A DNA stretch of 63,981 bases, filler included, from Stramenopiles sp. TOSAG23-6 (Eukaryota), in NCBI GenBank assembly GCA_900128565.1. It is 3 parts of 3 records of this genome, joined end to end, with 100 filler letters (N's around TTAATTAATTAA, not from the genome) between each part and the next. Parts side by side here need not be neighbours in the genome. Positions count along the whole stretch, not along the records: positions 1 to 25,473 come from LT635996.1; positions 25,574 to 50,863 come from LT635997.1; positions 50,964 to 63,981 come from LT636179.1. One strand, 5' to 3'. The notes beneath the pieces are model-generated. The model ran no database searches. It was not told the DNA's origin and saw only the letters and a program-made list of their open reading frames with translations. A program made the position numbers and the translations under genes. Positions 1-63,981 of this stretch are shown here, piece after piece (positions within the stretch are counted from its first letter, which is position 1; the number at the start of each line of letters is the position of its first letter).

Positions 1-92
1 TTTGGAAAAATATTTCAAAAAAAAAATCGTTAGGTACAAAATTTCGTACGAAAAAAAAATTATATAAAAAATTGAAAAAAAATAAAACATAC
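1..92 (-). mobile_element. Introner-type intron (partial)
   Basis: Minus strand reads AT|GTATGTTTT...CGTACGAAATTTTGTACCTAAC...GAAATATTTTTCCAAA, truncated at the window edge. Confidence 0.85.
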
Positions 93-999
93 ATAAACCC
101 TTGACAGAACAGAAAGATATATTCGATCGGGATAAGATTTCACTGAATTTATCAATAAATGGTTTGCCCATTGTTGCCGCAGCAGCAATGTATTGTACGT
201 GGTGTGCACTTCTTTTGCGTTTAGCCTGTATACGTATCGGTTTTAGGATTTTTTCCAACTCATCAGAAAACCCAAATTCAGAATCCATGAGCATGTCAGC
301 TTCATCAAAAACTACATGAGATATGTTACTAAAATAGACGTCACCATCTTCGTAATGTTCTAATAGCCGAGCAGGTGTAGCTATAACTACGTCGACACGT
401 TGAGAAAGTGCAATTTTTTGAGGTTTATATTTTGCACCTCCAAGAACAGAAGCAACATATAATTTATTCTGTCCTCCGTTTTTTTTTCTCTTTTTCTCTT
501 TTAATTTTTGATCAACTGTAAAGTGACATAATCGCGATATCGTCTTTGCCACCTGACTAACTTGTTGGGCTAATTCCCTTGTTGGAACAAGAATAAGAGC
601 TCGAGGTTTCTTTGCCTGTGCCAAACTACCTGAACGAGAACGTTCAAGTAAAGTTTCCATGAGAGGAGTTAAATATGCCAAGGTCTTCCCAGTCCCAGTG
701 GGTGCAGAACAAATAACATCTTCACCAGATAAAATACGAGGTATAACTTGATCTTGTATTGGAGTGGCGTGTTTCACGCCAATATGTTTTAAAGCTGACT
801 GGAGACTTGGAGTTAATCTTCGTAATATTGCACCTGTTACTTCTTCTGCGGCATCTTTCTCACATTGCTTTGTAGAAGACACTAGAGGTTTCGCAGAAAG
901 AACTTGGCGAGATGAAGAAATAGATCTATTGAACTGGTATACATTAAAGTATTTTGAATACTTTCCCATGTATGCTACATGTATCCTAAAAGGAATCAT
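93..999 (-). CDS. DEAD-box RNA helicase, 5' exon (gene continues off-window)
   Basis: Manual translation from ATG at 999 gives TPIQ, APTGTGKT, LVPTRELAQQV, IATPARL and VFDEAD motifs. It ends at an introner donor at 92. Not in the ORF track. Confidence 0.9.
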
Positions 1000-1251
1000 T
1001 TCGTGACTGTTTTTGTTCTACTACACTAGTAGTAGTAGTAGTGGACTAATAAGATAGGTTAGAAGGAGGATTTTCAAAGAAACTCAAAAAAATGAACTGA
1101 ATCGAAAATTGAAGCAAAAATAGCTACGGTACCGTATACCGTATATATAACATATTTTGATATTTAAGACTTTATTCATATTTTCAAATTTCTAGCAAAA
1201 CAAATAATTCACATAAAATATAAGCAATATTCTTCATTATATTTTTTGGAC

Positions 1252-2253
1252 TCAAAAATTTCGATCGAAATCGCTTTTAAGATAACCAGAAGATTCTTCG
1301 GAGTGAATAGCAGACTGTGTGGGATGGACCATTGACCGAACCATGAGATATCTTTCACCATAATATCGTTTGTCTCCCCATTTTAGATTCCAAAAAGGTG
1401 GTGGTTGTTCTAGTTTCTCATAGATGGGGTGGTCGTTATCATATTCATCATATTTCACCGTTTTATACACTGTCTTTGGAGTTTTCACCTCATTATAATT
1501 GAAAGTGTACAAATCAAAGCCAAAGGGGCCCTCCCAATAATGAGGAACTTCGTGACAATCTATAAAGTATTCAACTGAACTTGATATAGCAAAGTGACGC
1601 ATTTTGTCTACATTAACGACAAATGGAGACGGTGAATGCAAGACTGCTAGTGCCTTCAAGCTTTCTTTAGGTAATCCTGATCTGTTTAACTTTAAAAAGT
1701 CCAGAATTTTTTTTTCATATGGACTGTTTTTGAATGGTTCATCCTTAACGATAAAAAAGTCCGTAATACATTCGCCAAGTCCATGCGGGACGCAGGAAAA
1801 ATTGGAAGTTCTGTTATTGGGTTCAAAAGGATACTCAGTTCCCGGAACATATAACAACGTTATATCTTCTACGCACTTCTTACCTTGGATTTTTTTCAAG
1901 TATGCAATGCTATAAATTTTAAGAGTCTGTTCATGATTCTTCCTAGAATGATAATCAATGATACTATTGAATGCATCATTAAATGTAAGAGCAACGACGC
2001 TATAAGTTATTTTCGCATTCGCGTAGATAAAATTCACAACACAATAATCATGATCTGGGATTTCTATTCCATCGTAAAGGTACAATCTTTCCAGACCTTT
2101 ACAAGTTTGACGCAATCTCCATATTGCCACAGGGTCAAGAAACGTAAGTAAAAAACGAATAATGTCGGGCGCATGAATAGATACACCGTTAGCTTTCAAA
2201 AATGGAAATATGTCATCCACTTTCGTGCGTTTTGCAACTTTGTCTTTATTCAT
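1252..2253 (-). CDS. Hypothetical protein with N-terminal F-box-like motif
   Basis: 333 aa ORF; APDIIRFLLTFLDPVAIWRLRQTCKGL resembles the F-box consensus. Confidence 0.6.
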   Translation of the reverse strand: MNKDKVAKRTKVDDIFPFLKANGVSIHAPDIIRFLLTFLDPVAIWRLRQTCKGLERLYLYDGIEIPDHDYCVVNFIYANAKITYSVVALTFNDAFNSIIDYHSRKNHEQTLKIYSIAYLKKIQGKKCVEDITLLYVPGTEYPFEPNNRTSNFSCVPHGLGECITDFFIVKDEPFKNSPYEKKILDFLKLNRSGLPKESLKALAVLHSPSPFVVNVDKMRHFAISSSVEYFIDCHEVPHYWEGPFGFDLYTFNYNEVKTPKTVYKTVKYDEYDNDHPIYEKLEQPPPFWNLKWGDKRYYGERYLMVRSMVHPTQSAIHSEESSGYLKSDFDRNF

Positions 2254-2641
2254 AATGTGCTCGTATGAAATTCACCTGGTAGTTCTTTTGCTTGTACGTA
2301 GTATCTTACAAATCCTTCCCACAAATTACTTGACAAGTCGCAAAAAGTTGATCGACTTCGGACTTATAAAGTCTGTAACGACTTTTTCGGGACTTTTTCG
2401 GATTTTCTTTTCGGAAAATTCACTCAAGATGTACAACACAAAAACTTGGTAGATAATATGATTTATATTCAAAATAGTTTTCACGCCAAGTGAATATGAA
2501 TATAATTATAGTCATATTTAATAAAGTCACTATCTACAACGGCAAAATGACCACTTTTGTCAATGTCTACTGAATAAATCATTGGAGAGTGAAGTACTAA
2601 AAATATATGTTCTCAATAATTCCTTCTAAAATCTTCTTTTG

Positions 2642-4204
2642 CTAATTTTTACTTTTCAGGACATTTTGAATAGCATCTTGTGCTTCTTCTTCTTCTTCCT
2701 TCAATGCCTGCCTACAAAGAGGTCCTCCACTCAGGTGAGTCAGGTCTGATATTTTATTGGCCCCCATTTCTTCATGCGAAGGTAACGAGTTTAGAAAGTT
2801 TTTCCAAGATTTGACACTGGCAGCACCTCCAACCTTTGTGTTGGATCTCGGAAAAGGGACATAACCATCAAACCCATGAATCATAAATGCTTTTTCCACT
2901 TTAGCAATTCCTTCTCTGTTATTGCATCCTTCCTGACCATTTACACCACGTATTGGAGATCGACAAACTATTCCATTGTCCATCATCCCTTGATAGTTGA
3001 AACATACGGCTTGGGTGCAAGCTTCAAAGTATGGTTTAACATCATAATTTTCACTAGAGAAATTAAACTTCGAAGGATAAATTCGAACCATTTGCTTTGG
3101 ATTGTTCGCCACGCTTTCTCTTAGTTTCTTATTAGAACTAGCAGCTTCAAAGGAATGCATCTCCAATTGATCTCCATTGTCCTTTGTTTTTGGAAGAGCA
3201 ATAATGACCCCTGAGTCCCCTGTTAGAGGCTTTCGTTTCCCTTTAATAATGACTTTTCGTCTTTCTGAAACTAAATCATTCATCATCATGCTTTGACCAT
3301 AGTGGATTAATCTCTTGCCTAATGTCCTCTCAAATAGGCACATGAGTTTATTATTTTCGCGTCTTTTGTCTTCTTCTGTGTCAGTCATATGCAATTCTAA
3401 ACTAATGATTATAGGTGTTTTGCAACCTTTTTTCTTATCATCTTCTCTGAGCCATTTTTTTAATTCATCTAGTTGATCTTCAAGTTGTATGTCATTTGTC
3501 ATCTTCAGTGACCCTGCTCTGTGACAAACCTGAAGCTCCGGTTCGCTCGGACATGTTCCTTCTTCATTACCGACGACGCCAAACGCAGCATTCGAGGACT
3601 CGCCCACCGCCGTCCCCGCCGTTGCTGCGAGGACATCTTTGTGTTCTTTACTGTATGATGGATGGACATCCAGCTCTACACATCGGTAACCCAATTTTAA
3701 CGCATTTGTTACAGACCACGCATGTACAGATTCTGCATATTGCTTACGGTGCTCGAACATATCGTCGATGTATTCCAATGCTTCATTCTCCTCATTTGTC
3801 ATCTTTTCAATCTCGTCCGCCTCGTCCGCCTCATTCTGATGTTGATTAAAAATTCTGTGTCGAAAATTATTCAGTCTCCCAGCAGTATACACACCAAATT
3901 TCATGCCAAATTTCATACTAGCATTTAATGGAGCATTTACGAGCTGAGCTATCCTATCTGTTGCTTGAAGTTCGAATTGTGATTGTCTTCCAGCANCATA
4001 GCTATTGTGTGAACACTGAATGCTGAAGTAGCTCATGGGAACTTTACGCCAACTTTCTCCAAGTTTGTCCTTGATATTTTCTTCATTTGAACACCGAACT
4101 GCGGTCTGAACTTGGGCCACCGGAACTTGGGCCCACGGAGCTGGGGCCAGAGATGATGTTGTTATCATTGGAAGCATTGTAAGCATCAAAGTAAACAGAT
4201 TCAT
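2642..4204 (-). CDS. Phosphoinositide phospholipase C (X-Y catalytic domain) with signal peptide
   Basis: Motifs CSHNSY, ALKLGYRCVELDVH, PIIISLELH, KVIIKGK, MVRIYPSK...SSENY and VCFNYQ; hydrophobic N-terminus. Confidence 0.85.
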   Translation of the reverse strand: MNLFTLMLTMLPMITTSSLAPAPWAQVPVAQVQTAVRCSNEENIKDKLGESWRKVPMSYFSIQCSHNSYXAGRQSQFELQATDRIAQLVNAPLNASMKFGMKFGVYTAGRLNNFRHRIFNQHQNEADEADEIEKMTNEENEALEYIDDMFEHRKQYAESVHAWSVTNALKLGYRCVELDVHPSYSKEHKDVLAATAGTAVGESSNAAFGVVGNEEGTCPSEPELQVCHRAGSLKMTNDIQLEDQLDELKKWLREDDKKKGCKTPIIISLELHMTDTEEDKRRENNKLMCLFERTLGKRLIHYGQSMMMNDLVSERRKVIIKGKRKPLTGDSGVIIALPKTKDNGDQLEMHSFEAASSNKKLRESVANNPKQMVRIYPSKFNFSSENYDVKPYFEACTQAVCFNYQGMMDNGIVCRSPIRGVNGQEGCNNREGIAKVEKAFMIHGFDGYVPFPRSNTKVGGAASVKSWKNFLNSLPSHEEMGANKISDLTHLSGGPLCRQALKEEEEEAQDAIQNVLKSKN

Positions 4205-4518
4205 TTTGCTTTTTATTGAGAAGAAAAGCGGAAGTGGCTTTAAGCTTAGTACTAACCAATTTGAAACTAACCTCGAGTAACCGACGTATTATTAGATTCG
4301 ATTTTTTAACGTAAAAAGATGTGCAAAATGTGCATGCACGAAATATTTGAAAAAAAGTACTATCGATCGGACTTTATATTCAGACTTCGGACTTATTTTT
4401 TTAGATTTACTGTAACGTTAAGTAGTAGTCACAAGCTCTATGAAATATTGGATTAGAATGATTAGACCAACATAATATCACAAGATGTTTTATCCTACTT
4501 TATAAAGTACATAATAAA

Positions 4519-5646
4519 ATGGGTAGTTCAGTATCAACACCACCTATAAGCAAGGCAACAAAAGATCTCATTGATCCTCTACAAATGACAGGAAAACATG
4601 TAAAAAGATTATATCAAGTGTTTAGAAACGCAGATAACGATAGAACTGGTTCCATTGATTATAACGAATTCTATGAATTAGTCGGTGAACGACAGTCAAT
4701 TTTTGCAGATGAAATATTTCGAATTACTGATCTAGATAACTCAAACAGTCTTGACTTTAATGAGTTCATACATGTACGTTTTCATTATGAATTTCAAATT
4801 TATTTATTTTTCATACGAAATTTTGTACCTAACAAAACAATTTTGAGTGTTGTTTTTTTCACAATACATGTCATTTGTACATTCAGTCTTTTCGGTAAAG
4901 AAGAAATTCTAAAATTCTGTTTTTACATCTTCGATAAGGATAAAAATGGTTATATAGAAAATGAAGAATTGCTTGATTTGGTATCAGTCTTGCACGGAAC
5001 AATGGGTCAAAATCCTAGTGCAAACATCGAGCGGGCGCTGAAAGACTTCGAAGTTCGTTGCGGTAATATGATGGGTCGAAAAAAGGTGACTTTTAAAGAA
5101 TTTGTTTCGTTAAACACTCAAGTACCTCAAATATTTTATCCGGCTTTTAAATTACAGCAATCAATACAAAGAGCTTGTCTTGGCACTAATTTCTGGGATT
5201 CGCGAAAACGTTTACGTAAGGAAGACCGGGATAAACAAAAGAAAGAAAGAGAATGGCTTTCAAAAGCTGCTGATCGGAAACAAACAAAGAAGCAACATTT
5301 AGAGTTGAAAAAACGATTTGGGGTGATTAGGTACCATTTAATGCCTTGGAAATATGATAGGTGGATACAAATTTTGAATGAAGAAGCTGTAAGTGAAGCA
5401 ATGGGTAAGGCGGCTCGAGATCGTTTTACAAAGAATCGTAAAGATAAAGAGAAGAATTATCATAAAGCTGCATTAAATGCCGAAGGCAGAATAAAGATGG
5501 AAAAAGAGGAAAGAAAGAAGCGGAGGGAAAAAGATAGAGAGAGAGAAATGAAATACAAAAAGAGAAAGGAACAAAAAGGCATAATTAAGAATCAAAAAAT
5601 AAAAAGCAAAAAGAAGAAGAAAAAAAAACGAGGTCAATGGGACTAA
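4519..5646 (+). CDS. EF-hand (calcineurin B/NCS-like) protein, one intron 4774-4869
   Basis: MGSSVS myristoylation-like start; EF loops DNDRTGSIDYNEF, DLDNSNSLDFNEF and DKDKNGYIENEEL. Confidence 0.85.
   Translation: MGSSVSTPPISKATKDLIDPLQMTGKHVKRLYQVFRNADNDRTGSIDYNEFYELVGERQSIFADEIFRITDLDNSNSLDFNEFIHVRFHYEFQIYLFFIRNFVPNKTILSVVFFTIHVICTFSLFGKEEILKFCFYIFDKDKNGYIENEELLDLVSVLHGTMGQNPSANIERALKDFEVRCGNMMGRKKVTFKEFVSLNTQVPQIFYPAFKLQQSIQRACLGTNFWDSRKRLRKEDRDKQKKEREWLSKAADRKQTKKQHLELKKRFGVIRYHLMPWKYDRWIQILNEEAVSEAMGKAARDRFTKNRKDKEKNYHKAALNAEGRIKMEKEERKKRREKDREREMKYKKRKEQKGIIKNQKIKSKKKKKKKRGQWD
4774..4869 (+). mobile_element. Introner-type GT-AT intron (96 nt, in frame)
   Basis: CAT|GTACGTTTT...CACAATACAT|GTC. 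Removal gives FNEFIH-VICTF and restores the EF-hand exit helix. Confidence 0.85.
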
Positions 5647-5781
5647 AGAACAAGACTAAAACAAAATACTAAAATATAAAGGTAATTTGATCGAATTTGA
5701 TACACAAATATAAATACTCATTTGTACCCATTTGTACCATATGAAATAAATTTATTTTTATTCAACTTAAATAACATTCTT

Positions 5782-8700
5782 CTATTTAGACCGCATTATA
5801 TCACGACATAAATGAATCACAAAATATTCTAATATAGCAGCATCCAGAGAAATTTTATCTGTTGGAATTGTTTTCATAGTATGAATCAAATGTTGCTGTA
5901 GACTTGTATCTTCGGCATAAATTGATGCGCGAAAATAATCTACATGCTTTTTAGTATTTATGGCTATCTGGTTTTCAATACTTTCAGTATTGTGTATATT
6001 TGTACATGTATTTAATGTTTCATTTAGGTAAGATAAAACACTCCAATTATTTTTGGTATCCACAATTCTACGTAATGATTCTAGAAATCCTGCAAATGTA
6101 ATACAACAGATAAATATAGTCTGTTTTGTAGTTGTTGTGTATTCTCGGGAATATATGAAAATTTGTTTTGCTTTCTGCGGTGTAAAATGTTCATCAAATA
6201 TTCCTGCTGATTGTAAATTAGTAATGAAACTTTTCAATGTCATTACATCAAAACTTTCTTTATTGCCAAGATTGTCACTGCAAAATTCTTTGGTACAAAG
6301 TCGACAAAAAAGACGTTTTAAATGTCTCTCATAAACACGAAATACAAGATCTACTTCATAAGAACAAAGTTTTCCAAGGGGAGGAGAAGTACGAAATAAA
6401 ATCGGATTCAACAAAGCTTGGGGGTCACAACCAGTGAGAAAACTCGTACAGACTGCTTCTACTCCATCTGCTAATGTCTTCAACTTTGATAGAAAGTATT
6501 TTGCTCCAGCGATTTGAATAATATAAGAGAGAAAATCGTAAAAGAATAAATGTTTCGAATTGGTTGAATCAAAATCAGGCCACTTATCTTTACCATAGTC
6601 ATTACCAGTCATAATACTAGCCAAACCTTTTCTTGCAGATTTAGTGTAGAGAAGCATTCTACAATCCGCTTTAGTAAACCAAATTGATTTTTCTGGAATT
6701 TTACAAAATTTACACGCAAGAATAAAAAAACATTGAGGAGACATCGATGCTTCAATACTATATGAAGAATCACATGTTTCATTTTTGTTCGTTTTCATAT
6801 TTACATAATATTCAAAAACATTTCGCAAACGAGAATAAAATTGTTTCAACGTTTTGCTCACTGCATTCTGTGATTCTTTTGAAATAGACCACTCATGAAA
6901 ACTATCTTTGGTATCTACAAAACAATGACTTAAATCATTCTGAAACGCAGTTTCTACGGCTTGGGCAATTGATGTTAGGCCAAGGTTTCTATTTAAATGA
7001 GACATGAGAGAATCTGATGACTTCCAATGTTTTGCTATCGTTTCTAAACATAATGATTGTTTTACGGTGGGTGGCCTTGGTCTTACATTTTCATAATTTA
7101 TCAAATCTGTATTTGCAATTGCATAATTTATAATTCCTAAATGTAGACTAATTATTTCCGGTATCTCCGTAGAAAACATATTTTTTATCGTTGGAATTTC
7201 TTCAAAAGATTGATTCTGGGCTATAAATGCTTGTTGATTCTCTGGATTTGAAAAGAAATATCGTACACATGTATCTTTTGGAAATATTCGAATACTTTGA
7301 AATAATCCATCGGAAATCTTTTCCATTTCTTCTGGTAACCAGTTATTTGTATCTAGATGCAATAATATGCGTGAATATTTATTGTAACCAGAGACTCCTT
7401 GTATCCATGTAAAAGTAACACTTTTTACTTCATCACAAATCCAACAGGTTTCTTCAGATAATTTTAATCTCTTTGTTATTGGCTGAAGGAATAAATTATT
7501 ATCAAAACTTCCATTGTTTCCAGCATAGTGCAATCCAAGTAGTGTTCTATTCTGTTTCAAAGCTGTAGAAATACGTTTGGAATCATCAGTATTTAATTCA
7601 TTGTAAGCTAAACTTAAATGTGTTAGTGTTGTATTTCTAACAATCATGGATGCTAAAGCATCAATGTAGACATCATGTTCATCATTAGTGCGTTTCGTTC
7701 TGATTGAATAAGAACAATGTGAAACGTCTAATTCTTTCAGTACAACATTATATTCAATAGATTTAGCTATAGCTGCTAATCCCTCATAACCAAGATCATT
7801 AGATCTCAGTGACATCAATGAAAGATTTGGCATCCTAAAATCTCTATCATGTGTATCTTTAGAAAATAAAGATACAATGTATGGTACAGCACCTTTTGTT
7901 AGTTTATTATGTCCCAGATATAATCGCTTTAATTTTAACCATGGTCGTTTTGAAGGTACATTTATTCTGGTATTTACTTTGGTCAAATGTGAGTTTATTC
8001 CTTGTTCTTTTGTGAAATTGCAATTGACACGAAAACCGAATAAAGTTGCAATTGCACCATCTTTCAATTCATTATAAGACAAGTTAAGTACTTGTAATGG
8101 CGATGCTATACTCATTGTGCAAAGGGCTTCTATTCCAGCAAAACCAATTAAGTTATGTGATAAGTTTATACTGGTTAATGACTTGCTGTGCCTATTATCA
8201 TGAATACTAGCAATCAACGCGATAGCTCTACTTGAAGTCTCTGGGCCAAGATTGCAATAGCTAACATCTATATAATCACTATTCTCACTTGACAGTAGTT
8301 TTGGTAGTATTTGTTGCACTATTTCAGCGTTGTCGAAATTATTTTTATGTTTTCGCCTTTTATTGTCTAGAAATAATTTTGAGTGAAGATTCTTGCTCAA
8401 AATATTGCTTACCTTATTTTGTTGTACAAGTGTTGTGCCTTCAACAGCGTTTGCAATATCATTTTGTGGATTACTGGAACGTACATATTTCATCTCTATT
8501 GGAAATATCTGATCGCTCAACTCTTTTTTAATTTGTAGCACATGAGCTTCCGGGTAATTTTCTATTTGTATAGCTTCCAAGTTATGACCAAGAAGTCTGT
8601 ATACCTGATGTAGTTTTTCACAAGTCTCCTGAGTACGGTCATCACCAAGACCATATGCAATTAACCTAGCAATTAAAACACGTTTGAGAGCACTCTCAGA

Positions 8701-8889
8701 AGCTTCAAGCTGCTTCACATTACATCCACATTTTTTTATTGTCCAACTTCTCAACTCATCACTAAGACTTGCTGATGTATTTTCAAATGGTGTATTTCTT
8801 TTTAGTAGAGTATTCTTCATATTTGTATTATAAAAATATATGGTCATAACAGATCTTCTTTTCGATGTGTCATGTCCCGAAAACATCAA
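5782..8889 (-). CDS. Leucine-rich repeat (ribonuclease-inhibitor-like) protein
   Basis: 1035 aa ORF with repeated LxxLxLSxNxL/IG units. The true ATG is probably slightly downstream. Confidence 0.8.
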   Translation of the reverse strand: MMFSGHDTSKRRSVMTIYFYNTNMKNTLLKRNTPFENTSASLSDELRSWTIKKCGCNVKQLEASESALKRVLIARLIAYGLGDDRTQETCEKLHQVYRLLGHNLEAIQIENYPEAHVLQIKKELSDQIFPIEMKYVRSSNPQNDIANAVEGTTLVQQNKVSNILSKNLHSKLFLDNKRRKHKNNFDNAEIVQQILPKLLSSENSDYIDVSYCNLGPETSSRAIALIASIHDNRHSKSLTSINLSHNLIGFAGIEALCTMSIASPLQVLNLSYNELKDGAIATLFGFRVNCNFTKEQGINSHLTKVNTRINVPSKRPWLKLKRLYLGHNKLTKGAVPYIVSLFSKDTHDRDFRMPNLSLMSLRSNDLGYEGLAAIAKSIEYNVVLKELDVSHCSYSIRTKRTNDEHDVYIDALASMIVRNTTLTHLSLAYNELNTDDSKRISTALKQNRTLLGLHYAGNNGSFDNNLFLQPITKRLKLSEETCWICDEVKSVTFTWIQGVSGYNKYSRILLHLDTNNWLPEEMEKISDGLFQSIRIFPKDTCVRYFFSNPENQQAFIAQNQSFEEIPTIKNMFSTEIPEIISLHLGIINYAIANTDLINYENVRPRPPTVKQSLCLETIAKHWKSSDSLMSHLNRNLGLTSIAQAVETAFQNDLSHCFVDTKDSFHEWSISKESQNAVSKTLKQFYSRLRNVFEYYVNMKTNKNETCDSSYSIEASMSPQCFFILACKFCKIPEKSIWFTKADCRMLLYTKSARKGLASIMTGNDYGKDKWPDFDSTNSKHLFFYDFLSYIIQIAGAKYFLSKLKTLADGVEAVCTSFLTGCDPQALLNPILFRTSPPLGKLCSYEVDLVFRVYERHLKRLFCRLCTKEFCSDNLGNKESFDVMTLKSFITNLQSAGIFDEHFTPQKAKQIFIYSREYTTTTKQTIFICCITFAGFLESLRRIVDTKNNWSVLSYLNETLNTCTNIHNTESIENQIAINTKKHVDYFRASIYAEDTSLQQHLIHTMKTIPTDKISLDAAILEYFVIHLCRDIMRSK

Positions 8890-9063
8890 GTCACAGTTAC
8901 AATTTTACCCTAACCCTAATGTTATATTATATTCAAGCTCATTATATTTTTTTTTTAAATTTTTTGTTCAAAATTATAAAAGTAAACCAACAGATGAATG
9001 ATAAGTATATATATAGTGTTTTATAATATTCACATATTCAAAGTTGAATTCGTAGAAACGTCC

Positions 9064-10236
9064 TCATCTAATATATTTCGAATTTGTTAAATTCGTAGAA
9101 ACTTCACCTAACGAATTTCCAATTTGTGAAGTACCCTCCATACAACGTAGCATACTCATTGCCTTTGAAGCCGCTTGCCGTACAACAATTGGTGTTGTTT
9201 CACTTTCACACTCAATACTCGTTAATTGATACAATCGATGTTGAAGACCAAAAATTGTTTCATCATATTCCCATTGTTGAGACTTTGCCTGTATCGAACC
9301 TAAATGACCCAAGAGAAGGACAGCAAAAGTAGAAAATTTCCAATTTAAATTTAAATTTACATTTTCTGTATTACATTGATTGTAGTATCGAATCCACTCA
9401 CGTCGACGGCCTTGTATTGCAGGCCATATACGAGACACTATGAGTTTATTATATACCCAACACCAACCGTCAGGATGACGTGAACAAAGAAGTTGAATGG
9501 ATGAGAAGAATTCATAAACTATAATGTCAGATAGTTGAGAAAGAACTGACATAGTTTCAGTATTCTGAGTATCAGGTAAATGTATACAACACAGTTCATC
9601 CACAAGACTTTCTGTTAAAGACTCTAATTCTTTAATCACTGTTATCCATGACTCGCGAGTAGCTGCAGTATCATTTGAAATGTGTCGGTCACTATTAGGG
9701 TTCGTGTTAGGGTTACTATTAGGGTTCGTGTTAGGGTTATGGATTGCAGGAGTTATTTCTTGTAAGTGTTGACCACGAATCTCATCAAACTTCTTTACAA
9801 GTGAAATCACTCGACGAAATGGACCTTGAGAGGCATGTGTCTGTATCATTGATATATTGTTTGAATGTTTATCACTGGATGAACCTGTATCGTATATATT
9901 TCGGGGGATATTATATTTTGAAACGAATCCTTGAGTTGTTTTTGACCAGTCAATGTCATCGATAGTCGCGGTTTGACCGACTAAAGAAGATCTCAGTCTA
10001 GATTTATTTTTACTATTCCGTAAGTTTGCTATTGTTGTTCGAAGCACATTTATTTCCTCCATATATGAGTCGCATTTTGCAGTTGACTTTTCTGAAAGTT
10101 CTGCGGCAGAGGCTGCTTTTAACTTGAATGCAGTGACTGCATTTCTGTATGCTTCAATACGAGACTTGCTCTTTCGTAACTCTGACTCCAACATCTTATT
10201 TTTATCTTGAAGAGACTGCATAGCTGATGGTATCAT
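9064..10236 (-). CDS. Hypothetical protein, N-terminal coiled coil
   Basis: 390 aa ATG-initiated ORF. Confidence 0.7.
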   Translation of the reverse strand: MIPSAMQSLQDKNKMLESELRKSKSRIEAYRNAVTAFKLKAASAAELSEKSTAKCDSYMEEINVLRTTIANLRNSKNKSRLRSSLVGQTATIDDIDWSKTTQGFVSKYNIPRNIYDTGSSSDKHSNNISMIQTHASQGPFRRVISLVKKFDEIRGQHLQEITPAIHNPNTNPNSNPNTNPNSDRHISNDTAATRESWITVIKELESLTESLVDELCCIHLPDTQNTETMSVLSQLSDIIVYEFFSSIQLLCSRHPDGWCWVYNKLIVSRIWPAIQGRRREWIRYYNQCNTENVNLNLNWKFSTFAVLLLGHLGSIQAKSQQWEYDETIFGLQHRLYQLTSIECESETTPIVVRQAASKAMSMLRCMEGTSQIGNSLGEVSTNLTNSKYIR

Positions 10237-10573
10237 CCAGTGTACATAAATACTTCAAGAAACAACTATGACATTGTAGAAAATGTAGACGACGTATTCA
10301 ATTTTGTGCAAGTTTGCGTGTGTGATGCAAAAAAAAAGGTACGACTTCAAAGAAGAAGACACAACTCTGAGTCTCTGACTCTCGTGTGAATTTCGAATTT
10401 AGGAATTTATACTACTCTATTTACCGATTATTACGATTTATTATTAGAACTGACAGAAATTGGCACGTGGCGCCGACTTCCTCCTTCTCACACCTCTCTC
10501 TCCGTGGTCGACGGGTTGCAAATATTCTGTATAGTAGTTTGGGTGTGGTAAAATAGAAATCGCACAGTTTTCA

Positions 10574-11362
10574 ATGTTTACTAGTGTTTTTGTTCCGTCT
10601 ATGCGTCGTGCATGTTTGACACCGACATTTGGCGTCACTGCATCTGCTCTAAGAAGCTCTGTTAGTCCAAATTCTTTGATAGGTGTTCCTTGTAGAAGTA
10701 TGGCCATAGTTTCGTCTCACCTTGAACCAGGTGAAATCCGATCTATCCCAGCTATGCGTCGTGTAGGTGCTGGATCATCTCATTGTTATAAACTTCGTGG
10801 AGATAGATGGATTCCTGGTATAATTTATGGTGTTGACGAAGAGGGAAAAGAGGATCGTATTCTAGTTCAAGTAAAACGCAATGTAATTGAGAATGAGTTC
10901 CACGCTTTCGGTCGCTCTATTGAATCAATCATTTACGATATTGAAATAGACGGAGTCACGACACGTGTATTACCACGTTGTCTTACAAAACATCCACTAA
11001 CAGAAGCACCGACTTCTTTGAACTTTCTCCGTTATTGGAGTGGATGTCCAAAGAGAAAAGTAAAAATACCAGTCGAATATTTTAATGAGGAAAAAAGTCC
11101 AGGGGTTCGTCGCGGAGGATCTTTAATGAGAAAAATGAGAGATCTTGTTGTATATATATCAGGACCTTGGGTTCCACCTCGGGTAGAGGTAAATTTGGAT
11201 GGGATGAAACTGGGGCATAAAATTCATGCCAGAGATATCGATTTACCTGAAGGAGTTTGCGCTGTGAGGGAAAATGATCTTTTGGCCATGGTTTCTGGTA
11301 AAAAATCTTTGATGCGGGAGCAGGCGAAAGAAAATGCAAAAGAATTAGAAAACACGGTATGA
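10574..11362 (+). CDS. rpl25: Ribosomal protein bL25 (Ctc/TL5 type), probably mitochondrial
   Basis: LRGDRWIPGIIYG, HPLTEAPTSLNF, SPGVRRGG and LGHKIHARDIDLPEGV; Arg/Ser-rich transit peptide. Confidence 0.85.
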   Translation: MFTSVFVPSMRRACLTPTFGVTASALRSSVSPNSLIGVPCRSMAIVSSHLEPGEIRSIPAMRRVGAGSSHCYKLRGDRWIPGIIYGVDEEGKEDRILVQVKRNVIENEFHAFGRSIESIIYDIEIDGVTTRVLPRCLTKHPLTEAPTSLNFLRYWSGCPKRKVKIPVEYFNEEKSPGVRRGGSLMRKMRDLVVYISGPWVPPRVEVNLDGMKLGHKIHARDIDLPEGVCAVRENDLLAMVSGKKSLMREQAKENAKELENTV

Positions 11363-11542
11363 GCTAAATTATAGATGTACATGTGCCATCAAATATATTT
11401 ATATTGAAACGAAAAATAAATTAGTAACAATTTAACTTTATATTCATCTGAGGCCTTTGCAAAATTCGAAATTGAAATATTTTTTCTGTACCAAATTTCG
11501 TACTTAAGAAATTTCGAATGAACTGAGTGTTACTTTCTCCAT

Positions 11543-12688
11543 TCATAATAGAATTTTTTTACTTAGAGCTAGGAGTTCTCTTGCTTCTTTTGAGATGTTT
11601 GTTTTTGACATATTACTATTTGCTTCTACATTTTTGCTCGTTGACAAAATTTTTGACTCCTTGGTCGTGAAATTAGGGTTAGGGTTTATAGATGTACTCT
11701 GACTTTTACGTACCATTTTTTTTGTATCATTTGGTTTAGTAGGAAAATTTTCCCTGAATTTCTCATCACTATTTAACAATTTTGTAGACTTCTCAAAGTC
11801 ATATTGAAAAACGTTTACTTCCTTATACTTTTTTTTAAATTGTTTCAACCTTCGATTTCTGTTAGGGTTAGGGTTATGACCTTGTGAATGAAGTTCTGTG
11901 GCTGCCTGTATTAGTGCTGATGCCACACTAATTTGAATTTGAACTGCAAATATTGCTTCAAATGCACAGCGTGCAGCGTATTTTGACGCATCTTGAGATA
12001 TTTCTTCAATCTTCTTTTCTTTATTTAAATTAACTACATTTTTTTGGTCTAGTGCAAGTAACCACTCATTTAGAATTTCTCGTTGGAAGGTTGCCATCAT
12101 TTGCTTTGATTCAAAAGAGTTATCGACTATACTAAGATTCAAGTCATTTAAAATTTCCCGAACATATTCCCAGTTGTTTTGACCATCTAAAATGGCTTTC
12201 TCTATTGATTTATCTAAAGCTAACTGGAATTTACTATCATTGACGCTATTCAAAACAAAACTATGCAGGCCTTCAGAAGTTTCTTCTGAAGTTTTTTCTG
12301 AAAATGTTATATGAAAATCATTATTTTTTAGAGTTGGGGGAAAACTCCGATTTGTCTCAAGTATCTTTGTCTCTTTAGAATTGGATATATATAAAGGCAT
12401 TGATATTGCATGTGGTTTACATACAGTTTTATGAAGATTCTTTAGAACAGTTCTAACATTTTGCGACTCGCAGATTTCTTTTTTTATGTGAGGTTGAGTA
12501 TATACTTTTTTTGTGTCTATCTGAGATTCTTGAGTATACTCTTCTTCGGCGAGTAATACTTTATTTCGTGAATATGCCACACTGGACTTTGAGCCGCGGC
12601 GCGACAACATAGAACTATTCAAAGAAGGTTTGGGAGCAGACCATGGACAAGGTAAGAGTGCTTGTTGGCAGCAAGGGGTTTTCTCCAT
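11543..12688 (-). CDS. Hypothetical protein
   Basis: 381 aa ORF. Confidence 0.65.
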   Translation of the reverse strand: MEKTPCCQQALLPCPWSAPKPSLNSSMLSRRGSKSSVAYSRNKVLLAEEEYTQESQIDTKKVYTQPHIKKEICESQNVRTVLKNLHKTVCKPHAISMPLYISNSKETKILETNRSFPPTLKNNDFHITFSEKTSEETSEGLHSFVLNSVNDSKFQLALDKSIEKAILDGQNNWEYVREILNDLNLSIVDNSFESKQMMATFQREILNEWLLALDQKNVVNLNKEKKIEEISQDASKYAARCAFEAIFAVQIQISVASALIQAATELHSQGHNPNPNRNRRLKQFKKKYKEVNVFQYDFEKSTKLLNSDEKFRENFPTKPNDTKKMVRKSQSTSINPNPNFTTKESKILSTSKNVEANSNMSKTNISKEARELLALSKKILL

Positions 12689-13013
12689 GAATAATTATTC
12701 TGCTTGCAAAGGTTTACCTTGAGATATTCTAGTGTATTTGCATGGCAAAGAACACCTGTTATAGATATTTATTGTTCTTAAATAGCCTACTTTGAATTTT
12801 CCTTTATACTTAGTATAAATTAATCGAAAGATACAACTCAAAAAAATCTAAAAGATACGTCGTATACGCGGCACGCGAACTTCAAATTTTATTACCGGGT
12901 ACCCTTGACCAGTAATTCAGGAACTCAAACAAGACGACGACACAATGTCATTTGTATACTTTGTATTAGCCTATAATCATTGAACTTTTTATTCAGTTTT
13001 GCACAAATATAAT

Positions 13014-13502
13014 ATGACATCAGAACTTTCAAAACATAGAAGACCCAGACGCGGAACAGCCATTACAGATGATGAAATTGCACATATTAATATAAAAGGA
13101 CTTAATAAAGCTATTCATAGTAGTTTACCCCCAACTCATAATCGACTTTGTCGAAAAGACGTCGATAAGGTTGTCACTGCAGCACCGCAGAAACACCCTA
13201 GACGCCCTCGTCGTGGAACAGCAATTACAGATGATGATATGTACCTTAATACAGCAATACGATCTAGAAGAAAATCAAATGATAGTACTACCGCACCGGT
13301 GAAAAGAAGAGGTCGTCGTTTCACAGCAGTATCAGACGAACAACGAACTCGACGTTCAATGTCACCTCACGTTCAAGCTGCAGCTGAAGCCTGTGCCAGT
13401 AGAACTGATAGCCGATGGAACCGCGTACAAAAAGCGTTTAAAGCTGTTGGACAAGCTGCTCGCTTTCCAATTGTAAATTCCAATGGCCCTGTCAATTCCT
13501 AG
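13014..13502 (+). CDS. Small basic protein with RRxRRGTAITDD repeats
   Basis: ATG at 13014; three related Arg-rich motifs. Confidence 0.65.
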   Translation: MTSELSKHRRPRRGTAITDDEIAHINIKGLNKAIHSSLPPTHNRLCRKDVDKVVTAAPQKHPRRPRRGTAITDDDMYLNTAIRSRRKSNDSTTAPVKRRGRRFTAVSDEQRTRRSMSPHVQAAAEACASRTDSRWNRVQKAFKAVGQAARFPIVNSNGPVNS

Positions 13503-14056
13503 CTAGTTTGAAGAAATTTTATTTTTTCTCGTTTCTAAAATATTTAACCCTAACCCTAAGACTGGATAAATATAGTCAATTTCATGAGTACTCCCTTTCC
13601 TTAATCTTTAGTGAAAAACTTGTAAATGATTGTTGATGATATGTGTGACATCACTGCTCTTCAGGATAAATATATAAAAAATATACCATCTTTCAAAAAA
13701 TTAATAGGCGAATTTAATAAACGACATAGTGTGGTACGTAATAGCATCTTTTTTCGTGTTCTTGTTATGTCAAAGGCGTTTTTTATTTTTTTTTTGTGTC
13801 CTTCAAATCAAATTTGATGGCTGACTATTCCAGTTGAGTTGTAACTGTAAACGAGGAAACATCATACCAAAAGGACTATACGGGTACCGCGTAGGAATAT
13901 ATATAGTGTCACTGTGTACACAACAATAACAATATAGATGTTCTTTCAAATCTTAACAATTGATTTGGAAAACAGTTGAATGCGAGTTCATATCATATTC
14001 TTTGAGCTACACAGCGGCTGTATGCAATAATTTACTAAAGTCTCGTACTTACTAAC

Positions 14057-15982
14057 ATGCCAAAAGCAAAATATATTCCTAAACTTAGAAGTGGTCGCCG
14101 TGTAGGGGGATCTAGGACACGTTCAGCTCAAAAGAAACTCGATATAGAGAGTAAAAAGGAGGAGGAAGTAGAAGTCAAAAAGAGTTTTTATACGCCAAGT
14201 GTGGCTGCAAAGGAAAGAAAGCGAAAAGAGGCTGAAAATCGAGCTCGTAGAAGACAAAAGATCATTCGTGAAAAGAAACTAAATGCACCTAAAAAGTCCT
14301 ACATAGATTGCCACGGTAAGCATGGAGACGTTAACTTAGGCACACCCAAACCTAATAGTTGGTGGGGTACTCAAATTTCAAAAAAAATGAGTAAACCGAT
14401 GGCAGTACCACGACCTCGACAATTCTTGCGTTGCCGGTGCATTCCTCCCTGTCGTCCTTGGCCAAACTTTGGTCCTTTGTTTGTTTACCCAGGAGAGGAA
14501 ATTAAAGAAAAAAATTACGACGAATATGAGATAGTAAAATATGCAGATCCATTTGCAGAGCAAATTGATGAAGTTACAGATAAACCGAGAGATGAATTAC
14601 AAAAAAATACATCAAATAATAATTCAACGACAGAATTGGCGAAAATCAAAAAAAATACAAAATTAGCGCCTCTTCCTGTGGCTATCCAAAGTCGAGCTGA
14701 ACGATTAAAGAAGGAGATGGATGCAGTTCAAATGGCAGAACGTTTCATTCATGAGAGTAGACTTGGTAATGAGTATGGTGTGATGCAACTAATACGTCAG
14801 AATGTAAATATAGATTGGCAGGGCCGTGATGGTAAAAATGCACTCATGACTGCCGCTCTTCTTGGACACTTGGGCACAGTTCAAATTTTAGTTAAATCTG
14901 GTGCTGATTTGGATCTTGTACGTTTTTCATGATGAATTTCGCATTTAACTTTTTTTGTACCAAATTTTGTAACTAACAAATTTCGATTTTTTGAAATATC
15001 TTTTCAGTGTACATGTAGATATTCAAGATCAGACAGCACTTATACAAGCAGCAGCTCAAGGTCGTTGTGCCACATGCATTTATCTTATCAAAGCTGGTGC
15101 CAAATGTGACAGAAGTGATAGAAATGGTAATACAGTATGTACGTTTTATCATTAATTTTTACCTAAACTTTTTTGTACCAAATGTTGTACCTAAACAAAT
15201 TTCCAATAATAAAAATATTTTTCACAATATATATTCACATTCCCGGGCAAATCAAGATTGTTTAGCAAAAGTTACTGCACTTTTGACTAGGTTAGAAGGC
15301 CGTCGGCGAGAGTCTGCTACATGTGCGTTTCCATCATGAATTTGTTTTTTTGTTTCGTACCAAATTTTGTACCTAACAAATTTTACAAAAAAAATATGTT
15401 TCACAATACATTTGTTCAGAAACATTGGCGAAGGTTGAATGGTCAACGAATACGGAAGGTAATGGTTGCAGCTATTGCAAAAGCAAAAGTAGATCTTCTA
15501 GAAGCTGCAATTAATACACAGCGATGGGAGAGAGGAAGACAAGCAAGGCTTGTGTACGTTTTCATCAGGAATTTCAAAAACAAATTTTACCAAATTTTGT
15601 ACTTAACGAATTTCAAACTTTAAATATTTTTTCACAATACGTGGCTGAGGGATTACGTGAAGAATATAGAAAAAGGGTTAAAGCTCGCTATTACGTTACC
15701 ATTCGTATTCAATCAATCTTTCGAAGACAAAGAGCAACTATGGTTGTATCACAAAGGAGAATTGCATTTAACATGAGTGCATTGAAAATTCAGAGATTAC
15801 AACGTGGTAACCGAGCAAGAAAATATTTTCGGGAACTCTTGACGTTTGATAAGAAACAAAAGCAAGTTGCTCGAAAGAAAGCAGCAACTTTAATGTGTCC
15901 GATTGTTCGTGGTTATTTTGGTCGCCAAAAAATGAAAAAGTTATTTGGTTATGTGTATATCAAAGAAGACGATTGGGTTTGA
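14057..15982 (+). CDS. Ankyrin-repeat + IQ-motif protein, four introns
   Basis: Splicing 14918-15014, 15139-15232, 15323-15411 and 15554-15642 joins the ankyrin repeats (GADLDL-VDIQDQTALIQAAAQG) and IQ motifs (SATFVQKHWR, IRIQSIFR, LKIQRLQRG). Confidence 0.85.
14918..15014 (+). mobile_element. Introner-type GT-AT intron
   Basis: CTT|GTACG...GTACAT|GTA restores the ankyrin consensus spacing. The nearby TTTCAG is out of frame. Confidence 0.85.
15139..15232 (+). mobile_element. Introner-type GT-AT intron
   Basis: AT|GTACG...CACAATATAT|; core TGTACCTAAAC. Confidence 0.75.
15323..15411 (+). mobile_element. Introner-type GT-AT intron
   Basis: AT|GTGCG...CACAATACAT|; restores the IQ motif. Confidence 0.85.
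15554..15642 (+). mobile_element. Introner with GT duplication (GT-GT, or GT-AC if shifted 2 nt)
   Basis: CTTGT|GTACG...CAATACGT|GGCT gives RLVAEGLREE. Confidence 0.8.
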
Positions 15983-16121
15983 AGAAGTGCATTTTAAATA
16001 TATACTAAACGCTAACTATTTAATAAAAAACGAAAATAAAAAATACAATAATAAATTACGTAGAAAGAAATACTATCTAATATTGAAGTTTAATAAAGAA
16101 AAACACAATAAAAATTTCATG

Positions 16122-17199
16122 TTATTTTTTTTGTCTTGGTTTAATCTCCGCTTCTGGAGTTTGATGAATTAATATATGACTTTTTGCTGTCGCTGGATTA
16201 TGATATTCCCTGCCCTTATGCCAGTCGTATGATACACTGTAAGCAAATAATTGACCTGTTGCATTCCAAGCAGTCGCTGTGATGGGTTGATTACATTTTT
16301 TGAAAAATTTCAACCTCTGTTTGCTATCCTTATCCCAAAAATTAAAGCAACCATCAGCGCCTGCAGTGGCAAAGGTACCATACTGAGGATGAAACGCTAT
16401 TGAGTTAACTGGATAAACATCGGCGTTCTGTCGATGACACTTGAAAGCAAAACTTTTACTCGGATCAACTTTATCTTCAATAAGCTGAATCGCCACTCTG
16501 CCTTCAATTGAGCCAACTGCATAACCTGTCTTATCTGTAAAACATGAAATACAACAACTTTGAAATTTAAGAGGGGACGTCATAGTCCGAAATGCATTTT
16601 GGGGTTTACGCAAATCGTATATTTTAATTTCTCTTTGAGGACCACCTAATGCAACTACCATTAAGGGATAAGATACATCCATAGCATAGACGCGTTCGTT
16701 AAGCTGATACTGCATTACAACCTTGCCTGGTGTACGAAGATCGTTATATTTTACTGTTTTATCCCAGCTCGCTGTTACTACAGATTGTGCTAATTCTTCA
16801 ATATATCGAACAGCAATAACAGGGGCTGCGTGTTGTGCAATTTGCACGCCTTGATTTTGACCAGGAGTCCACATCTTTGCAGTGTTATCACAGGACGATG
16901 NAAATACNTTTTGTNCCATNTTTCGACCAACAAACATCCGTGACGGGAGCTTGATGCTTAATAGCAGCCTTTGCTTGAGCCTGTATATTTGATCCTTGAT
17001 GTTGAACATCCCAAAGCATAACTTGATTATCCCAAGTACCTGCAACAAGAAAATTGTTCGTTGGAGCAAATGCAAGCGATGAAACTGAGTCCTTGAGAAC
17101 TCCCGGAGATACTTCGTAATCTCCATTTGGATTGTGTGGTGAACTTTGTGCTGTCGAGCCAAAGGTACTACCACCTCCAAATCCCCCAAAACCAGCCAT
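16122..17199 (-). CDS. RAE1: mRNA export factor Rae1/Gle2 (WD40)
   Basis: GSIEGRVAI, FAFKCHR, FATAGADG, WDKDSKQRLK and SYDWHKG. The frameshift near 16900-16920 coincides with n bases. Confidence 0.93.
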
Positions 17200-17594
17200 T
17201 GCGAGTTATATTTCTAGTTGATTTGTAGAGTAGGTATTGTCCAGTCAGCGGAGTTTTCAAGGGGTGTCAGTGGAATTTTCTAGGGTTCTTCGGGAACTTG
17301 ATTATTAGGTAAATGACGCAGAGCAAGTATAGAATCTGATTTCAATAGCTGCAGTATGTAGATAATCAAAGAAGTACTTCTTGACTTGGCTTGTGCGACG
17401 GCTCGGTACTCTCGGTCATTCGCAGTTTTTTTAAGGGGAAGCTAGACAAGCAGGTTTGCGTATGTATTTTATCCGAAGATTTTTGAAAACATTTCAAATC
17501 TGAAATCCAAAGAGACAAGGATCGAGTAAACAAAGTGATATCAATAAGGATATCGTTACTTTTGAGTTTTTGAAATCATTAATATTCCAGTAAT

Positions 17595-18572
17595 ATGCAA
17601 CAATTTGAAAAATATTTATTCAACATCATCATAAGCATATTAGTCATGTGCGTTCAATCAAAGCATCATCATTCAATAGTGACGGAAACAACACCAGATA
17701 TTGTTGATGCTGCTGGTAACGTCATTGAGGAAAACTCGAACTTTATTGATATTACTAATCGCAATACACTCAAAAAAAAACCTGCTGCACCCCAAATGAG
17801 ATTTAAAAACACGAAAAACAACAATGACACTGAAAGAACTTTAACCGAACAAATTGAAGAACAAGAAAAAGCTAATAAAATGATGAAGAAAAGTTTGAAA
17901 AGTCTAAAAGGGAATGAGGCCTCATCAGACGCACCTCACTCGATCACAGCAAGTTCAGATCGCTTTGAGGAAAAGGTATCAAATGGTAATACGTTAGATA
18001 TATCACAAAGAGCACAGCTTAGATCAGAAAAAATGATGGAAGAGATTAACATGGAAGCCGAGAAAAAAGCTAAAGTTGAACCGAAGAGAGAAGTGGAATC
18101 AAGTAAAATAGAGAATGGTAAAAGCGAATCTAAAATGATGATGTCAAGTATGGATGACCCTAATCTAGAGAATCAAGTGAAATTAGACAAAGTGGAGAAT
18201 GGCGACTTTAATAAAAACAAATCTAAACCGGAAGACCGTTCTAATAATGATGAAAGTAAAAATCAGGATTCAGAAATACATGCAAGGTTTAATAAGCTGA
18301 AGGAATACATTAGACAAGAAGCAAAGTATGAGAATCCGGAGAATGTTTTGCAGGAACAAAGAGAAGAAAGAGAATTTGAGAAGGCTTTTCGTTTTAAAAT
18401 AGGTAAAAGAAAAAAAAAGCAGAAACATAAAAGTGCATCGTTAGAAATCCTGAAGAAGTTGTCGAAGGAGATGATGGAGACGGAGGGGAAAAAGCAAAAG
18501 CAATTAGAAGAAAACTTTCAGAAAGCTTATAGCTCTAAACTGAATAATAATAGGCACAAGCACAAAGGGTAA
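17595..18572 (+). CDS. Predicted secreted charged low-complexity protein
   Basis: 325 aa ORF with a signal-peptide-like N-terminus. Confidence 0.7.
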   Translation: MQQFEKYLFNIIISILVMCVQSKHHHSIVTETTPDIVDAAGNVIEENSNFIDITNRNTLKKKPAAPQMRFKNTKNNNDTERTLTEQIEEQEKANKMMKKSLKSLKGNEASSDAPHSITASSDRFEEKVSNGNTLDISQRAQLRSEKMMEEINMEAEKKAKVEPKREVESSKIENGKSESKMMMSSMDDPNLENQVKLDKVENGDFNKNKSKPEDRSNNDESKNQDSEIHARFNKLKEYIRQEAKYENPENVLQEQREEREFEKAFRFKIGKRKKKQKHKSASLEILKKLSKEMMETEGKKQKQLEENFQKAYSSKLNNNRHKHKG

Positions 18573-18707
18573 ACCTAGGCGAAGAAATCAAATGAGAAAA
18601 AATAATGCGTCGAAGGCAAAAAAAATGTAAAGCCGATTTTGCTCCAGGTAGTTTGAAACAAAATACTTTATTTATGGAATAAACATTTTTCGGAATTATT
18701 TTCGTCC

Positions 18708-19517
18708 TTATGCTCGATCTTTTCTATTTCTTACTGCGTCGTGTAGCTCTCGTTTGTCTACGTTGGCTTCTGGTGGTTTCATACTTAGCAATTCTATTGG
18801 CCACCATGCTCCACCGTCGATAATAGGTAAGTTTGGTGAGAGCTCTGTGTAGACTTTAATTTTGACAGAGGAATCTGACTCGTCAACTCCTTGTCCATCA
18901 TCTCCATCAACTTCCGCAAGTACCCCTGCCCATTTCGGGTAATCTATTTTACATTGTTTCCATTTGTCTTCAAAAACTTCCTTCCATCGCTCGTTTGATA
19001 AATTGTTCATCTCGGTTGCAGTTAATGTCATAACTACATCACCATGACCTATTTGATCAATATCATCTTCAGTCAAAGGTTCGAATAATCCCATAAATTT
19101 ACTCATATACATTTTTCTAAGGTTTCCAAAAAATGATCTCGTCAAGCTCCCTCGAAAAATCTTCTGTAATTTACGAGCTGCCCTTGATTCACTCTCTTCT
19201 TGAGCAACTTTTGGTGTCTGGGTCTTACCTAGATTGTTTTGCATTCCAACCACTACTTTATTTTTCTCCCGCGTTTTTTCCGGAAATACTAATTTATCAA
19301 CCATATGTGCTTCGCTACTTATCTCTATTTTTGTGCCATTTGATAGAATGATTGAATTTACTCTTGTTTTAGCCTTTGATAAAAGAAACTTTCCGAGATA
19401 AAAGTGCGGATCTTCGGGTCTCGATAAACCCATTTGTGTGAGACCAGATACTATTTCATTGAACACAGTTGTTTTTAAATATTCTCGGGCTTCAGAACTA
19501 TCAGCCATATTCTTCAC
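18708..19517 (-). CDS. Dpy-30-like dimerisation domain + IQ motif protein
   Basis: AREYLKTTV...GLTQMGLSRPEDPHFYLGKFLL; AARKLQKIFRG. Confidence 0.75.
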   Translation of the reverse strand: MKNMADSSEAREYLKTTVFNEIVSGLTQMGLSRPEDPHFYLGKFLLSKAKTRVNSIILSNGTKIEISSEAHMVDKLVFPEKTREKNKVVVGMQNNLGKTQTPKVAQEESESRAARKLQKIFRGSLTRSFFGNLRKMYMSKFMGLFEPLTEDDIDQIGHGDVVMTLTATEMNNLSNERWKEVFEDKWKQCKIDYPKWAGVLAEVDGDDGQGVDESDSSVKIKVYTELSPNLPIIDGGAWWPIELLSMKPPEANVDKRELHDAVRNRKDRA

Positions 19518-19794
19518 TAGTAGTATTTTGCGTCTGAGTGTTTGTTGTGCTTGAATTGGCTACTAGTACTAATTATAATGAGTAGATCTACTGTATTTGT
19601 AGTGTAGTAGTAGGAGAGTATACTATCTTCAAATCCACCATCCGACGGTTATATTTCTTTTAACCGTTACGTACGACTTATAATAGACGCTTTCATTTCT
19701 TTCCTATTTTGTCCACTTCGTTGGTACTACTACTACGTTGTTGAAGCAAAGAATATTATTCAAGTAGTTGCTGTGGGTAAAAGCGCTCGATAAT

Positions 19795-22700
19795 ATGGAG
19801 ATATCAGAAGCAAAAACATATACACAATCCGATATTGATGCATTGAATGGTGCAATAAAGATGCAAAAGCATAGGTACAATGAAAAAACTAAAGAACTTC
19901 AAAGCAAACACGAGGCTGATATGAATAGCCTAAATGAATCCATCAAAAATATGAAGCATCGTCAAAACGAAAAAATGCTTACGCTAGAGAAGGAATACGA
20001 ATCCAAAATCAGTGCACTGAATGGTGCCAATCAACGTCAAAAGTTTAACTTCGAAGAGAAAATTAAAAAGCTTGAAGAGAGTTATGATGCTGACATGAGT
20101 TCAATGAAAGCAAAAACTGGAAGTACCACAAACTTGGTTGAAATACAACAAAAGCATAAATTAAGTATTGAAAAATTACAAAACACTCTAGACAATATAA
20201 AAAAGACTCATCAAATTGAAAAAAGTAATATAAAAGAGAAGTGTGAATCTGACATTAATGCTCTAAACACTGCAATACAAGAACAAAAACACGTGTATCA
20301 CAAAAAGATTGCAGCTTTACAAGCAAAACATGAATCAGTCTTGGAGTCTAGCAAAAGTCGTACAGAAAAATTTGACGAAGCTGAAAAGAAGTATAAATCA
20401 GATATTTTAGCGATTAAAAAAGCTATAGAAGATCAAAAAAAAACACACGATGAAAAGATTGCAGCTCTAAAAACAGAACATGAAAAAGAAATGTTGTCCA
20501 GTGAGCATCACGGTCAAGACATTGTCAAAATGGAGGCAAAGTATCAGGCTGATATTGACAGTCTTACTTCTGCTATTGCGGATCAAAAGCATAGATATCA
20601 TGAAAAAATGTTAGCTTTGGAAGCGAAGCACAAAAGTGATAGCGACAGATCCGTAGAATCGATGAAGAAGTATCAAGCTGATATAGATACTCTGAACACT
20701 TCTATAAAGTTTCACAAACACAGATTTCATGAAAAAATTGCAGATTTAGAAGCAAAGCATAAAGTAGAGACTGGTAATGCTAAAGCATTTGTGGAAGCTG
20801 AAAAGAAGTATCAATCCGATATTGAAGCTTTGAACAAAGCTACGGAAGATCAAAAACGTTTATATGAGAAACAAATTGCAGCTCTAGAAGCAAAACATAA
20901 ATTGGCATTATTACCAAAGAGTAGTGATAATGGGAAGCTGCTTGAAAATGTCAAGAAGTATCAATCTGATAATGATGCTCTTCAAAAAGCTATGCAAGAT
21001 CAAAAACGTGAATTCGATGACAAGATTGCAGCTTTAGAAGCAAAACATCAATCAGAGATCAAACCGGATAATGAAAAGGAAGTTGGAGTTGAAGTTGAAA
21101 AGAAGCATCAATCTGATATTGATGCTCTTCAAAAAGCTATGCAAGATCAAAAACGTGAATTTGATGACAAGATTGCAGCTTTAGAAGCAAAACATCAATC
21201 AGAGATCAAAGCGGATAATGAAAAGGGAGATGAAGTTGAAAAGAAGGCTCAATCTGATAATGATGCTCTTCAAAAAGCTATGCAAGATCAAAAACGTGAA
21301 TTTGATGACAAGATTGCAGCTTTAGAAGCAAAACATCAATCAGAGATCAAAGCGGATAATGAAAAGGAAGTTGAAGTTGAAAAGAAGCATCAATCTGATA
21401 TTGATGCTCTTAACAAAGCTATGCAAGATCAAAAACATGCATACCATAAAAAAATTGCTGAAGCCGAGGCAAAATATGAATCAGACATCAGCAAAACAGA
21501 TGATAAAAAGCAGGCCGAAGTTGAAAAGAAGTATCAATCTGATATTGATGCTCTTAATAAAGATATTGATGCTCTTAATAAAGCTATACAAGATCAAAAA
21601 CATGCATATCGTAAAAAAATTGCTGAAGCCGAGGCAAAATATCAATCAGACATCAGCAAAACAGATGATAAGAAGCTGGCTGAAGTTGAAAAAAAGCATC
21701 AATCTGATATTGATGCTCTTAACAAAGCTATGCAAGATCAAAAACATGATACCNTAAAAAAAATGCTGAAGCTGAGGCAAAATATCAATCGATAATGGTT
21801 TCAAGAAGAAGTAATAATGAAGAATTCGCGAAAAAGAAAAACAGATATGAATCTGAAATTGCTGCTTTAGAGAAAGCTATGCGAGATCAAAAACGTGCAT
21901 ATGAAGACAAAATTACAGGTTTAGAAACAAAGCATCGTAGTAATATAGATGATCATCGACGAAATATCAACAAGATGAGAAGTAGGGCTAAGCTTCATCG
22001 AAACAAAGCAGAAGTAGCTGCATCCAAACATGTGACTGAAGTTGCAATGCTAAAAAGTAAAATCCGAAAAAAAGAAGACGAACTAAATGAAAAGACAAAG
22101 CACATGAATAGAACGATTTTTCAGTTGAAAACAAAATTAAAAAAAACATCAAGTGAAAATACCGAAAGTGGCAACAAAGCTTTGAAGAATGGAAAAGAAA
22201 ACCCAAAGAATAAAACTACCAAAAAAAGAGTCGTATTATTAAATGATATTTGGTCTAACCCAGAAAATTATACAGAGTACAATACTGAATGGAATAATAA
22301 GTTTACTCCTTTAAATCAAAGAGATAAATTATTTTCATTGGCAGGTGGAGGCTATTTGCCTAAATCTCAAACATTGATTTCTATAGATAGTAAAAGACCA
22401 AAATATCTTAACAGCAAAAGGAATGAGACATGTAACAATAATAATGACAATGTGGCTTCTCTAGATAGCAAAATAGTCAGCGGTGATGATAGAGACATGA
22501 GCGATTGGGAATATGCAACGGATTACTTTCAAAAAAATCCTGATATTTGGGATCTATTATTAGACTCCAATGTTGATCCAATGGGATTGATAATATTGCG
22601 CATGGTAAAGTTAGATCTCAGGCCTCGAAAAGTACTAGCAGCCATTCCTTTTGACTCGTATGAACAAACAATATCCTGGAAAATATTTGGTAGATGTCTT

Positions 22701-23099
22701 GCAAAAATAGGTTTAATTGAACGTCGTTTTTGTGGTGTGAATGGTGCTAATTTTAGACAATACATGCTTCGTATACCAAGAAATTCCTCATTTTGGACGA
22801 ATTCTTCTATACTACAATCTTCATGTACGTTTTTCTCATAACCAATTTTCGAATCAAGAATATTTTTTTAATATGTTTTATTTTTTTTTTNTATGAANTT
22901 NTTTTTNATAACGAAATTTTGTACCTAACAAATTTAAATATTTTTTTTTGCAATATTTTTCCAAAATACATCTTCCTTTAATTACAAAACTAGCATGCTT
23001 ACGTTTCATGATGTTTTAAATGGATTTCAGAAAACAATGAAAATACTTCGTCTTCATTTGGAAAAAAGAGATACAAAATTAGGTCAAAAGTCCGATTAA
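19795..23099 (+). CDS. Large coiled-coil repeat protein, intron 22825-22971
   Basis: ATG at 19795; repeated KYQSDIDAL.KAMQDQK units; frameshift at an n (21754); last exon ends TAA at 23099. Confidence 0.75.
20950..21790 (+). repeat. Coding tandem repeats, approx. 120-135 bp unit
   Basis: Near-identical copies of CAATCTGATATTGATGCTCTT...AAAGCTATGCAAGATCAAAAAC. Confidence 0.85.
22825..22971 (+). mobile_element. Introner-type GT-AT intron
   Basis: AT|GTACG...CCAAAATACAT|; the reading frame continues to a stop codon. Confidence 0.8.
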
Positions 23100-23554
23100 T
23101 AATGTTTGATTGGTTTGTTTTATGGGAAATTATTATTGAAAGAGAAAAAAGTAAAAGAAATTATGGAAAAAAAAATGTTAGGTACGAAATTTACTACGAA
23201 AAAAAAAAGTAAAAGAAAGTAATGTATAGGAGTATAAAAAAAAGATTCAAAAAAATAAACTACTATATAAATTTAAAACTACATATTTTCAATCATATAA
23301 ATTAGGTTATTTATAAAGACAAATAATAGAAATTTCGTAAATTGCGTATTTTACTTGACAATTTAAATTTGTTGATTGTTGATGTCAACAATGTCGAGTA
23401 CGATTATTCATCGAGATTCGTTAGGGTTAGGGTTTCCGGCCAATAAAAAAAGTAAACACAATCAATCAAATCGAAATCGACCGTAGTCGAAGAGTCTCAA
23501 GAGTCAAGACTTAGTCTCTTGTTGAATCCTCAAAATCCTTTCTTGTTGAATATA

Positions 23555-34090: not shown

Positions 34091-36460
34091 ATGGAAAACC
34101 CAGACTTACAATCTTCGTGGGGTAATGGCAACCTCCCCTCGAATTCTCTTGGGCAGCACAAGAAGAAGCAGCAACGTAGGCAACAGCAGAAACAGCATGA
34201 GACAAAGTTGCACAAACAGGAATCTCATCATAAGCAACATAGACGACAAAAGCCTTCTAAAGGTGGGTGGGATAACGAACGTAGAGGTGCGCAGGGAAAT
34301 TCCGCACAGTACAACGTTGTTACCATGGACCGACGTTTGTTCGTCGGGGGAATTTCATTTGACACCACTGAAGATGATATTCGCAACTATTTTAACGTCT
34401 TTGGTCAAGTTTTAGAAGCAAACATAATGCGCGATCCTGCCAGTCGTCGTTCTCGTTGTTTTGCTTTTGTAACATTCGCGGAAACTTCCGCGGCAAACAA
34501 GGCGATCTTACAGTCAGAGCATAAATTAAACGGGCGTAACGTAGACGTCAAAGCAGCAGTACCAGCTCGTAAATCTGATGGTAACAAAACTTTTTCCGGT
34601 AATAATAGTACTTCTGGTAATACCAACTCGGAAAATTCGCAGCCATCTGAAAGTAACTTCTCTGCTGGTAATAATGGGCCTTCTTCCCAATCTGTTTCGG
34701 GTTCGTCTGTAGCTGGTGGTGGTGAAAACTCTTCTCCTCTTATCAACAACAACTACAAAAATGCAGTTGATGGTGCCGAGAATGATGCTACCTTGGGTGA
34801 AAATGCTGTGAAAATGTCCCCAAATCGAGCTCGTTTGGGTAAGATTCCGACTCCTGGAAAAATTTTCGTTGGTGGATTGCATTACGATACATGTAGCGAC
34901 AGTTTACGTGAATATTTTGAACAATTTGGTCCAATAGAGTCTGTTCAAGTCATGTACAATCGCGAAACGGGTAAATCACGTGGATTTGGTTTCATTACGT
35001 TTGTTGATATCTCAGCTGTAGATAGCGCATCGGCCAAGAAAATGCATACTATTGATTGTAAAGCAGTAGAGGTTAAACGTGCGGTACCTCGTGCTGAAAG
35101 AACTGCACCACGTACTGGTGCGAATGATACGAATTTCAATGGAGCAAAGTCTGTTGGTCCAGGCAATACAGTTGTACCAGAAGTGGTCAGTCAAACATCT
35201 GATGGAAAAGCAGGTTTGCGAAGGCGACCTAATCCAGCACAAACGCGAAATGTTTGGGGGACTGGTCGAACAACTCGTCAGGTCAATGGTGCAATGTCCT
35301 TTGCTGATGTTGCTAAGGCAAGTGTAGCACCACCTGCGATGAATTCTCCCCCTATCATGCCTGTTGTACCTCAAATGGGTGCTCCAGTACCTCCCCCTAG
35401 TTTGATGCCTCAAGCAAGCGGTGGAGCATATCCGCCAATGCTTATGAATAATATGCAAAATACTGGATGGCCAAATTCAGTATCTTCAATGCCTATAAAT
35501 AATCTTCAGCAAATGCCAATGGTTGACATGAACGGTAATCATCTTACTTTGCCATTAGGAGGTATGAACATGTTAAATGGTTTAGGTGGTTTTGCTGGAA
35601 ATGATGAAAATCATTTGAACTCTGGTTTCGCCAATCAACAAAATAATTCAACTGATTCGAATACTAACTTTATTAATAATAATAGTAATAGTAACGTAGC
35701 TTGGGGTAATACTAATCAAGATCAACAGTCCTTTCTTCATCCGGAAATGCACATGCCGGGATTAGCTGCTGCGATGGGGTTGAATTTTGTGGATATGGAT
35801 GCAACGTTAGGCTTGGGAGTTCAGAAAAAAAATCAACAGGTTTCTGAAGGTGGTGATGGTTCAAATGGGAACAATGTGAAATCGAATAGCTCACAGTCAC
35901 AGCTTAGCAAAGACTTGAAAGGTGATAGTACTACTCCTCAGAAAGATACAATGCCTGATATTTCTTCATTAAACATGAATTCTTTTCAATATGCTAACCC
36001 TAACCAAACTCAGTCTTACATGCCAGTTAACAACCAGGGGAATTTTATACTACCCCCAAATGTTGGCTTTTCTGATTCTATAGGTGGATTATCGAATACA
36101 TGGAACTCTGGAATAGATCAATCTAAATTAGGAGGACCTTTGGGAGGTTCTGGTTTAAATAGTTCGTCTGATCGTAATGCTTTAGGCAATGGAGGGAACA
36201 CTTCTTCGGTTAATAAACTTGGTTGGAATCAACCTCCTGGGTACGCCATTCCGTCATTACCTAGAGTTTCCCCATATGAATACAATTCCTACAACCAACA
36301 GTTACCTATGATGGCAGCTATGCCAAACTGGGGTGCTGCTGGTGTCCAACAACAGTCGGTAGGCTTACCTTCAAACAATGGCAACGCTGTTGCTTCGTCA
36401 TCGAATGGTTTCGCCGTAGGTAGAGATGGAACTCTGAATAAAAATCCTGCACAGCATTAG
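34091..36460 (+). CDS. Two-RRM RNA-binding protein (hnRNP A1/Musashi/DAZAP1-like)
   Basis: RLFVGGI, SRCFAFVTF, KIFVGGL, SRGFGFITF and VEVKRAVPR; N/Q/G-rich tail. Confidence 0.92.
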   Translation: MENPDLQSSWGNGNLPSNSLGQHKKKQQRRQQQKQHETKLHKQESHHKQHRRQKPSKGGWDNERRGAQGNSAQYNVVTMDRRLFVGGISFDTTEDDIRNYFNVFGQVLEANIMRDPASRRSRCFAFVTFAETSAANKAILQSEHKLNGRNVDVKAAVPARKSDGNKTFSGNNSTSGNTNSENSQPSESNFSAGNNGPSSQSVSGSSVAGGGENSSPLINNNYKNAVDGAENDATLGENAVKMSPNRARLGKIPTPGKIFVGGLHYDTCSDSLREYFEQFGPIESVQVMYNRETGKSRGFGFITFVDISAVDSASAKKMHTIDCKAVEVKRAVPRAERTAPRTGANDTNFNGAKSVGPGNTVVPEVVSQTSDGKAGLRRRPNPAQTRNVWGTGRTTRQVNGAMSFADVAKASVAPPAMNSPPIMPVVPQMGAPVPPPSLMPQASGGAYPPMLMNNMQNTGWPNSVSSMPINNLQQMPMVDMNGNHLTLPLGGMNMLNGLGGFAGNDENHLNSGFANQQNNSTDSNTNFINNNSNSNVAWGNTNQDQQSFLHPEMHMPGLAAAMGLNFVDMDATLGLGVQKKNQQVSEGGDGSNGNNVKSNSSQSQLSKDLKGDSTTPQKDTMPDISSLNMNSFQYANPNQTQSYMPVNNQGNFILPPNVGFSDSIGGLSNTWNSGIDQSKLGGPLGGSGLNSSSDRNALGNGGNTSSVNKLGWNQPPGYAIPSLPRVSPYEYNSYNQQLPMMAAMPNWGAAGVQQQSVGLPSNNGNAVASSSNGFAVGRDGTLNKNPAQH

Positions 36461-36735
36461 TTAGATGTTGATTATTGTGCTAAATGTTTCATTTAGTTAG
36501 ATGTGGGTGCATGGATTCATATATTATCGAGATTATATAGTATTTGTACGATACTTTTTATTTGTATATGTTGTAGCAACGTACATGAATAAATATTGGC
36601 AAGGTTGAGTATATTGATTATATGATTGAACACAATATATGTTTAAAAAAAAATTGCAAATAAAACTTGAAAAATGTTGTATTTTTTGTTTTCTGTTCTT
36701 TATTAGGTATTCAATAGTATACTCATAGTTATTCA

Positions 36736-37254
36736 TTATTGATGGCAACCTTGCGATACATCCTGTAGGTATAAAGCCAACTGCACACACGAATTACTCG
36801 TTACTGCAGCTTCTACACAAATGTCCATTGCGAATTTCCAGGGATTTACAGGAGGAAACAAAGGATATTGAAATGTAAATGTCTTATTCGTTGTTTCATC
36901 TTTAAAAGTGACGTCCGTGAAGCGTTTCGTTTTGTTATTTTGTAATATAGTTTTACTAGTACTATCTGCAGAACAGGCGCTATCCATACACACCTCTTCG
37001 TCTATTACTTCAAATATTTCATCTGTAACTTTTGTACCTAAAGATACTTTATGAGACGTTGAATCGAAAACTTGTAGTGCAACGTTACCTATACAATTAC
37101 CACACAGTTTGTTTTCTGAGCAAATACGTCGAGCTATTGAAACAGCTTCCTCTGGAACCGAAGTTCTTTCCGATATCGTGCCAAGTACGTCATCAAAAAC
37201 ACTCCCGTGGACGCAGCATATAATGACGATAAGGATGGAGTATAAAAGGTACAT
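36736..37254 (-). CDS. Small predicted secreted Cys-containing protein
   Basis: ATG at 37254; signal peptide MYLLYSILIVIICCVHG. Confidence 0.6.
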   Translation of the reverse strand: MYLLYSILIVIICCVHGSVFDDVLGTISERTSVPEEAVSIARRICSENKLCGNCIGNVALQVFDSTSHKVSLGTKVTDEIFEVIDEEVCMDSACSADSTSKTILQNNKTKRFTDVTFKDETTNKTFTFQYPLFPPVNPWKFAMDICVEAAVTSNSCVQLALYLQDVSQGCHQ

Positions 37255-37745
37255 TGAAAACAAATTATAAAGACTTTAATGAAATGACTTGTAATATTAA
37301 TATTATTGCATGTACAAAAGTTTGGGATGCCATTTTAATCTATAATTATATAATTATATAATTATATAATTATATGTGACCGAAAATATATTCAATATTG
37401 AATATTCCTTGAATGTCATTTTCTTCGACGTGATTTTTGACAGCTACCTGACACACACGTGGCACTTTTTCAAATATTCAATTTTCAGCAAGAGCATTGG
37501 AATGTTTTTCATACGAAGTTTTGTACCTAATCATTTGCTACTACTAAAGATTCCGAGAGCTGTCAAAAACACAAGTTAGCTACTACAAAGATTCCGAGAG
37601 AGATTCCTTCCTTGACAAAGCCAAGTATTAGACCTTAGTACGCCAAATAACAAGGGGATTACCCTTGTAGGAATCAAGTCAAAAGTGCAATTGGACTACT
37701 TGAAACACTATATGATACATACCGAGAGTACAAAAAGTAACAGCA

Positions 37746-39140
37746 ATGTCACGTACAATTAATATATTTGTATTTCTTTTTGCAATCTTATATTCCGGCA
37801 TTTCTCCTTGTTGCTCCGCAAATCAAAGAAGAGCAAGAAGGGCTGTACATAAAACTGCGCTTAAAGTTGCAAAACGTAATATCCGTCACAAACAGAATGC
37901 ACTTCTTGGTTCTCCTCGAATGAATGGTCAAACGGTTGCTTCCCCTAGCCCTAGAGTAAATAATAGTGTTGATAAAATTCTCTCTCCACATTCTACAAGT
38001 AAAAAGAATAATTTTCTATCGAAACTTGCCGTAAAATTTCATAAACGAAAACGTCAAAAGAAACGTATTGCTTCTCCTCGTTCTCATCGATCTCCTCGAT
38101 CTCCTCGATCTCCTCGATCTCCTAGACTGACAAATATTTTACCTACGAAAGTAGATGATACTACTGAAATAGATACATTTACTCATCAAAATCAAAACAG
38201 TGGTGTTGATGATCAAAACCAAACCAGTGTAAGTTATCCCAAAAACATTGAAGAAACATCTCAACTACATCCAAATGACGTCATTGTTGAAAATGTACCA
38301 GTAGTACTACCATCAACAACAACAACAACAACTGCAATGACTAATAAAGACCTAAAAAATGAATTGGAGATACAGCCGAAAGACGTTGTAGTGACAAGTC
38401 ATTCAAATATTGTTCGTGTACGTTTTTTATCATGATTTTTTTTTATATGAAATTTCATACCTAACATTTTTTTTATCATGATTTTTTTTTATATGAAATT
38501 TCGTACCTAACAACACTTTTTTTTTAAAGTGTTTTATCAAGTTTTCATCATTTGATTTTGTTTTCATAGACAATTTCGTACCTAACGTATTTCAAATAAT
38601 ACAAGTATTTCTTTTCACGATACATAATAATGGGGACGTCACTCCCCCAATAACAGAACAAAATGATGAAAAAAATGTAGGTTTTTTTTTTTACTATGAA
38701 TTGTTTTTTTCATACGAAATTTTGTACCTAACAATTTTTTTTAGAATTTTTTTTTGAAATATTTTTTTACAATATTTGATGTTCAATCGAATCACAAAAA
38801 TTCAAATACAACATTTTGGAGTCAAAACAACATTATTTATTTTGGTATAGGTGGTGGTTCTATTCTATTGATTAGTATATATGTTTTTTTTCCTACAAAA
38901 TATTTTGGTAAAAATAATTTTTACCATTTTTTTTTTTATAGAAAATTTCATACCTAACGATTTTTTTACTAACAAAAAAAAAAAAAAAAAAAATATTTTT
39001 CACAATACAAAACTATAACTGTATTTGTTTTGATGCATTCTAATCAAATTAAAAAAGAAAATCGGATTTTATTGGAAAAAAGTAAAGAATTGCGTTTGTC
39101 AGTGACTAATGAAGGTACTGAAGAGTATGCAACTGTATAG
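37746..39140 (+). CDS. Signal-peptide + C-terminal TM protein, three introns
   Basis: Introns 38418-38625, 38677-38777 and 38879-39010 rebuild a TM helix IIYFGIGGGSILLISITITVFVLM; SPR repeats. Confidence 0.7.
38418..38625 (+). mobile_element. Introner with triplicated core, GT-AT
   Basis: CGT|GTACG...three TACCTAAC cores...CACGATACAT|. Confidence 0.75.
38677..38777 (+). mobile_element. Introner, GT-TT
   Basis: AAT|GTAGG...ACAATATTT|GAT keeps the frame. Confidence 0.65.
38879..39010 (+). mobile_element. Introner, AT-AA (non-canonical in either candidate register)
   Basis: AT|ATATGTTTT...CACAATACAA|A lies within the TM helix. Confidence 0.6.
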
Positions 39141-39505
39141 ATTAGGTACAAATACGAAATATCACGAAATATTTAAAAAAAAATGGAAGATAATTTCATT
39201 TTTTTGTTCACGTTTAAAGCATGTAATGTAAAGAATATTTTTTTTTTTTTTTTTCAAATATATTTTGGTATTTATTTATTGTAACAATAAAAATATTTTC
39301 AAAATTTTATATTTATATTCTTTTAAACATTGTTGTTGTTGTACTACTTTCACTGCGATGTTGTTGTAAAATCGTATAAATCCGACTGGCATAGCTAGGG
39401 TTAGGGCTTAGATTTTTGACCAACAGCAAGCTGTCAAACCAAAACAACACAGACACAAACACAAACACGTGAATTAATTAGTGTCTCTCTTTGCTCGTAA
39501 GCAAA

Positions 39506-40777
39506 ATGGTTGCCAGTAACAACTATTCCCTTGGTGTCGATACGTGTCGTGAAGCAGCTGAAAATGGTAACTTAGAAGTATTGAAATGGTTACGAAGACA
39601 AAAACCGCGCTGTCCGTGGGATGAAGATACGTGTAGCAGTGCAGCTCAAAATGGTCACTTGGAAGTATTGAAGTGGTTANGAAGACAAAAACCACCTTGT
39701 CCATGGGAAGAACAAACGTGTTCTTATGCAGCTTGGAAGGGTCAGTTGGGAGTATTGATTTGGCTGAGAAGTCAAAATCCACCTTGTCCATGGGAAGAAC
39801 AAACGTGTTATCTTGCAGCCTTAGATGGTCGCTTGGAAGTATTGAAGTGGGTAAGAAGTCAAAATCCACCTTGTCCATGGGAGGAACTAACATGTCGATA
39901 TGCAGCTGGAAATGGTCACTTGGAAGTATTGAAATGGGTAAGAAGTCAAAATCCACCATGCCCGTGGGATGCAACTGCGTGTTCTTATGCAGCTGGTTCT
40001 TGTCAGTTGGGAGTATTGATTTGGCTGAGAAGTCAAAATCCACCATGTCCATGGGATGAAGAAACGTGTAAAAGTGCAGCTGGAAATGGTAACTTAAAGA
40101 TATTGATTTGGCTAAGAAGTCAAAATCCACCTTGTCCTTGGGATCAACATACGTGTAACAGTGCAGCTGAAGGTGGGCACTTAGAAGTATTGAAATGGCT
40201 TAGAAGTCAAAATCCACCTTGTCCTTGGGATGAAGATTTAATATGTGGTATTGCAGCTGAAAACGGTCACTTAGAAGTATTGAAATGGGTTAGAAGTCAA
40301 GATCCGAGTAGACCCTGGCCTAAGGATATCTTTAGTGATACAGCTCGAAAAGGTCACTTGGATGTACTACAATGGTTAAGAAGTCAAAATCCACCTTGTC
40401 CATGGTGTACGTATGCGTGTGACGCAGCAGCTTGGGGTGGTCACTTGGAAATGTTACAATGGTTAAGAAGTCAAAATCCACCTTGTCCATGGAATGAAGA
40501 AACCTGTGAGCATGCAGTGTATTGTGGTCACTTGGGAGTGTTACAATGGGTAAGAAGCCAAAATCCACCTTGTCCGTGGGGTGTAGGAACCTGCGCGCAT
40601 GCAGCTGAAAGTGGTGACTTGAAAATATTGAAATGGTTAAGAAGTCAAGATCCACCNTGTCCATGGGATGAAACTACATGTTTAGAGGCAGCTGCATATC
40701 ATAACTTCGAAGTATTACAATGGTTAATCGAAAACAAAGCACCAGGCTATGATAGATGGGAGCCTTATTTCCATTGA
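39506..40777 (+). CDS. CPW-type ankyrin-repeat protein (giant-virus/algal type), intronless
   Basis: About 14 copies of an approx. 29 aa unit CPWDEETCxxAAxxGHLEVLKWLRSQNPP. Confidence 0.85.
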   Translation: MVASNNYSLGVDTCREAAENGNLEVLKWLRRQKPRCPWDEDTCSSAAQNGHLEVLKWLXRQKPPCPWEEQTCSYAAWKGQLGVLIWLRSQNPPCPWEEQTCYLAALDGRLEVLKWVRSQNPPCPWEELTCRYAAGNGHLEVLKWVRSQNPPCPWDATACSYAAGSCQLGVLIWLRSQNPPCPWDEETCKSAAGNGNLKILIWLRSQNPPCPWDQHTCNSAAEGGHLEVLKWLRSQNPPCPWDEDLICGIAAENGHLEVLKWVRSQDPSRPWPKDIFSDTARKGHLDVLQWLRSQNPPCPWCTYACDAAAWGGHLEMLQWLRSQNPPCPWNEETCEHAVYCGHLGVLQWVRSQNPPCPWGVGTCAHAAESGDLKILKWLRSQDPXCPWDETTCLEAAAYHNFEVLQWLIENKAPGYDRWEPYFH

Positions 40778-40923
40778 CAAGAAATGTAAATGCCTCCTGT
40801 ATACCTTTGTTTTAATTTAATATTGGAAGTGGTACAATGGCTAATTGATGTGAAACCCCACCCCGGGCACTTTAAACTTATTGAAAAATAAATACTTTCA
40901 AAATTTTATGTTTTTATTTTAAT

Positions 40924-42311
40924 TTATATTCTTTTAAAAATTGTTGCTGTTTTACTACTTCCACTACCCTTCATTGAAATTCCTTTTTTACACTTTTTAC
41001 TTTTAAATTTATCTGAAGTCTCAATGAAACCAACAAGACCTGAATCTCCTCTTCCTTTATCTACAACTGCAATGCCATTTAATGTGTCACATTCAATACA
41101 TAGTATAGCTATATGTTCCACTAATTCTGTTGGCATGTATTGTGAAAAAAATATTTTTTATTGTAGTAAAAAAAATATGTACGTAACGTATGGAATTTTC
41201 TATCAAAACAAAAAACAAAAAACAAAAAAATTCTAAATTCTAAATTCATCATGAAAAAAACATACATCCCATCTGAGAAAATATATACGTGAGTTGTTCC
41301 TTGTGGCAATTCTGTATATTCCATCAAATCTCCCTGTGTAAACTTAATAGTACATCTTTTCTTAGGAGTTGGGTTTCCATTATTTTTTTCTACTTTCGTC
41401 TTTGAATGCTCAACATTGACAGAGTTCAATTCTTTTCTAATTATTTTTTCTACTTTAGCCTTTGAAAAATCAACTTCAACAGATTTCAATTCAATACCCA
41501 TGGAAAAACTATCAACCGTTGAGAGACCAGGTAAAATAGATGCTGCTATAACAGCATCACCAGTACCAGATCCTAAATCAACGAAACCTTGAATTTTATT
41601 CTCTTCAACTTTATTTTGTTTGTTACATGGAAGATGATCCAATCCAAGAGCTTCAAATATTGTTTTAAAACTTCTTGTAGAAAGTGTCCCAGACATACCT
41701 TGTTCAAGAGATGAAAATCTGCGCTTTCTTGATTTCCTTGACGGTGCATTAGATGTATTTGGTTTTGAGTGTCTTGCATCACTTTTGTTTACATTGAGTT
41801 CTATTATATTTTTTAGATATTTCATATCTGATTTTTTTGTAATATTATAATAACGACACCACGATTCTATATTTTTATGAACTATGGCTTTTGTCTTTGA
41901 ATCTGTTTTTAGTGCTTCATGAATTGCATAATCAAAGTATGTGCCACTATGCCATTTATCACCAGATGTGATTGTAGACCTTTTACGCCAAAATTTCTTA
42001 AAATTTGGACAAAATGGTAAAAGAGACAAAGACGGTACATCTTGAATTGTTGATTCGTAATCTTCATTGCAAGTAGATGTTCGATGGTAGTGGTGAAGCC
42101 ACTGAACACGATAGAATACTTCGTTATCAGGGACATCCTTGTTCCGTAACTCTGCATTGAAGCGAGCAAACTTTTCATCCTGTGAACCTGTCTCTAGCTT
42201 ATCTTCTATAATTGCTGGCCAGATAGATGTTCGTGGACTGGAGTATGCTTTCCCTTTACCATATCGAACAAACACAACTTGTCCAATGACAAAAGGATCT
42301 TTTGGGGCCAT
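40924..42311 (-). CDS. PWWP-like domain + DOT1-like SAM methyltransferase, intron 41135-41265
   Basis: FVIGQVVFVRY...IWPAII; FVDLGSGTG, GIEL and THVYIFSDG-MPTELVEHI. Confidence 0.75.
41135..41265 (-). mobile_element. Introner-type GT-AT intron
   Basis: AT|GTATG...CACAATACAT|G. Confidence 0.8.
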
Positions 42312-42567
42312 CTCTATAAATTAATAATACTGTCGTGGCCGTCTTCGAATTGCTGTTGTGTCGCAAAAAAAACATTTTGATGGTCAAAAAAAAATTTTTT
42401 TGATGGATGGCGTCTCCTATTCGTATTGTACGTACTATCGTCGTCTTGTCTTCGTTACACTTCGTCAAAAAAAATCAAATGAAAAAAATCTCGTCAACAA
42501 CAACACCACGGTGTCAACACAACTGTGTTTCTGTATTAATCCTTTGTAATACCACAAAAACATTGAC

Positions 42568-43500
42568 ATGAGTAGCAACCTTCGTGTACTCTTAGGATAT
42601 GATGATCCAGTAGATTCTGGTGTGCGTAAAAGTAAACGAATGAAATTTGCTGTGAACCCTAACCCTAAATGTGTAGATTGTAAAGAAAGTATACAAAATT
42701 CTAGTTATATGATTCCAAGTCGATATCTTGGATTCAACCCATGGCCACCAAGTCCCAGTGTTGTCTGCTCTGACTTGGGCAAGAATGTGCACGAAGCTCT
42801 TCAACGTTGTGCTAATTGTCGAGAGAAAATAAATGAGGACGAATGTGTACTTGGTGTGGTTGTTGATTGTGGTGTCGATATTCCTCCATACCTCTGGAAT
42901 ACACAGTATAGAATTCGCGACCGCCATCTTCCAAATAAAAGCTGGATAAGGAAATTACAAGGTGATTCATTATTGGATAATGACCCTCGTTCTTGCTTTG
43001 ATTTTTCACAGGAACAAGAAAATCTCTGGTTATCAAGGAATATGGTTCCTGAGGATGAACGTAAAGAAAGACTTTTGAAAGAACTTTCTCGTTTCAAAAA
43101 AGCCCATTTTACTATACTTCAATGGGCAAGAACAAAATTTAGTGGGGCTGCTGTAGTAGGAAAGATTAAAAATAATGAAAAGTCTGAAGTAGAAACAAAT
43201 GAAAAAGTATTGCTACTTGAGCAAACTTTGGCATTGAAAGAAATAGAGTTGTCAAAACAGCATGAAAAAGTTCATCAATTGGAACAACGATTGGATCATT
43301 TGTTACTTTTGTTAAAAAAACATCAAAATCAAAAAAATGAACCAACTTTGAGACATATTTGTAATGAATTAAAAAGACAACTTCAAATTGAGGGAAATAC
43401 AATAGATGTTATAAATTATGCATGTAAAGAATTTAATATTGATCAAAATGCAAAAGGAAAAGCAAAACAGTGTTTTAATAGGTTGCAATATTTATTGTAA
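42568..43500 (+). CDS. Hypothetical protein with CxxC pairs and a coiled coil
   Basis: 310 aa ORF. Confidence 0.65.
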   Translation: MSSNLRVLLGYDDPVDSGVRKSKRMKFAVNPNPKCVDCKESIQNSSYMIPSRYLGFNPWPPSPSVVCSDLGKNVHEALQRCANCREKINEDECVLGVVVDCGVDIPPYLWNTQYRIRDRHLPNKSWIRKLQGDSLLDNDPRSCFDFSQEQENLWLSRNMVPEDERKERLLKELSRFKKAHFTILQWARTKFSGAAVVGKIKNNEKSEVETNEKVLLLEQTLALKEIELSKQHEKVHQLEQRLDHLLLLLKKHQNQKNEPTLRHICNELKRQLQIEGNTIDVINYACKEFNIDQNAKGKAKQCFNRLQYLL

Positions 43501-43668
43501 ATGACATACTATAAAAATCAATTGTATAAAATTTCTATTGAATAAAAATAAAAAAATCATTTTAGATGTCTAGAAAATAAAAATTGATATATTTTTTAAA
43601 AATTTCTATCCAATAAAAATAAAAAAAAAACAATAATAAATGTATTATTAGGATTATTAGTACCATAC

Positions 43669-43754
43669 TTGTGTACTGCAGTTCTGTCAGTCCCATGAAC
43701 TGTATTTTATCAAAAAACACATTTACTCATAGTATTTCATCCAGTAAATAACAA
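43669..43754 (-). promoter_or_regulatory. SECIS element (type II)
   Basis: Minus strand: helix I UACUG/CAGUA, core AUGAA/UGAC, 11-nt helix II, unpaired AAA, minihelix UGUGUUUU/AAAAUACA. It lies about 90 nt past the DsbA stop. Confidence 0.8.
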
Positions 43755-43844
43755 TAATTCATCGCGGTAATAATAATAATAACAATACTAACCGTATAAA
43801 AAAAATATAATAATAAACCCTAACCCTAGCTAGAATGAAAAAAA

Positions 43845-44760
43845 CTATATTTCTTCAAATACTTGTAGAAATGTTTCAACACTTTGAGCACCTGATAAAC
43901 ATATATAGTGAATAAATATAACAAATTCTACATTCATGAGATATTCTATAGAATGTAGATGAAAAAAAAAATTATAAATATATATAGTAGTTGTATATAC
44001 ATTTGACAAACCTGTAGGGATATTTTCATTTGATTTGTTATTAATGATGAAAAAAGGAACTCCAGAAAATCCAAATTGTCGACGTCCTTGATCGATTTCT
44101 TGAAAAACTTCACGTTTGCCTTCTGTTGATTCGAGAAATGTAGTCACACTATTTTTTGAACATTCTGGAGAAAGCATGTATTGTAAAAAATACATTTAAT
44201 TTGAAATTTGTTAGATCAAAAAGAAATCAAAAAGAAATTGGTAACAAAAGAAAAAAGAAAAAAAAGGATTTGAAAATAATGATGAACATTTACGTTAGAG
44301 CAATTTCAACTAAAGTTTCGTTTACAGAAATGTTTTTACCCTCCTCGTATAGAGCATGAAAGAGAGCAGCATTAGATGTAGATGTTGGAACACCTCTTTC
44401 TTTTAAAAACATAATGAGACGATGTGATTTCAACGTTGACGGCCAGTATTTCCAATTTGAGAACGTTGCTCCTACTTCTTGACCCATTTGTTTCAGTCGA
44501 ATAGTCCAGCTATCAGATCCCCAACGACGCTTATTATATGCCATATAGTCTTCACCATTTGGATTTGTACTACTATCAATGATAAAGGGTAACCAGTCAA
44601 CGTTGACAGACCCAAGAGGATTTCGTTCTTTCCATTTTGAAATTGCTGTTTGAAGGCGTTTCTGACCAACGTGACACCAAGGTCATGCTAGATCTGAGTA
44701 TACACGAATACTCAATGTTTTAGGCAGATCACTATCTGTAGTGCCTGTTACTTCTGTCAT
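43845..44760 (-). CDS. DsbA/FrnE-like thioredoxin-fold selenoprotein (UxxC), two introns
   Basis: ATG at 44760; VYSDLA-TGA(44683-44685)-PWCHVGQKRL, WLPFII, FSGVPFFII and LSGAQ. Introns at 44176-44293 and 43901-44011. Confidence 0.88.
44176..44293 (-). mobile_element. Degenerate introner-type GT-AT intron
   Basis: AC|GTAAAT...TCTAAC...TTACAATACAT|G joins two ORFs in frame. Confidence 0.75.
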
Positions 44761-45035
44761 GTCAGCAAACTTTACAAAATGCAAATTTTTACAATGCAAC
44801 TAACTCAAAGATTCATGAATAATTGCGTCAAAATTTATGCAGTCCCAAAAAAAAATGTCAAAAAATGATTGGGGTACCGGGTATCTAGCTAGTCAAAAAG
44901 GAGGTAGTTCGAGTTCTTCTATTCTGTTCTTTCTTTCGTATAGGTCCTATATCAGACATTGTTTTACATCCAAACACTGTAAACAGGTTCTGATATATAA
45001 TTTTTGATACTATTATTGTTATTCTTGTTGAATAA

Positions 45036-47082
45036 ATGGAGATACAGGACTTGCCAAATCGCATTACCTTGGAAGATATGCGTGATATACCTGATGTAAG
45101 TGGTTGGGATATTTCAGATGAAGACATTAGTGTTCGGATAGTAGAAAAGATGGAACCTCTCCCAACAAAAGAGTTTCGGCTTTCCCACGGTCCAATATGG
45201 GATGAAGTAGTGGCTGCGTTTGAGAGTTATAATGATGTAGAGCGACGGAATTGGATTTTAGAGTTAAATATTGATCGTACTATTCATTTTGATACTTCAA
45301 AGACCGTAAATGATGAGTCTAGTCAAGTGGCAAAAGAAGCTTTCTCAAGAAGTTATATAATCGATCCTTGGTTATGGAGGTGTAGAAAACTTCAAAAACT
45401 TCGTCTTTGTATATCACCGGTAGGTACTTTAAAGAATGTAAAACCTTGGATTTGTATGTTAAAAAGTTTACAACATTTGGATTTATCTGGAAATGGTATA
45501 GAAGTCTTACCTGAGCATTTGAGTCGTTTGATTCAACTTCGAAGTCTTGACGTTTCGAATAATCATTTGACTACACTTCCCACAGAGCTGAAGTCATTAA
45601 CCTCACTTGTTTCTCTGGATGTTCGTACAAACAAATTAACGTCTCTTGTACCTATTCCATATAGTTTAGTTTGTTTACATGCTGATTATAATCATTTGTC
45701 TTCAATTGTTGACATCTTCAACTGTGAATTAAACAATACAAATGATACAAATGATACAAATGATAAAAAAGATAAAAAAGATCAAATACAATCATTTCGG
45801 ATAGAAACACTTACTCTTACGGGTAATATGTTAACAAATATACCAAGTGAAATTAGTCATTGTACGTCTTTAGTTACATTCAAACTATCTGAAAATAAGA
45901 TTGAAAATATGTATGTTTTTTTTTTTTCAATTTTTTATCTAAATATTTTTTTTATAGTAAATTTTGTACCTAACAAATTTTCCAAAAAAAAAAAATTTCA
46001 CAATATATTTGTTTTGAACTTGGCCTTTTAAGTAAGAAATTAAGACATGTTGATTTTCGTAATAATTTGATACAAGATAAAAAAATACTTAAAATGGCAA
46101 ATAAAGCATCTTTGAATGGTGCAAGAGATTTAGTTGTGTTTTTGAAATTTTTAGCAAAATCGATAAAAAAAAATCAAAAAAACAAAAAAAATAAAAAAAA
46201 TAATACAAAAAAAAAAGTAGAACAACACGAAATCACTCCTGAACAAATAGAACAACGTAAACAAAAAGAACACGAAATATTACTATTACAGTTAGCGCGT
46301 GAAAAAGCTCAAGAAATGGAAAGAATTAAACGTAAAAAAGAAAAAATCGAATTACAAAATAAAATGAGTCAACGTAAAAAAGAAAAAAAAGAAGAAAATG
46401 ATCTCAAAGAAAAACAAATCAAACATCGTCGAAATCTTCGCCAAGAAAATCGTACGAAACAAATGTATGAATTATTTTTTTGAAAATTCAAAATTTTTTT
46501 TTTTATAGTAAATTTTGTACCTAACAAATTTTTTTAGAATTTTTTTTGAAATATTTTTTCAAAATTTATACAGTTATTAGCTGAGAAGAAAAAGGAATGG
46601 AATGCTCTTTCTAAAAAAGAACAAACTCAAATTTTAGATGTACAACAAAAAAAAGAGGAAGAAACAAAAATGATTAATGAAATGTATGTTTTTTCATTAT
46701 GAATTTTTTTTNTTTTTTTTTTTTTTTTTCGTACGAAATTTTGTACCTAAACCTAAAAGATTTTTTTTTTTTTTTGAAATATTGTCCAAATATAAATGAT
46801 TGAAGAGGCACGAAAACAAGCTGCTATATCTCAAGCTGAAAAAGTTCAATTAAAACGTTTAGCAAAAGAAAAAGAATTAAAACAATCAAAAGATAAACAT
46901 AAAAAACCATTATATATAGTACAACCAAGATATTCTGGTATTGTTACAATGTTTGATTCATCTAGAGGTTTTGGTTTTATTGAAATAAAACACGAAATCA
47001 AAAAAACAGATAGCAGTACAAAAGATTTGTCAAATACAAATTTATTAGGTAGAGAATTGTATAACAAAAATGAATTGACTTT

Positions 47083-47116
<34 letters not shown>

Positions 47117-47368
47117 CATGATAATACATCACAAAAAATACAAAAAATACAAAATATACAAAAAATACAAAAATCAATTTTTGTACATTCTTCATCAATG
47201 TTATTTGATACTCGTGAAAAATCAATAAAACGTACTGGATTTGAAAGAAAAAAGTTAAGTAAAGGTCAACATGTTGAATTTGAAATTTCTGTTGGAAAAA
47301 ATAATAGAAATCAAGCAACTTCGATTACATTAGAAAATGGTGTTTTATTTTCTGGTTTTGAAAGATAA
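45036..47368 (+). CDS. LRR + coiled-coil + cold-shock-domain protein, three introns
   Basis: LQHLDLSGNGI-type LRRs; YSGIVTMFDSSRGFGFI...IFVHSS...GQHVEFEI. GT-AT introns at 45911-46008, 46465-46569 and 46684-46797. Confidence 0.82.
45911..46008 (+). mobile_element. Introner-type GT-AT intron
   Basis: Restores the LRR: ENKIEN-ICFELGLL...LRHVDFRNN. Confidence 0.82.
46465..46569 (+). mobile_element. Introner-type GT-AT intron
   Basis: Use of the CAG 4 nt downstream gives an immediate TAG; the TTTAT| site keeps the frame. Confidence 0.78.
46684..46797 (+). mobile_element. Introner-type GT-AT intron
   Basis: AT|GTATG...ATATAAAT|G. Confidence 0.75.
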
Positions 47369-47631
47369 TAAAATTTCTTATATTCATGGCTAAAAATGTG
47401 TGTAATAATATCAAAGATTGTTTAGGTCTTTGGGAAGAACATTTTATAAAACACGAAATCCAACAGAAAATAATAAAAATGAATTATAAAACAAGATTGT
47501 TCCACGATGTGAAAGAAGAACCTGAGCAGCTGACCGTCGATCCAGTCATATATCGAATCGATCCGGTGTTTTATCTACTTGCTTATATTTGTCTACACTC
47601 GGGAACGACGAACTAAGATCTACGATATACC

Positions 47632-49399
47632 ATGATGAAACTAAGCATCTTTTTGATAATGCATTTTTTTGCCGTTGTCGTTGCGAGTGGATGCAAGCAG
47701 TGTAATCGATCCCTCACGTGCCTCCCTAGGTCTGCGGAACGGTTTGAGAACGTTGGACTTGTGGAAAAAAGAGGGAAATGGGGTGTTTGGAGTAAACGTA
47801 ATTTCTTCATGGAAGAATGTCCGTGTCCCGATATTGTTCATGGAAGAAGCGAATGCTTATATGTTTATAATACGACACCTTCTGAAGAATTAAGGGGAGT
47901 TTTTATCATTAACAATTCTGACCAAATCACGATGGAAATGTCCAAAAAGTCTCGTAAACATTTACTATCGCGGCTGTCTCCTCGAAAACATGTCATCACT
48001 ATTATCTCTGATGAATTTATTTCTACACATGGAGACGAGACAAATAAAAAACTTGAATTATCATTCGAAAATGATGCGTTGAAACAAAATTTTGTTTCAG
48101 AAATGAACAGTAAATTATCACTCACAGAGGAAGAAAGAGAGACGTGTAAAGTTTTAGATGCACAACCATATGAACATAATCGCTTACAGAAGGATTTGTA
48201 TGCCCGATGTATGCATGATGAGACATTTCTTTATGCCATGGCAAAAGGTAATAAGTTTACACGTGCTAATTCTATACTATATAAAGATATTTGTGATTTG
48301 GTGATTGGTCACGTTCCACAAAATATTGAGCTCTGCTCAGAAAAGATTAGAAAGAACATAGAATTCTGTATGGAGCAATACCAAAAGAATCATGGCATAT
48401 TTAGTAAACTTTTACCCGAGATGCGAGAACAAATTTACGCCGAAGAAACAAAGAAAGATAAAAAAAACAGTGCTATAATATTCGAAGAACAATACAAAAA
48501 ATATAAGTCTTTAACATGTTCAACACAAAATTTTAAAATTGCTCGACAAGCAGTTAAAAACGATGGTTTACTACTTGATAAAGCAGATAAATTCTTTACA
48601 AAATGCGGCCGTCAAGGTCAAAGATTTTTGAATAGTGTGCAGAATTCATCTCTAACTTTCAGTGGATATAAAGTAATCGAATATGAAGCTGTTGAAAATA
48701 ACCCAGAGGCAATACAATTTGTCCATCCTGATTGTTCTAATTTTTACGAGAGATTAGCTGGCAAGGCGATTCGATGGAGTTACAAAAGTATAAAACATGT
48801 GTATCGATATAGTAGTTGTCCAGACCAATGTGAAAGTCTGATGAATAATTTGTTTCATATAGAAAGTCATCATATGGCTTGGGCTTATCAAAAGTTATCT
48901 TTTCCTTTATATGCATTGAAACATATCAAAGGCTCCCCTTGTGAGAAACATCTAAGAGCCATGTATGTTTATATGAATTTCTAATTTAATATTTTTTCAT
49001 ACGAAATTTTGTACCTAACGAATTTTTTTTTGAAATATTTTTTCACAATACATTTATGAGAAACATCTAAGAGCCATTTATGAAAGCCAAGGAATAAACT
49101 GCCCAATTGATTACTCGCATTCATCTTATCCAAATGAACCAAAACTACAAAAAACGTTTTATGAAAAAGTAATTGATTATTCAATTGAAGAGGAAAAAAA
49201 AGAAAAAAAAATCAAAAATCAAAAACAAAAACAAAAACAAAAACAAAACACATATATTTCATATATTCCAAAGGATGTGTATGAAAAAATTTGGCATTGC
49301 ATGTTATCTAACAATCCTACACGTATCAGAGATATGAACCCAAAAGTGTATAAAGAATTTTACAAAACAAAATTGAAATTATACCGAACATACTTATGA
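47632..49399 (+). CDS. Predicted secreted protein with DUF4116-like repeats, intron 48963-49053
   Basis: Signal peptide; AVKNDGLLL and AVENNPEAIQFV; the second exon is open to TGA at 49399. Confidence 0.65.
48963..49053 (+). mobile_element. Introner-type GT-AT intron with adjacent empty-site copy
   Basis: Interrupts the first of two tandem 24-bp units GAGAAACATCTAAGAGCCATTTAT. Confidence 0.88.
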
Positions 49400-49571
49400 A
49401 AAAACTAATAAAAGTGAGATGGAATTGCTTATAGAACACATATATAAGTTCAAAAAATAAAAGCATGTGTAGAACACATATATAATTTTATACAAAAAAT
49501 AAAAGCATGATTACACTTTATAATGTATAAGTTTTATACAATATTCTTTCGATGTGTTGCTGGCATAAGTT

Positions 49572-50750
49572 TTATATACGTAATATGCTCTCAAGGTGTT
49601 GCTGGTCATCACCTAGATTCCAAATTTCATTCATTTTATAGAGAGGGTTTGTGTGCTCAACAATTTTAAGAAATATGTTCCAAAATCCCATTTGAAGCAA
49701 AATGTCGAATCTGCAAAAAGAGTTCATCCTCCTCCTCCTCCTCCTCCTCTTTAGTATTAATGTATTTTGGAAAAATATTTCAAAAAAAAATTCGTTAGGT
49801 ACAAAATTTCGTACGAATAAAAAATTCGATTTTTTTGTAAAAAAAAAAAATAAAACATACATTGATCTAGCTAGCCTATATACTAGAATCGTATCTTCTT
49901 TTAGCATTACTTGTATAGATCTTTTTACAACATTTTCTTTATCATAAAGATTATCTATATATTAAACAAGAAAGTCAATCAATTCAATAATATGGTAACA
50001 AAGAATATCCTACCTCTTTCTTCTCTGTTTTCCTTTACAATATTGTATCTGTCGCTCATAACAGATTATTACCCTTCTTCTTCTTCATGTGTATTTAACA
50101 TTGAACTGATGTAGCTAGAACTTTACCTTCATCTTCTCTCTGTGTAGTTGACAGTTTCATTCGATGTTTTTCCCAACCTGTTTTTGCAATTCTTTCAAGT
50201 TTTGTTTTCATTAATGTCCATTGATCTACTTTCACAAATGTACTAAATATAAATAAGAAACTTTTATGATAATCATCAATATTTTTTTGCCCTTTTGAGA
50301 TACATTTTTTCATTTTTTCTATTTCTGTATTTATTTTTTGTACATGTATTATAACATAATATAGCATTTCATCAAAAAATAAATTTAAAATTCATAATGG
50401 AAAATAAACATTTGAAAAAAATTTAAAAAAAAATTTTGAAATGCAAAAGGAAAAACAAACATCTTTTTTTTTCATTTTCTTCTTTTTCTTTTTTTTTCTT
50501 GGACCTTTTTTTGCAACATTTATATTTTTCAGTAATTCGTTTTTCAAAACACGAAATCTTTCTTTAAAAGGAAACACGAGATCTACTAAATTTGTTGGGA
50601 GATTTTCAACATATATATATTTCAAGATTTTACGAATATCAGCTATACTAAAAATTCCAGGAAATTTCGTATATATATTTTCAAAATATATTTTATATGA
50701 AAATATTTCAAAATAATGTTTTTTGTTAGTTATGAAAAATATACAAACAC
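49572..50750 (-). CDS. Hypothetical multi-exon protein, 5' partial
   Basis: Several minus-strand ORF pieces; clear introner at 49760-49860; other junctions uncertain. Confidence 0.45.
49760..49860 (-). mobile_element. Introner-type GT-AT intron
   Basis: AT|GTATG...CGTACGAAATTTTGTACCTAAC...CCAAAATACAT|. Confidence 0.8.
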
Positions 50751-50757
50751 AATAACT

Positions 50758-50796
<39 letters not shown>

Positions 50797-50806
50797 TTGG
50801 AAAAAA

Positions 50807-50857
<51 letters not shown>

Positions 50858-50863
50858 CAAATA

Positions 50864-50963
50864 NNNNNNNNNNNNNNNNNNNNNNNNNNNNNNNNNNNNN
50901 NNNNNNNTTAATTAATTAANNNNNNNNNNNNNNNNNNNNNNNNNNNNNNNNNNNNNNNNNNNN
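50864..50963. other. Artificial contig-join linker
   Basis: N run + TTAATTAATTAA + N run. Confidence 0.95.
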
Positions 50964-51056
50964 TTTTTTTACAAAAAAATCGAATTTTTTTTTCGTACGA
51001 AATTTTGTACCTAACAAAAAAATTTTTTTTTTTTGAAATATTTTTCCAAAATACAT

Positions 51057-51574
51057 GGTACTCCAATTCTTGATATAAAACCCTACTTACCTAAATTTGA
51101 TGCGTTACCTAATACAATGACATATACACCAGATTGGGTGACGAATGAAGAAAATGCTATTCCACGTATTGTTACGATAACGGCTAAAGCAATGAAACAA
51201 TTATCTTCTGGAGATATTCAAAAATGTATTCAATCAAAAAATAGTGTTTTTACCAATGGTATTGATGAGTGGTTAAATGCTTTACGTCAAGTATTAGAAA
51301 TGGATGTGATGTGAGTCGAAAACCTTCTTTAAGTAAGGAATATTGTATACATTTTGATGGTATTAAGGCAAAATATCAAATTCTTCCGACAAATATGGAT
51401 GGAAATATTGATGAAAATATAGAAAATATTCATAAAAATATGGATAAAAATCATAAAAATCATAAAAATATGGATAAAAATCATAAAAATATTAATCGTG
51501 GTACAACAAAAGTTTTTTCATTTTCTGTCATTGGTCAAAAATTAAAAAGTAGAACACCTTTTTTCAAAACATAA
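51057..51574 (+). CDS. TRMO: TrmO/TsaA tRNA methyltransferase, C-terminal exon (frameshifted)
   Basis: GTPILDIKPYLP..D...PDWV follows an introner 3' end (AATACAT at 51056). A 5-bp GATGT duplication at about 51303-51312 shifts the frame. Confidence 0.75.
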
Positions 51575-51942
51575 ATAAAGTACATTGTACCAAATAACTA
51601 CAAAATTGTATATTTTCAACCTTTTTTCAAAAATAAATAAAGTACATTGTACCAAATAACTACAAAATTGTATATTTTCAACTTTTATTTACATTACGAT
51701 ATTATAGCAAATTTTGTTTGCGATTTGTTAGGGGAAAAACACAAAAACATCTTGAAAAATCCGTACTTTATTGGTACGGACACACGAAAAATGTGTGTTT
51801 TTTTTGCTAAATATCGAAATATCGAAATATCGAGTCAGTTGTTCATTTACCGGTTTTTTTCAAGTCACACACACACACACACAAAAAGGTAGTAAACTGA
51901 ATCATTTTATATCGTTTCTTTTACTCTAATAACGTTACTATC

Positions 51943-53624
51943 ATGTCAAGTGATAAGAAAGAAAAGAAAGATAATTCCCCAGAAGCGAAAGCTGCACGTA
52001 AGGCAGCCCGTAAAGCGGAAAAGAAAGCAGCACGTAAAGCTGAAAAAAAAGCAGCACGTAAAGCACTCAAACGTTCATTAAAAGACTCTGGCGTTGAAGT
52101 AGATTCTTCCGAACGAAAGAAGCAGAAAAAAGAAGAAAAACCTGCCACACAAAAGGAAATTTCTACTGTATCTCCTCCTACTTTGAAACCGACAACATCT
52201 GCAGTTGTAAAATCATCTGATGAATGGCGTAAAGAACATTCTATTGAAATTAAAGGGTGATGTCTGCACCCTATCCTAATTCTGTAAAACAAGCATTTAC
52301 AGCAGCAGGTTTTGAAAAGCCAACACCTATACAATCACAAAGTTGGCCTATTGCCAATACTGGACGTGATATAATTTCTGTAGCTAGAACTGGAAGTGGA
52401 AAAACATGTGGATTTCTCATGCCAGTTTTTATGAAAATTCAAAACAGACTTAAAACACGTACTCATCGTGTTCGTGATGGTCCTTTAGCTCTTGTACTTG
52501 CACCAACACGTGAGTTAGCCATGCAAATTCAAGCGGAAGCATTAAAATTTGGACGTCCACAAGGAATTCGTTCAGTAGTGTTGTACGGTGGGGCTCCAAA
52601 AAGACGTCAAATTGGCGAGTTGGAACGTGGTCTTGTTCATATGGTTGTTGCAACACCAGGTCGATTAAATGATTTATTGGATATGCGCAAGACAAGTGTC
52701 AATCTTGTTGAAGCGCTTGTGTTAGATGAAGCAGATCGTATGTTAGATATGGGTTTTGAACCTCAAATTGATGCAATACTTTCTAAAATGCCTGTCCAAA
52801 AACGAATGATGGAACGTCCAGTGCCATCATCAGGTTTGTGCGATTCGACATGTCGTCAAACTCTATTTTATAGTGCTACATGGCCACGTGAAGTACAACG
52901 TGTAGCTGCACGTTTCTTATGTAATCCAGTTCAGTTAAATGTTGGTAAAAGTGGCCAATTAGTTGCAAATGAAGATGTTGAACAAATCATTAAAGTTGTT
53001 GAACCAAGTGATAAGCTTGCTGAATTATTAAAAATAATTCAAAATTTACCTGAAGGTGCAAAAACAATTGTATTTGTAGGTAAAAAAAGAGATTGTGACA
53101 GTATCGCAAATAAGTTATGGAATGACGGTATGGCATGTGATTCTTTACATGGTGATAAAGATCAATGGCAGAGAACGCGTGTTTTGGCTGCTTTTAAAAG
53201 TTCTCAAACAACATTACTCTTTGCTACTGATGTAGCTGCTCGTGGCCTCGATGTGAAAGATATCACACATGTAATTAATTATGATTTTCCTAATGGAAAA
53301 GGAAAAGTTGGAATTGAAGATTATGTTCATAGAATTGGACGAACTGGCCGTGCTGGTCGTAAAGGCACAGCGTATACACTTTTTACATATGAATCTAAAA
53401 AAAATGCATTTGCATTAATTCAATTATTAAAAAATGCTAAACAAAATGTTCCTGACGAATTAGCGAAATTTGGAGTAAGTGGTCGACGTGGTGGAGGTGG
53501 TCGATTTGGTGGTCGTGGTCGTGGTGGTCGATATGGTGGACGTGGTCGTGGTGGTCGATATGGTGGACGTGGTCGTGGAGGAGGTCGATTTGGTGGACGT
53601 GGACGGGGAGGCAATCGTTGGTAA
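51943..53624 (+). CDS. DEAD-box RNA helicase, DDX5/Dbp2-like with RGG tail
   Basis: PTPIQSQSWP, ARTGSGKT, PTRELA, LDEADRMLDMGFEPQI, SATWP and HRIGRTGRAG. Frame break at about 52257 after a Lys-rich N-terminus. Confidence 0.9.
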
Positions 53625-53935
53625 ATGTCTCTATGTAGAGAGAAAAGTATAGCTTGTTGTTTTGATAGTTGTTGGTGATTTTCATACTCATTGTTTCAAT
53701 TGTATTTGTAAATACTACAATAATATCGATTACAAACAACTATTTCATATTTTCGTTTATAAAGATAGGAATATAAAATAAATTTGATATGTACAATTTA
53801 TTAAGAGACTTTTGTGTCCAAAATTATATAAATTAAAACTATACTTTTTTTGTGATGAAGAAGTTGAGTTTTCGATCTAGTATTCAAGAATTCGAGATGA
53901 TGTTCACGTTCAAGAATTCGAGATGATGTTCACGT

Positions 53936-54583
53936 TCACCACCAAAGACTGAATTGAGGAGGATTAGTACCATTAGTTTGGAGGTCGTTGAAACTCGGTG
54001 TCTCAACTTCAGCAGATGTAGCATAAGTAGGCATAAAATCGGATTCTTCTCTAATTGGCGAAAAAACACGCAAACTGTCCAGCGATAATGGCGATATTGA
54101 TGATGGCGATGATGGTGAAGTTGATGAACTCTCGGGCGACATCGATGATAATGACCCTCTTAGCGACGACGGTGGTTCGGGCGATATTGATGATGCGGAT
54201 ATTGTTGGTGACAATAGCGATGCTTCTGGTAGATTTGAAGAGTCGAAGTCTTGATCCAATTCAAAGTTGTCAAATCCTGCGTTGTCGTCATATGTTTTAC
54301 CATTATAAGAAGCACCAACTGGCTCGGTATGCTTGTCTTTATTAACTACTCCTTCTAGTAATTGAAATTGCAATTCAGTGTTTGGACTCCGACGAATGGC
54401 TGTTTCGGTTTGAACCAGGCGTCCACCGTACCCTTCAGCGTCGTAATATTGTGGCATTACTGGTCTATCAGCAAAAGCATAGTGCCCACCATAGTTATAT
54501 GCTTCCGGTGATGAAGCTCCACTCGATGAAGATATAGTTGTAATGCAGCCCAAAAGGGTCAGAAAGGTTAACAATACTGACAT
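53936..54583 (-). CDS. Predicted secreted Ser/Pro-rich protein
   Basis: 215 aa ORF with a signal peptide. Confidence 0.65.
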   Translation of the reverse strand: MSVLLTFLTLLGCITTISSSSGASSPEAYNYGGHYAFADRPVMPQYYDAEGYGGRLVQTETAIRRSPNTELQFQLLEGVVNKDKHTEPVGASYNGKTYDDNAGFDNFELDQDFDSSNLPEASLLSPTISASSISPEPPSSLRGSLSSMSPESSSTSPSSPSSISPLSLDSLRVFSPIREESDFMPTYATSAEVETPSFNDLQTNGTNPPQFSLWW

Positions 54584-54993
54584 GTTTTTTAATGTGTTTA
54601 TGGTATGTGTCGTTCGACAAAGTATGCCTAAGTATGTATTGCTACACTACTGTAATAGGATCAGAAAAATAAGGTATCGCTTTTGTATATAAAATATCGA
54701 GTCAGTTCGACGGTACATGGCGCCGCCGGCCGGTAAATGGTTGTATAACCCTAACCCTAGTTTAACACGGTTCATTTCCAAGAAATCCAAAAATATTTTA
54801 TTTACTATCATTTATTATATAATAAATATCCAAAACGTATTATACTACAATACACTAAAATGTTGTACTTTTTGATACTATCACTATTATATATTTCTTT
54901 TTTTTCGTACAAAAAATATCCAACGAAAATATTTTTTAAATTCTTTTTTGAACTTTTTCGAAAATTTTTATTTTTTGAACTTTTTGGAATTTT

Positions 54994-55848
54994 TTATTTT
55001 CTTCGAACTTTTTGGAATTTTTTATTTGACTTTAAACCACTCCTGTCCTTCATCATCCATTCTCTTGCTTGTTGAAGTGTTTCTGGCATTGGATCATTTC
55101 TAGATTTTCTTAAGTGTAACCATTCATGCAATACTTCCATGAATTTTGTAAAAATATTTTCAAAACATTGTTTTTTTTTTGTTAGGTATGAAATTTTGTA
55201 TATAAAAATACATATGAAATTTGATATAAACGTGAAACCGATGACTTACATTGTTTGAAATTGAACTAATAATTCGTTCACAGTACTTTGTTCCACACCA
55301 ACTGTATTTGCAACTCTTTTCTTTGTCTTTCCTTTTATTCCGCGCATATCACTTAACTCACTTGGTGTAAATGCGCTCAAAATGTCCAATTGTTGTTTGA
55401 CTTGTTTAACTTCTTCTGTATTACTGACTCCAGGTAACTTCATACGCCACTTTTGATCTTCCAATGATTGTTCAATTTCATCTTTCCAATGTGCAAGAGT
55501 TAAAGTTTTAACGTTCAAAAGAGACACAATTTGTTGTTGAAATTTTTCATCCATTTTCTTTTCACGACGAGAATCGACTTTACTTTTTAGTTTTCCCGCC
55601 CAACCAGTAAATACACCGGTACTAAATGAACTACTTTGCATTGTATGTATGTATTGTATCATATGGGAATCAGATACGCGTTGAGAATGGCATTGATTGA
55701 TTTGTGAAAAATCTTTCGACAAAGTAAAGGTGACTAGGGAACGACTAGTCACTGCGGATGGGGATAGAACACATCGTTGTACTCTTGTTTGAATACTCTT
55801 TTGTACATTAAACAATTGAGACTTTGAATACAGTAACCTATTCAACAT
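54994..55848 (-). CDS. Mitochondrion-targeted protein with Ffh/SRP54 M-domain-like region, intron 55139-55249
   Basis: Transit-peptide-like N-terminus; ILSAFTPSEL...KTKKRVANTVGVEQSTVNELLVQFQTM-EVLHEWL. Confidence 0.65.
55139..55249 (-). mobile_element. Introner-type GT-AT intron
   Basis: AT|GTAAGT (perfect U2 donor)...CATACCTAAC...AAATTCAT|G. Confidence 0.82.
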
Positions 55849-56241
55849 AGCTATAATGAAATGGTCACTCTAATGTCTCACTAGTACTATATATATGCAC
55901 AAACAAATAACAATAAACGAATTTTATTGTACTGGTGTGTGAAGTAGGTTTTTGTATTGGGTAGTACTACGTAGTAAGAAAAAAAGATGGCCAGAGACTG
56001 AGAGTACTACTAGCCCAAGGAGGTTTAAGTACAAAATTTGTATACAAAAAAAAACACCACGTGCCACTGCCACACGTCCAAATGCAAAAAGTAAAGTAGT
56101 ACAACAACAACAACAAGAGGGTAGAAAGACAATTTTTGTTTGATTGATTGTTTAAAGCAAAAGCAATTTCATATACCATATATACCATATATATATATAA
56201 TAGATATCAGTATATATTGATCTTTTCCATTCACTGTATCA

Positions 56242-56808
56242 ATGGGTCGTTATTCTGTTGAATTCCGATTTGCACAGACTGCTTTACAAAAAGCACGAGC
56301 TCAAGTAAGAGGGCGCATGCATGGCCCTGAATACCCCACTTTACACGCTTTATTGGAGACAGCACCACTCCGAACTCCACCGAATATACCTGGTCATATT
56401 AAACGTTTAAAACGAGAATCTGGAAGAGGTAATTCGGAGCGTAGAATGTTAGGTGAATTTTACAGTGCGTATCATAATAGCCAAAAGAAATTGACACATT
56501 TACCACTTTTTGGTACTCGTGTAACTACCGTAGGTATGCGTTTTGTAGAGCGACAACTTCAATTTATGGCACGTGGAATGACAGAAAGTGAAGCATTTCA
56601 AGCGTGTGAACATTTGTATGATGTGGAACATGCAGAAAATGAAGATAAAGATGCAATGAAAATCAAAACAGCAGAACAAAAAGAACATGAAGCAAAACAA
56701 AAACAAGCTGAAGAGTGGTTAGCTAAACGTGAAGAAAAGGAAAAGAAAATTTTTGGTGATAATGATAAACCAGGTTTTAGTAATGATAAACCAGGTTTTG
56801 ATTTTTAA
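56242..56808 (+). CDS. Possible mitoribosomal protein mS23-like
   Basis: RFVERQLQFMARGMTESEAF resembles the mS23/Rsm25 C-terminal motif. Confidence 0.5.
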   Translation: MGRYSVEFRFAQTALQKARAQVRGRMHGPEYPTLHALLETAPLRTPPNIPGHIKRLKRESGRGNSERRMLGEFYSAYHNSQKKLTHLPLFGTRVTTVGMRFVERQLQFMARGMTESEAFQACEHLYDVEHAENEDKDAMKIKTAEQKEHEAKQKQAEEWLAKREEKEKKIFGDNDKPGFSNDKPGFDF

Positions 56809-57130
56809 ATTTAAATGTAAATGAAAGTGTGTAGTAAAACTTCTCTTAGTGATGGAAATGTACTACAATTTATTATATTTATTAGATTCAATTTAGGTTA
56901 TAAAAAAAAAACTTCTCTTAGTGATGGAAATGTACTACAATTTATGATATTTATTAGATTCAATTTCATTTGATTCATTTATAGAAGTAATAGAGATTAT
57001 TTATAAAAAAAACTAAAAAAAAACAAATTTTGACTAATAATAACATTGTGCAACAGCAAAAAAGAAAAAACACTAACATATTTTTATTTCATTAAAATAA
57101 TTAGTTTTATCTCAGTTATAACTCTCACTT

Positions 57131-57655
57131 TTATCTCAGTATATTTTTATCTGAATTTGTATTTTCATGAAAAATAAATAATATCCAAATATGAGAAAAT
57201 GTCTCGACACCAAGAAAAGTAGCTGGAGAGACATTGGAAGAAAAATGTAAAATGGCTCTTGTTTTTGGTGTCAATAGAGGTTGTCTTGGAGTACCTTGAC
57301 AGTCACTAAAACAGGATTTAATTTGTCCAATTGGACGTATTAAATAAGGCACTGTTGCGTCTTTTTTTGGGGTTGATTTGGCTATTATCTTTGAGATCTT
57401 TGAGTGTTTATTCATTGTAGTTCTAGGGTAAAGTATATGCTTCGTTGCCGCCTTGTTTTCTTGATGATGGATACTTTCTTTTATCTTTGTTGTCCTTTTA
57501 TTCTGCTTTGCGTTCTTTTTTGCTTTCCATTTTGCACGATGTTGTTGTAGTGAACGAATATATTTCTTACGCTCTCTTTGAACAGATATGATAAAGAATA
57601 AAGAAGCAAATGATACACCCGCAAGAAACGTTAAAACACTCCTTTGAAGTGACAT
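57131..57655 (-). CDS. TRMO: TrmO/TsaA N-terminal half with TM anchor, truncated
   Basis: IRPIGQIKSCF..CQGTPRQP...GVETFSHIWILFIFHENTN, then a stop codon. The ATRSPHRPN motif is absent. Confidence 0.75.
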   Translation of the reverse strand: MSLQRSVLTFLAGVSFASLFFIISVQRERKKYIRSLQQHRAKWKAKKNAKQNKRTTKIKESIHHQENKAATKHILYPRTTMNKHSKISKIIAKSTPKKDATVPYLIRPIGQIKSCFSDCQGTPRQPLLTPKTRAILHFSSNVSPATFLGVETFSHIWILFIFHENTNSDKNILR

Positions 57656-58006
57656 GATTGAATAGTCACTATGAATATACTAGTACTGTATTCAACAGTG
57701 ACTCTGGGAGTATATTACACACAAGTAGTAGTAGTTGTATTAATATGTGTTAGTAGGAAGGAGGTAGGTTAGGCCAAGTAAAAAGTGACGTCGACTGACT
57801 CATTTTTCGCGAAATTGAGAAATTGAGAAATTGTAAAGCAAGTTTGTGCCACAAAATAAGAAGGAAAAAAAGTCAAATCGTTCAAATCGTTCAAATCGTA
57901 TCCAAAATTCAATTGGATACGATTCAGAAAAAGGAATCTCGACAAAGAAAAAGATTTACTGATCAAAACACATCTAATTCAAAACAAGAAGAAAACAAAA
58001 CGTACA

Positions 58007-59119
58007 ATGAAATCATACGGTATTATCTGTGCATTTATCGCATGCATGCGCGTCAACGTTGAAGCTTCCTTGACCGATGTCTATAATGAAGTCGTAAACA
58101 GTGTCGTTCATGGAGGAAACGACGAATTTCGTTTATCGGCATTAAGAACAACTTCAGACGNTCCTCCACCACCAAACATGGTACAGCCAGGAGGAATGCC
58201 TCCACAAGCATTTTCAACGCAAAATCCACCAAAACCTGCTGCAGGGCAACAAGAACAAATGCAAGCAGCACCTGTAGCAGCAACAGCAGCACCTACAGCA
58301 GCAACAACAGCAGCACCTGCAGCAGCAACAACAGCAGCACCACCAGCAGCGAAAGCAGCACCAGCAGCAACAACAGCAGCACCAGCAGCACCGAAAGCAG
58401 CAACAGCAGCAACAGCACCAGCACCAGCAACAGCAGCACCGGACACAGCAGCACCAGCAGCACAACCAGCAGTAGGAGCAGCACAACCAGCAGCACCAGC
58501 AGTACCAGCAGCAGCAGCAAGATTCATGGGTATAACACAATCAGACGCAGCAGTACCAGCACCAGCACCAGGACCAGTACCAGCAGCAGGAACACCACCA
58601 GCAGCAGGAACACCACCAGCAACAGGAACACCACCAGCACAACCACCAGCAGCAGCACAACCACCAGCAGCAGCAGGACAACCACCAGCAACAGCAACAA
58701 CACCAGCACCAGCACCAGCAACAAACTATGTAACAGCAGCACCAGCAGCAGCAGGAGGAGACACACCACCACCACCAACAGAATCACGTTTCATGGATAT
58801 GATGCACTCAGCATCTCCACCAAAACAAGACAATTCCCCGCCTGTAAAGCAAAAACCTGATACATCACTTCAACCTCAACCGGCTTCACCTCAACAAAAC
58901 AACCCTCCACTTCAACAAAACAACCCTCCACCTCAACAAAACAGTGCATCGTCGCCTACAAACAATGTCGAAGCGGCACCAAATCAATCTGGCAACCATA
59001 ACTTTCGTGGAACTCCAGATTATCTGAAAGCGATTGAGGAAGCAAAACAAAATGGAATGGAGTTCAACACCCAAAATCAGTTTGATTATTGGTATCAAAA
59101 CAGGTCAGAGCAAAAATAA
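58007..59119 (+). CDS. Predicted secreted Pro/Ala/Thr-rich mucin-like protein
   Basis: Signal peptide followed by a long GCA/CCA/ACA codon tract. Confidence 0.8.
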   Translation: MKSYGIICAFIACMRVNVEASLTDVYNEVVNSVVHGGNDEFRLSALRTTSDXPPPPNMVQPGGMPPQAFSTQNPPKPAAGQQEQMQAAPVAATAAPTAATTAAPAAATTAAPPAAKAAPAATTAAPAAPKAATAATAPAPATAAPDTAAPAAQPAVGAAQPAAPAVPAAAARFMGITQSDAAVPAPAPGPVPAAGTPPAAGTPPATGTPPAQPPAAAQPPAAAGQPPATATTPAPAPATNYVTAAPAAAGGDTPPPPTESRFMDMMHSASPPKQDNSPPVKQKPDTSLQPQPASPQQNNPPLQQNNPPPQQNSASSPTNNVEAAPNQSGNHNFRGTPDYLKAIEEAKQNGMEFNTQNQFDYWYQNRSEQK

Positions 59120-59559
59120 AAGGATGGAAGATGAAGTGTTGATGTAAAAGGAAGTCTGAATATTTTATTTCTAAAAAATAAAAATGATATTGNATTGTGA
59201 ATAGTATTGAAATAGTATGAATAATTTAAAAAAAAATACCAAATTTGAAAGAGTCACGTTATCATTCTAATTTTAAACCTTTTTGATTTGTCTGAATCCA
59301 AAAAAAAGAATTGCTTTGTGTGTATATACCTAATTAATTTATTGATAAGTAAATTTTCTATGAGATTGTAGATTTTGTACGAAAAGGTAATGTAGAAAAT
59401 TACCGGGTATCATTGAATCCGTTAAAATTAAATTTTTGCGTTACCAACGGGAAGGTATATACAGTATATATANTTCAAGTTACAACAACAGAATACATTC
59501 AATATTTCATTCATAATTGTAGTATAACGGCATATATATTTATTTACGGAGGTGATAAT

Positions 59560-60063
59560 ATGAAGTCATTTAGTATTATAAGCATATTAATGGCATATTT
59601 GAGTGTTCAAAGTGAGGCTTCTTTTACGAACGTGTATGATTTACTTTTGAAAAGCTTCATGAACCAATCGTATGACTCTGTACCACTACAAACAAAATAT
59701 TCAAACTCTTTAAGACCTGGGCAAGCTATTTTACAAAGCGTTACTCGTGATCCATCAAATAAAGATGCATTTCGTTTATTATCACAACGATCTAAACAGC
59801 CCACACAAAAGGAAGATAAATTACAATCTGACATTTCAGACAAAGAAAAATTCCAACGAAAAGCGCTACAGTTGGAGTTGGAGGAGGAAAAAGCAGCAAA
59901 ACAATTAAAAACCGATTCAGCAAACAATGGATTGAATTTAGCTCAAGAGACCAACAAGTATCTTGTAATGCGTGGACAACTGAAAGCTGCTGAAGCAAAT
60001 GCAACTGCTTCAAGTAACACTGTTGCTGCTTTACAAAATAACATGAGTGAACACGAAAAATGA
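59560..60063 (+). CDS. Predicted secreted protein, N-terminal paralog of 58007
   Basis: ATG at 59560; MKSF...EASFTNVY versus MKSY...EASLTDVY. Confidence 0.7.
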   Translation: MKSFSIISILMAYLSVQSEASFTNVYDLLLKSFMNQSYDSVPLQTKYSNSLRPGQAILQSVTRDPSNKDAFRLLSQRSKQPTQKEDKLQSDISDKEKFQRKALQLELEEEKAAKQLKTDSANNGLNLAQETNKYLVMRGQLKAAEANATASSNTVAALQNNMSEHEK

Positions 60064-60302
60064 AGTGCACCTGCTGCAATTAATTAACCAACCAAAACAG
60101 ATTTGTTTTGAACACACGTTCACGAAATACACAATTTATTGGATCTAATAAACAAATATGTTGATCATCTCACAATTTATTGTTTTATTGTTTTATTATT
60201 ATTGAAATACATTAATACATACAACGTGATTAATGAATGAATACACGGAGTTGGTTATATGTGACTTTCTCTCAATGTCAAGTACATTATTTTCGCATAT
60301 AA

Positions 60303-62236
60303 TTAATCGGATACAATTTCCCAATCGTTGGCTTCTACTTTACAATTTATCGGACGCCGAGGTGTGATTTCACCGAATGCATCAAATGACGTTTCTTTTC
60401 CTTGTTTTGTATTGTGTGTAGTAGTAGTAGACGTATTCACTTGTATTTGTGTCAAATCTTGTAATTGTTTAAATTGTTGAATATTATTCTGAGTCTTATT
60501 TTGAACATTATTTTTATCATTATTCTGAAGATTTNTACGAATTTCATTNGTATTTTTTGATTCAATTGTACTAAAATCAATAGCAACACCATCAATAATC
60601 TCATCTGTTAATGTTGATATATTTGACATATTTGTATGTCCACTGGCACCTAATTCAACACTATTGCTTGTATTAGGGTGAGGGTGAAGGTTTGGGTTAC
60701 GTCGAGTTGTTTCAACTGGTAATGGAAAAGGGACTAAAAATGGATGGGAGAGTAATTCTTTCGCTGTTGGTCTATCTCCAGGATTTCTTTGAAAACATTT
60801 CTGAAGGAACTGTATTGGTAAAAAAATATATCATGAAATATTGTTTTGTTAGGTATACAATTTTCATACTNAANTTTTTTTTTNAAAAATNTTGAATAGG
60901 ACATTTCAAACAATAAAGGTTAGGGTTAGAGTTAGGTACATCTTTGGCATCTATACTTAAATGATTCGGTAGAGGAGGACATGTATTTTGGAAAAATATT
61001 TCAAAAAAAAAAAATGTTAGGTACAAAATTTCGTACGAAAAAATAATTCGAATTTGAAAAAAAATTAATCATACATGTTTCTCCTTGTGATGTGAATGTC
61101 TTTTTTTATAGTACCAGTTTTGTGGCACTTCTTTTCCATGTTTTTTTTCGTTTGAATTGTAATAGTCTCCATCATGTATTTTGGAAAAATATTTAAAAAA
61201 AAAAACTTTAAATTTGTTAGGTACAAAATTTTTATAAAAAAATAAATTCGATTTTTTTTTTTTTTTTTTTTTAATAAAACATACATAGATTTCTTTCTCA
61301 GACCACATATTTTCAACCCAGCCCTGAAATCCCAAAGGTTTGGGGTGATAATATCGTCCCCTGCAAGTCTGTGGTTCATTCCAAGCCATACTAGCAATGT
61401 ATTGTGAAAAAATATTTAGTATTGTTGTAAAAAAAATCGTAAGGTACATATTTTTCTATAAAAAAAATTCAAATGTAAAAGTTAGGTACAAAATTTTCTA
61501 TAAAAAAAATTCAAATTTAAAAGTTGAAAACGTACATACAATCTGTCCCACCATTTCCATCAGGAGACGTACATTTCTTAGAATTACAATATTCATAATT
61601 CTTTCCCCTTTTATCCTTATCTTTCTTGCAACATGTGTATGCTGAATGTTTCATTAAGTCCGGCAGAGGTCTTACTGTAAATCCGTTTTCACAAGTCTTA
61701 GGCTCATTCCAGTTGGGATGGGCACAACAGTCAGTTCCACCCTTTCCGTCTGGGCTTGTACAGGCATCAAAAGTACATTTTGGCCCCTTACAACATGTAT
61801 AAAAGCAGCCGCGTAGCTCTTCATTGTATGTGCACTTCTTCTTTTGTTTCTCTTTTGCTGGTCTTGTCTTCACTTTGTAGCCTGATTTACACGTCTTTGC
61901 TTCTCCCCAACCCACTGACGCAATACAATCTGTCCCTCCCCTTCCATTTGGAGACGTACATGCTGATTCTGTACAATGTCGACCATCCNGTTTACAACAA
62001 GTATAAAAAATACTTGGTAATATCTCTACATCATATCCCTTTTTACAAGTTCTGGCTTCACCCCATTCTTTCGGCTTTGCACAGCAATCAGTACCAAAAA
62101 GACCATCAGTACTTGTGCAAGCTGAATTATCCCTTACTCCGTTTTTCTTACATGTATACCAACAGCCATCCGATGATATTATGTCCGCGGATACCACTGA
62201 AATTATAGAAATGAATAATGATACTTTGTTATTCAT
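60303..62236 (-). CDS. Secreted Cys-rich repeat protein, at least four introns
   Basis: Signal peptide; four YTCC...CTSPDGxGGTDC(C/I)A..W.E.KTC units. Introns at 61397-61535, 61174-61284, 60981-61074 and approx. 60810-60890; the 3' part has n bases and a probable homopolymer error. Confidence 0.72.
60981..61074 (-). mobile_element. Introner-type GT-AT intron
   Basis: CAT|GTATG...CCAAAATACAT|GT. Confidence 0.8.
61174..61284 (-). mobile_element. Introner-type GT-AT intron
   Basis: TAT|GTATG...CCAAAATACAT|GAT. Confidence 0.8.
61397..61535 (-). mobile_element. Introner-type GT-AT intron, duplicated core
   Basis: GATTGTAT|GTACG...CACAATACAT|TGCT; an intron-free paralogous repeat lies at about 61915-61940. 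Confidence 0.88.
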
Positions 62237-62561
62237 TTTCTTTGAAACAAATTCTTACCGGTTGTAGTTTACAAATAGAACAAATAGAACACCGACCTGT
62301 GTTTTGATTTGACAGAAAAAAAAATTCTTAGGAGATTTTTGGATTTGGATGAGATTTCGTGTTTCGAACTTTGTTCAAAGTCTTTGAAATTGAAATAGTG
62401 TTTTTCATTTCGACATCATCATCATCATCATGAATTGATCATCATCATTGTGAAAACTCTTGTGTGTTTTTATTTATTAAAAATTGTTGGAAATTCTCTA
62501 GATTCTTCATCACAATTACTCCTAAGCAAAGCAGAGTTTACATTCATTAATTTGAGCCATT

Positions 62562-63895
62562 ATGTTTCCGATTCGAAATGCTGCTTTGAATTTGCAAAGT
62601 GCTACTGCAAATAGATTGTATTGCACCTCTCGGTACTTTTCTTCTGCAGCCTCGAAGCGAGACAAAAAAAAGTTATTCTCAAAGATTCTGATTGCCAACA
62701 GGGGCGAAATTAGTTGTCGTGTCATTGAAACGGCGCGCAAGTTAGGTATCAAAACTGTCGCAATTTATTCTGAACCAGACGCAGATGCAAAACACGTGCT
62801 GATGGCGGATGAGAGTTCTTGTGTTGGTCCTGCTGCATCATCTGAAAGTTATTTAAACATCAATCGTATTATGGAAGTTATCAAAGAAACAGGGGCCGAT
62901 GCGGTCCACCCTGGTTATGGTTTTCTTTCTGAAAATGCTGAATTTGCTAAAGCCCTTGCTAAAGCTGGTGTTGAGTTTATCGGACCAAATGTACGTTTTA
63001 TTTTTTTTTTAAACAAAAAATCGATTTTTTTTTCGTACGAAATTTTGTACCTAAGAAATTTAAGTTTTTTTTTTTGAATATTTTTCCAAAATACATGCCC
63101 ACGGTATACTCTCCATGGGTGACAAAATTGAGAGTATGAGGATTGCCGAAAAAGCAGGTGTAAGTTGTGCTCCACGTTTCGATGGAGAATGTCCTACTGT
63201 TGAGCGTGCGATTGAAATAACAAAAGAGATTGGTGAAAAACTTGGGAATGATGGATGTATTTTGGAATGAATTTCTAATTTAAGTTTTTTTTTCGTACGA
63301 AATTTCGTACCTAACAATTTTTTTTAGATTTTTTTTGAAATATTTTTTCACAACACATATCCCATTATAATGAAAGCTAGTGCTGGAGGAGGTGGTAAAG
63401 GCATGCGAGTCGCTTGGAATGAAAGTGAGCTTGTTGAAGGGTTTCATCTTGCACGTGAAGAAGCTGCTTCATCATTTGGAGATGACCGCATGCTGATACA
63501 ACATTTTGTATGCCCAACGGATGGTAGACATATTGAAATTCAATTAATTGGTGATAAACATGGAAATTATGCTGCTTTTCCAGAACGGGAGTGTTCTCTT
63601 CAAAGACGCAATCAAAAAGTATTGGAAGAATGTATGTTTTTTTTTTTTTTCAATTTCGAATTTATATTTCGTACGAAATTTTGTACCTAACAAAATTTTT
63701 TGAAAAATATTTTTTCACAATACATCTCCGTCTGTTTTGCTTACAAAAGAAACACGAAAAAAAATGCAAGCACAAGCTGTTCAACTTGCAAAATCGGTGG
63801 GTTACTTTTCTGCTGGTACAGTAGAATTTTTATGTGATTATGACCAAAACTTTTACTTCCTTGAAATGAATACTCGATTGCAAGTGGAACACCCG
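62562..63895 (+). CDS. Biotin carboxylase subunit (propionyl-/methylcrotonyl-CoA carboxylase alpha), mitochondrial, 3' partial
   Basis: [48 protein letters not shown] and [13 protein letters not shown]; four introns. Confidence 0.93.
62991..63096 (+). mobile_element. Introner-type GT-AT intron
   Basis: Gives [15 protein letters not shown]; both internal AGs are out of frame. Confidence 0.9.
63257..63358 (+). mobile_element. Introner-type GT-AT intron
   Basis: Gives the conserved G-YPIIMKAS. Confidence 0.9.
63632..63725 (+). mobile_element. Introner-type GT-AT intron
   Basis: Gives the conserved QKVLEE-SPS; the intron contains no AG at all. Confidence 0.92.
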
Positions 63896-63921
63896 GTATG
63901 TTCTTTACTTCAAATTTCACT

Positions 63922-63981
<60 letters not shown>

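Follow-up and report, generated by a model that had tools for sequence, protein, structure and literature searches.

An introner family with a putative AT acceptor in the genome of a MAST-3-related stramenopile

The window, that is, the whole stretch of Stramenopiles sp. TOSAG23-6 DNA that was analysed (63,981 nucleotides, 64 kb), consists of three contigs joined by N44-linker-N44. The best host protein match shares 82% identity with a eukprot MAST-3 CDS, followed by another eukprot entry (60%) and Incisomonas (58%), and these similarities place the host among the stramenopile relatives of MAST-3. A repeat, typically 90-140 bases long, interrupts about 14 genes from unrelated families in 31 complete copies, which together with five end-cut and three to four degenerate or non-coding copies amount to about 40 (counted by eye and from coordinates; Table 1). 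In the window, an 18-nt core with up to three mismatches had 37 matches (0.13 expected, largest 1, in 100 shuffles), and an HMM built from seven clean copies, as suggested with the original prediction for a genome-wide count, gave 34 matches at E < 1e-3, bearing out the predicted number of copies. Five of the six contig ends lie within copies and the sixth, at 50863, in a poly-A/T tract, also as described earlier.

The copies share the intron architecture of the original prediction: an exonic AT, GTAYGTTTT, a T-run, TTTCGTACGAAATTTTGTACCTAAC, 35-49 nt and a terminal ..AATAC-AT followed by the next exon. A TACCTAAC-like branch box is found in 29 of the 31 complete copies and lies 35-49 nt from the 3' end in 28. 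Both the GT(AY)GT donor and the CTAAC-type branch site, which is followed by a pyrimidine tract, are those of U2-type introns. Similarity between copies reaches into the non-signal parts, and copies of different ages are present, with a young subgroup at 95-99% identity and the others at 72-92%. They are also clustered, 17 of 34 gaps being shorter than 400 nt (6.7 expected).

Table 1. Copies of the repeat in the window (a slash marks an exon/intron border)
Feature	Coordinates	Strand	Remarks
Copy truncated by window start, DEAD-box gene	1..92	-	HMM match
Complete copy, EF-hand gene	4774..4869	+	AT/GTACGT..CAT/; exact removal gives 258 open codons vs 13/8
Complete copy, ankyrin/IQ gene	14918..15014	+	5' flank TT, ends CAT
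Complete copy	15139..15232	+	ends TAT
Complete copy	15323..15411	+	donor GTGCGT
Complete copy	15554..15642	+	GT flank and GT terminal dinucleotide; sole matched non-AT pair
Complete copy, 147 nt	22825..22971	+	additional 5' segment
Degenerate copy, antisense to the + strand genes on either side	23135..23282	-	approximate limits
Complete copy, peptidase S15-like gene	24257..24362	+	donor GC, ends CTT
Complete copy	24956..25056	+	HMM match and removal test
Complete copy	25225..25329	+	starts ATACGT, ends TAT
Copy truncated by contig end	25395..25473	+	99% identical to 49760-49860
Copy truncated by contig start	25574..25626	-	HMM match
Complete copy, UvrD-like helicase gene	27595..27697	-	flank GT, ends TAT; 693 open codons
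Composite copy	30089..30279	+	two branch boxes; TAG at family's terminal position; 218 open codons
Diverged copy	30905..31015	+	ends TAT
Composite diverged copy	31131..31338	+	AG/GTATGT..AAG/
Long copy, poly-A/T expansions	31494..31687	+	predicted end one base out of phase; phase test failed
Diverged copy	31754..31873	+	flank TC, ends CAT; contains CCCTAA repeat
Degenerate copy without branch box	32072..32178	+	3' end uncertain
Fragment, central box match only	37503..37532	+	HMM E 7.5e-4
Composite copy	38418..38625	+	internal tandem duplication, three branch boxes
Complete copy	38677..38777	+	donor GTAGGT, ends TTT
Degenerate copy, apparently non-coding	38875..39010	+	both ends mutated
Complete copy, diverged branch region	41135..41265	-	69 open codons
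Complete copy, LRR gene	45911..46008	+	ends TAT
Complete copy	46465..46569	+	ends TAT
Complete copy	46684..46797	+	ends AAT
Complete copy	48963..49053	+	HMM match and removal test
Young complete copy	49760..49860	-	ambiguous phase test
3' part of copy, contig start	50964..51056	+	HMM match
Complete copy, SRP54-like gene	55139..55249	-	donor GTAAGT, ends CAT
Composite intron	60810..61074	-	young copy 60981-61074 and degenerate copy ~60810-60905; ends CAG
Complete copy	61174..61284	-	missing from RNA contigs of runs X7, X8; net 111 nt removed
Complete copy, internal duplication	61397..61535	-	missing from RNA contig, present in DNA-type contig
Complete copy, biotin carboxylase region, acetyl-CoA carboxylase-like gene	62991..63096	+	both ends in X2 contigs
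Complete copy	63257..63358	+	not in X2 record 5, an environmental contig
Complete copy	63632..63725	+	CPSase_L_D2 profile continuity
5' part of copy, window end	63899..63981	+	flank CG, GTATGT, poly-T

Direct RNA evidence concerns two copies and comes from assembled contigs of seawater metatranscriptome runs of one study, aligned to a 3-kb stretch. Record 16 of run X8 joins 61075-61175, 61288-61396 and 61536-61703, leaving out both copies that lie between these segments; at the joint 61396/61536, 139 nt are removed with two ambiguous bases. The first of the two copies is also missing from record 9 of run X7, whereas record 3 of run X2 (61288-61672) reads through the second. The label of X2 ('DNA?') is a guess, and the run was treated as DNA since no other covers the intergenic region 62334-62951. 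At 61075, an exon edge, X8 record 16 departs from the genome and continues for 255+ letters, a 12-nt sample of which had no match in the window. Since two copies are missing from RNA contigs and one of these is kept in the DNA-type contig, the copies are spliced at the RNA level.

Of 24 copies tested, 20 had their longest reading frame behind the junction after exact removal of GT..AT (8 of 24 by chance, P 6.6e-7), and the four exceptions include both copies verified by RNA; copy 31494-31687 was one base out of phase and copy 49760-49860 ambiguous. All three codon phases are used (8/5/11, by eye from the frame-test rows). The composite intron leaves 168 open codons only when all 265 nt are removed, and seven when the young copy alone is taken out. 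Across 63632-63725, the Pfam profile CPSase_L_D2 continues from the upstream exon (40-127) through a split codon (128) into the downstream exon (129-188). Read from just past the AT end at 15014, the frame gave an Ank_4 match, and the one behind the downstream AG gave none; the alignment with the homolog P0121 is gapless across 24256/24363. Thus, removal from RNA is exact for two copies, and most others show continuity of frame or profile.

Excision at the DNA level, as of ciliate IESs, would be a very improbable route, and so would a non-spliceosomal removal guided by hairpins, which has been proposed for non-canonical introns of euglenids or Amoebophrya. The direct and inverted repeats at the ends do resemble the Amoebophrya elements as described in the available text of PMC7789003, and in six of eight copies the minimum-energy fold has a 5-6 bp helix (AUGUAU/AUACAU) at the two termini, closing the intron. 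However, the folding energy was no better than that of shuffled sequences in six of eight copies (z -0.96 to +0.50), and a consensus fold of the copies contained 0 pairs, with no consensus hairpin predicted. The strictly sense orientation and the classic spliceosomal signals GTAYGT and TACCTAAC also speak against removal of this kind, and DNA-level excision conflicts with the DNA-type contig that retains a copy missing from RNA.

The AG acceptor is near-universal and among the most constant signals of eukaryotic gene expression. The complete copies begin with GT in 29 of 31 cases, but end with AT in 25, AG in three, TT in two and GT in one, and hence lack the AG 3' end of canonical GT-AG introns. 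Position -3 is C or T in 29 of 31 copies, giving YAT by analogy with YAG. The three copies that end in AG do so at the same aligned position and are in phase, and the density of AG is 0.012 within copies versus 0.050 across the window. When both flanks are AT, mRNA sequence is the same for GT..AT and AT..AC boundaries, and this two-base ambiguity of the RNA joint would allow the same introns to run from AT to AC (/ATGTAYGT...AATAC/). The first-A/last-C compatibility established for U2-type splicing could then let the major spliceosome remove them; alternatively, they could be minor U12 introns, which have the donor consensus ATATCC and a branch site near the 3' end. We know of no precedent for pairing of G1 with a terminal U. 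An AT-AC label is also expected from aligners that rank this pair above unknown ones, and a mirusvirus survey describes AT-AC introns together with a WCTAAC branch consensus (PMC12768974, as far as its available text goes).

Nevertheless, we consider AT...AC boundaries improbable. AT comes first in only 23 and AC last in only 21 of the 31 copies, while the other register has GT in 29 and AT or AG in 28, and it is only in the GT register that three copies become canonical GT-AG introns. The donor ATGTAY does not fit ATATCC, and the distance of 35-49 nt between branch box and end is large for a U12 intron, so the copies do not fit the U12-type AT-AC pattern. At the RNA joint, AT..AC on the + strand corresponds to GT..AT on the gene strand, and a gene-strand AT..AC needs a two-base shift. 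GT..YAT therefore appears to be the better-fitting of the two registers, in agreement with the acceptor role originally proposed for AT.

AT directly precedes 23 of the 31 complete copies (background frequency 0.097, binomial P 2e-17), which gives the expected excess of AT flanks within the window. Flank and terminal dinucleotide are identical in 21 of 31 copies (20 AT pairs and one GT pair) and unmatched in 10, flanks that fit equally a true target duplication and a preference for AT/G targets in which the element itself contributes AT; the same caveat on constant duplications is stated in the available text of PMC9860276. Excision is scarless because the last two intron bases repeat the preceding exon bases AT. 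This part of the original prediction stands, but landing at 'any exonic AT' is an extrapolation: landing is not uniform, because the first 3'-flank base is G in 15 of 31 copies (P 5e-5, counted by eye) and copies are clustered. The predicted terminal inverted repeat is real but short (3-6 nt, without consensus pairing): ATGTAT/ATACAT reaches 6 nt only with the flanking AT, the element proper has GTAT/ATAC, and the GTACGT subfamily GTA/TAC only.

All 31 complete copies, on both strands, are in the sense of the interrupted ORFs, as had been noted. A search for presence/absence polymorphism, suggested with the original prediction, was positive for copy 63257-63358: X2 record 5 joins 63068-63254 to 63357-63650 without it, carries the ends of both its neighbours, and has a depth of 5.9, similar to that of the unique neighbours (7.1). 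This copy is polymorphic in nature. Among six complete copies in the stretch compared with X2 (DNA by guess), one is absent, three are present at least at both ends, and two are not assessable. Such an absence, together with pairs of 95-99% identity, likeness beyond the signals, the use of three phases, clustering and contig breaks inside copies, makes it extremely implausible that these are old, vertically inherited and immobile introns with converged signals, even though strong splice signals would be conserved anyway. The data support an introner family, with near-identical introns at unrelated positions that are removed from RNA.

How the family spreads is less certain. As had been noted, no transposase was visible: Pfam matches to transposase, integrase or reverse-transcriptase families were absent among 50 ORF and exon translations from the window, and scans of three collections returned chance matches only. 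We give an even chance to movement as a DNA transposon that duplicates a 2-bp AT target; the 'MITE-like Introner' of the original prediction thus holds as an introner, but its MITE or DNA-transposon nature and AT duplication are unproven, with a 4-6 nt repeat and one non-AT matched pair. It is possible, though we doubt it, that excised introns spread instead through retroposition or reverse splicing at AT/G, in the latter case entering transcripts ahead of reverse transcription and recombination, with no target duplication and AT being intron end plus preference. This would suit the sense orientation of all genic copies, the terminal AT kept in seven copies with a 5' flank of GT, TT or TC, the resemblance of the target to the junction consensus AT/G (including the G-first 3' flanks), the weak inverted repeat and the missing consensus hairpin. 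However, selection alone could explain the sense bias in a mostly coding genome, one matched pair is GT/GT, degenerate copy 23135-23282 is antisense between two + strand genes, and most non-fungal introner families bear DNA-transposon marks according to the available text of PMC9860276.

Taken together, we are fairly confident that the repeats form an introner family that is active in the nuclear DNA of a heterotrophic marine stramenopile related to MAST-3 and is removed as GT...YAT by the major (U2-type) spliceosome. Each copy would bring a yeast-like donor GTAYGT, a T-rich tract, the branch box TACCTAAC and, behind it, a tail rich in pyrimidines that closes with ..AATAC-AT. Sitting directly behind an exonic AT, with its last two bases repeating the last two of the exon, it would be excised with AT in the place of the AG of other eukaryotes, and the mRNA would be restored to the letter. 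In a gene-dense genome only sense copies would survive, because antisense copies would not be spliced; both the spliceosomal mechanism and the role of selection in producing the sense bias are our inference. We also lean slightly towards a broader proposal, in which the MAST-3-like major spliceosome routinely takes YAT and so allowed one introner family, asking only for an AT in its target, to give rise to nearly every intron of a compact genome that is otherwise poor in introns (probably thousands of copies, still moving in the wild); related marine viruses whose introns are called 'AT-AC' may have this system in common or be its carriers.

These introns extend introners to uncultured heterotrophic stramenopiles. 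If the interpretation is correct, an AT acceptor behind a canonical donor and branch site would offer a clean system for studying second-step site choice in splicing, and the target requirement of an introner could be lowered to two bases. Where GY-AG is assumed by gene finders or introner surveys, and it is in the available texts of such surveys, these introns will be missed or mislabelled as AT-AC, so that genes come out split or frameshifted when protists of this kind are assembled from single cells or metagenomes. Assembly itself is also interrupted by the repeats, as at the contig ends here.

Huff et al. reportedly described, in 2016, introners of Micromonas pusilla and Aureococcus anophagefferens (refs 12-13 of PMC9860276) that form GY-AG introns. 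Like those, the present copies are short non-coding repeats in a marine protist that create an intron on insertion, carry one splice site and find the other in or at the putatively duplicated target, with scarless insertion. They differ in having AT at the acceptor position (25 of 31), an inverted repeat of 4-6 nt and a heterotrophic MAST-3-like host, and it is the non-AG acceptor that we rate as setting the family apart from known introners. Present introns can formally be written as AT...AC like U2- or U12-type AT-AC introns, but unlike these they have a donor other than ATATCC, a distant branch box, and AT/AC less conserved than GT/AT. In the available text of PMC9860276, known introner families have 3-9 bp duplications, compared with the putative 2 bp here, and the introners of Chrysochromulina sp., which are among the closest comparisons, show no clear terminal inverted repeat and have a 4-bp duplication and an AG acceptor instead of the 2-bp AT. 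Amoebophrya introner elements share the repeated, non-GT-AG introns with direct repeats over the exon/intron borders and inverted repeats at the ends, but are described as lacking consistent dinucleotides at their termini and as having inverted repeats of 8-20 nt and direct repeats of 3-5 nt (PMC7789003, available text). The present family, in contrast, has one defined GT..AT pair, a repeat of 2 nt and strong signals at donor and branch site, and forms no stable hairpin. Genome-wide non-GT/AG boundaries and a modified major spliceosome are also described for Fritillaria and other tunicates (PMC13326754, available text); there, about 95% of introns deviate at both ends, whereas here only the acceptor deviates and the donor is fully canonical. 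Finally, one family of Demutovirales mirusviruses is described as enriched in AT-AC introns with a WCTAAC branch consensus (PMC12768974, available text). These are viral genomes, likened by description and as a lead only, but with their marine origin, AT-AC label and CTAAC-type branch box, mirusviruses with 'AT-AC' introns might infect hosts that have this splicing habit.

An 18-nt core of the repeat occurs 37 times in the window at three or fewer mismatches (0.13 expected), and an HMM built from seven clean copies matches 34 places. The donor octamer GTAYGTTT was found 29 times, mostly followed by the branch box TACCTAAC, which holds the putative branch adenosine. Thirty-one complete copies were set by coordinates, five more are truncated by contig or window ends, and three to four are degenerate or non-coding, which bears out a family of about 40 copies as proposed in the original prediction; contig ends were likewise said to fall inside copies or their poly-A/T tracts, and five of the six lie inside copies. 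In the common layout, the exon ends in AT and is followed by GTAYGTTTT and a variable T/A-rich stretch, then by TTTCGTACGAAA and TTTTGTACCTAAC, and by a T-rich tail of 35-49 nt ending in GAAATATTTTT(C)CA(A/C)AATAC-AT before the exon resumes. The alignment places TTTCGTACGAAA, a perfect 12-nt palindrome, directly 5' of the branch box in most copies. GUACGA:UUGUAC pairing at this central box, beside the branch site, appeared in four of eight folds, and the box may bind a protein or form a small hairpin; no consensus RNA structure was found across copies (consensus fold with 0 pairs). Two subfamilies, GTATGTTTTATTTT...CCAAAATACAT and GTACGTTTTCATTATGAATTTC...TTCACAATACAT, are present, and several copies have internal tandem duplications or are composites holding two or three branch boxes.

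The effect of copy removal on the reading frame was analyzed for 24 curated copies by taking the longest upstream frame and asking which removal (exact, +1 or +2) gave the longest downstream frame. Exact [GT..AT] removal was best in 20 copies, compared with 8 by chance (P = 6.6e-7), and codon phases 0, 1 and 2 were represented by 8, 5 and 11 rows of this test. The copies missed by the test and additional copies judged by phase are listed in the table together with junctions supported by protein alignments. The phase slip of the long copy at 31494-31687 would be explained by a miscounted homopolymer in the assembly or by an acceptor that has shifted.

Coordinates of individual copies, junctions, mapped records and other features
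Feature	Position	Observation
Copy cluster	14918-15642	Four copies inside 0.8 kb, whereas most genes have none
Copy 14918, AT end	15014	Ank_4 match in frame beginning just after it, none after the nearby AG
Copy 14918, downstream AG	15018	Ruled out as acceptor by the Pfam frame
Junction, P0121 (peptidase S15 homolog)	24256/24363	Gapless alignment; N or I would distinguish the registers, sole homolog found has T, which favours neither
Further copies	30089-30279, 30905-31015, 31131-31338, 31754-31873, 41135-41265	In phase
Long copy	31494-31687	Expanded poly-A/T tracts; one base out of phase at predicted AT end
Copy	32072	Phase gives no decision
Copy	49760-49860	Missed; frame test ambiguous
Composite intron, CAG end	60810	265 nt, includes 60981-61074; 168 open codons after removal
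Young copy	60981-61074	Missed; rejected as separate intron, as its removal alone leaves 7 codons
Copies	61174-61284, 61397-61535	Missed; ties in frame test, settled by RNA
Copy	63257-63358	Missing from X2 record 5
CPSase_L_D2 exon	ends 63630	Profile positions 40-127; split codon is 128
CPSase_L_D2 exon	starts 63728	Profile positions 129-188
Palindrome, example	63669-63680	Central box
X8 record 16 (RNA, 728 nt)	61075-61175, 61288-61396, 61536-61703	Covered segments
X2 record 3	61288-61672	Reads through the 139-nt copy
X2 record 5 (482 nt, depth 5.9)	63068-63254, 63357-63650	Segments joined directly
Contig joins	25474-25573, 50864-50963	N44-linker-N44 spacers, three contigs
Overlap of long frames 19768-21792 and 21750-22838	21750-21795	Single N at 21754
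Opposite-strand open frames	39474-40777	241 codons (-) vs 431 codons (+, ankyrin-repeat protein)
TrmO-like frame (-)	57134-57679	Ends after profile position 50/116
Telomere-type hexamers, (CCCTAA)n or (TTAGGG)n	30455-30745, 31770-31790, 32085-32100, 60915-60935	N-P-N-P stretches where within an open reading frame; also in three copies

Assembled contigs from environmental sequencing runs were mapped on 60892-63981 only, where stretches lacking RNA cover are uninformative. The RNA runs X7 and X8 come from one study. Record 16 of X8 has two internal skips, of net 111 nt and 139 nt, each equal to a predicted copy; the first is also present in X7 record 9, and at the second joint two bases fit either side. 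The 139-nt copy is retained in a contig from X2, a run labelled 'DNA?' and the sole one to cover the intergenic stretch 62334-62951. Since the RNA contig lacks this copy and the X2 contig has it, removal takes place at the RNA level. At the exon edge 61075, X8 record 16 departs from the genome and runs on for at least 255 letters, and a 12-nt sample from this end had no match in the window; the loose end may reflect strain variation, a chimeric contig or an assembly join within the repeat 60981-61074. The RNA runs were also rich in introner contigs (1,341 mapped in X7), with bins reaching 22,156 in summed depth compared with about 9 on exons, an excess that could come from unspliced transcripts, from introns after their excision or from DNA carry-over.

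With AT at both flanks, identical mRNA results from GT..AT removal and from AT..AC removal, in which the boundaries are shifted by two bases. In the GT register, the 31 copies begin with GT (29), GC (1) or AT (1) and end with AT (25), AG (3), TT (2) or GT (1); the AT..AC register gives AT first in 23 and AC last in 21. A pyrimidine (C or T) occupies position -3 in 29 of the 31 copies, and the intron end therefore reads as YAT, an analogue of YAG. Three copies close with TAG, AAG or CAG where the alignment puts the intron end; each is in phase there, and these copies are canonical in the GT register only. Both the GTAYGT donor and the CTAAC-type box are typical of U2-type introns, and the branch box lies 35-49 nt from the intron end. 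The AT..AC donor ATGTAY does not match the U12 consensus. Based on the dinucleotide counts, the -3 pyrimidine, the AG-ending copies, the U2-type signals and the branch-box distance, GT..YAT is the probable register, and AT..AC appears unlikely. In minimum-energy folds of six of eight copies, the intron is closed by a 5-6 bp helix in which AUGUAU, made up of the donor and the two exon bases before it, pairs with the terminal AUACAU; fold energies were no better than shuffles in six of eight. Speculatively, such pairing might assist in presenting the unusual acceptor.

X2 record 5 lacks one copy and keeps a single AT at the empty site. Parts of both neighbouring copies are still in this contig (29 nt from the end of the upstream one, 19 nt from the start of the downstream one), and it therefore does not derive from mature mRNA. 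Among the six complete copies within 60892-63981, one is absent from X2, and three others have at least both of their ends represented (the remaining two are unjudgeable). The presence/absence polymorphism suggested as a check was observed in environmental contigs, and the family was recently mobile; together with the RNA contigs, this supports the proposed reading of introners with scarless insertion at AT. Pairwise identity among copies ranges from 99% down to approximately 72%, with a young group at 95-99%. Summed contig depth in X2, which is not a copy number, was 3,371-70,226 in introner bins and about 3-27 in unique bins, in agreement with high copy number. Copies are also clustered: 17 of 34 neighbour distances (one of the 17 crosses an artificial contig join) are below 400 nt, compared with 6.7 ± 2.1 at random, and none of 10,000 trials reached 17. 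The spacing is at least 170 nt with a median of 251 nt for the short distances, resembling the nucleosome-linker bias described for algal introners (PMC9860276).

The original prediction assigned these elements to DNA transposons (MITEs) with a 2-bp AT duplication, and its introner part is supported, whereas the MITE mechanism is unproven. The single AT at the empty site, one matched GT/GT flank pair and a degenerate antisense copy between two plus-strand genes are in line with transposition, as is the account of non-fungal introners in PMC9860276. However, the inverted repeat is only 4-6 nt, flanks are unmatched in 10 of 31 copies, and a constant AT is indistinguishable from target preference, a caveat that the authors of that survey share (PMC9860276). 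In 15 of 31 copies the first 3' flanking base is G (P = 5e-5), giving a junction-like target motif, AT|G, which reverse splicing would also explain. No transposase, integrase or reverse transcriptase was found among 50 translations scanned from the window.

The window is AT-rich (GC 0.23-0.42 per 2 kb) and gene-dense (36 stop-to-stop frames reach 200 codons or more), with ordinary eukaryotic gene content including DEAD-box helicases, PI-PLC, LRR, WD40, RRM and ankyrin proteins, a UvrD-like helicase, peptidase S15, an SRP54 M domain, mitochondrial-type L25 and biotin carboxylase. Rfam and tRNA scans of the window gave no matches. The frame overlap at 21750-21795 looks like a sequencing frameshift within one gene rather than an intron, and the TrmO-like frame may be a truncated gene; neither a family copy nor an obvious intron was found downstream of it. 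An intronless DEAD-box protein has its best match (82% identity) in a MAST-3 assembly CDS of eukprot, followed by an unnamed eukprot entry (60%), Incisomonas (58%) and other stramenopiles, a ranking that places the host as a marine stramenopile near MAST-3. Runs containing window DNA were seawater metagenomes, poly-A metatranscriptomes and three small runs of a coded organism. Scanning for the 18-nt core gave 0 loci in viral contigs, seven in metagenome contigs, where the HMM match was confined to the core, and four in prokaryote genomes, known by the core alone with one match each in named bacterial records. All of these loci are taken as chance, and the family was not found in those collections.

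Introners that take one splice site from the target and carry the other have been described in Micromonas, Aureococcus, Chrysochromulina, Symbiodinium and others, in surveys based on annotated introns that give GT, GC, GA and AT as donors and AG and AC as acceptors (PMC9860276; PMC12130899). The repeated non-canonical introns of Amoebophrya carry both direct and inverted repeats and have inconsistent end dinucleotides (PMC7789003), and tunicates use non-canonical splicing genome-wide (PMC13326754). In one family covered by a mirusvirus survey, AT-AC introns are enriched, and the survey also gives a branch consensus, WCTAAC (PMC12768974); this may serve as a lead rather than a link to the present family. 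No report joining introners with GT-AT or with MAST-3 was found in the literature searched, and the searched text of MAST genome papers yielded nothing on splice sites. Introners themselves are already known; what is new here is an introner family with a probable AT acceptor in a MAST-3-like heterotrophic stramenopile.

Follow-up and report, generated by a model that had tools for sequence, protein, structure and literature searches.

Introners are known from Micromonas, Aureococcus, dinoflagellates, fungi and other lineages (Gozashti et al. 2022, PMC9860276; PMC11282704). In the passages cited here, one introner layout is 'AGgy..ag', for which a target-site duplication (TSD) is indistinguishable from insertion-site preference (PMC9860276), and a 2025 introner survey dropped families with unfamiliar splice sites unless they were RNA-supported (PMC12130899). 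The MITE-derived introns of Fritillaria borealis (Henriet et al. 2019, as summarised in PMC11282704) have diverse ends, with AG-AC and AG-AT the commonest, and have lost the 5' GT. Intron boundaries in Amoebophrya are variable, with 3-5-nt repeats, and U1 has been reported missing (PMC7789003, PMC11282704). Euglenid and diplonemid introns are without conserved terminal dinucleotides or a polypyrimidine tract (PMC12621601, PMC11282704), and AT-AC introns form a tiny minority, not a majority, in known genomes (PMC11282704). In the literature that we searched, the phrase 'GT-AT introns' was absent, GT-AT appeared among protist non-canonical introns only as a rare subtype, and the passages found on stramenopile single-cell genomes and MAST-4 held no report of such introns.

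We analysed a window of 63,981 nucleotides, three joined parts of the Stramenopiles sp. TOSAG23-6 assembly GCA_900128565.1. Its forward strand ends in a propionyl-CoA-carboxylase-alpha-like (BC) gene. Exon 1 (62562..62990) encodes 143 residues of the biotin carboxylase domain, from ATG to ..FIGPN, and aligned with residues 49-167 of human PCCA (7ybu_A); among longer proteins its best match was 79% identical, to a relative. Intron 1 (62991..63096, 106 nt, phase 0, aat|GTACGT..ATACAT|g, profile E 1.7e-17) is a family copy carrying the branch-like GTACCTAAG. Exon 2 (63097..63256, ending with one extra base) was placed by alignment with P0001, a 719-residue protein of the relative, and with PCC structures. 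It is followed by intron 2 (63257..63358, 102 nt, phase 1, gat|GTATTT..ACACAT|a, profile E 1e-18) and exon 3 (63359..63631, also ending with one extra base, 7ybu_A 215-302), which had a best match of 84% identity among proteins of similar length. Intron 3 (63632..63725, 94 nt, phase 1, aat|GTATGT..ATACAT|c, profile E 5e-19, 7ybu_A 302/304) leads into exon 4 (63726..63895, SPSVLL..LQVEHP, 7ybu_A from 304). The 5' part of a fourth intron (63896..63981, ccg|GTATGTTC..), preceded by CG and not AT, is cut by the window end.

As read, the first junction is FIGPN|gtacgt..atacat| with the downstream exon in frame, the second is (t|gtattt..acacat|at)YPIIMK and the third is LEE(t|gtatgt..atacat|ct)SPS. 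P0001 is colinear across all three. In human PCCA, exon 1 reaches residue 167 and the second residue of exon 2 corresponds to 169, exon 3 ends at 302 and exon 4 begins at 304, and the first junction lies at 102|103 in 8sgx_S. Because the solved PCC chains are contiguous there, junctions 1 and 3 neither lose nor gain a residue; junction 2 adjoins a 7-residue lineage-specific insertion, where exactness is given by P0001 alone. In intron 2 an AG lies 13 nt past the branch-like A, out of frame. In-frame AGs occur only within the downstream exons, at 63132 for the first intron and at 63376 and 63391 for the second, with none for the third, and they are unusable because conserved residues would be deleted. 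A search of a 5.8-billion-protein collection with exons 1 and 3 found no same-species transcript-derived protein across a BC junction. Comparison with P0001 and the PCC structures thus confirmed that the three inserts would have to be removed exactly and in frame, and that no AG could do so. The first-pass annotation had claimed that these introns can be removed only as GT..CAT and that 63632-63725 contains no AG. The second claim agrees with our count of zero; of the first, the exact removal and the unusable AGs stood, but removal as AT..AC or TG..CA would give an identical mRNA.

Across the window, 34 complete candidate introns could be phased by a search seeded with family motifs and strong donors, which may have missed non-family introns with weak donors. 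Their 5' ends are GT (32), GC (1) and AT (1). At the 3' end, where U2-type GT-AG introns carry YAG, we found AG in 3/34, TT in two, GT in one and AT in 28/34, a count inflated by at most about five because the AT criterion helped to choose some 3' ends, those of about five introns being picked among in-phase options (24753-24854, 30905-31015, 46465-46569, 46684-46797 and 27697-27595). Gene models are uncertain around two of the 34 (61074-60981 and 55249-55139), and one copy is out of phase (31494-31687). We rejected the use of internal AGs as 3' splice sites, which would be out of frame or delete conserved residues, and a miscalled terminal base, as the same T recurs in about 30 copies and on a metagenome contig.

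We examined these introns locus by locus; they lie on the forward strand unless marked as reverse. Towards the start of the window, the EF-hand gene has an intron of 96 nt in phase 0 (4774..4869, cat|GTACGT..ATACAT|g) whose frame is open if it is retained, and a DEAD-box gene is cut by the window start within an intron recognised by its family match (1..92, reverse, 5' part, tat|GTATGT..). Four introns interrupt the ankyrin-IQ gene. The first (14918..15014, ctt|GTACGT..GTACAT|g) has TT upstream and an internal TTTTCAG in the wrong frame, the second (15139..15232, tat|GTACGT..ATATAT|a) and third (15323..15411, cat|GTGCGT..ATACAT|t) were phased to phase 1 (at the third, use of an AG 8 nt downstream would make a TAA), and the fourth (15554..15642, tgt|GTACGT..ATACGT|g) ends in GT, as does its exon. 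Another intron of 147 nt was phased to phase 1 (22825..22971, cat|GTACGT..ATACAT|c).

The S15 peptidase gene has five introns: one with GC..TT ends (24257..24362, aat|GCACGT..ATACTT|g), one phased to phase 0 (24501..24623, cat|GTTTGT..ATACAT|g), one that did not match the profile and whose 3' end was set by phase (24753..24854, gct|GTATTT..TTTCAT|a), one phased to phase 2 (24956..25056, tat|GTATGT..ATACAT|g) and one with AT..AT ends in which an internal TTTCAG would lead to a stop (25225..25329, aat|ATACGT..ATCTAT|g). Two 5' parts of family introns, both cat|GTATGT.., are cut by scaffold gaps (25395..25473, and 25574..25626 on the reverse strand), and the 3' end of a UvrD-like gene intron was set by phase (27595..27697, reverse, agt|GTACGT..TTATAT|a).

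The CHAT/P-loop gene contains six introns. The first (30089..30279, cat|GTATGT..GTATAG|g) has an AG end on a family interior with two cores, the 3' end of the second was chosen among in-phase options (30905..31015, agt|GTACTT..AAATAT|a), and the third also ends in AG (31131..31338, cag|GTATGT..ATTAAG|g). The fourth has family ends and 194 nt where phase needs 192 or 195 (31494..31687, cat|GTACGT..ATACAT|g); the fifth is preceded by TC (31754..31873, ttc|GTATGT..AAACAT|a), and the sixth, preceded by TT, did not match the profile (32072..32178, att|GTATGT..TTACAT|t). Further along are an intron of 208 nt with three core copies (38418..38625, cgt|GTACGT..ATACAT|a), one with a TT end in which an AT end 2 nt upstream would give another open frame (38677..38777, aat|GTAGGT..ATATTT|g), and a phased intron in a DOT1-like methyltransferase gene (41135..41265, reverse, gat|GTATGT..ATACAT|g). 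The LRR gene has one phased intron (45911..46008, tat|GTATGT..ATATAT|t), one with an out-of-phase ACAG 4 nt downstream (46465..46569, aat|GTATGA..ATTTAT|a) and one with its 3' end set by phase (46684..46797, aat|GTATGT..ATAAAT|g). The DUF4116 gene intron (48963..49053, cat|GTATGT..ATACAT|t) lies between the two copies of a 21-nt direct repeat (48942-48962 and 49057-49077), and the next intron lies between short ORFs (49760..49860, reverse, aat|GTATGT..ATACAT|t).

In the last part of the window, the 3' part of a family intron (50964..51056, ..CCAAAATACAT|ggtactcca) precedes a TrmO-like GTPILDIKPY exon. A copy after an SRP54 M-domain exon (55139..55249, reverse, aat|GTAAGT..ATTCAT|g) may instead follow a stop codon (atg taa). 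A kinase-like gene has an AG-ended intron with the join ..LSIDAKD|FLQKCFQRNP (60810..60939, reverse, gat|GTACCT..ATACAG|t). Two further reverse-strand copies have uncertain gene models, one read with seven codons and then a stop or in another frame (60981..61074, cat|GTATGA..ATACAT|g) and one in phase 0 (61174..61284, tat|GTATGT..ATACAT|g). The ends of the Cys-rich repeat gene intron (61397..61535, reverse, tat|GTACGT..ATACAT|t) are fixed by the join GGTDC[I]ASMAWNEPQTC, which matches the uninterrupted paralogous repeats of that gene.

One profile, built from 10 introns, matched 32/34 at E<0.01, the 10 seeds included. The consensus is exon-AT|GTAYGTTTT..TTCGTACGAAATTTYGTACCTAAC..CAMAATACAT|, and copies are about 90-210 nt long with about 19% GC. 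Among the 24 copies of at most 115 nt, pairwise identity had a median of 66% and a maximum of 90%. Allowing one mismatch or fewer, TTCGTACGAAAT occurred 27 times vs 0.42 expected and GTACCTAAC 52 times vs 7.05 expected. The donor follows the U2-type GTRNGT pattern, with GTAYGT at +1 to +6 in about 30-33/34 (+1 G in 33, +2 T in 33, +3 A in 32, +5 G in 30 and +6 T in 32), and at the 3' end -1 is T and -2 is A in 31 each. CCTAAC is present in 23/34, with a median distance to the 3' end of 40 nt and with T runs after it; this candidate branch site would thus lie upstream of a pyrimidine tract, as in U2-type introns. As in introner families, likeness extends over the whole length of many introns, and copies sit at unrelated positions in unrelated genes (PCC alpha, EF-hand, ankyrin-IQ, S15 peptidase, CHAT, LRR, DUF4116, DOT1-like, UvrD-like and Cys-rich). 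Judged by their sequences, nearly all introns in the window are copies of one introner-like family. The first-pass annotation had described about 33 introns, most ending in AT and two in AG, with U2-type donors and a CCTAAC branch-like motif and with AT ends also in the EF-hand, ankyrin-IQ, LRR and methyltransferase genes (here 4774..4869, 14918..15411, 45911..46797 and 41135..41265). The dominance of AT, the U2-type look and the listed genes all held, but the AG ends number three, and what it had called mass use of GT-AT introns is actually the spread of one repeated family. Its proposal of a spliceosome with altered or relaxed 3' splice-site recognition is conjectural.

We think that this single, recently multiplied family is probably removed from pre-mRNA by the major spliceosome as GT-AT introns. 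Every copy has a 5' splice site of yeast-like form (|GTAYGTTTT). Its palindromic core precedes the branch-like TACCTAAC, which stands some 40 nt short of the 3' end, and it also carries a T-rich tract and the conserved 3' end CAMAATACAT|. Copies lie in sense in unrelated genes, in all three phases and mostly directly after an exonic AT. Spliceosomal cleavage would fall ahead of GT at one end and behind the terminal AT at the other, making the last intron base U and not G, and the few copies with the last base changed to G would undergo ordinary GT-AG splicing. The organism would tolerate, or have adapted to, a 3' end carried by the element, and nearly all introns here would break the AG rule because the element brings its own 3' end. 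The family may have spread by transposition or by reverse splicing. Transposition is not demonstrated, because a permutation test of the copies detected no target-site duplication beyond the shared AT, exon-tail vs intron-tail matches being no better than shuffled pairs (P 0.09-0.88).

The exact cutting register is the point on which a second reading differs. The last two exon bases are AT in 25/34 introns, repeating the last two of the intron, and the terminal AT is shared by exon and intron in 21/34, including all three BC introns; because the same AT is repeated at both ends, removal as GT-AT, TG-CA or AT-AC would yield an identical mRNA in those 21. The same introns could thus be U2-type AT-AC introns in genome-wide use, cut before |ATGTAYGT and after ..AATAC|. 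The termini ATGTA..TACAT form a perfect 5-nt palindrome, and A(+1) and C(-1) would be a compatible first and last base, a pairing that, in work by Parker and Siliciano in 1993, is said to function in the second step. The intron at 24257-24362 keeps both termini as AT..AC, where the other register gives GC..TT; it bears on N vs I in GLSYVGI[N/I]AWAAV, for which a homologue search was empty at E<=1e-10. However, nine of the 34 introns have no upstream AT (TT, GT, CT, GT, AG, TC, TT, GT and GT), yet GTAYGT is kept in phase. GT is retained in 9/9 of these and the AT end in 7/9, which favours the GT-AT register. In addition, AC at -4/-3 occurs in 22/34 vs AT at -2/-1 in 28/34, a comparison partly biased by the choice of 3' ends, and GTAYGT stands in the exact canonical register for U1 and U6. 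U12 introns have the 5' consensus ATATCCTT or GTATCCTT, plus TCCTTAAC 10-26 nt from the 3' end. We rejected this class, since the donor is (AT)GTAYGTTTT, ATATCCTT is absent and the median distance of the branch-like motif to the end is 40 nt, not 10-26. We infer that GT-AT would be the register of removal and regard an AT-AC register as unlikely.

A less probable reading, which we doubt strongly, is non- or partly spliceosomal RNA excision through end pairing, a mechanism proposed for euglenid and hemistasiid diplonemid introns, in which an AUGUA/UACAU helix would bring together cuts staggered by 2 nt. Minimum-energy folds paired the exon AU and intron 5' end with the 3' end in 4/6 copies, and the known non-canonical classes with paired ends (PMC12621601, PMC11282704, in the passages cited) offer a precedent. 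Against this, the terminal helix has just 5-6 bp and fold stability was near that of shuffles (z -0.5 to -2.8, with one at +0.65). Conserved GTAYGT and TACCTAAC at yeast-like spacing suit a U2-type spliceosome, and non-conventional introns of euglenids and diplonemids lack both, whereas ends here are conserved. No Rfam family reached its gathering score anywhere in the window, which contained no snRNA; on 60900-63900 there was one weak snoRNA-like match (E 0.58).

Orientation and phase bear on whether removal happens on RNA at all. Each of the 34 complete and the 5 partial copies runs in the sense direction of the ORF that it interrupts, and copies occur in all three phases. In a blind control with the upstream frame preset, profile-defined removal led to the longest downstream ORF in 13/17 copies where about 6 were expected; 4/17 failed this strict ORF control. 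A 19-nt intron core matched four loci in JGI contigs, with a full copy only in L003, an independent metagenome contig where it lies in sense and in phase within an ORF; a 38-nt exon probe had 0 matches in the same contigs. The same core matched one locus in prokaryote genome contigs, a core match only that we took as chance. A sequencing-run search found 11 RNA runs. As a sign of expression of the organism, polyA seawater metatranscriptomes among the matches contained as many as 23% of the words from a 9.9-kb piece of the window. The sense orientation of all copies favours removal at the RNA level, which we infer for the inserts.

Precise excision of IES-like inserts from somatic DNA (10.64898/2026.07.09.736142, for the concept), leaving one flanking AT, is very improbable. 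In form the inserts do resemble ciliate IESs such as those of Paramecium, being short, rich in AT and bounded by inverted ends and a direct repeat of 2 nt. DNA excision would not need sense orientation, however, and all 39 copies in the window are sense; the repeat reads AT where an IES would have TA, both the assembled DNA and an independent metagenome contig contain the inserts, and the long ORFs use the standard code with no sign of a ciliate code. That the inserts are never removed, as dead transposons in pseudogenes or assembly or amplification artefacts, is barely credible: the assembly is a draft in which N runs and linkers occur and at least one join is probably wrong, and one copy is out of phase (31494-31687), but more than 30 insertions are all sense, 13/17 were in phase in the blind control, the flanking exons are intact in conserved proteins (PCC alpha exon 1 being 79% identical to a relative) and an independent contig carries this family in the same configuration.

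Splicing of the GT-AT family by the major spliceosome could have a broader meaning, to which we give an even chance. The major spliceosome of a free-living marine protist would routinely carry out the second step on ..ACAU| and not ..YAG|, with G(+1) pairing with U(-1) in group II-like ends (GUAYG..AU), and one introner family would have supplied nearly all introns, replacing the 3' AG rule genome-wide while 5' and branch sites stayed canonical. A G(+1) and a U as the last base are not, to our knowledge, among the combinations known to function at that step. Group II introns have the termini 5' GUGYG .. AY 3', which the 5' GUAYG and 3' A-pyrimidine ends would mirror, but a 100-nt AT-rich element is too small for the six domains of that ancestral ribozyme and had no Rfam match.

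The 3' AG varies less than any other feature of spliceosomal introns; in solved spliceosomes it is recognised by way of contacts with the branch adenosine and with the first base of the intron. If confirmed on RNA, the introns described here would represent an unusual splicing rule. With about four fifths of introns AU-ended beside a textbook donor and branch site, the organism would be a natural experiment on the second step and would reveal the protein or snRNA changes that permit an exception to AG. It would likewise give a clear example of a mobile intron family that forces its splice signal upon the host, tying intron gain by introners to spliceosome evolution. Standard gene callers, where they insist on an AG, will fragment most multi-exon genes in this organism and in related ones, and for that reason marine single-cell and metagenome protein catalogues may be systematically truncated for such lineages.

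How the family relates to the known systems can now be stated. Like Fritillaria, in the passages cited, it makes most introns non-canonical, species-specific and transposon-like, with an adapted U2 spliceosome suspected (PMC11282704); unlike in Fritillaria, the deviation is confined to the last base and is nearly uniform, with canonical 5' and branch sites. Amoebophrya is likewise a marine protist, with more than 60% of its introns non-canonical and repeated, with TIR/TSD-like ends (PMC7789003, PMC11282704, as excerpted), whereas the introns here combine one strong GTAYGT donor with a 3' end of which one form dominates. Euglenid and hemistasiid diplonemid introns share non-canonical ends, end pairing and TSD-like border repeats (PMC12621601, PMC11282704, in the parts cited), but our family has conserved GTAYGT, CCTAAC and T-runs, and its ends pair over a short stretch. 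AT-AC introns, U12-type or rare U2-type, also do not end in AG, and their register is formally open in 21/34. Replacement of AG beside canonical 5' and branch sites would be undescribed in the lineages covered by the passages of literature searched. The family resembles introners: a single aquatic protist genome has many short introns that are nearly identical, scattered over unrelated genes, richer in AT than the exons and equipped with splice signals of their own. Described introner families have GY-AG ends in the passages cited, whereas this one, with no demonstrable TSD, ends in AT in 28/34; the supplementary tables of the introner surveys might include a family of this kind. Its 'ATgt..at' layout is formally the same as the 'AGgy..ag' layout of introners (PMC9860276, cited passage). 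Taken together, transposon-like and non-canonical introns were already known, and what appears to be new is an introner-like family that ends in AT.

From position 62562 onward, the plus strand encodes the biotin-carboxylase (BC) part of a mitochondrial propionyl-CoA-carboxylase-alpha-like (PCC) protein, and the best solved matches of the BC exons are PCC alpha chains, human and bacterial. The frame is broken three times, and a fourth break begins at 63896. With slashes marking the boundaries, intron 1 (62991-63096, +, 106 nt, phase 0, donor written at GT) reads ..AAAT/GTACG..ATACAT/G, intron 2 (63257-63358, +, 102 nt, phase 1) reads ..GGAT/GTATT..CACAT/A, and intron 3 (63632-63725, +, 94 nt, phase 1) reads ..GAAT/GTATG..TACAT/C. 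The closest protein in a collection of 5.8 billion, P0001 (719 aa), is 79% identical over exon 1 and gapless at all three junctions (..IEFIGPNAHAILSMGDK.., a 15-residue stretch at junction 2, and ..KVLEESPSVLL..). On human PCCA (7ybu_A), exon 1 runs to residue 167, the second residue of exon 2 corresponds to 169, exon 3 spans 215-302, the split codon is 303 and exon 4 follows from 304. The first junction falls between residues 102 and 103 of the solved PCC chain 8sgx_S. For junction 2 the supporting protein is P0001 alone, because a 7-residue insertion common only to P0001 adjoins it. The sole in-frame AGs that could serve introns 1 and 2 lie within the next exon, where their use would delete conserved residues, and intron 3 contains no AG. 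Because P0001 and the PCC chains require exact removal and AG is unusable, we conclude that the first-pass annotation was correct at these coordinates in reporting inserts that AG sites cannot remove, the third having no AG.

The three BC inserts are alike end to end and resemble inserts elsewhere in the window. A ten-copy profile gave 71 matches in the window at E<10 and matched 32 of 34 phased introns at E<0.01, including the ten seeds, which match by construction. The family consensus is exon-AT/GTAYGTTTT(C or A)..(T-rich, often ..ATGAATTTCRAATTTA..)..TTTCGTACGAAATTTYGTACCTAAC..T-run..GAAATATTTTTYCAMAATACAT/. Allowing at most one mismatch, TTCGTACGAAAT occurs 27 times in the window against 0.42 expected, and GTACCTAAC 52 times against 7.05. 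Introns have a median length of 105.5 nt (range 89-208) and a median GC content of 19%, and 24 copies of at most 115 nt show a median pairwise identity of 66% (up to 90%). Within the core, just 5' of the branch-like motif, lies a perfect 12-nt palindrome, TTTCGTACGAAA (e.g. 63030-63041, 63290-63301 and 63666-63677), and this palindrome forms a small hairpin in several folds. Truncated copies lie at 1-92 (-), 25395-25473 (+), 25574-25626 (-), 50964-51056 (+) and 63896-63981 (+). The joins at 25474-25573 and 50864-50963 each consist of 44 N, TTAATTAATTAA and 44 N, with family introns cut at both sides, which makes the window a scaffold or a string of concatenated contigs. Partial core matches also occur outside phased ORFs, in intergenic or possible UTR sequence (11466-11512 (+), 23168-23206 (-), 33867-33893 (+) and 37503-37535 (+)); one match, at 33844-33970 and 5' of an RRM gene, ends ..AAATATCTGCAG and could represent an intron in the 5' UTR. 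Scanning JGI contigs for the 19-nt core yielded four loci. One of them, on the independent metagenome contig L003, has a complete copy of the element (profile positions 1-97) in phase within an ORF, ..caaacAT/GTATGTTTT..CACAATACAT/gg... Therefore, neither the element nor its terminal T is an artefact of this assembly.

For a census, candidates were phased by hand from three-frame displays, and coordinates, phases, flanking ORF lengths and alternative AGs were recomputed by one script. Among 34 complete candidates, the 5' end is GT in 32, GC in one and AT in one. The 3' end is AT in 28, an upper bound because about five 3' ends were picked among in-phase positions for ending in AT; it is AG in three (30089-30279, 31131-31338 and 60939-60810), TT in two and GT in one. 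The family profile also matches all three AG-ending introns. Position counts (n=34) were T 32 at -1 and A 26 at -2 of the upstream exon; G 33, T 33, A 32, Y 32, G 30 and T 32 at donor positions +1 to +6; A 29, C 24, A 31 and T 31 at intron positions -4 to -1; and G 17 at +1 of the downstream exon. The search was seeded by family motifs and strong donors, so that weak-donor introns could be missed; a scan of all remaining GTA[CTA]GT sites in the window gave no further clear intron. Gene models are uncertain at 61074-60981 and 61284-61174, beside a kinase-like exon, and at 55249-55139, after an SRP54 M-domain exon.

As a control free of hand choices, we took 17 copies with profile-set ends, defined the upstream frame by the longest ORF and shifted the acceptor by 0, +1 or +2. 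The longest downstream ORF was found at shift 0 in 13 of the 17 copies, compared with about 6 expected (binomial tail ~3e-4, hand arithmetic). Retention would break the frame in 33 of 34 introns. The exception, 4774-4869 in the EF-hand gene, is 96 nt long with no in-frame stop, and if retained would add 32 residues without truncating the protein. Another copy, 31494-31687 (194 nt), has perfect consensus ends and is off-phase by one or two bases (192 or 195 fits the flanks); it contains homopolymer runs of >20 nt, and the misfit may stem from an error in the sequence of the small exon that follows or from a gene structure that escaped recognition. Homology rather than ORF length sets the three BC junctions, that of 61535-61397 and, more weakly, that of the kinase-like AG intron, whose 3' exon matches Pkinase profile positions 237-263. 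At 61535-61397, the join GGTDC[I]ASMAWNEPQTC matches uninterrupted repeats of the same protein, GGTDCIASVGWGEAKTC and GGTDCCAHPNWNEPKTC. The ORF at 61520-62254 (-) has four Cys-rich repeats, CTSPxGxGGTDC(C/I)Axxx W(G/N)E(A/P)xTCxxG(Y/F), with no Pfam match. Directly 3' of this gene, 60306-60980 (-) encodes only the final part of a protein-kinase domain (..PPLPNHLSIDAKD/FLQKCFQRNPGDRPTAKELLSHPF) with no space for the remainder, and could be either a fragment of a gene or a chimera created in assembly. The N-terminal part of a TrmO_N methyltransferase domain (profile 1-50, at 57134-57679 (-)) is separated by about 6 kb from a C-terminal part on the other strand (profile 102-116, at 51057-51101 (+)); either these are two genes, or the draft assembly is misjoined or inverted here.

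In all three BC introns the exon and the intron both end in AT, so removing ATGTA..TAC, TGTA..TACA or GTA..TACAT yields an identical mRNA, and the AT-AC and TG-CA registers are compatible with the mRNA and with protein homology. Hence, of the first-pass claim that these introns can only be removed as GT..CAT, exact removal without AG stands, and the single register is put too strongly. In 23 of 34 introns the upstream exon and the intron end in the same dinucleotide (AT in 21, GT in one, AG in one), and in 31 at least one base is common to both ends. The nine introns without AT before the donor (TT, GT, CT, GT, AG, TC, TT, GT and GT) all keep GT and have both flanking frames open; eight have GTAYGT or a close variant, and seven end in AT. 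GTAYGT here sits exactly where U1 and U6 read canonical donors. Because of these nine introns and this donor register, the sequences moderately favour removal from GT through the terminal AT. An intron starting at the upstream AT would have the permitted first/last-base pair A(+1)/C(-1), whereas we know of no documented G(+1)/U(-1) pair, and 24257-24362 is tidier as AT..AC than as GC..TT. We consider this AT-AC register unlikely, as the nine introns would then start with no consistent dinucleotide.

The first-pass description of a U2-type-looking donor and a branch-like motif agrees with the counts (GT in 32/34, G at +5 in 30/34): TACCTAAC, which resembles the yeast branch box, occurs in 23 of 34 copies at a median of 40 nt from the 3' end. 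The branch-like CCTAAC is also a substring of the C-strand telomere-type repeat, and exact interstitial (TTAGGG)2 or (CCCTAA)2-4 occurs at ten places in introns, intergenic sequence and ORFs (8908, 11673, 11862, 13548, 23421, 30685, 30712-30735, 31771, 32082 and 42657). The element would supply the full signal set of the major spliceosome except the last base: a strong donor, TACCTAAC, T runs and a fixed 3' end. Each of the 34 complete copies is sense to the ORF it interrupts, and so are the five truncated copies and the L003 copy. This orientation fits strand-specific recognition at the RNA level, and for the same reason excision of the inserts from DNA is hard to reconcile with the data. Judged from sequence, the family copies most likely undergo GT-AT splicing by the major spliceosome. 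The first-pass interpretation is partly supported: its AT-ending introns are narrowed to one introner-like family with a 2-nt register ambiguity, and its altered spliceosome is a proposal. An Rfam search of the window returned no snRNA.

A 9.9-kb stretch of the window is partly represented in eleven RNA runs, and we conclude that the organism is expressed in samples of seawater. The best polyA run contains a 0.23 share of this probe, presumably about the fraction taken by the single-exon RRM gene (34091-36460), and this share says nothing about splicing. With BC exons 1 and 3 as queries, no same-species transcript-derived protein across a junction was found in the 5.8-billion-protein collection.

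As for spread, the termini ATGTA..TACAT are palindromic over 5 nt and pair in four of six folds, with a fold stability not clearly above that of shuffles. A test for locus-specific target-site duplications in the manner of Gozashti et al. gave nothing beyond the shared consensus, which places the family in the "ambiguous" category described for AGgy..ag families in PMC9860276. The intron at 48963-49053, in a DUF4116 gene, lies between the two copies of a 21-nt direct repeat, TGAGAAACATCTAAGAGCCAT (48942-48962 and 49057-49077), so that eight codons (EKHLRAIY) are present twice. This repeat looks like a duplication associated with insertion and suggests that this copy, at least, was inserted at the DNA level; no flanking repeats of at least 8 nt were found at the other introns. 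Reverse splicing would also fit sense-only copies at AT/G-like sites.

Among known kinds of intron, introners come closest; these transposon-like elements give rise to introns and are frequent in aquatic protists (PMC9860276, PMC12130899, PMC11282704). The phrase "GT-AT introns" was absent from the literature searched; the sole GT-AT cases there were an infrequent subtype of minor introns and one rarely spliced Giardia intron. Introner surveys probably would have missed a family like this one, because they start from annotated introns and one of them kept families with unfamiliar ends only where RNA supported them (PMC12130899). The present case would be an AT-ending variant of the introner kind. 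Several groups, Polarella included, are described as having gained transposon-like introns with non-canonical ends en masse (PMC11282704); Fritillaria introns have AG-AC and AG-AT ends, and Amoebophrya has variable ends with U1 reported missing. Euglenids and hemistasiid diplonemids have non-conserved ends that pair (PMC11282704, PMC12621601). In contrast to all of these groups, the donor and branch signals here are fully canonical, and the departure is one nearly uniform substitution, of the last base from G to T.
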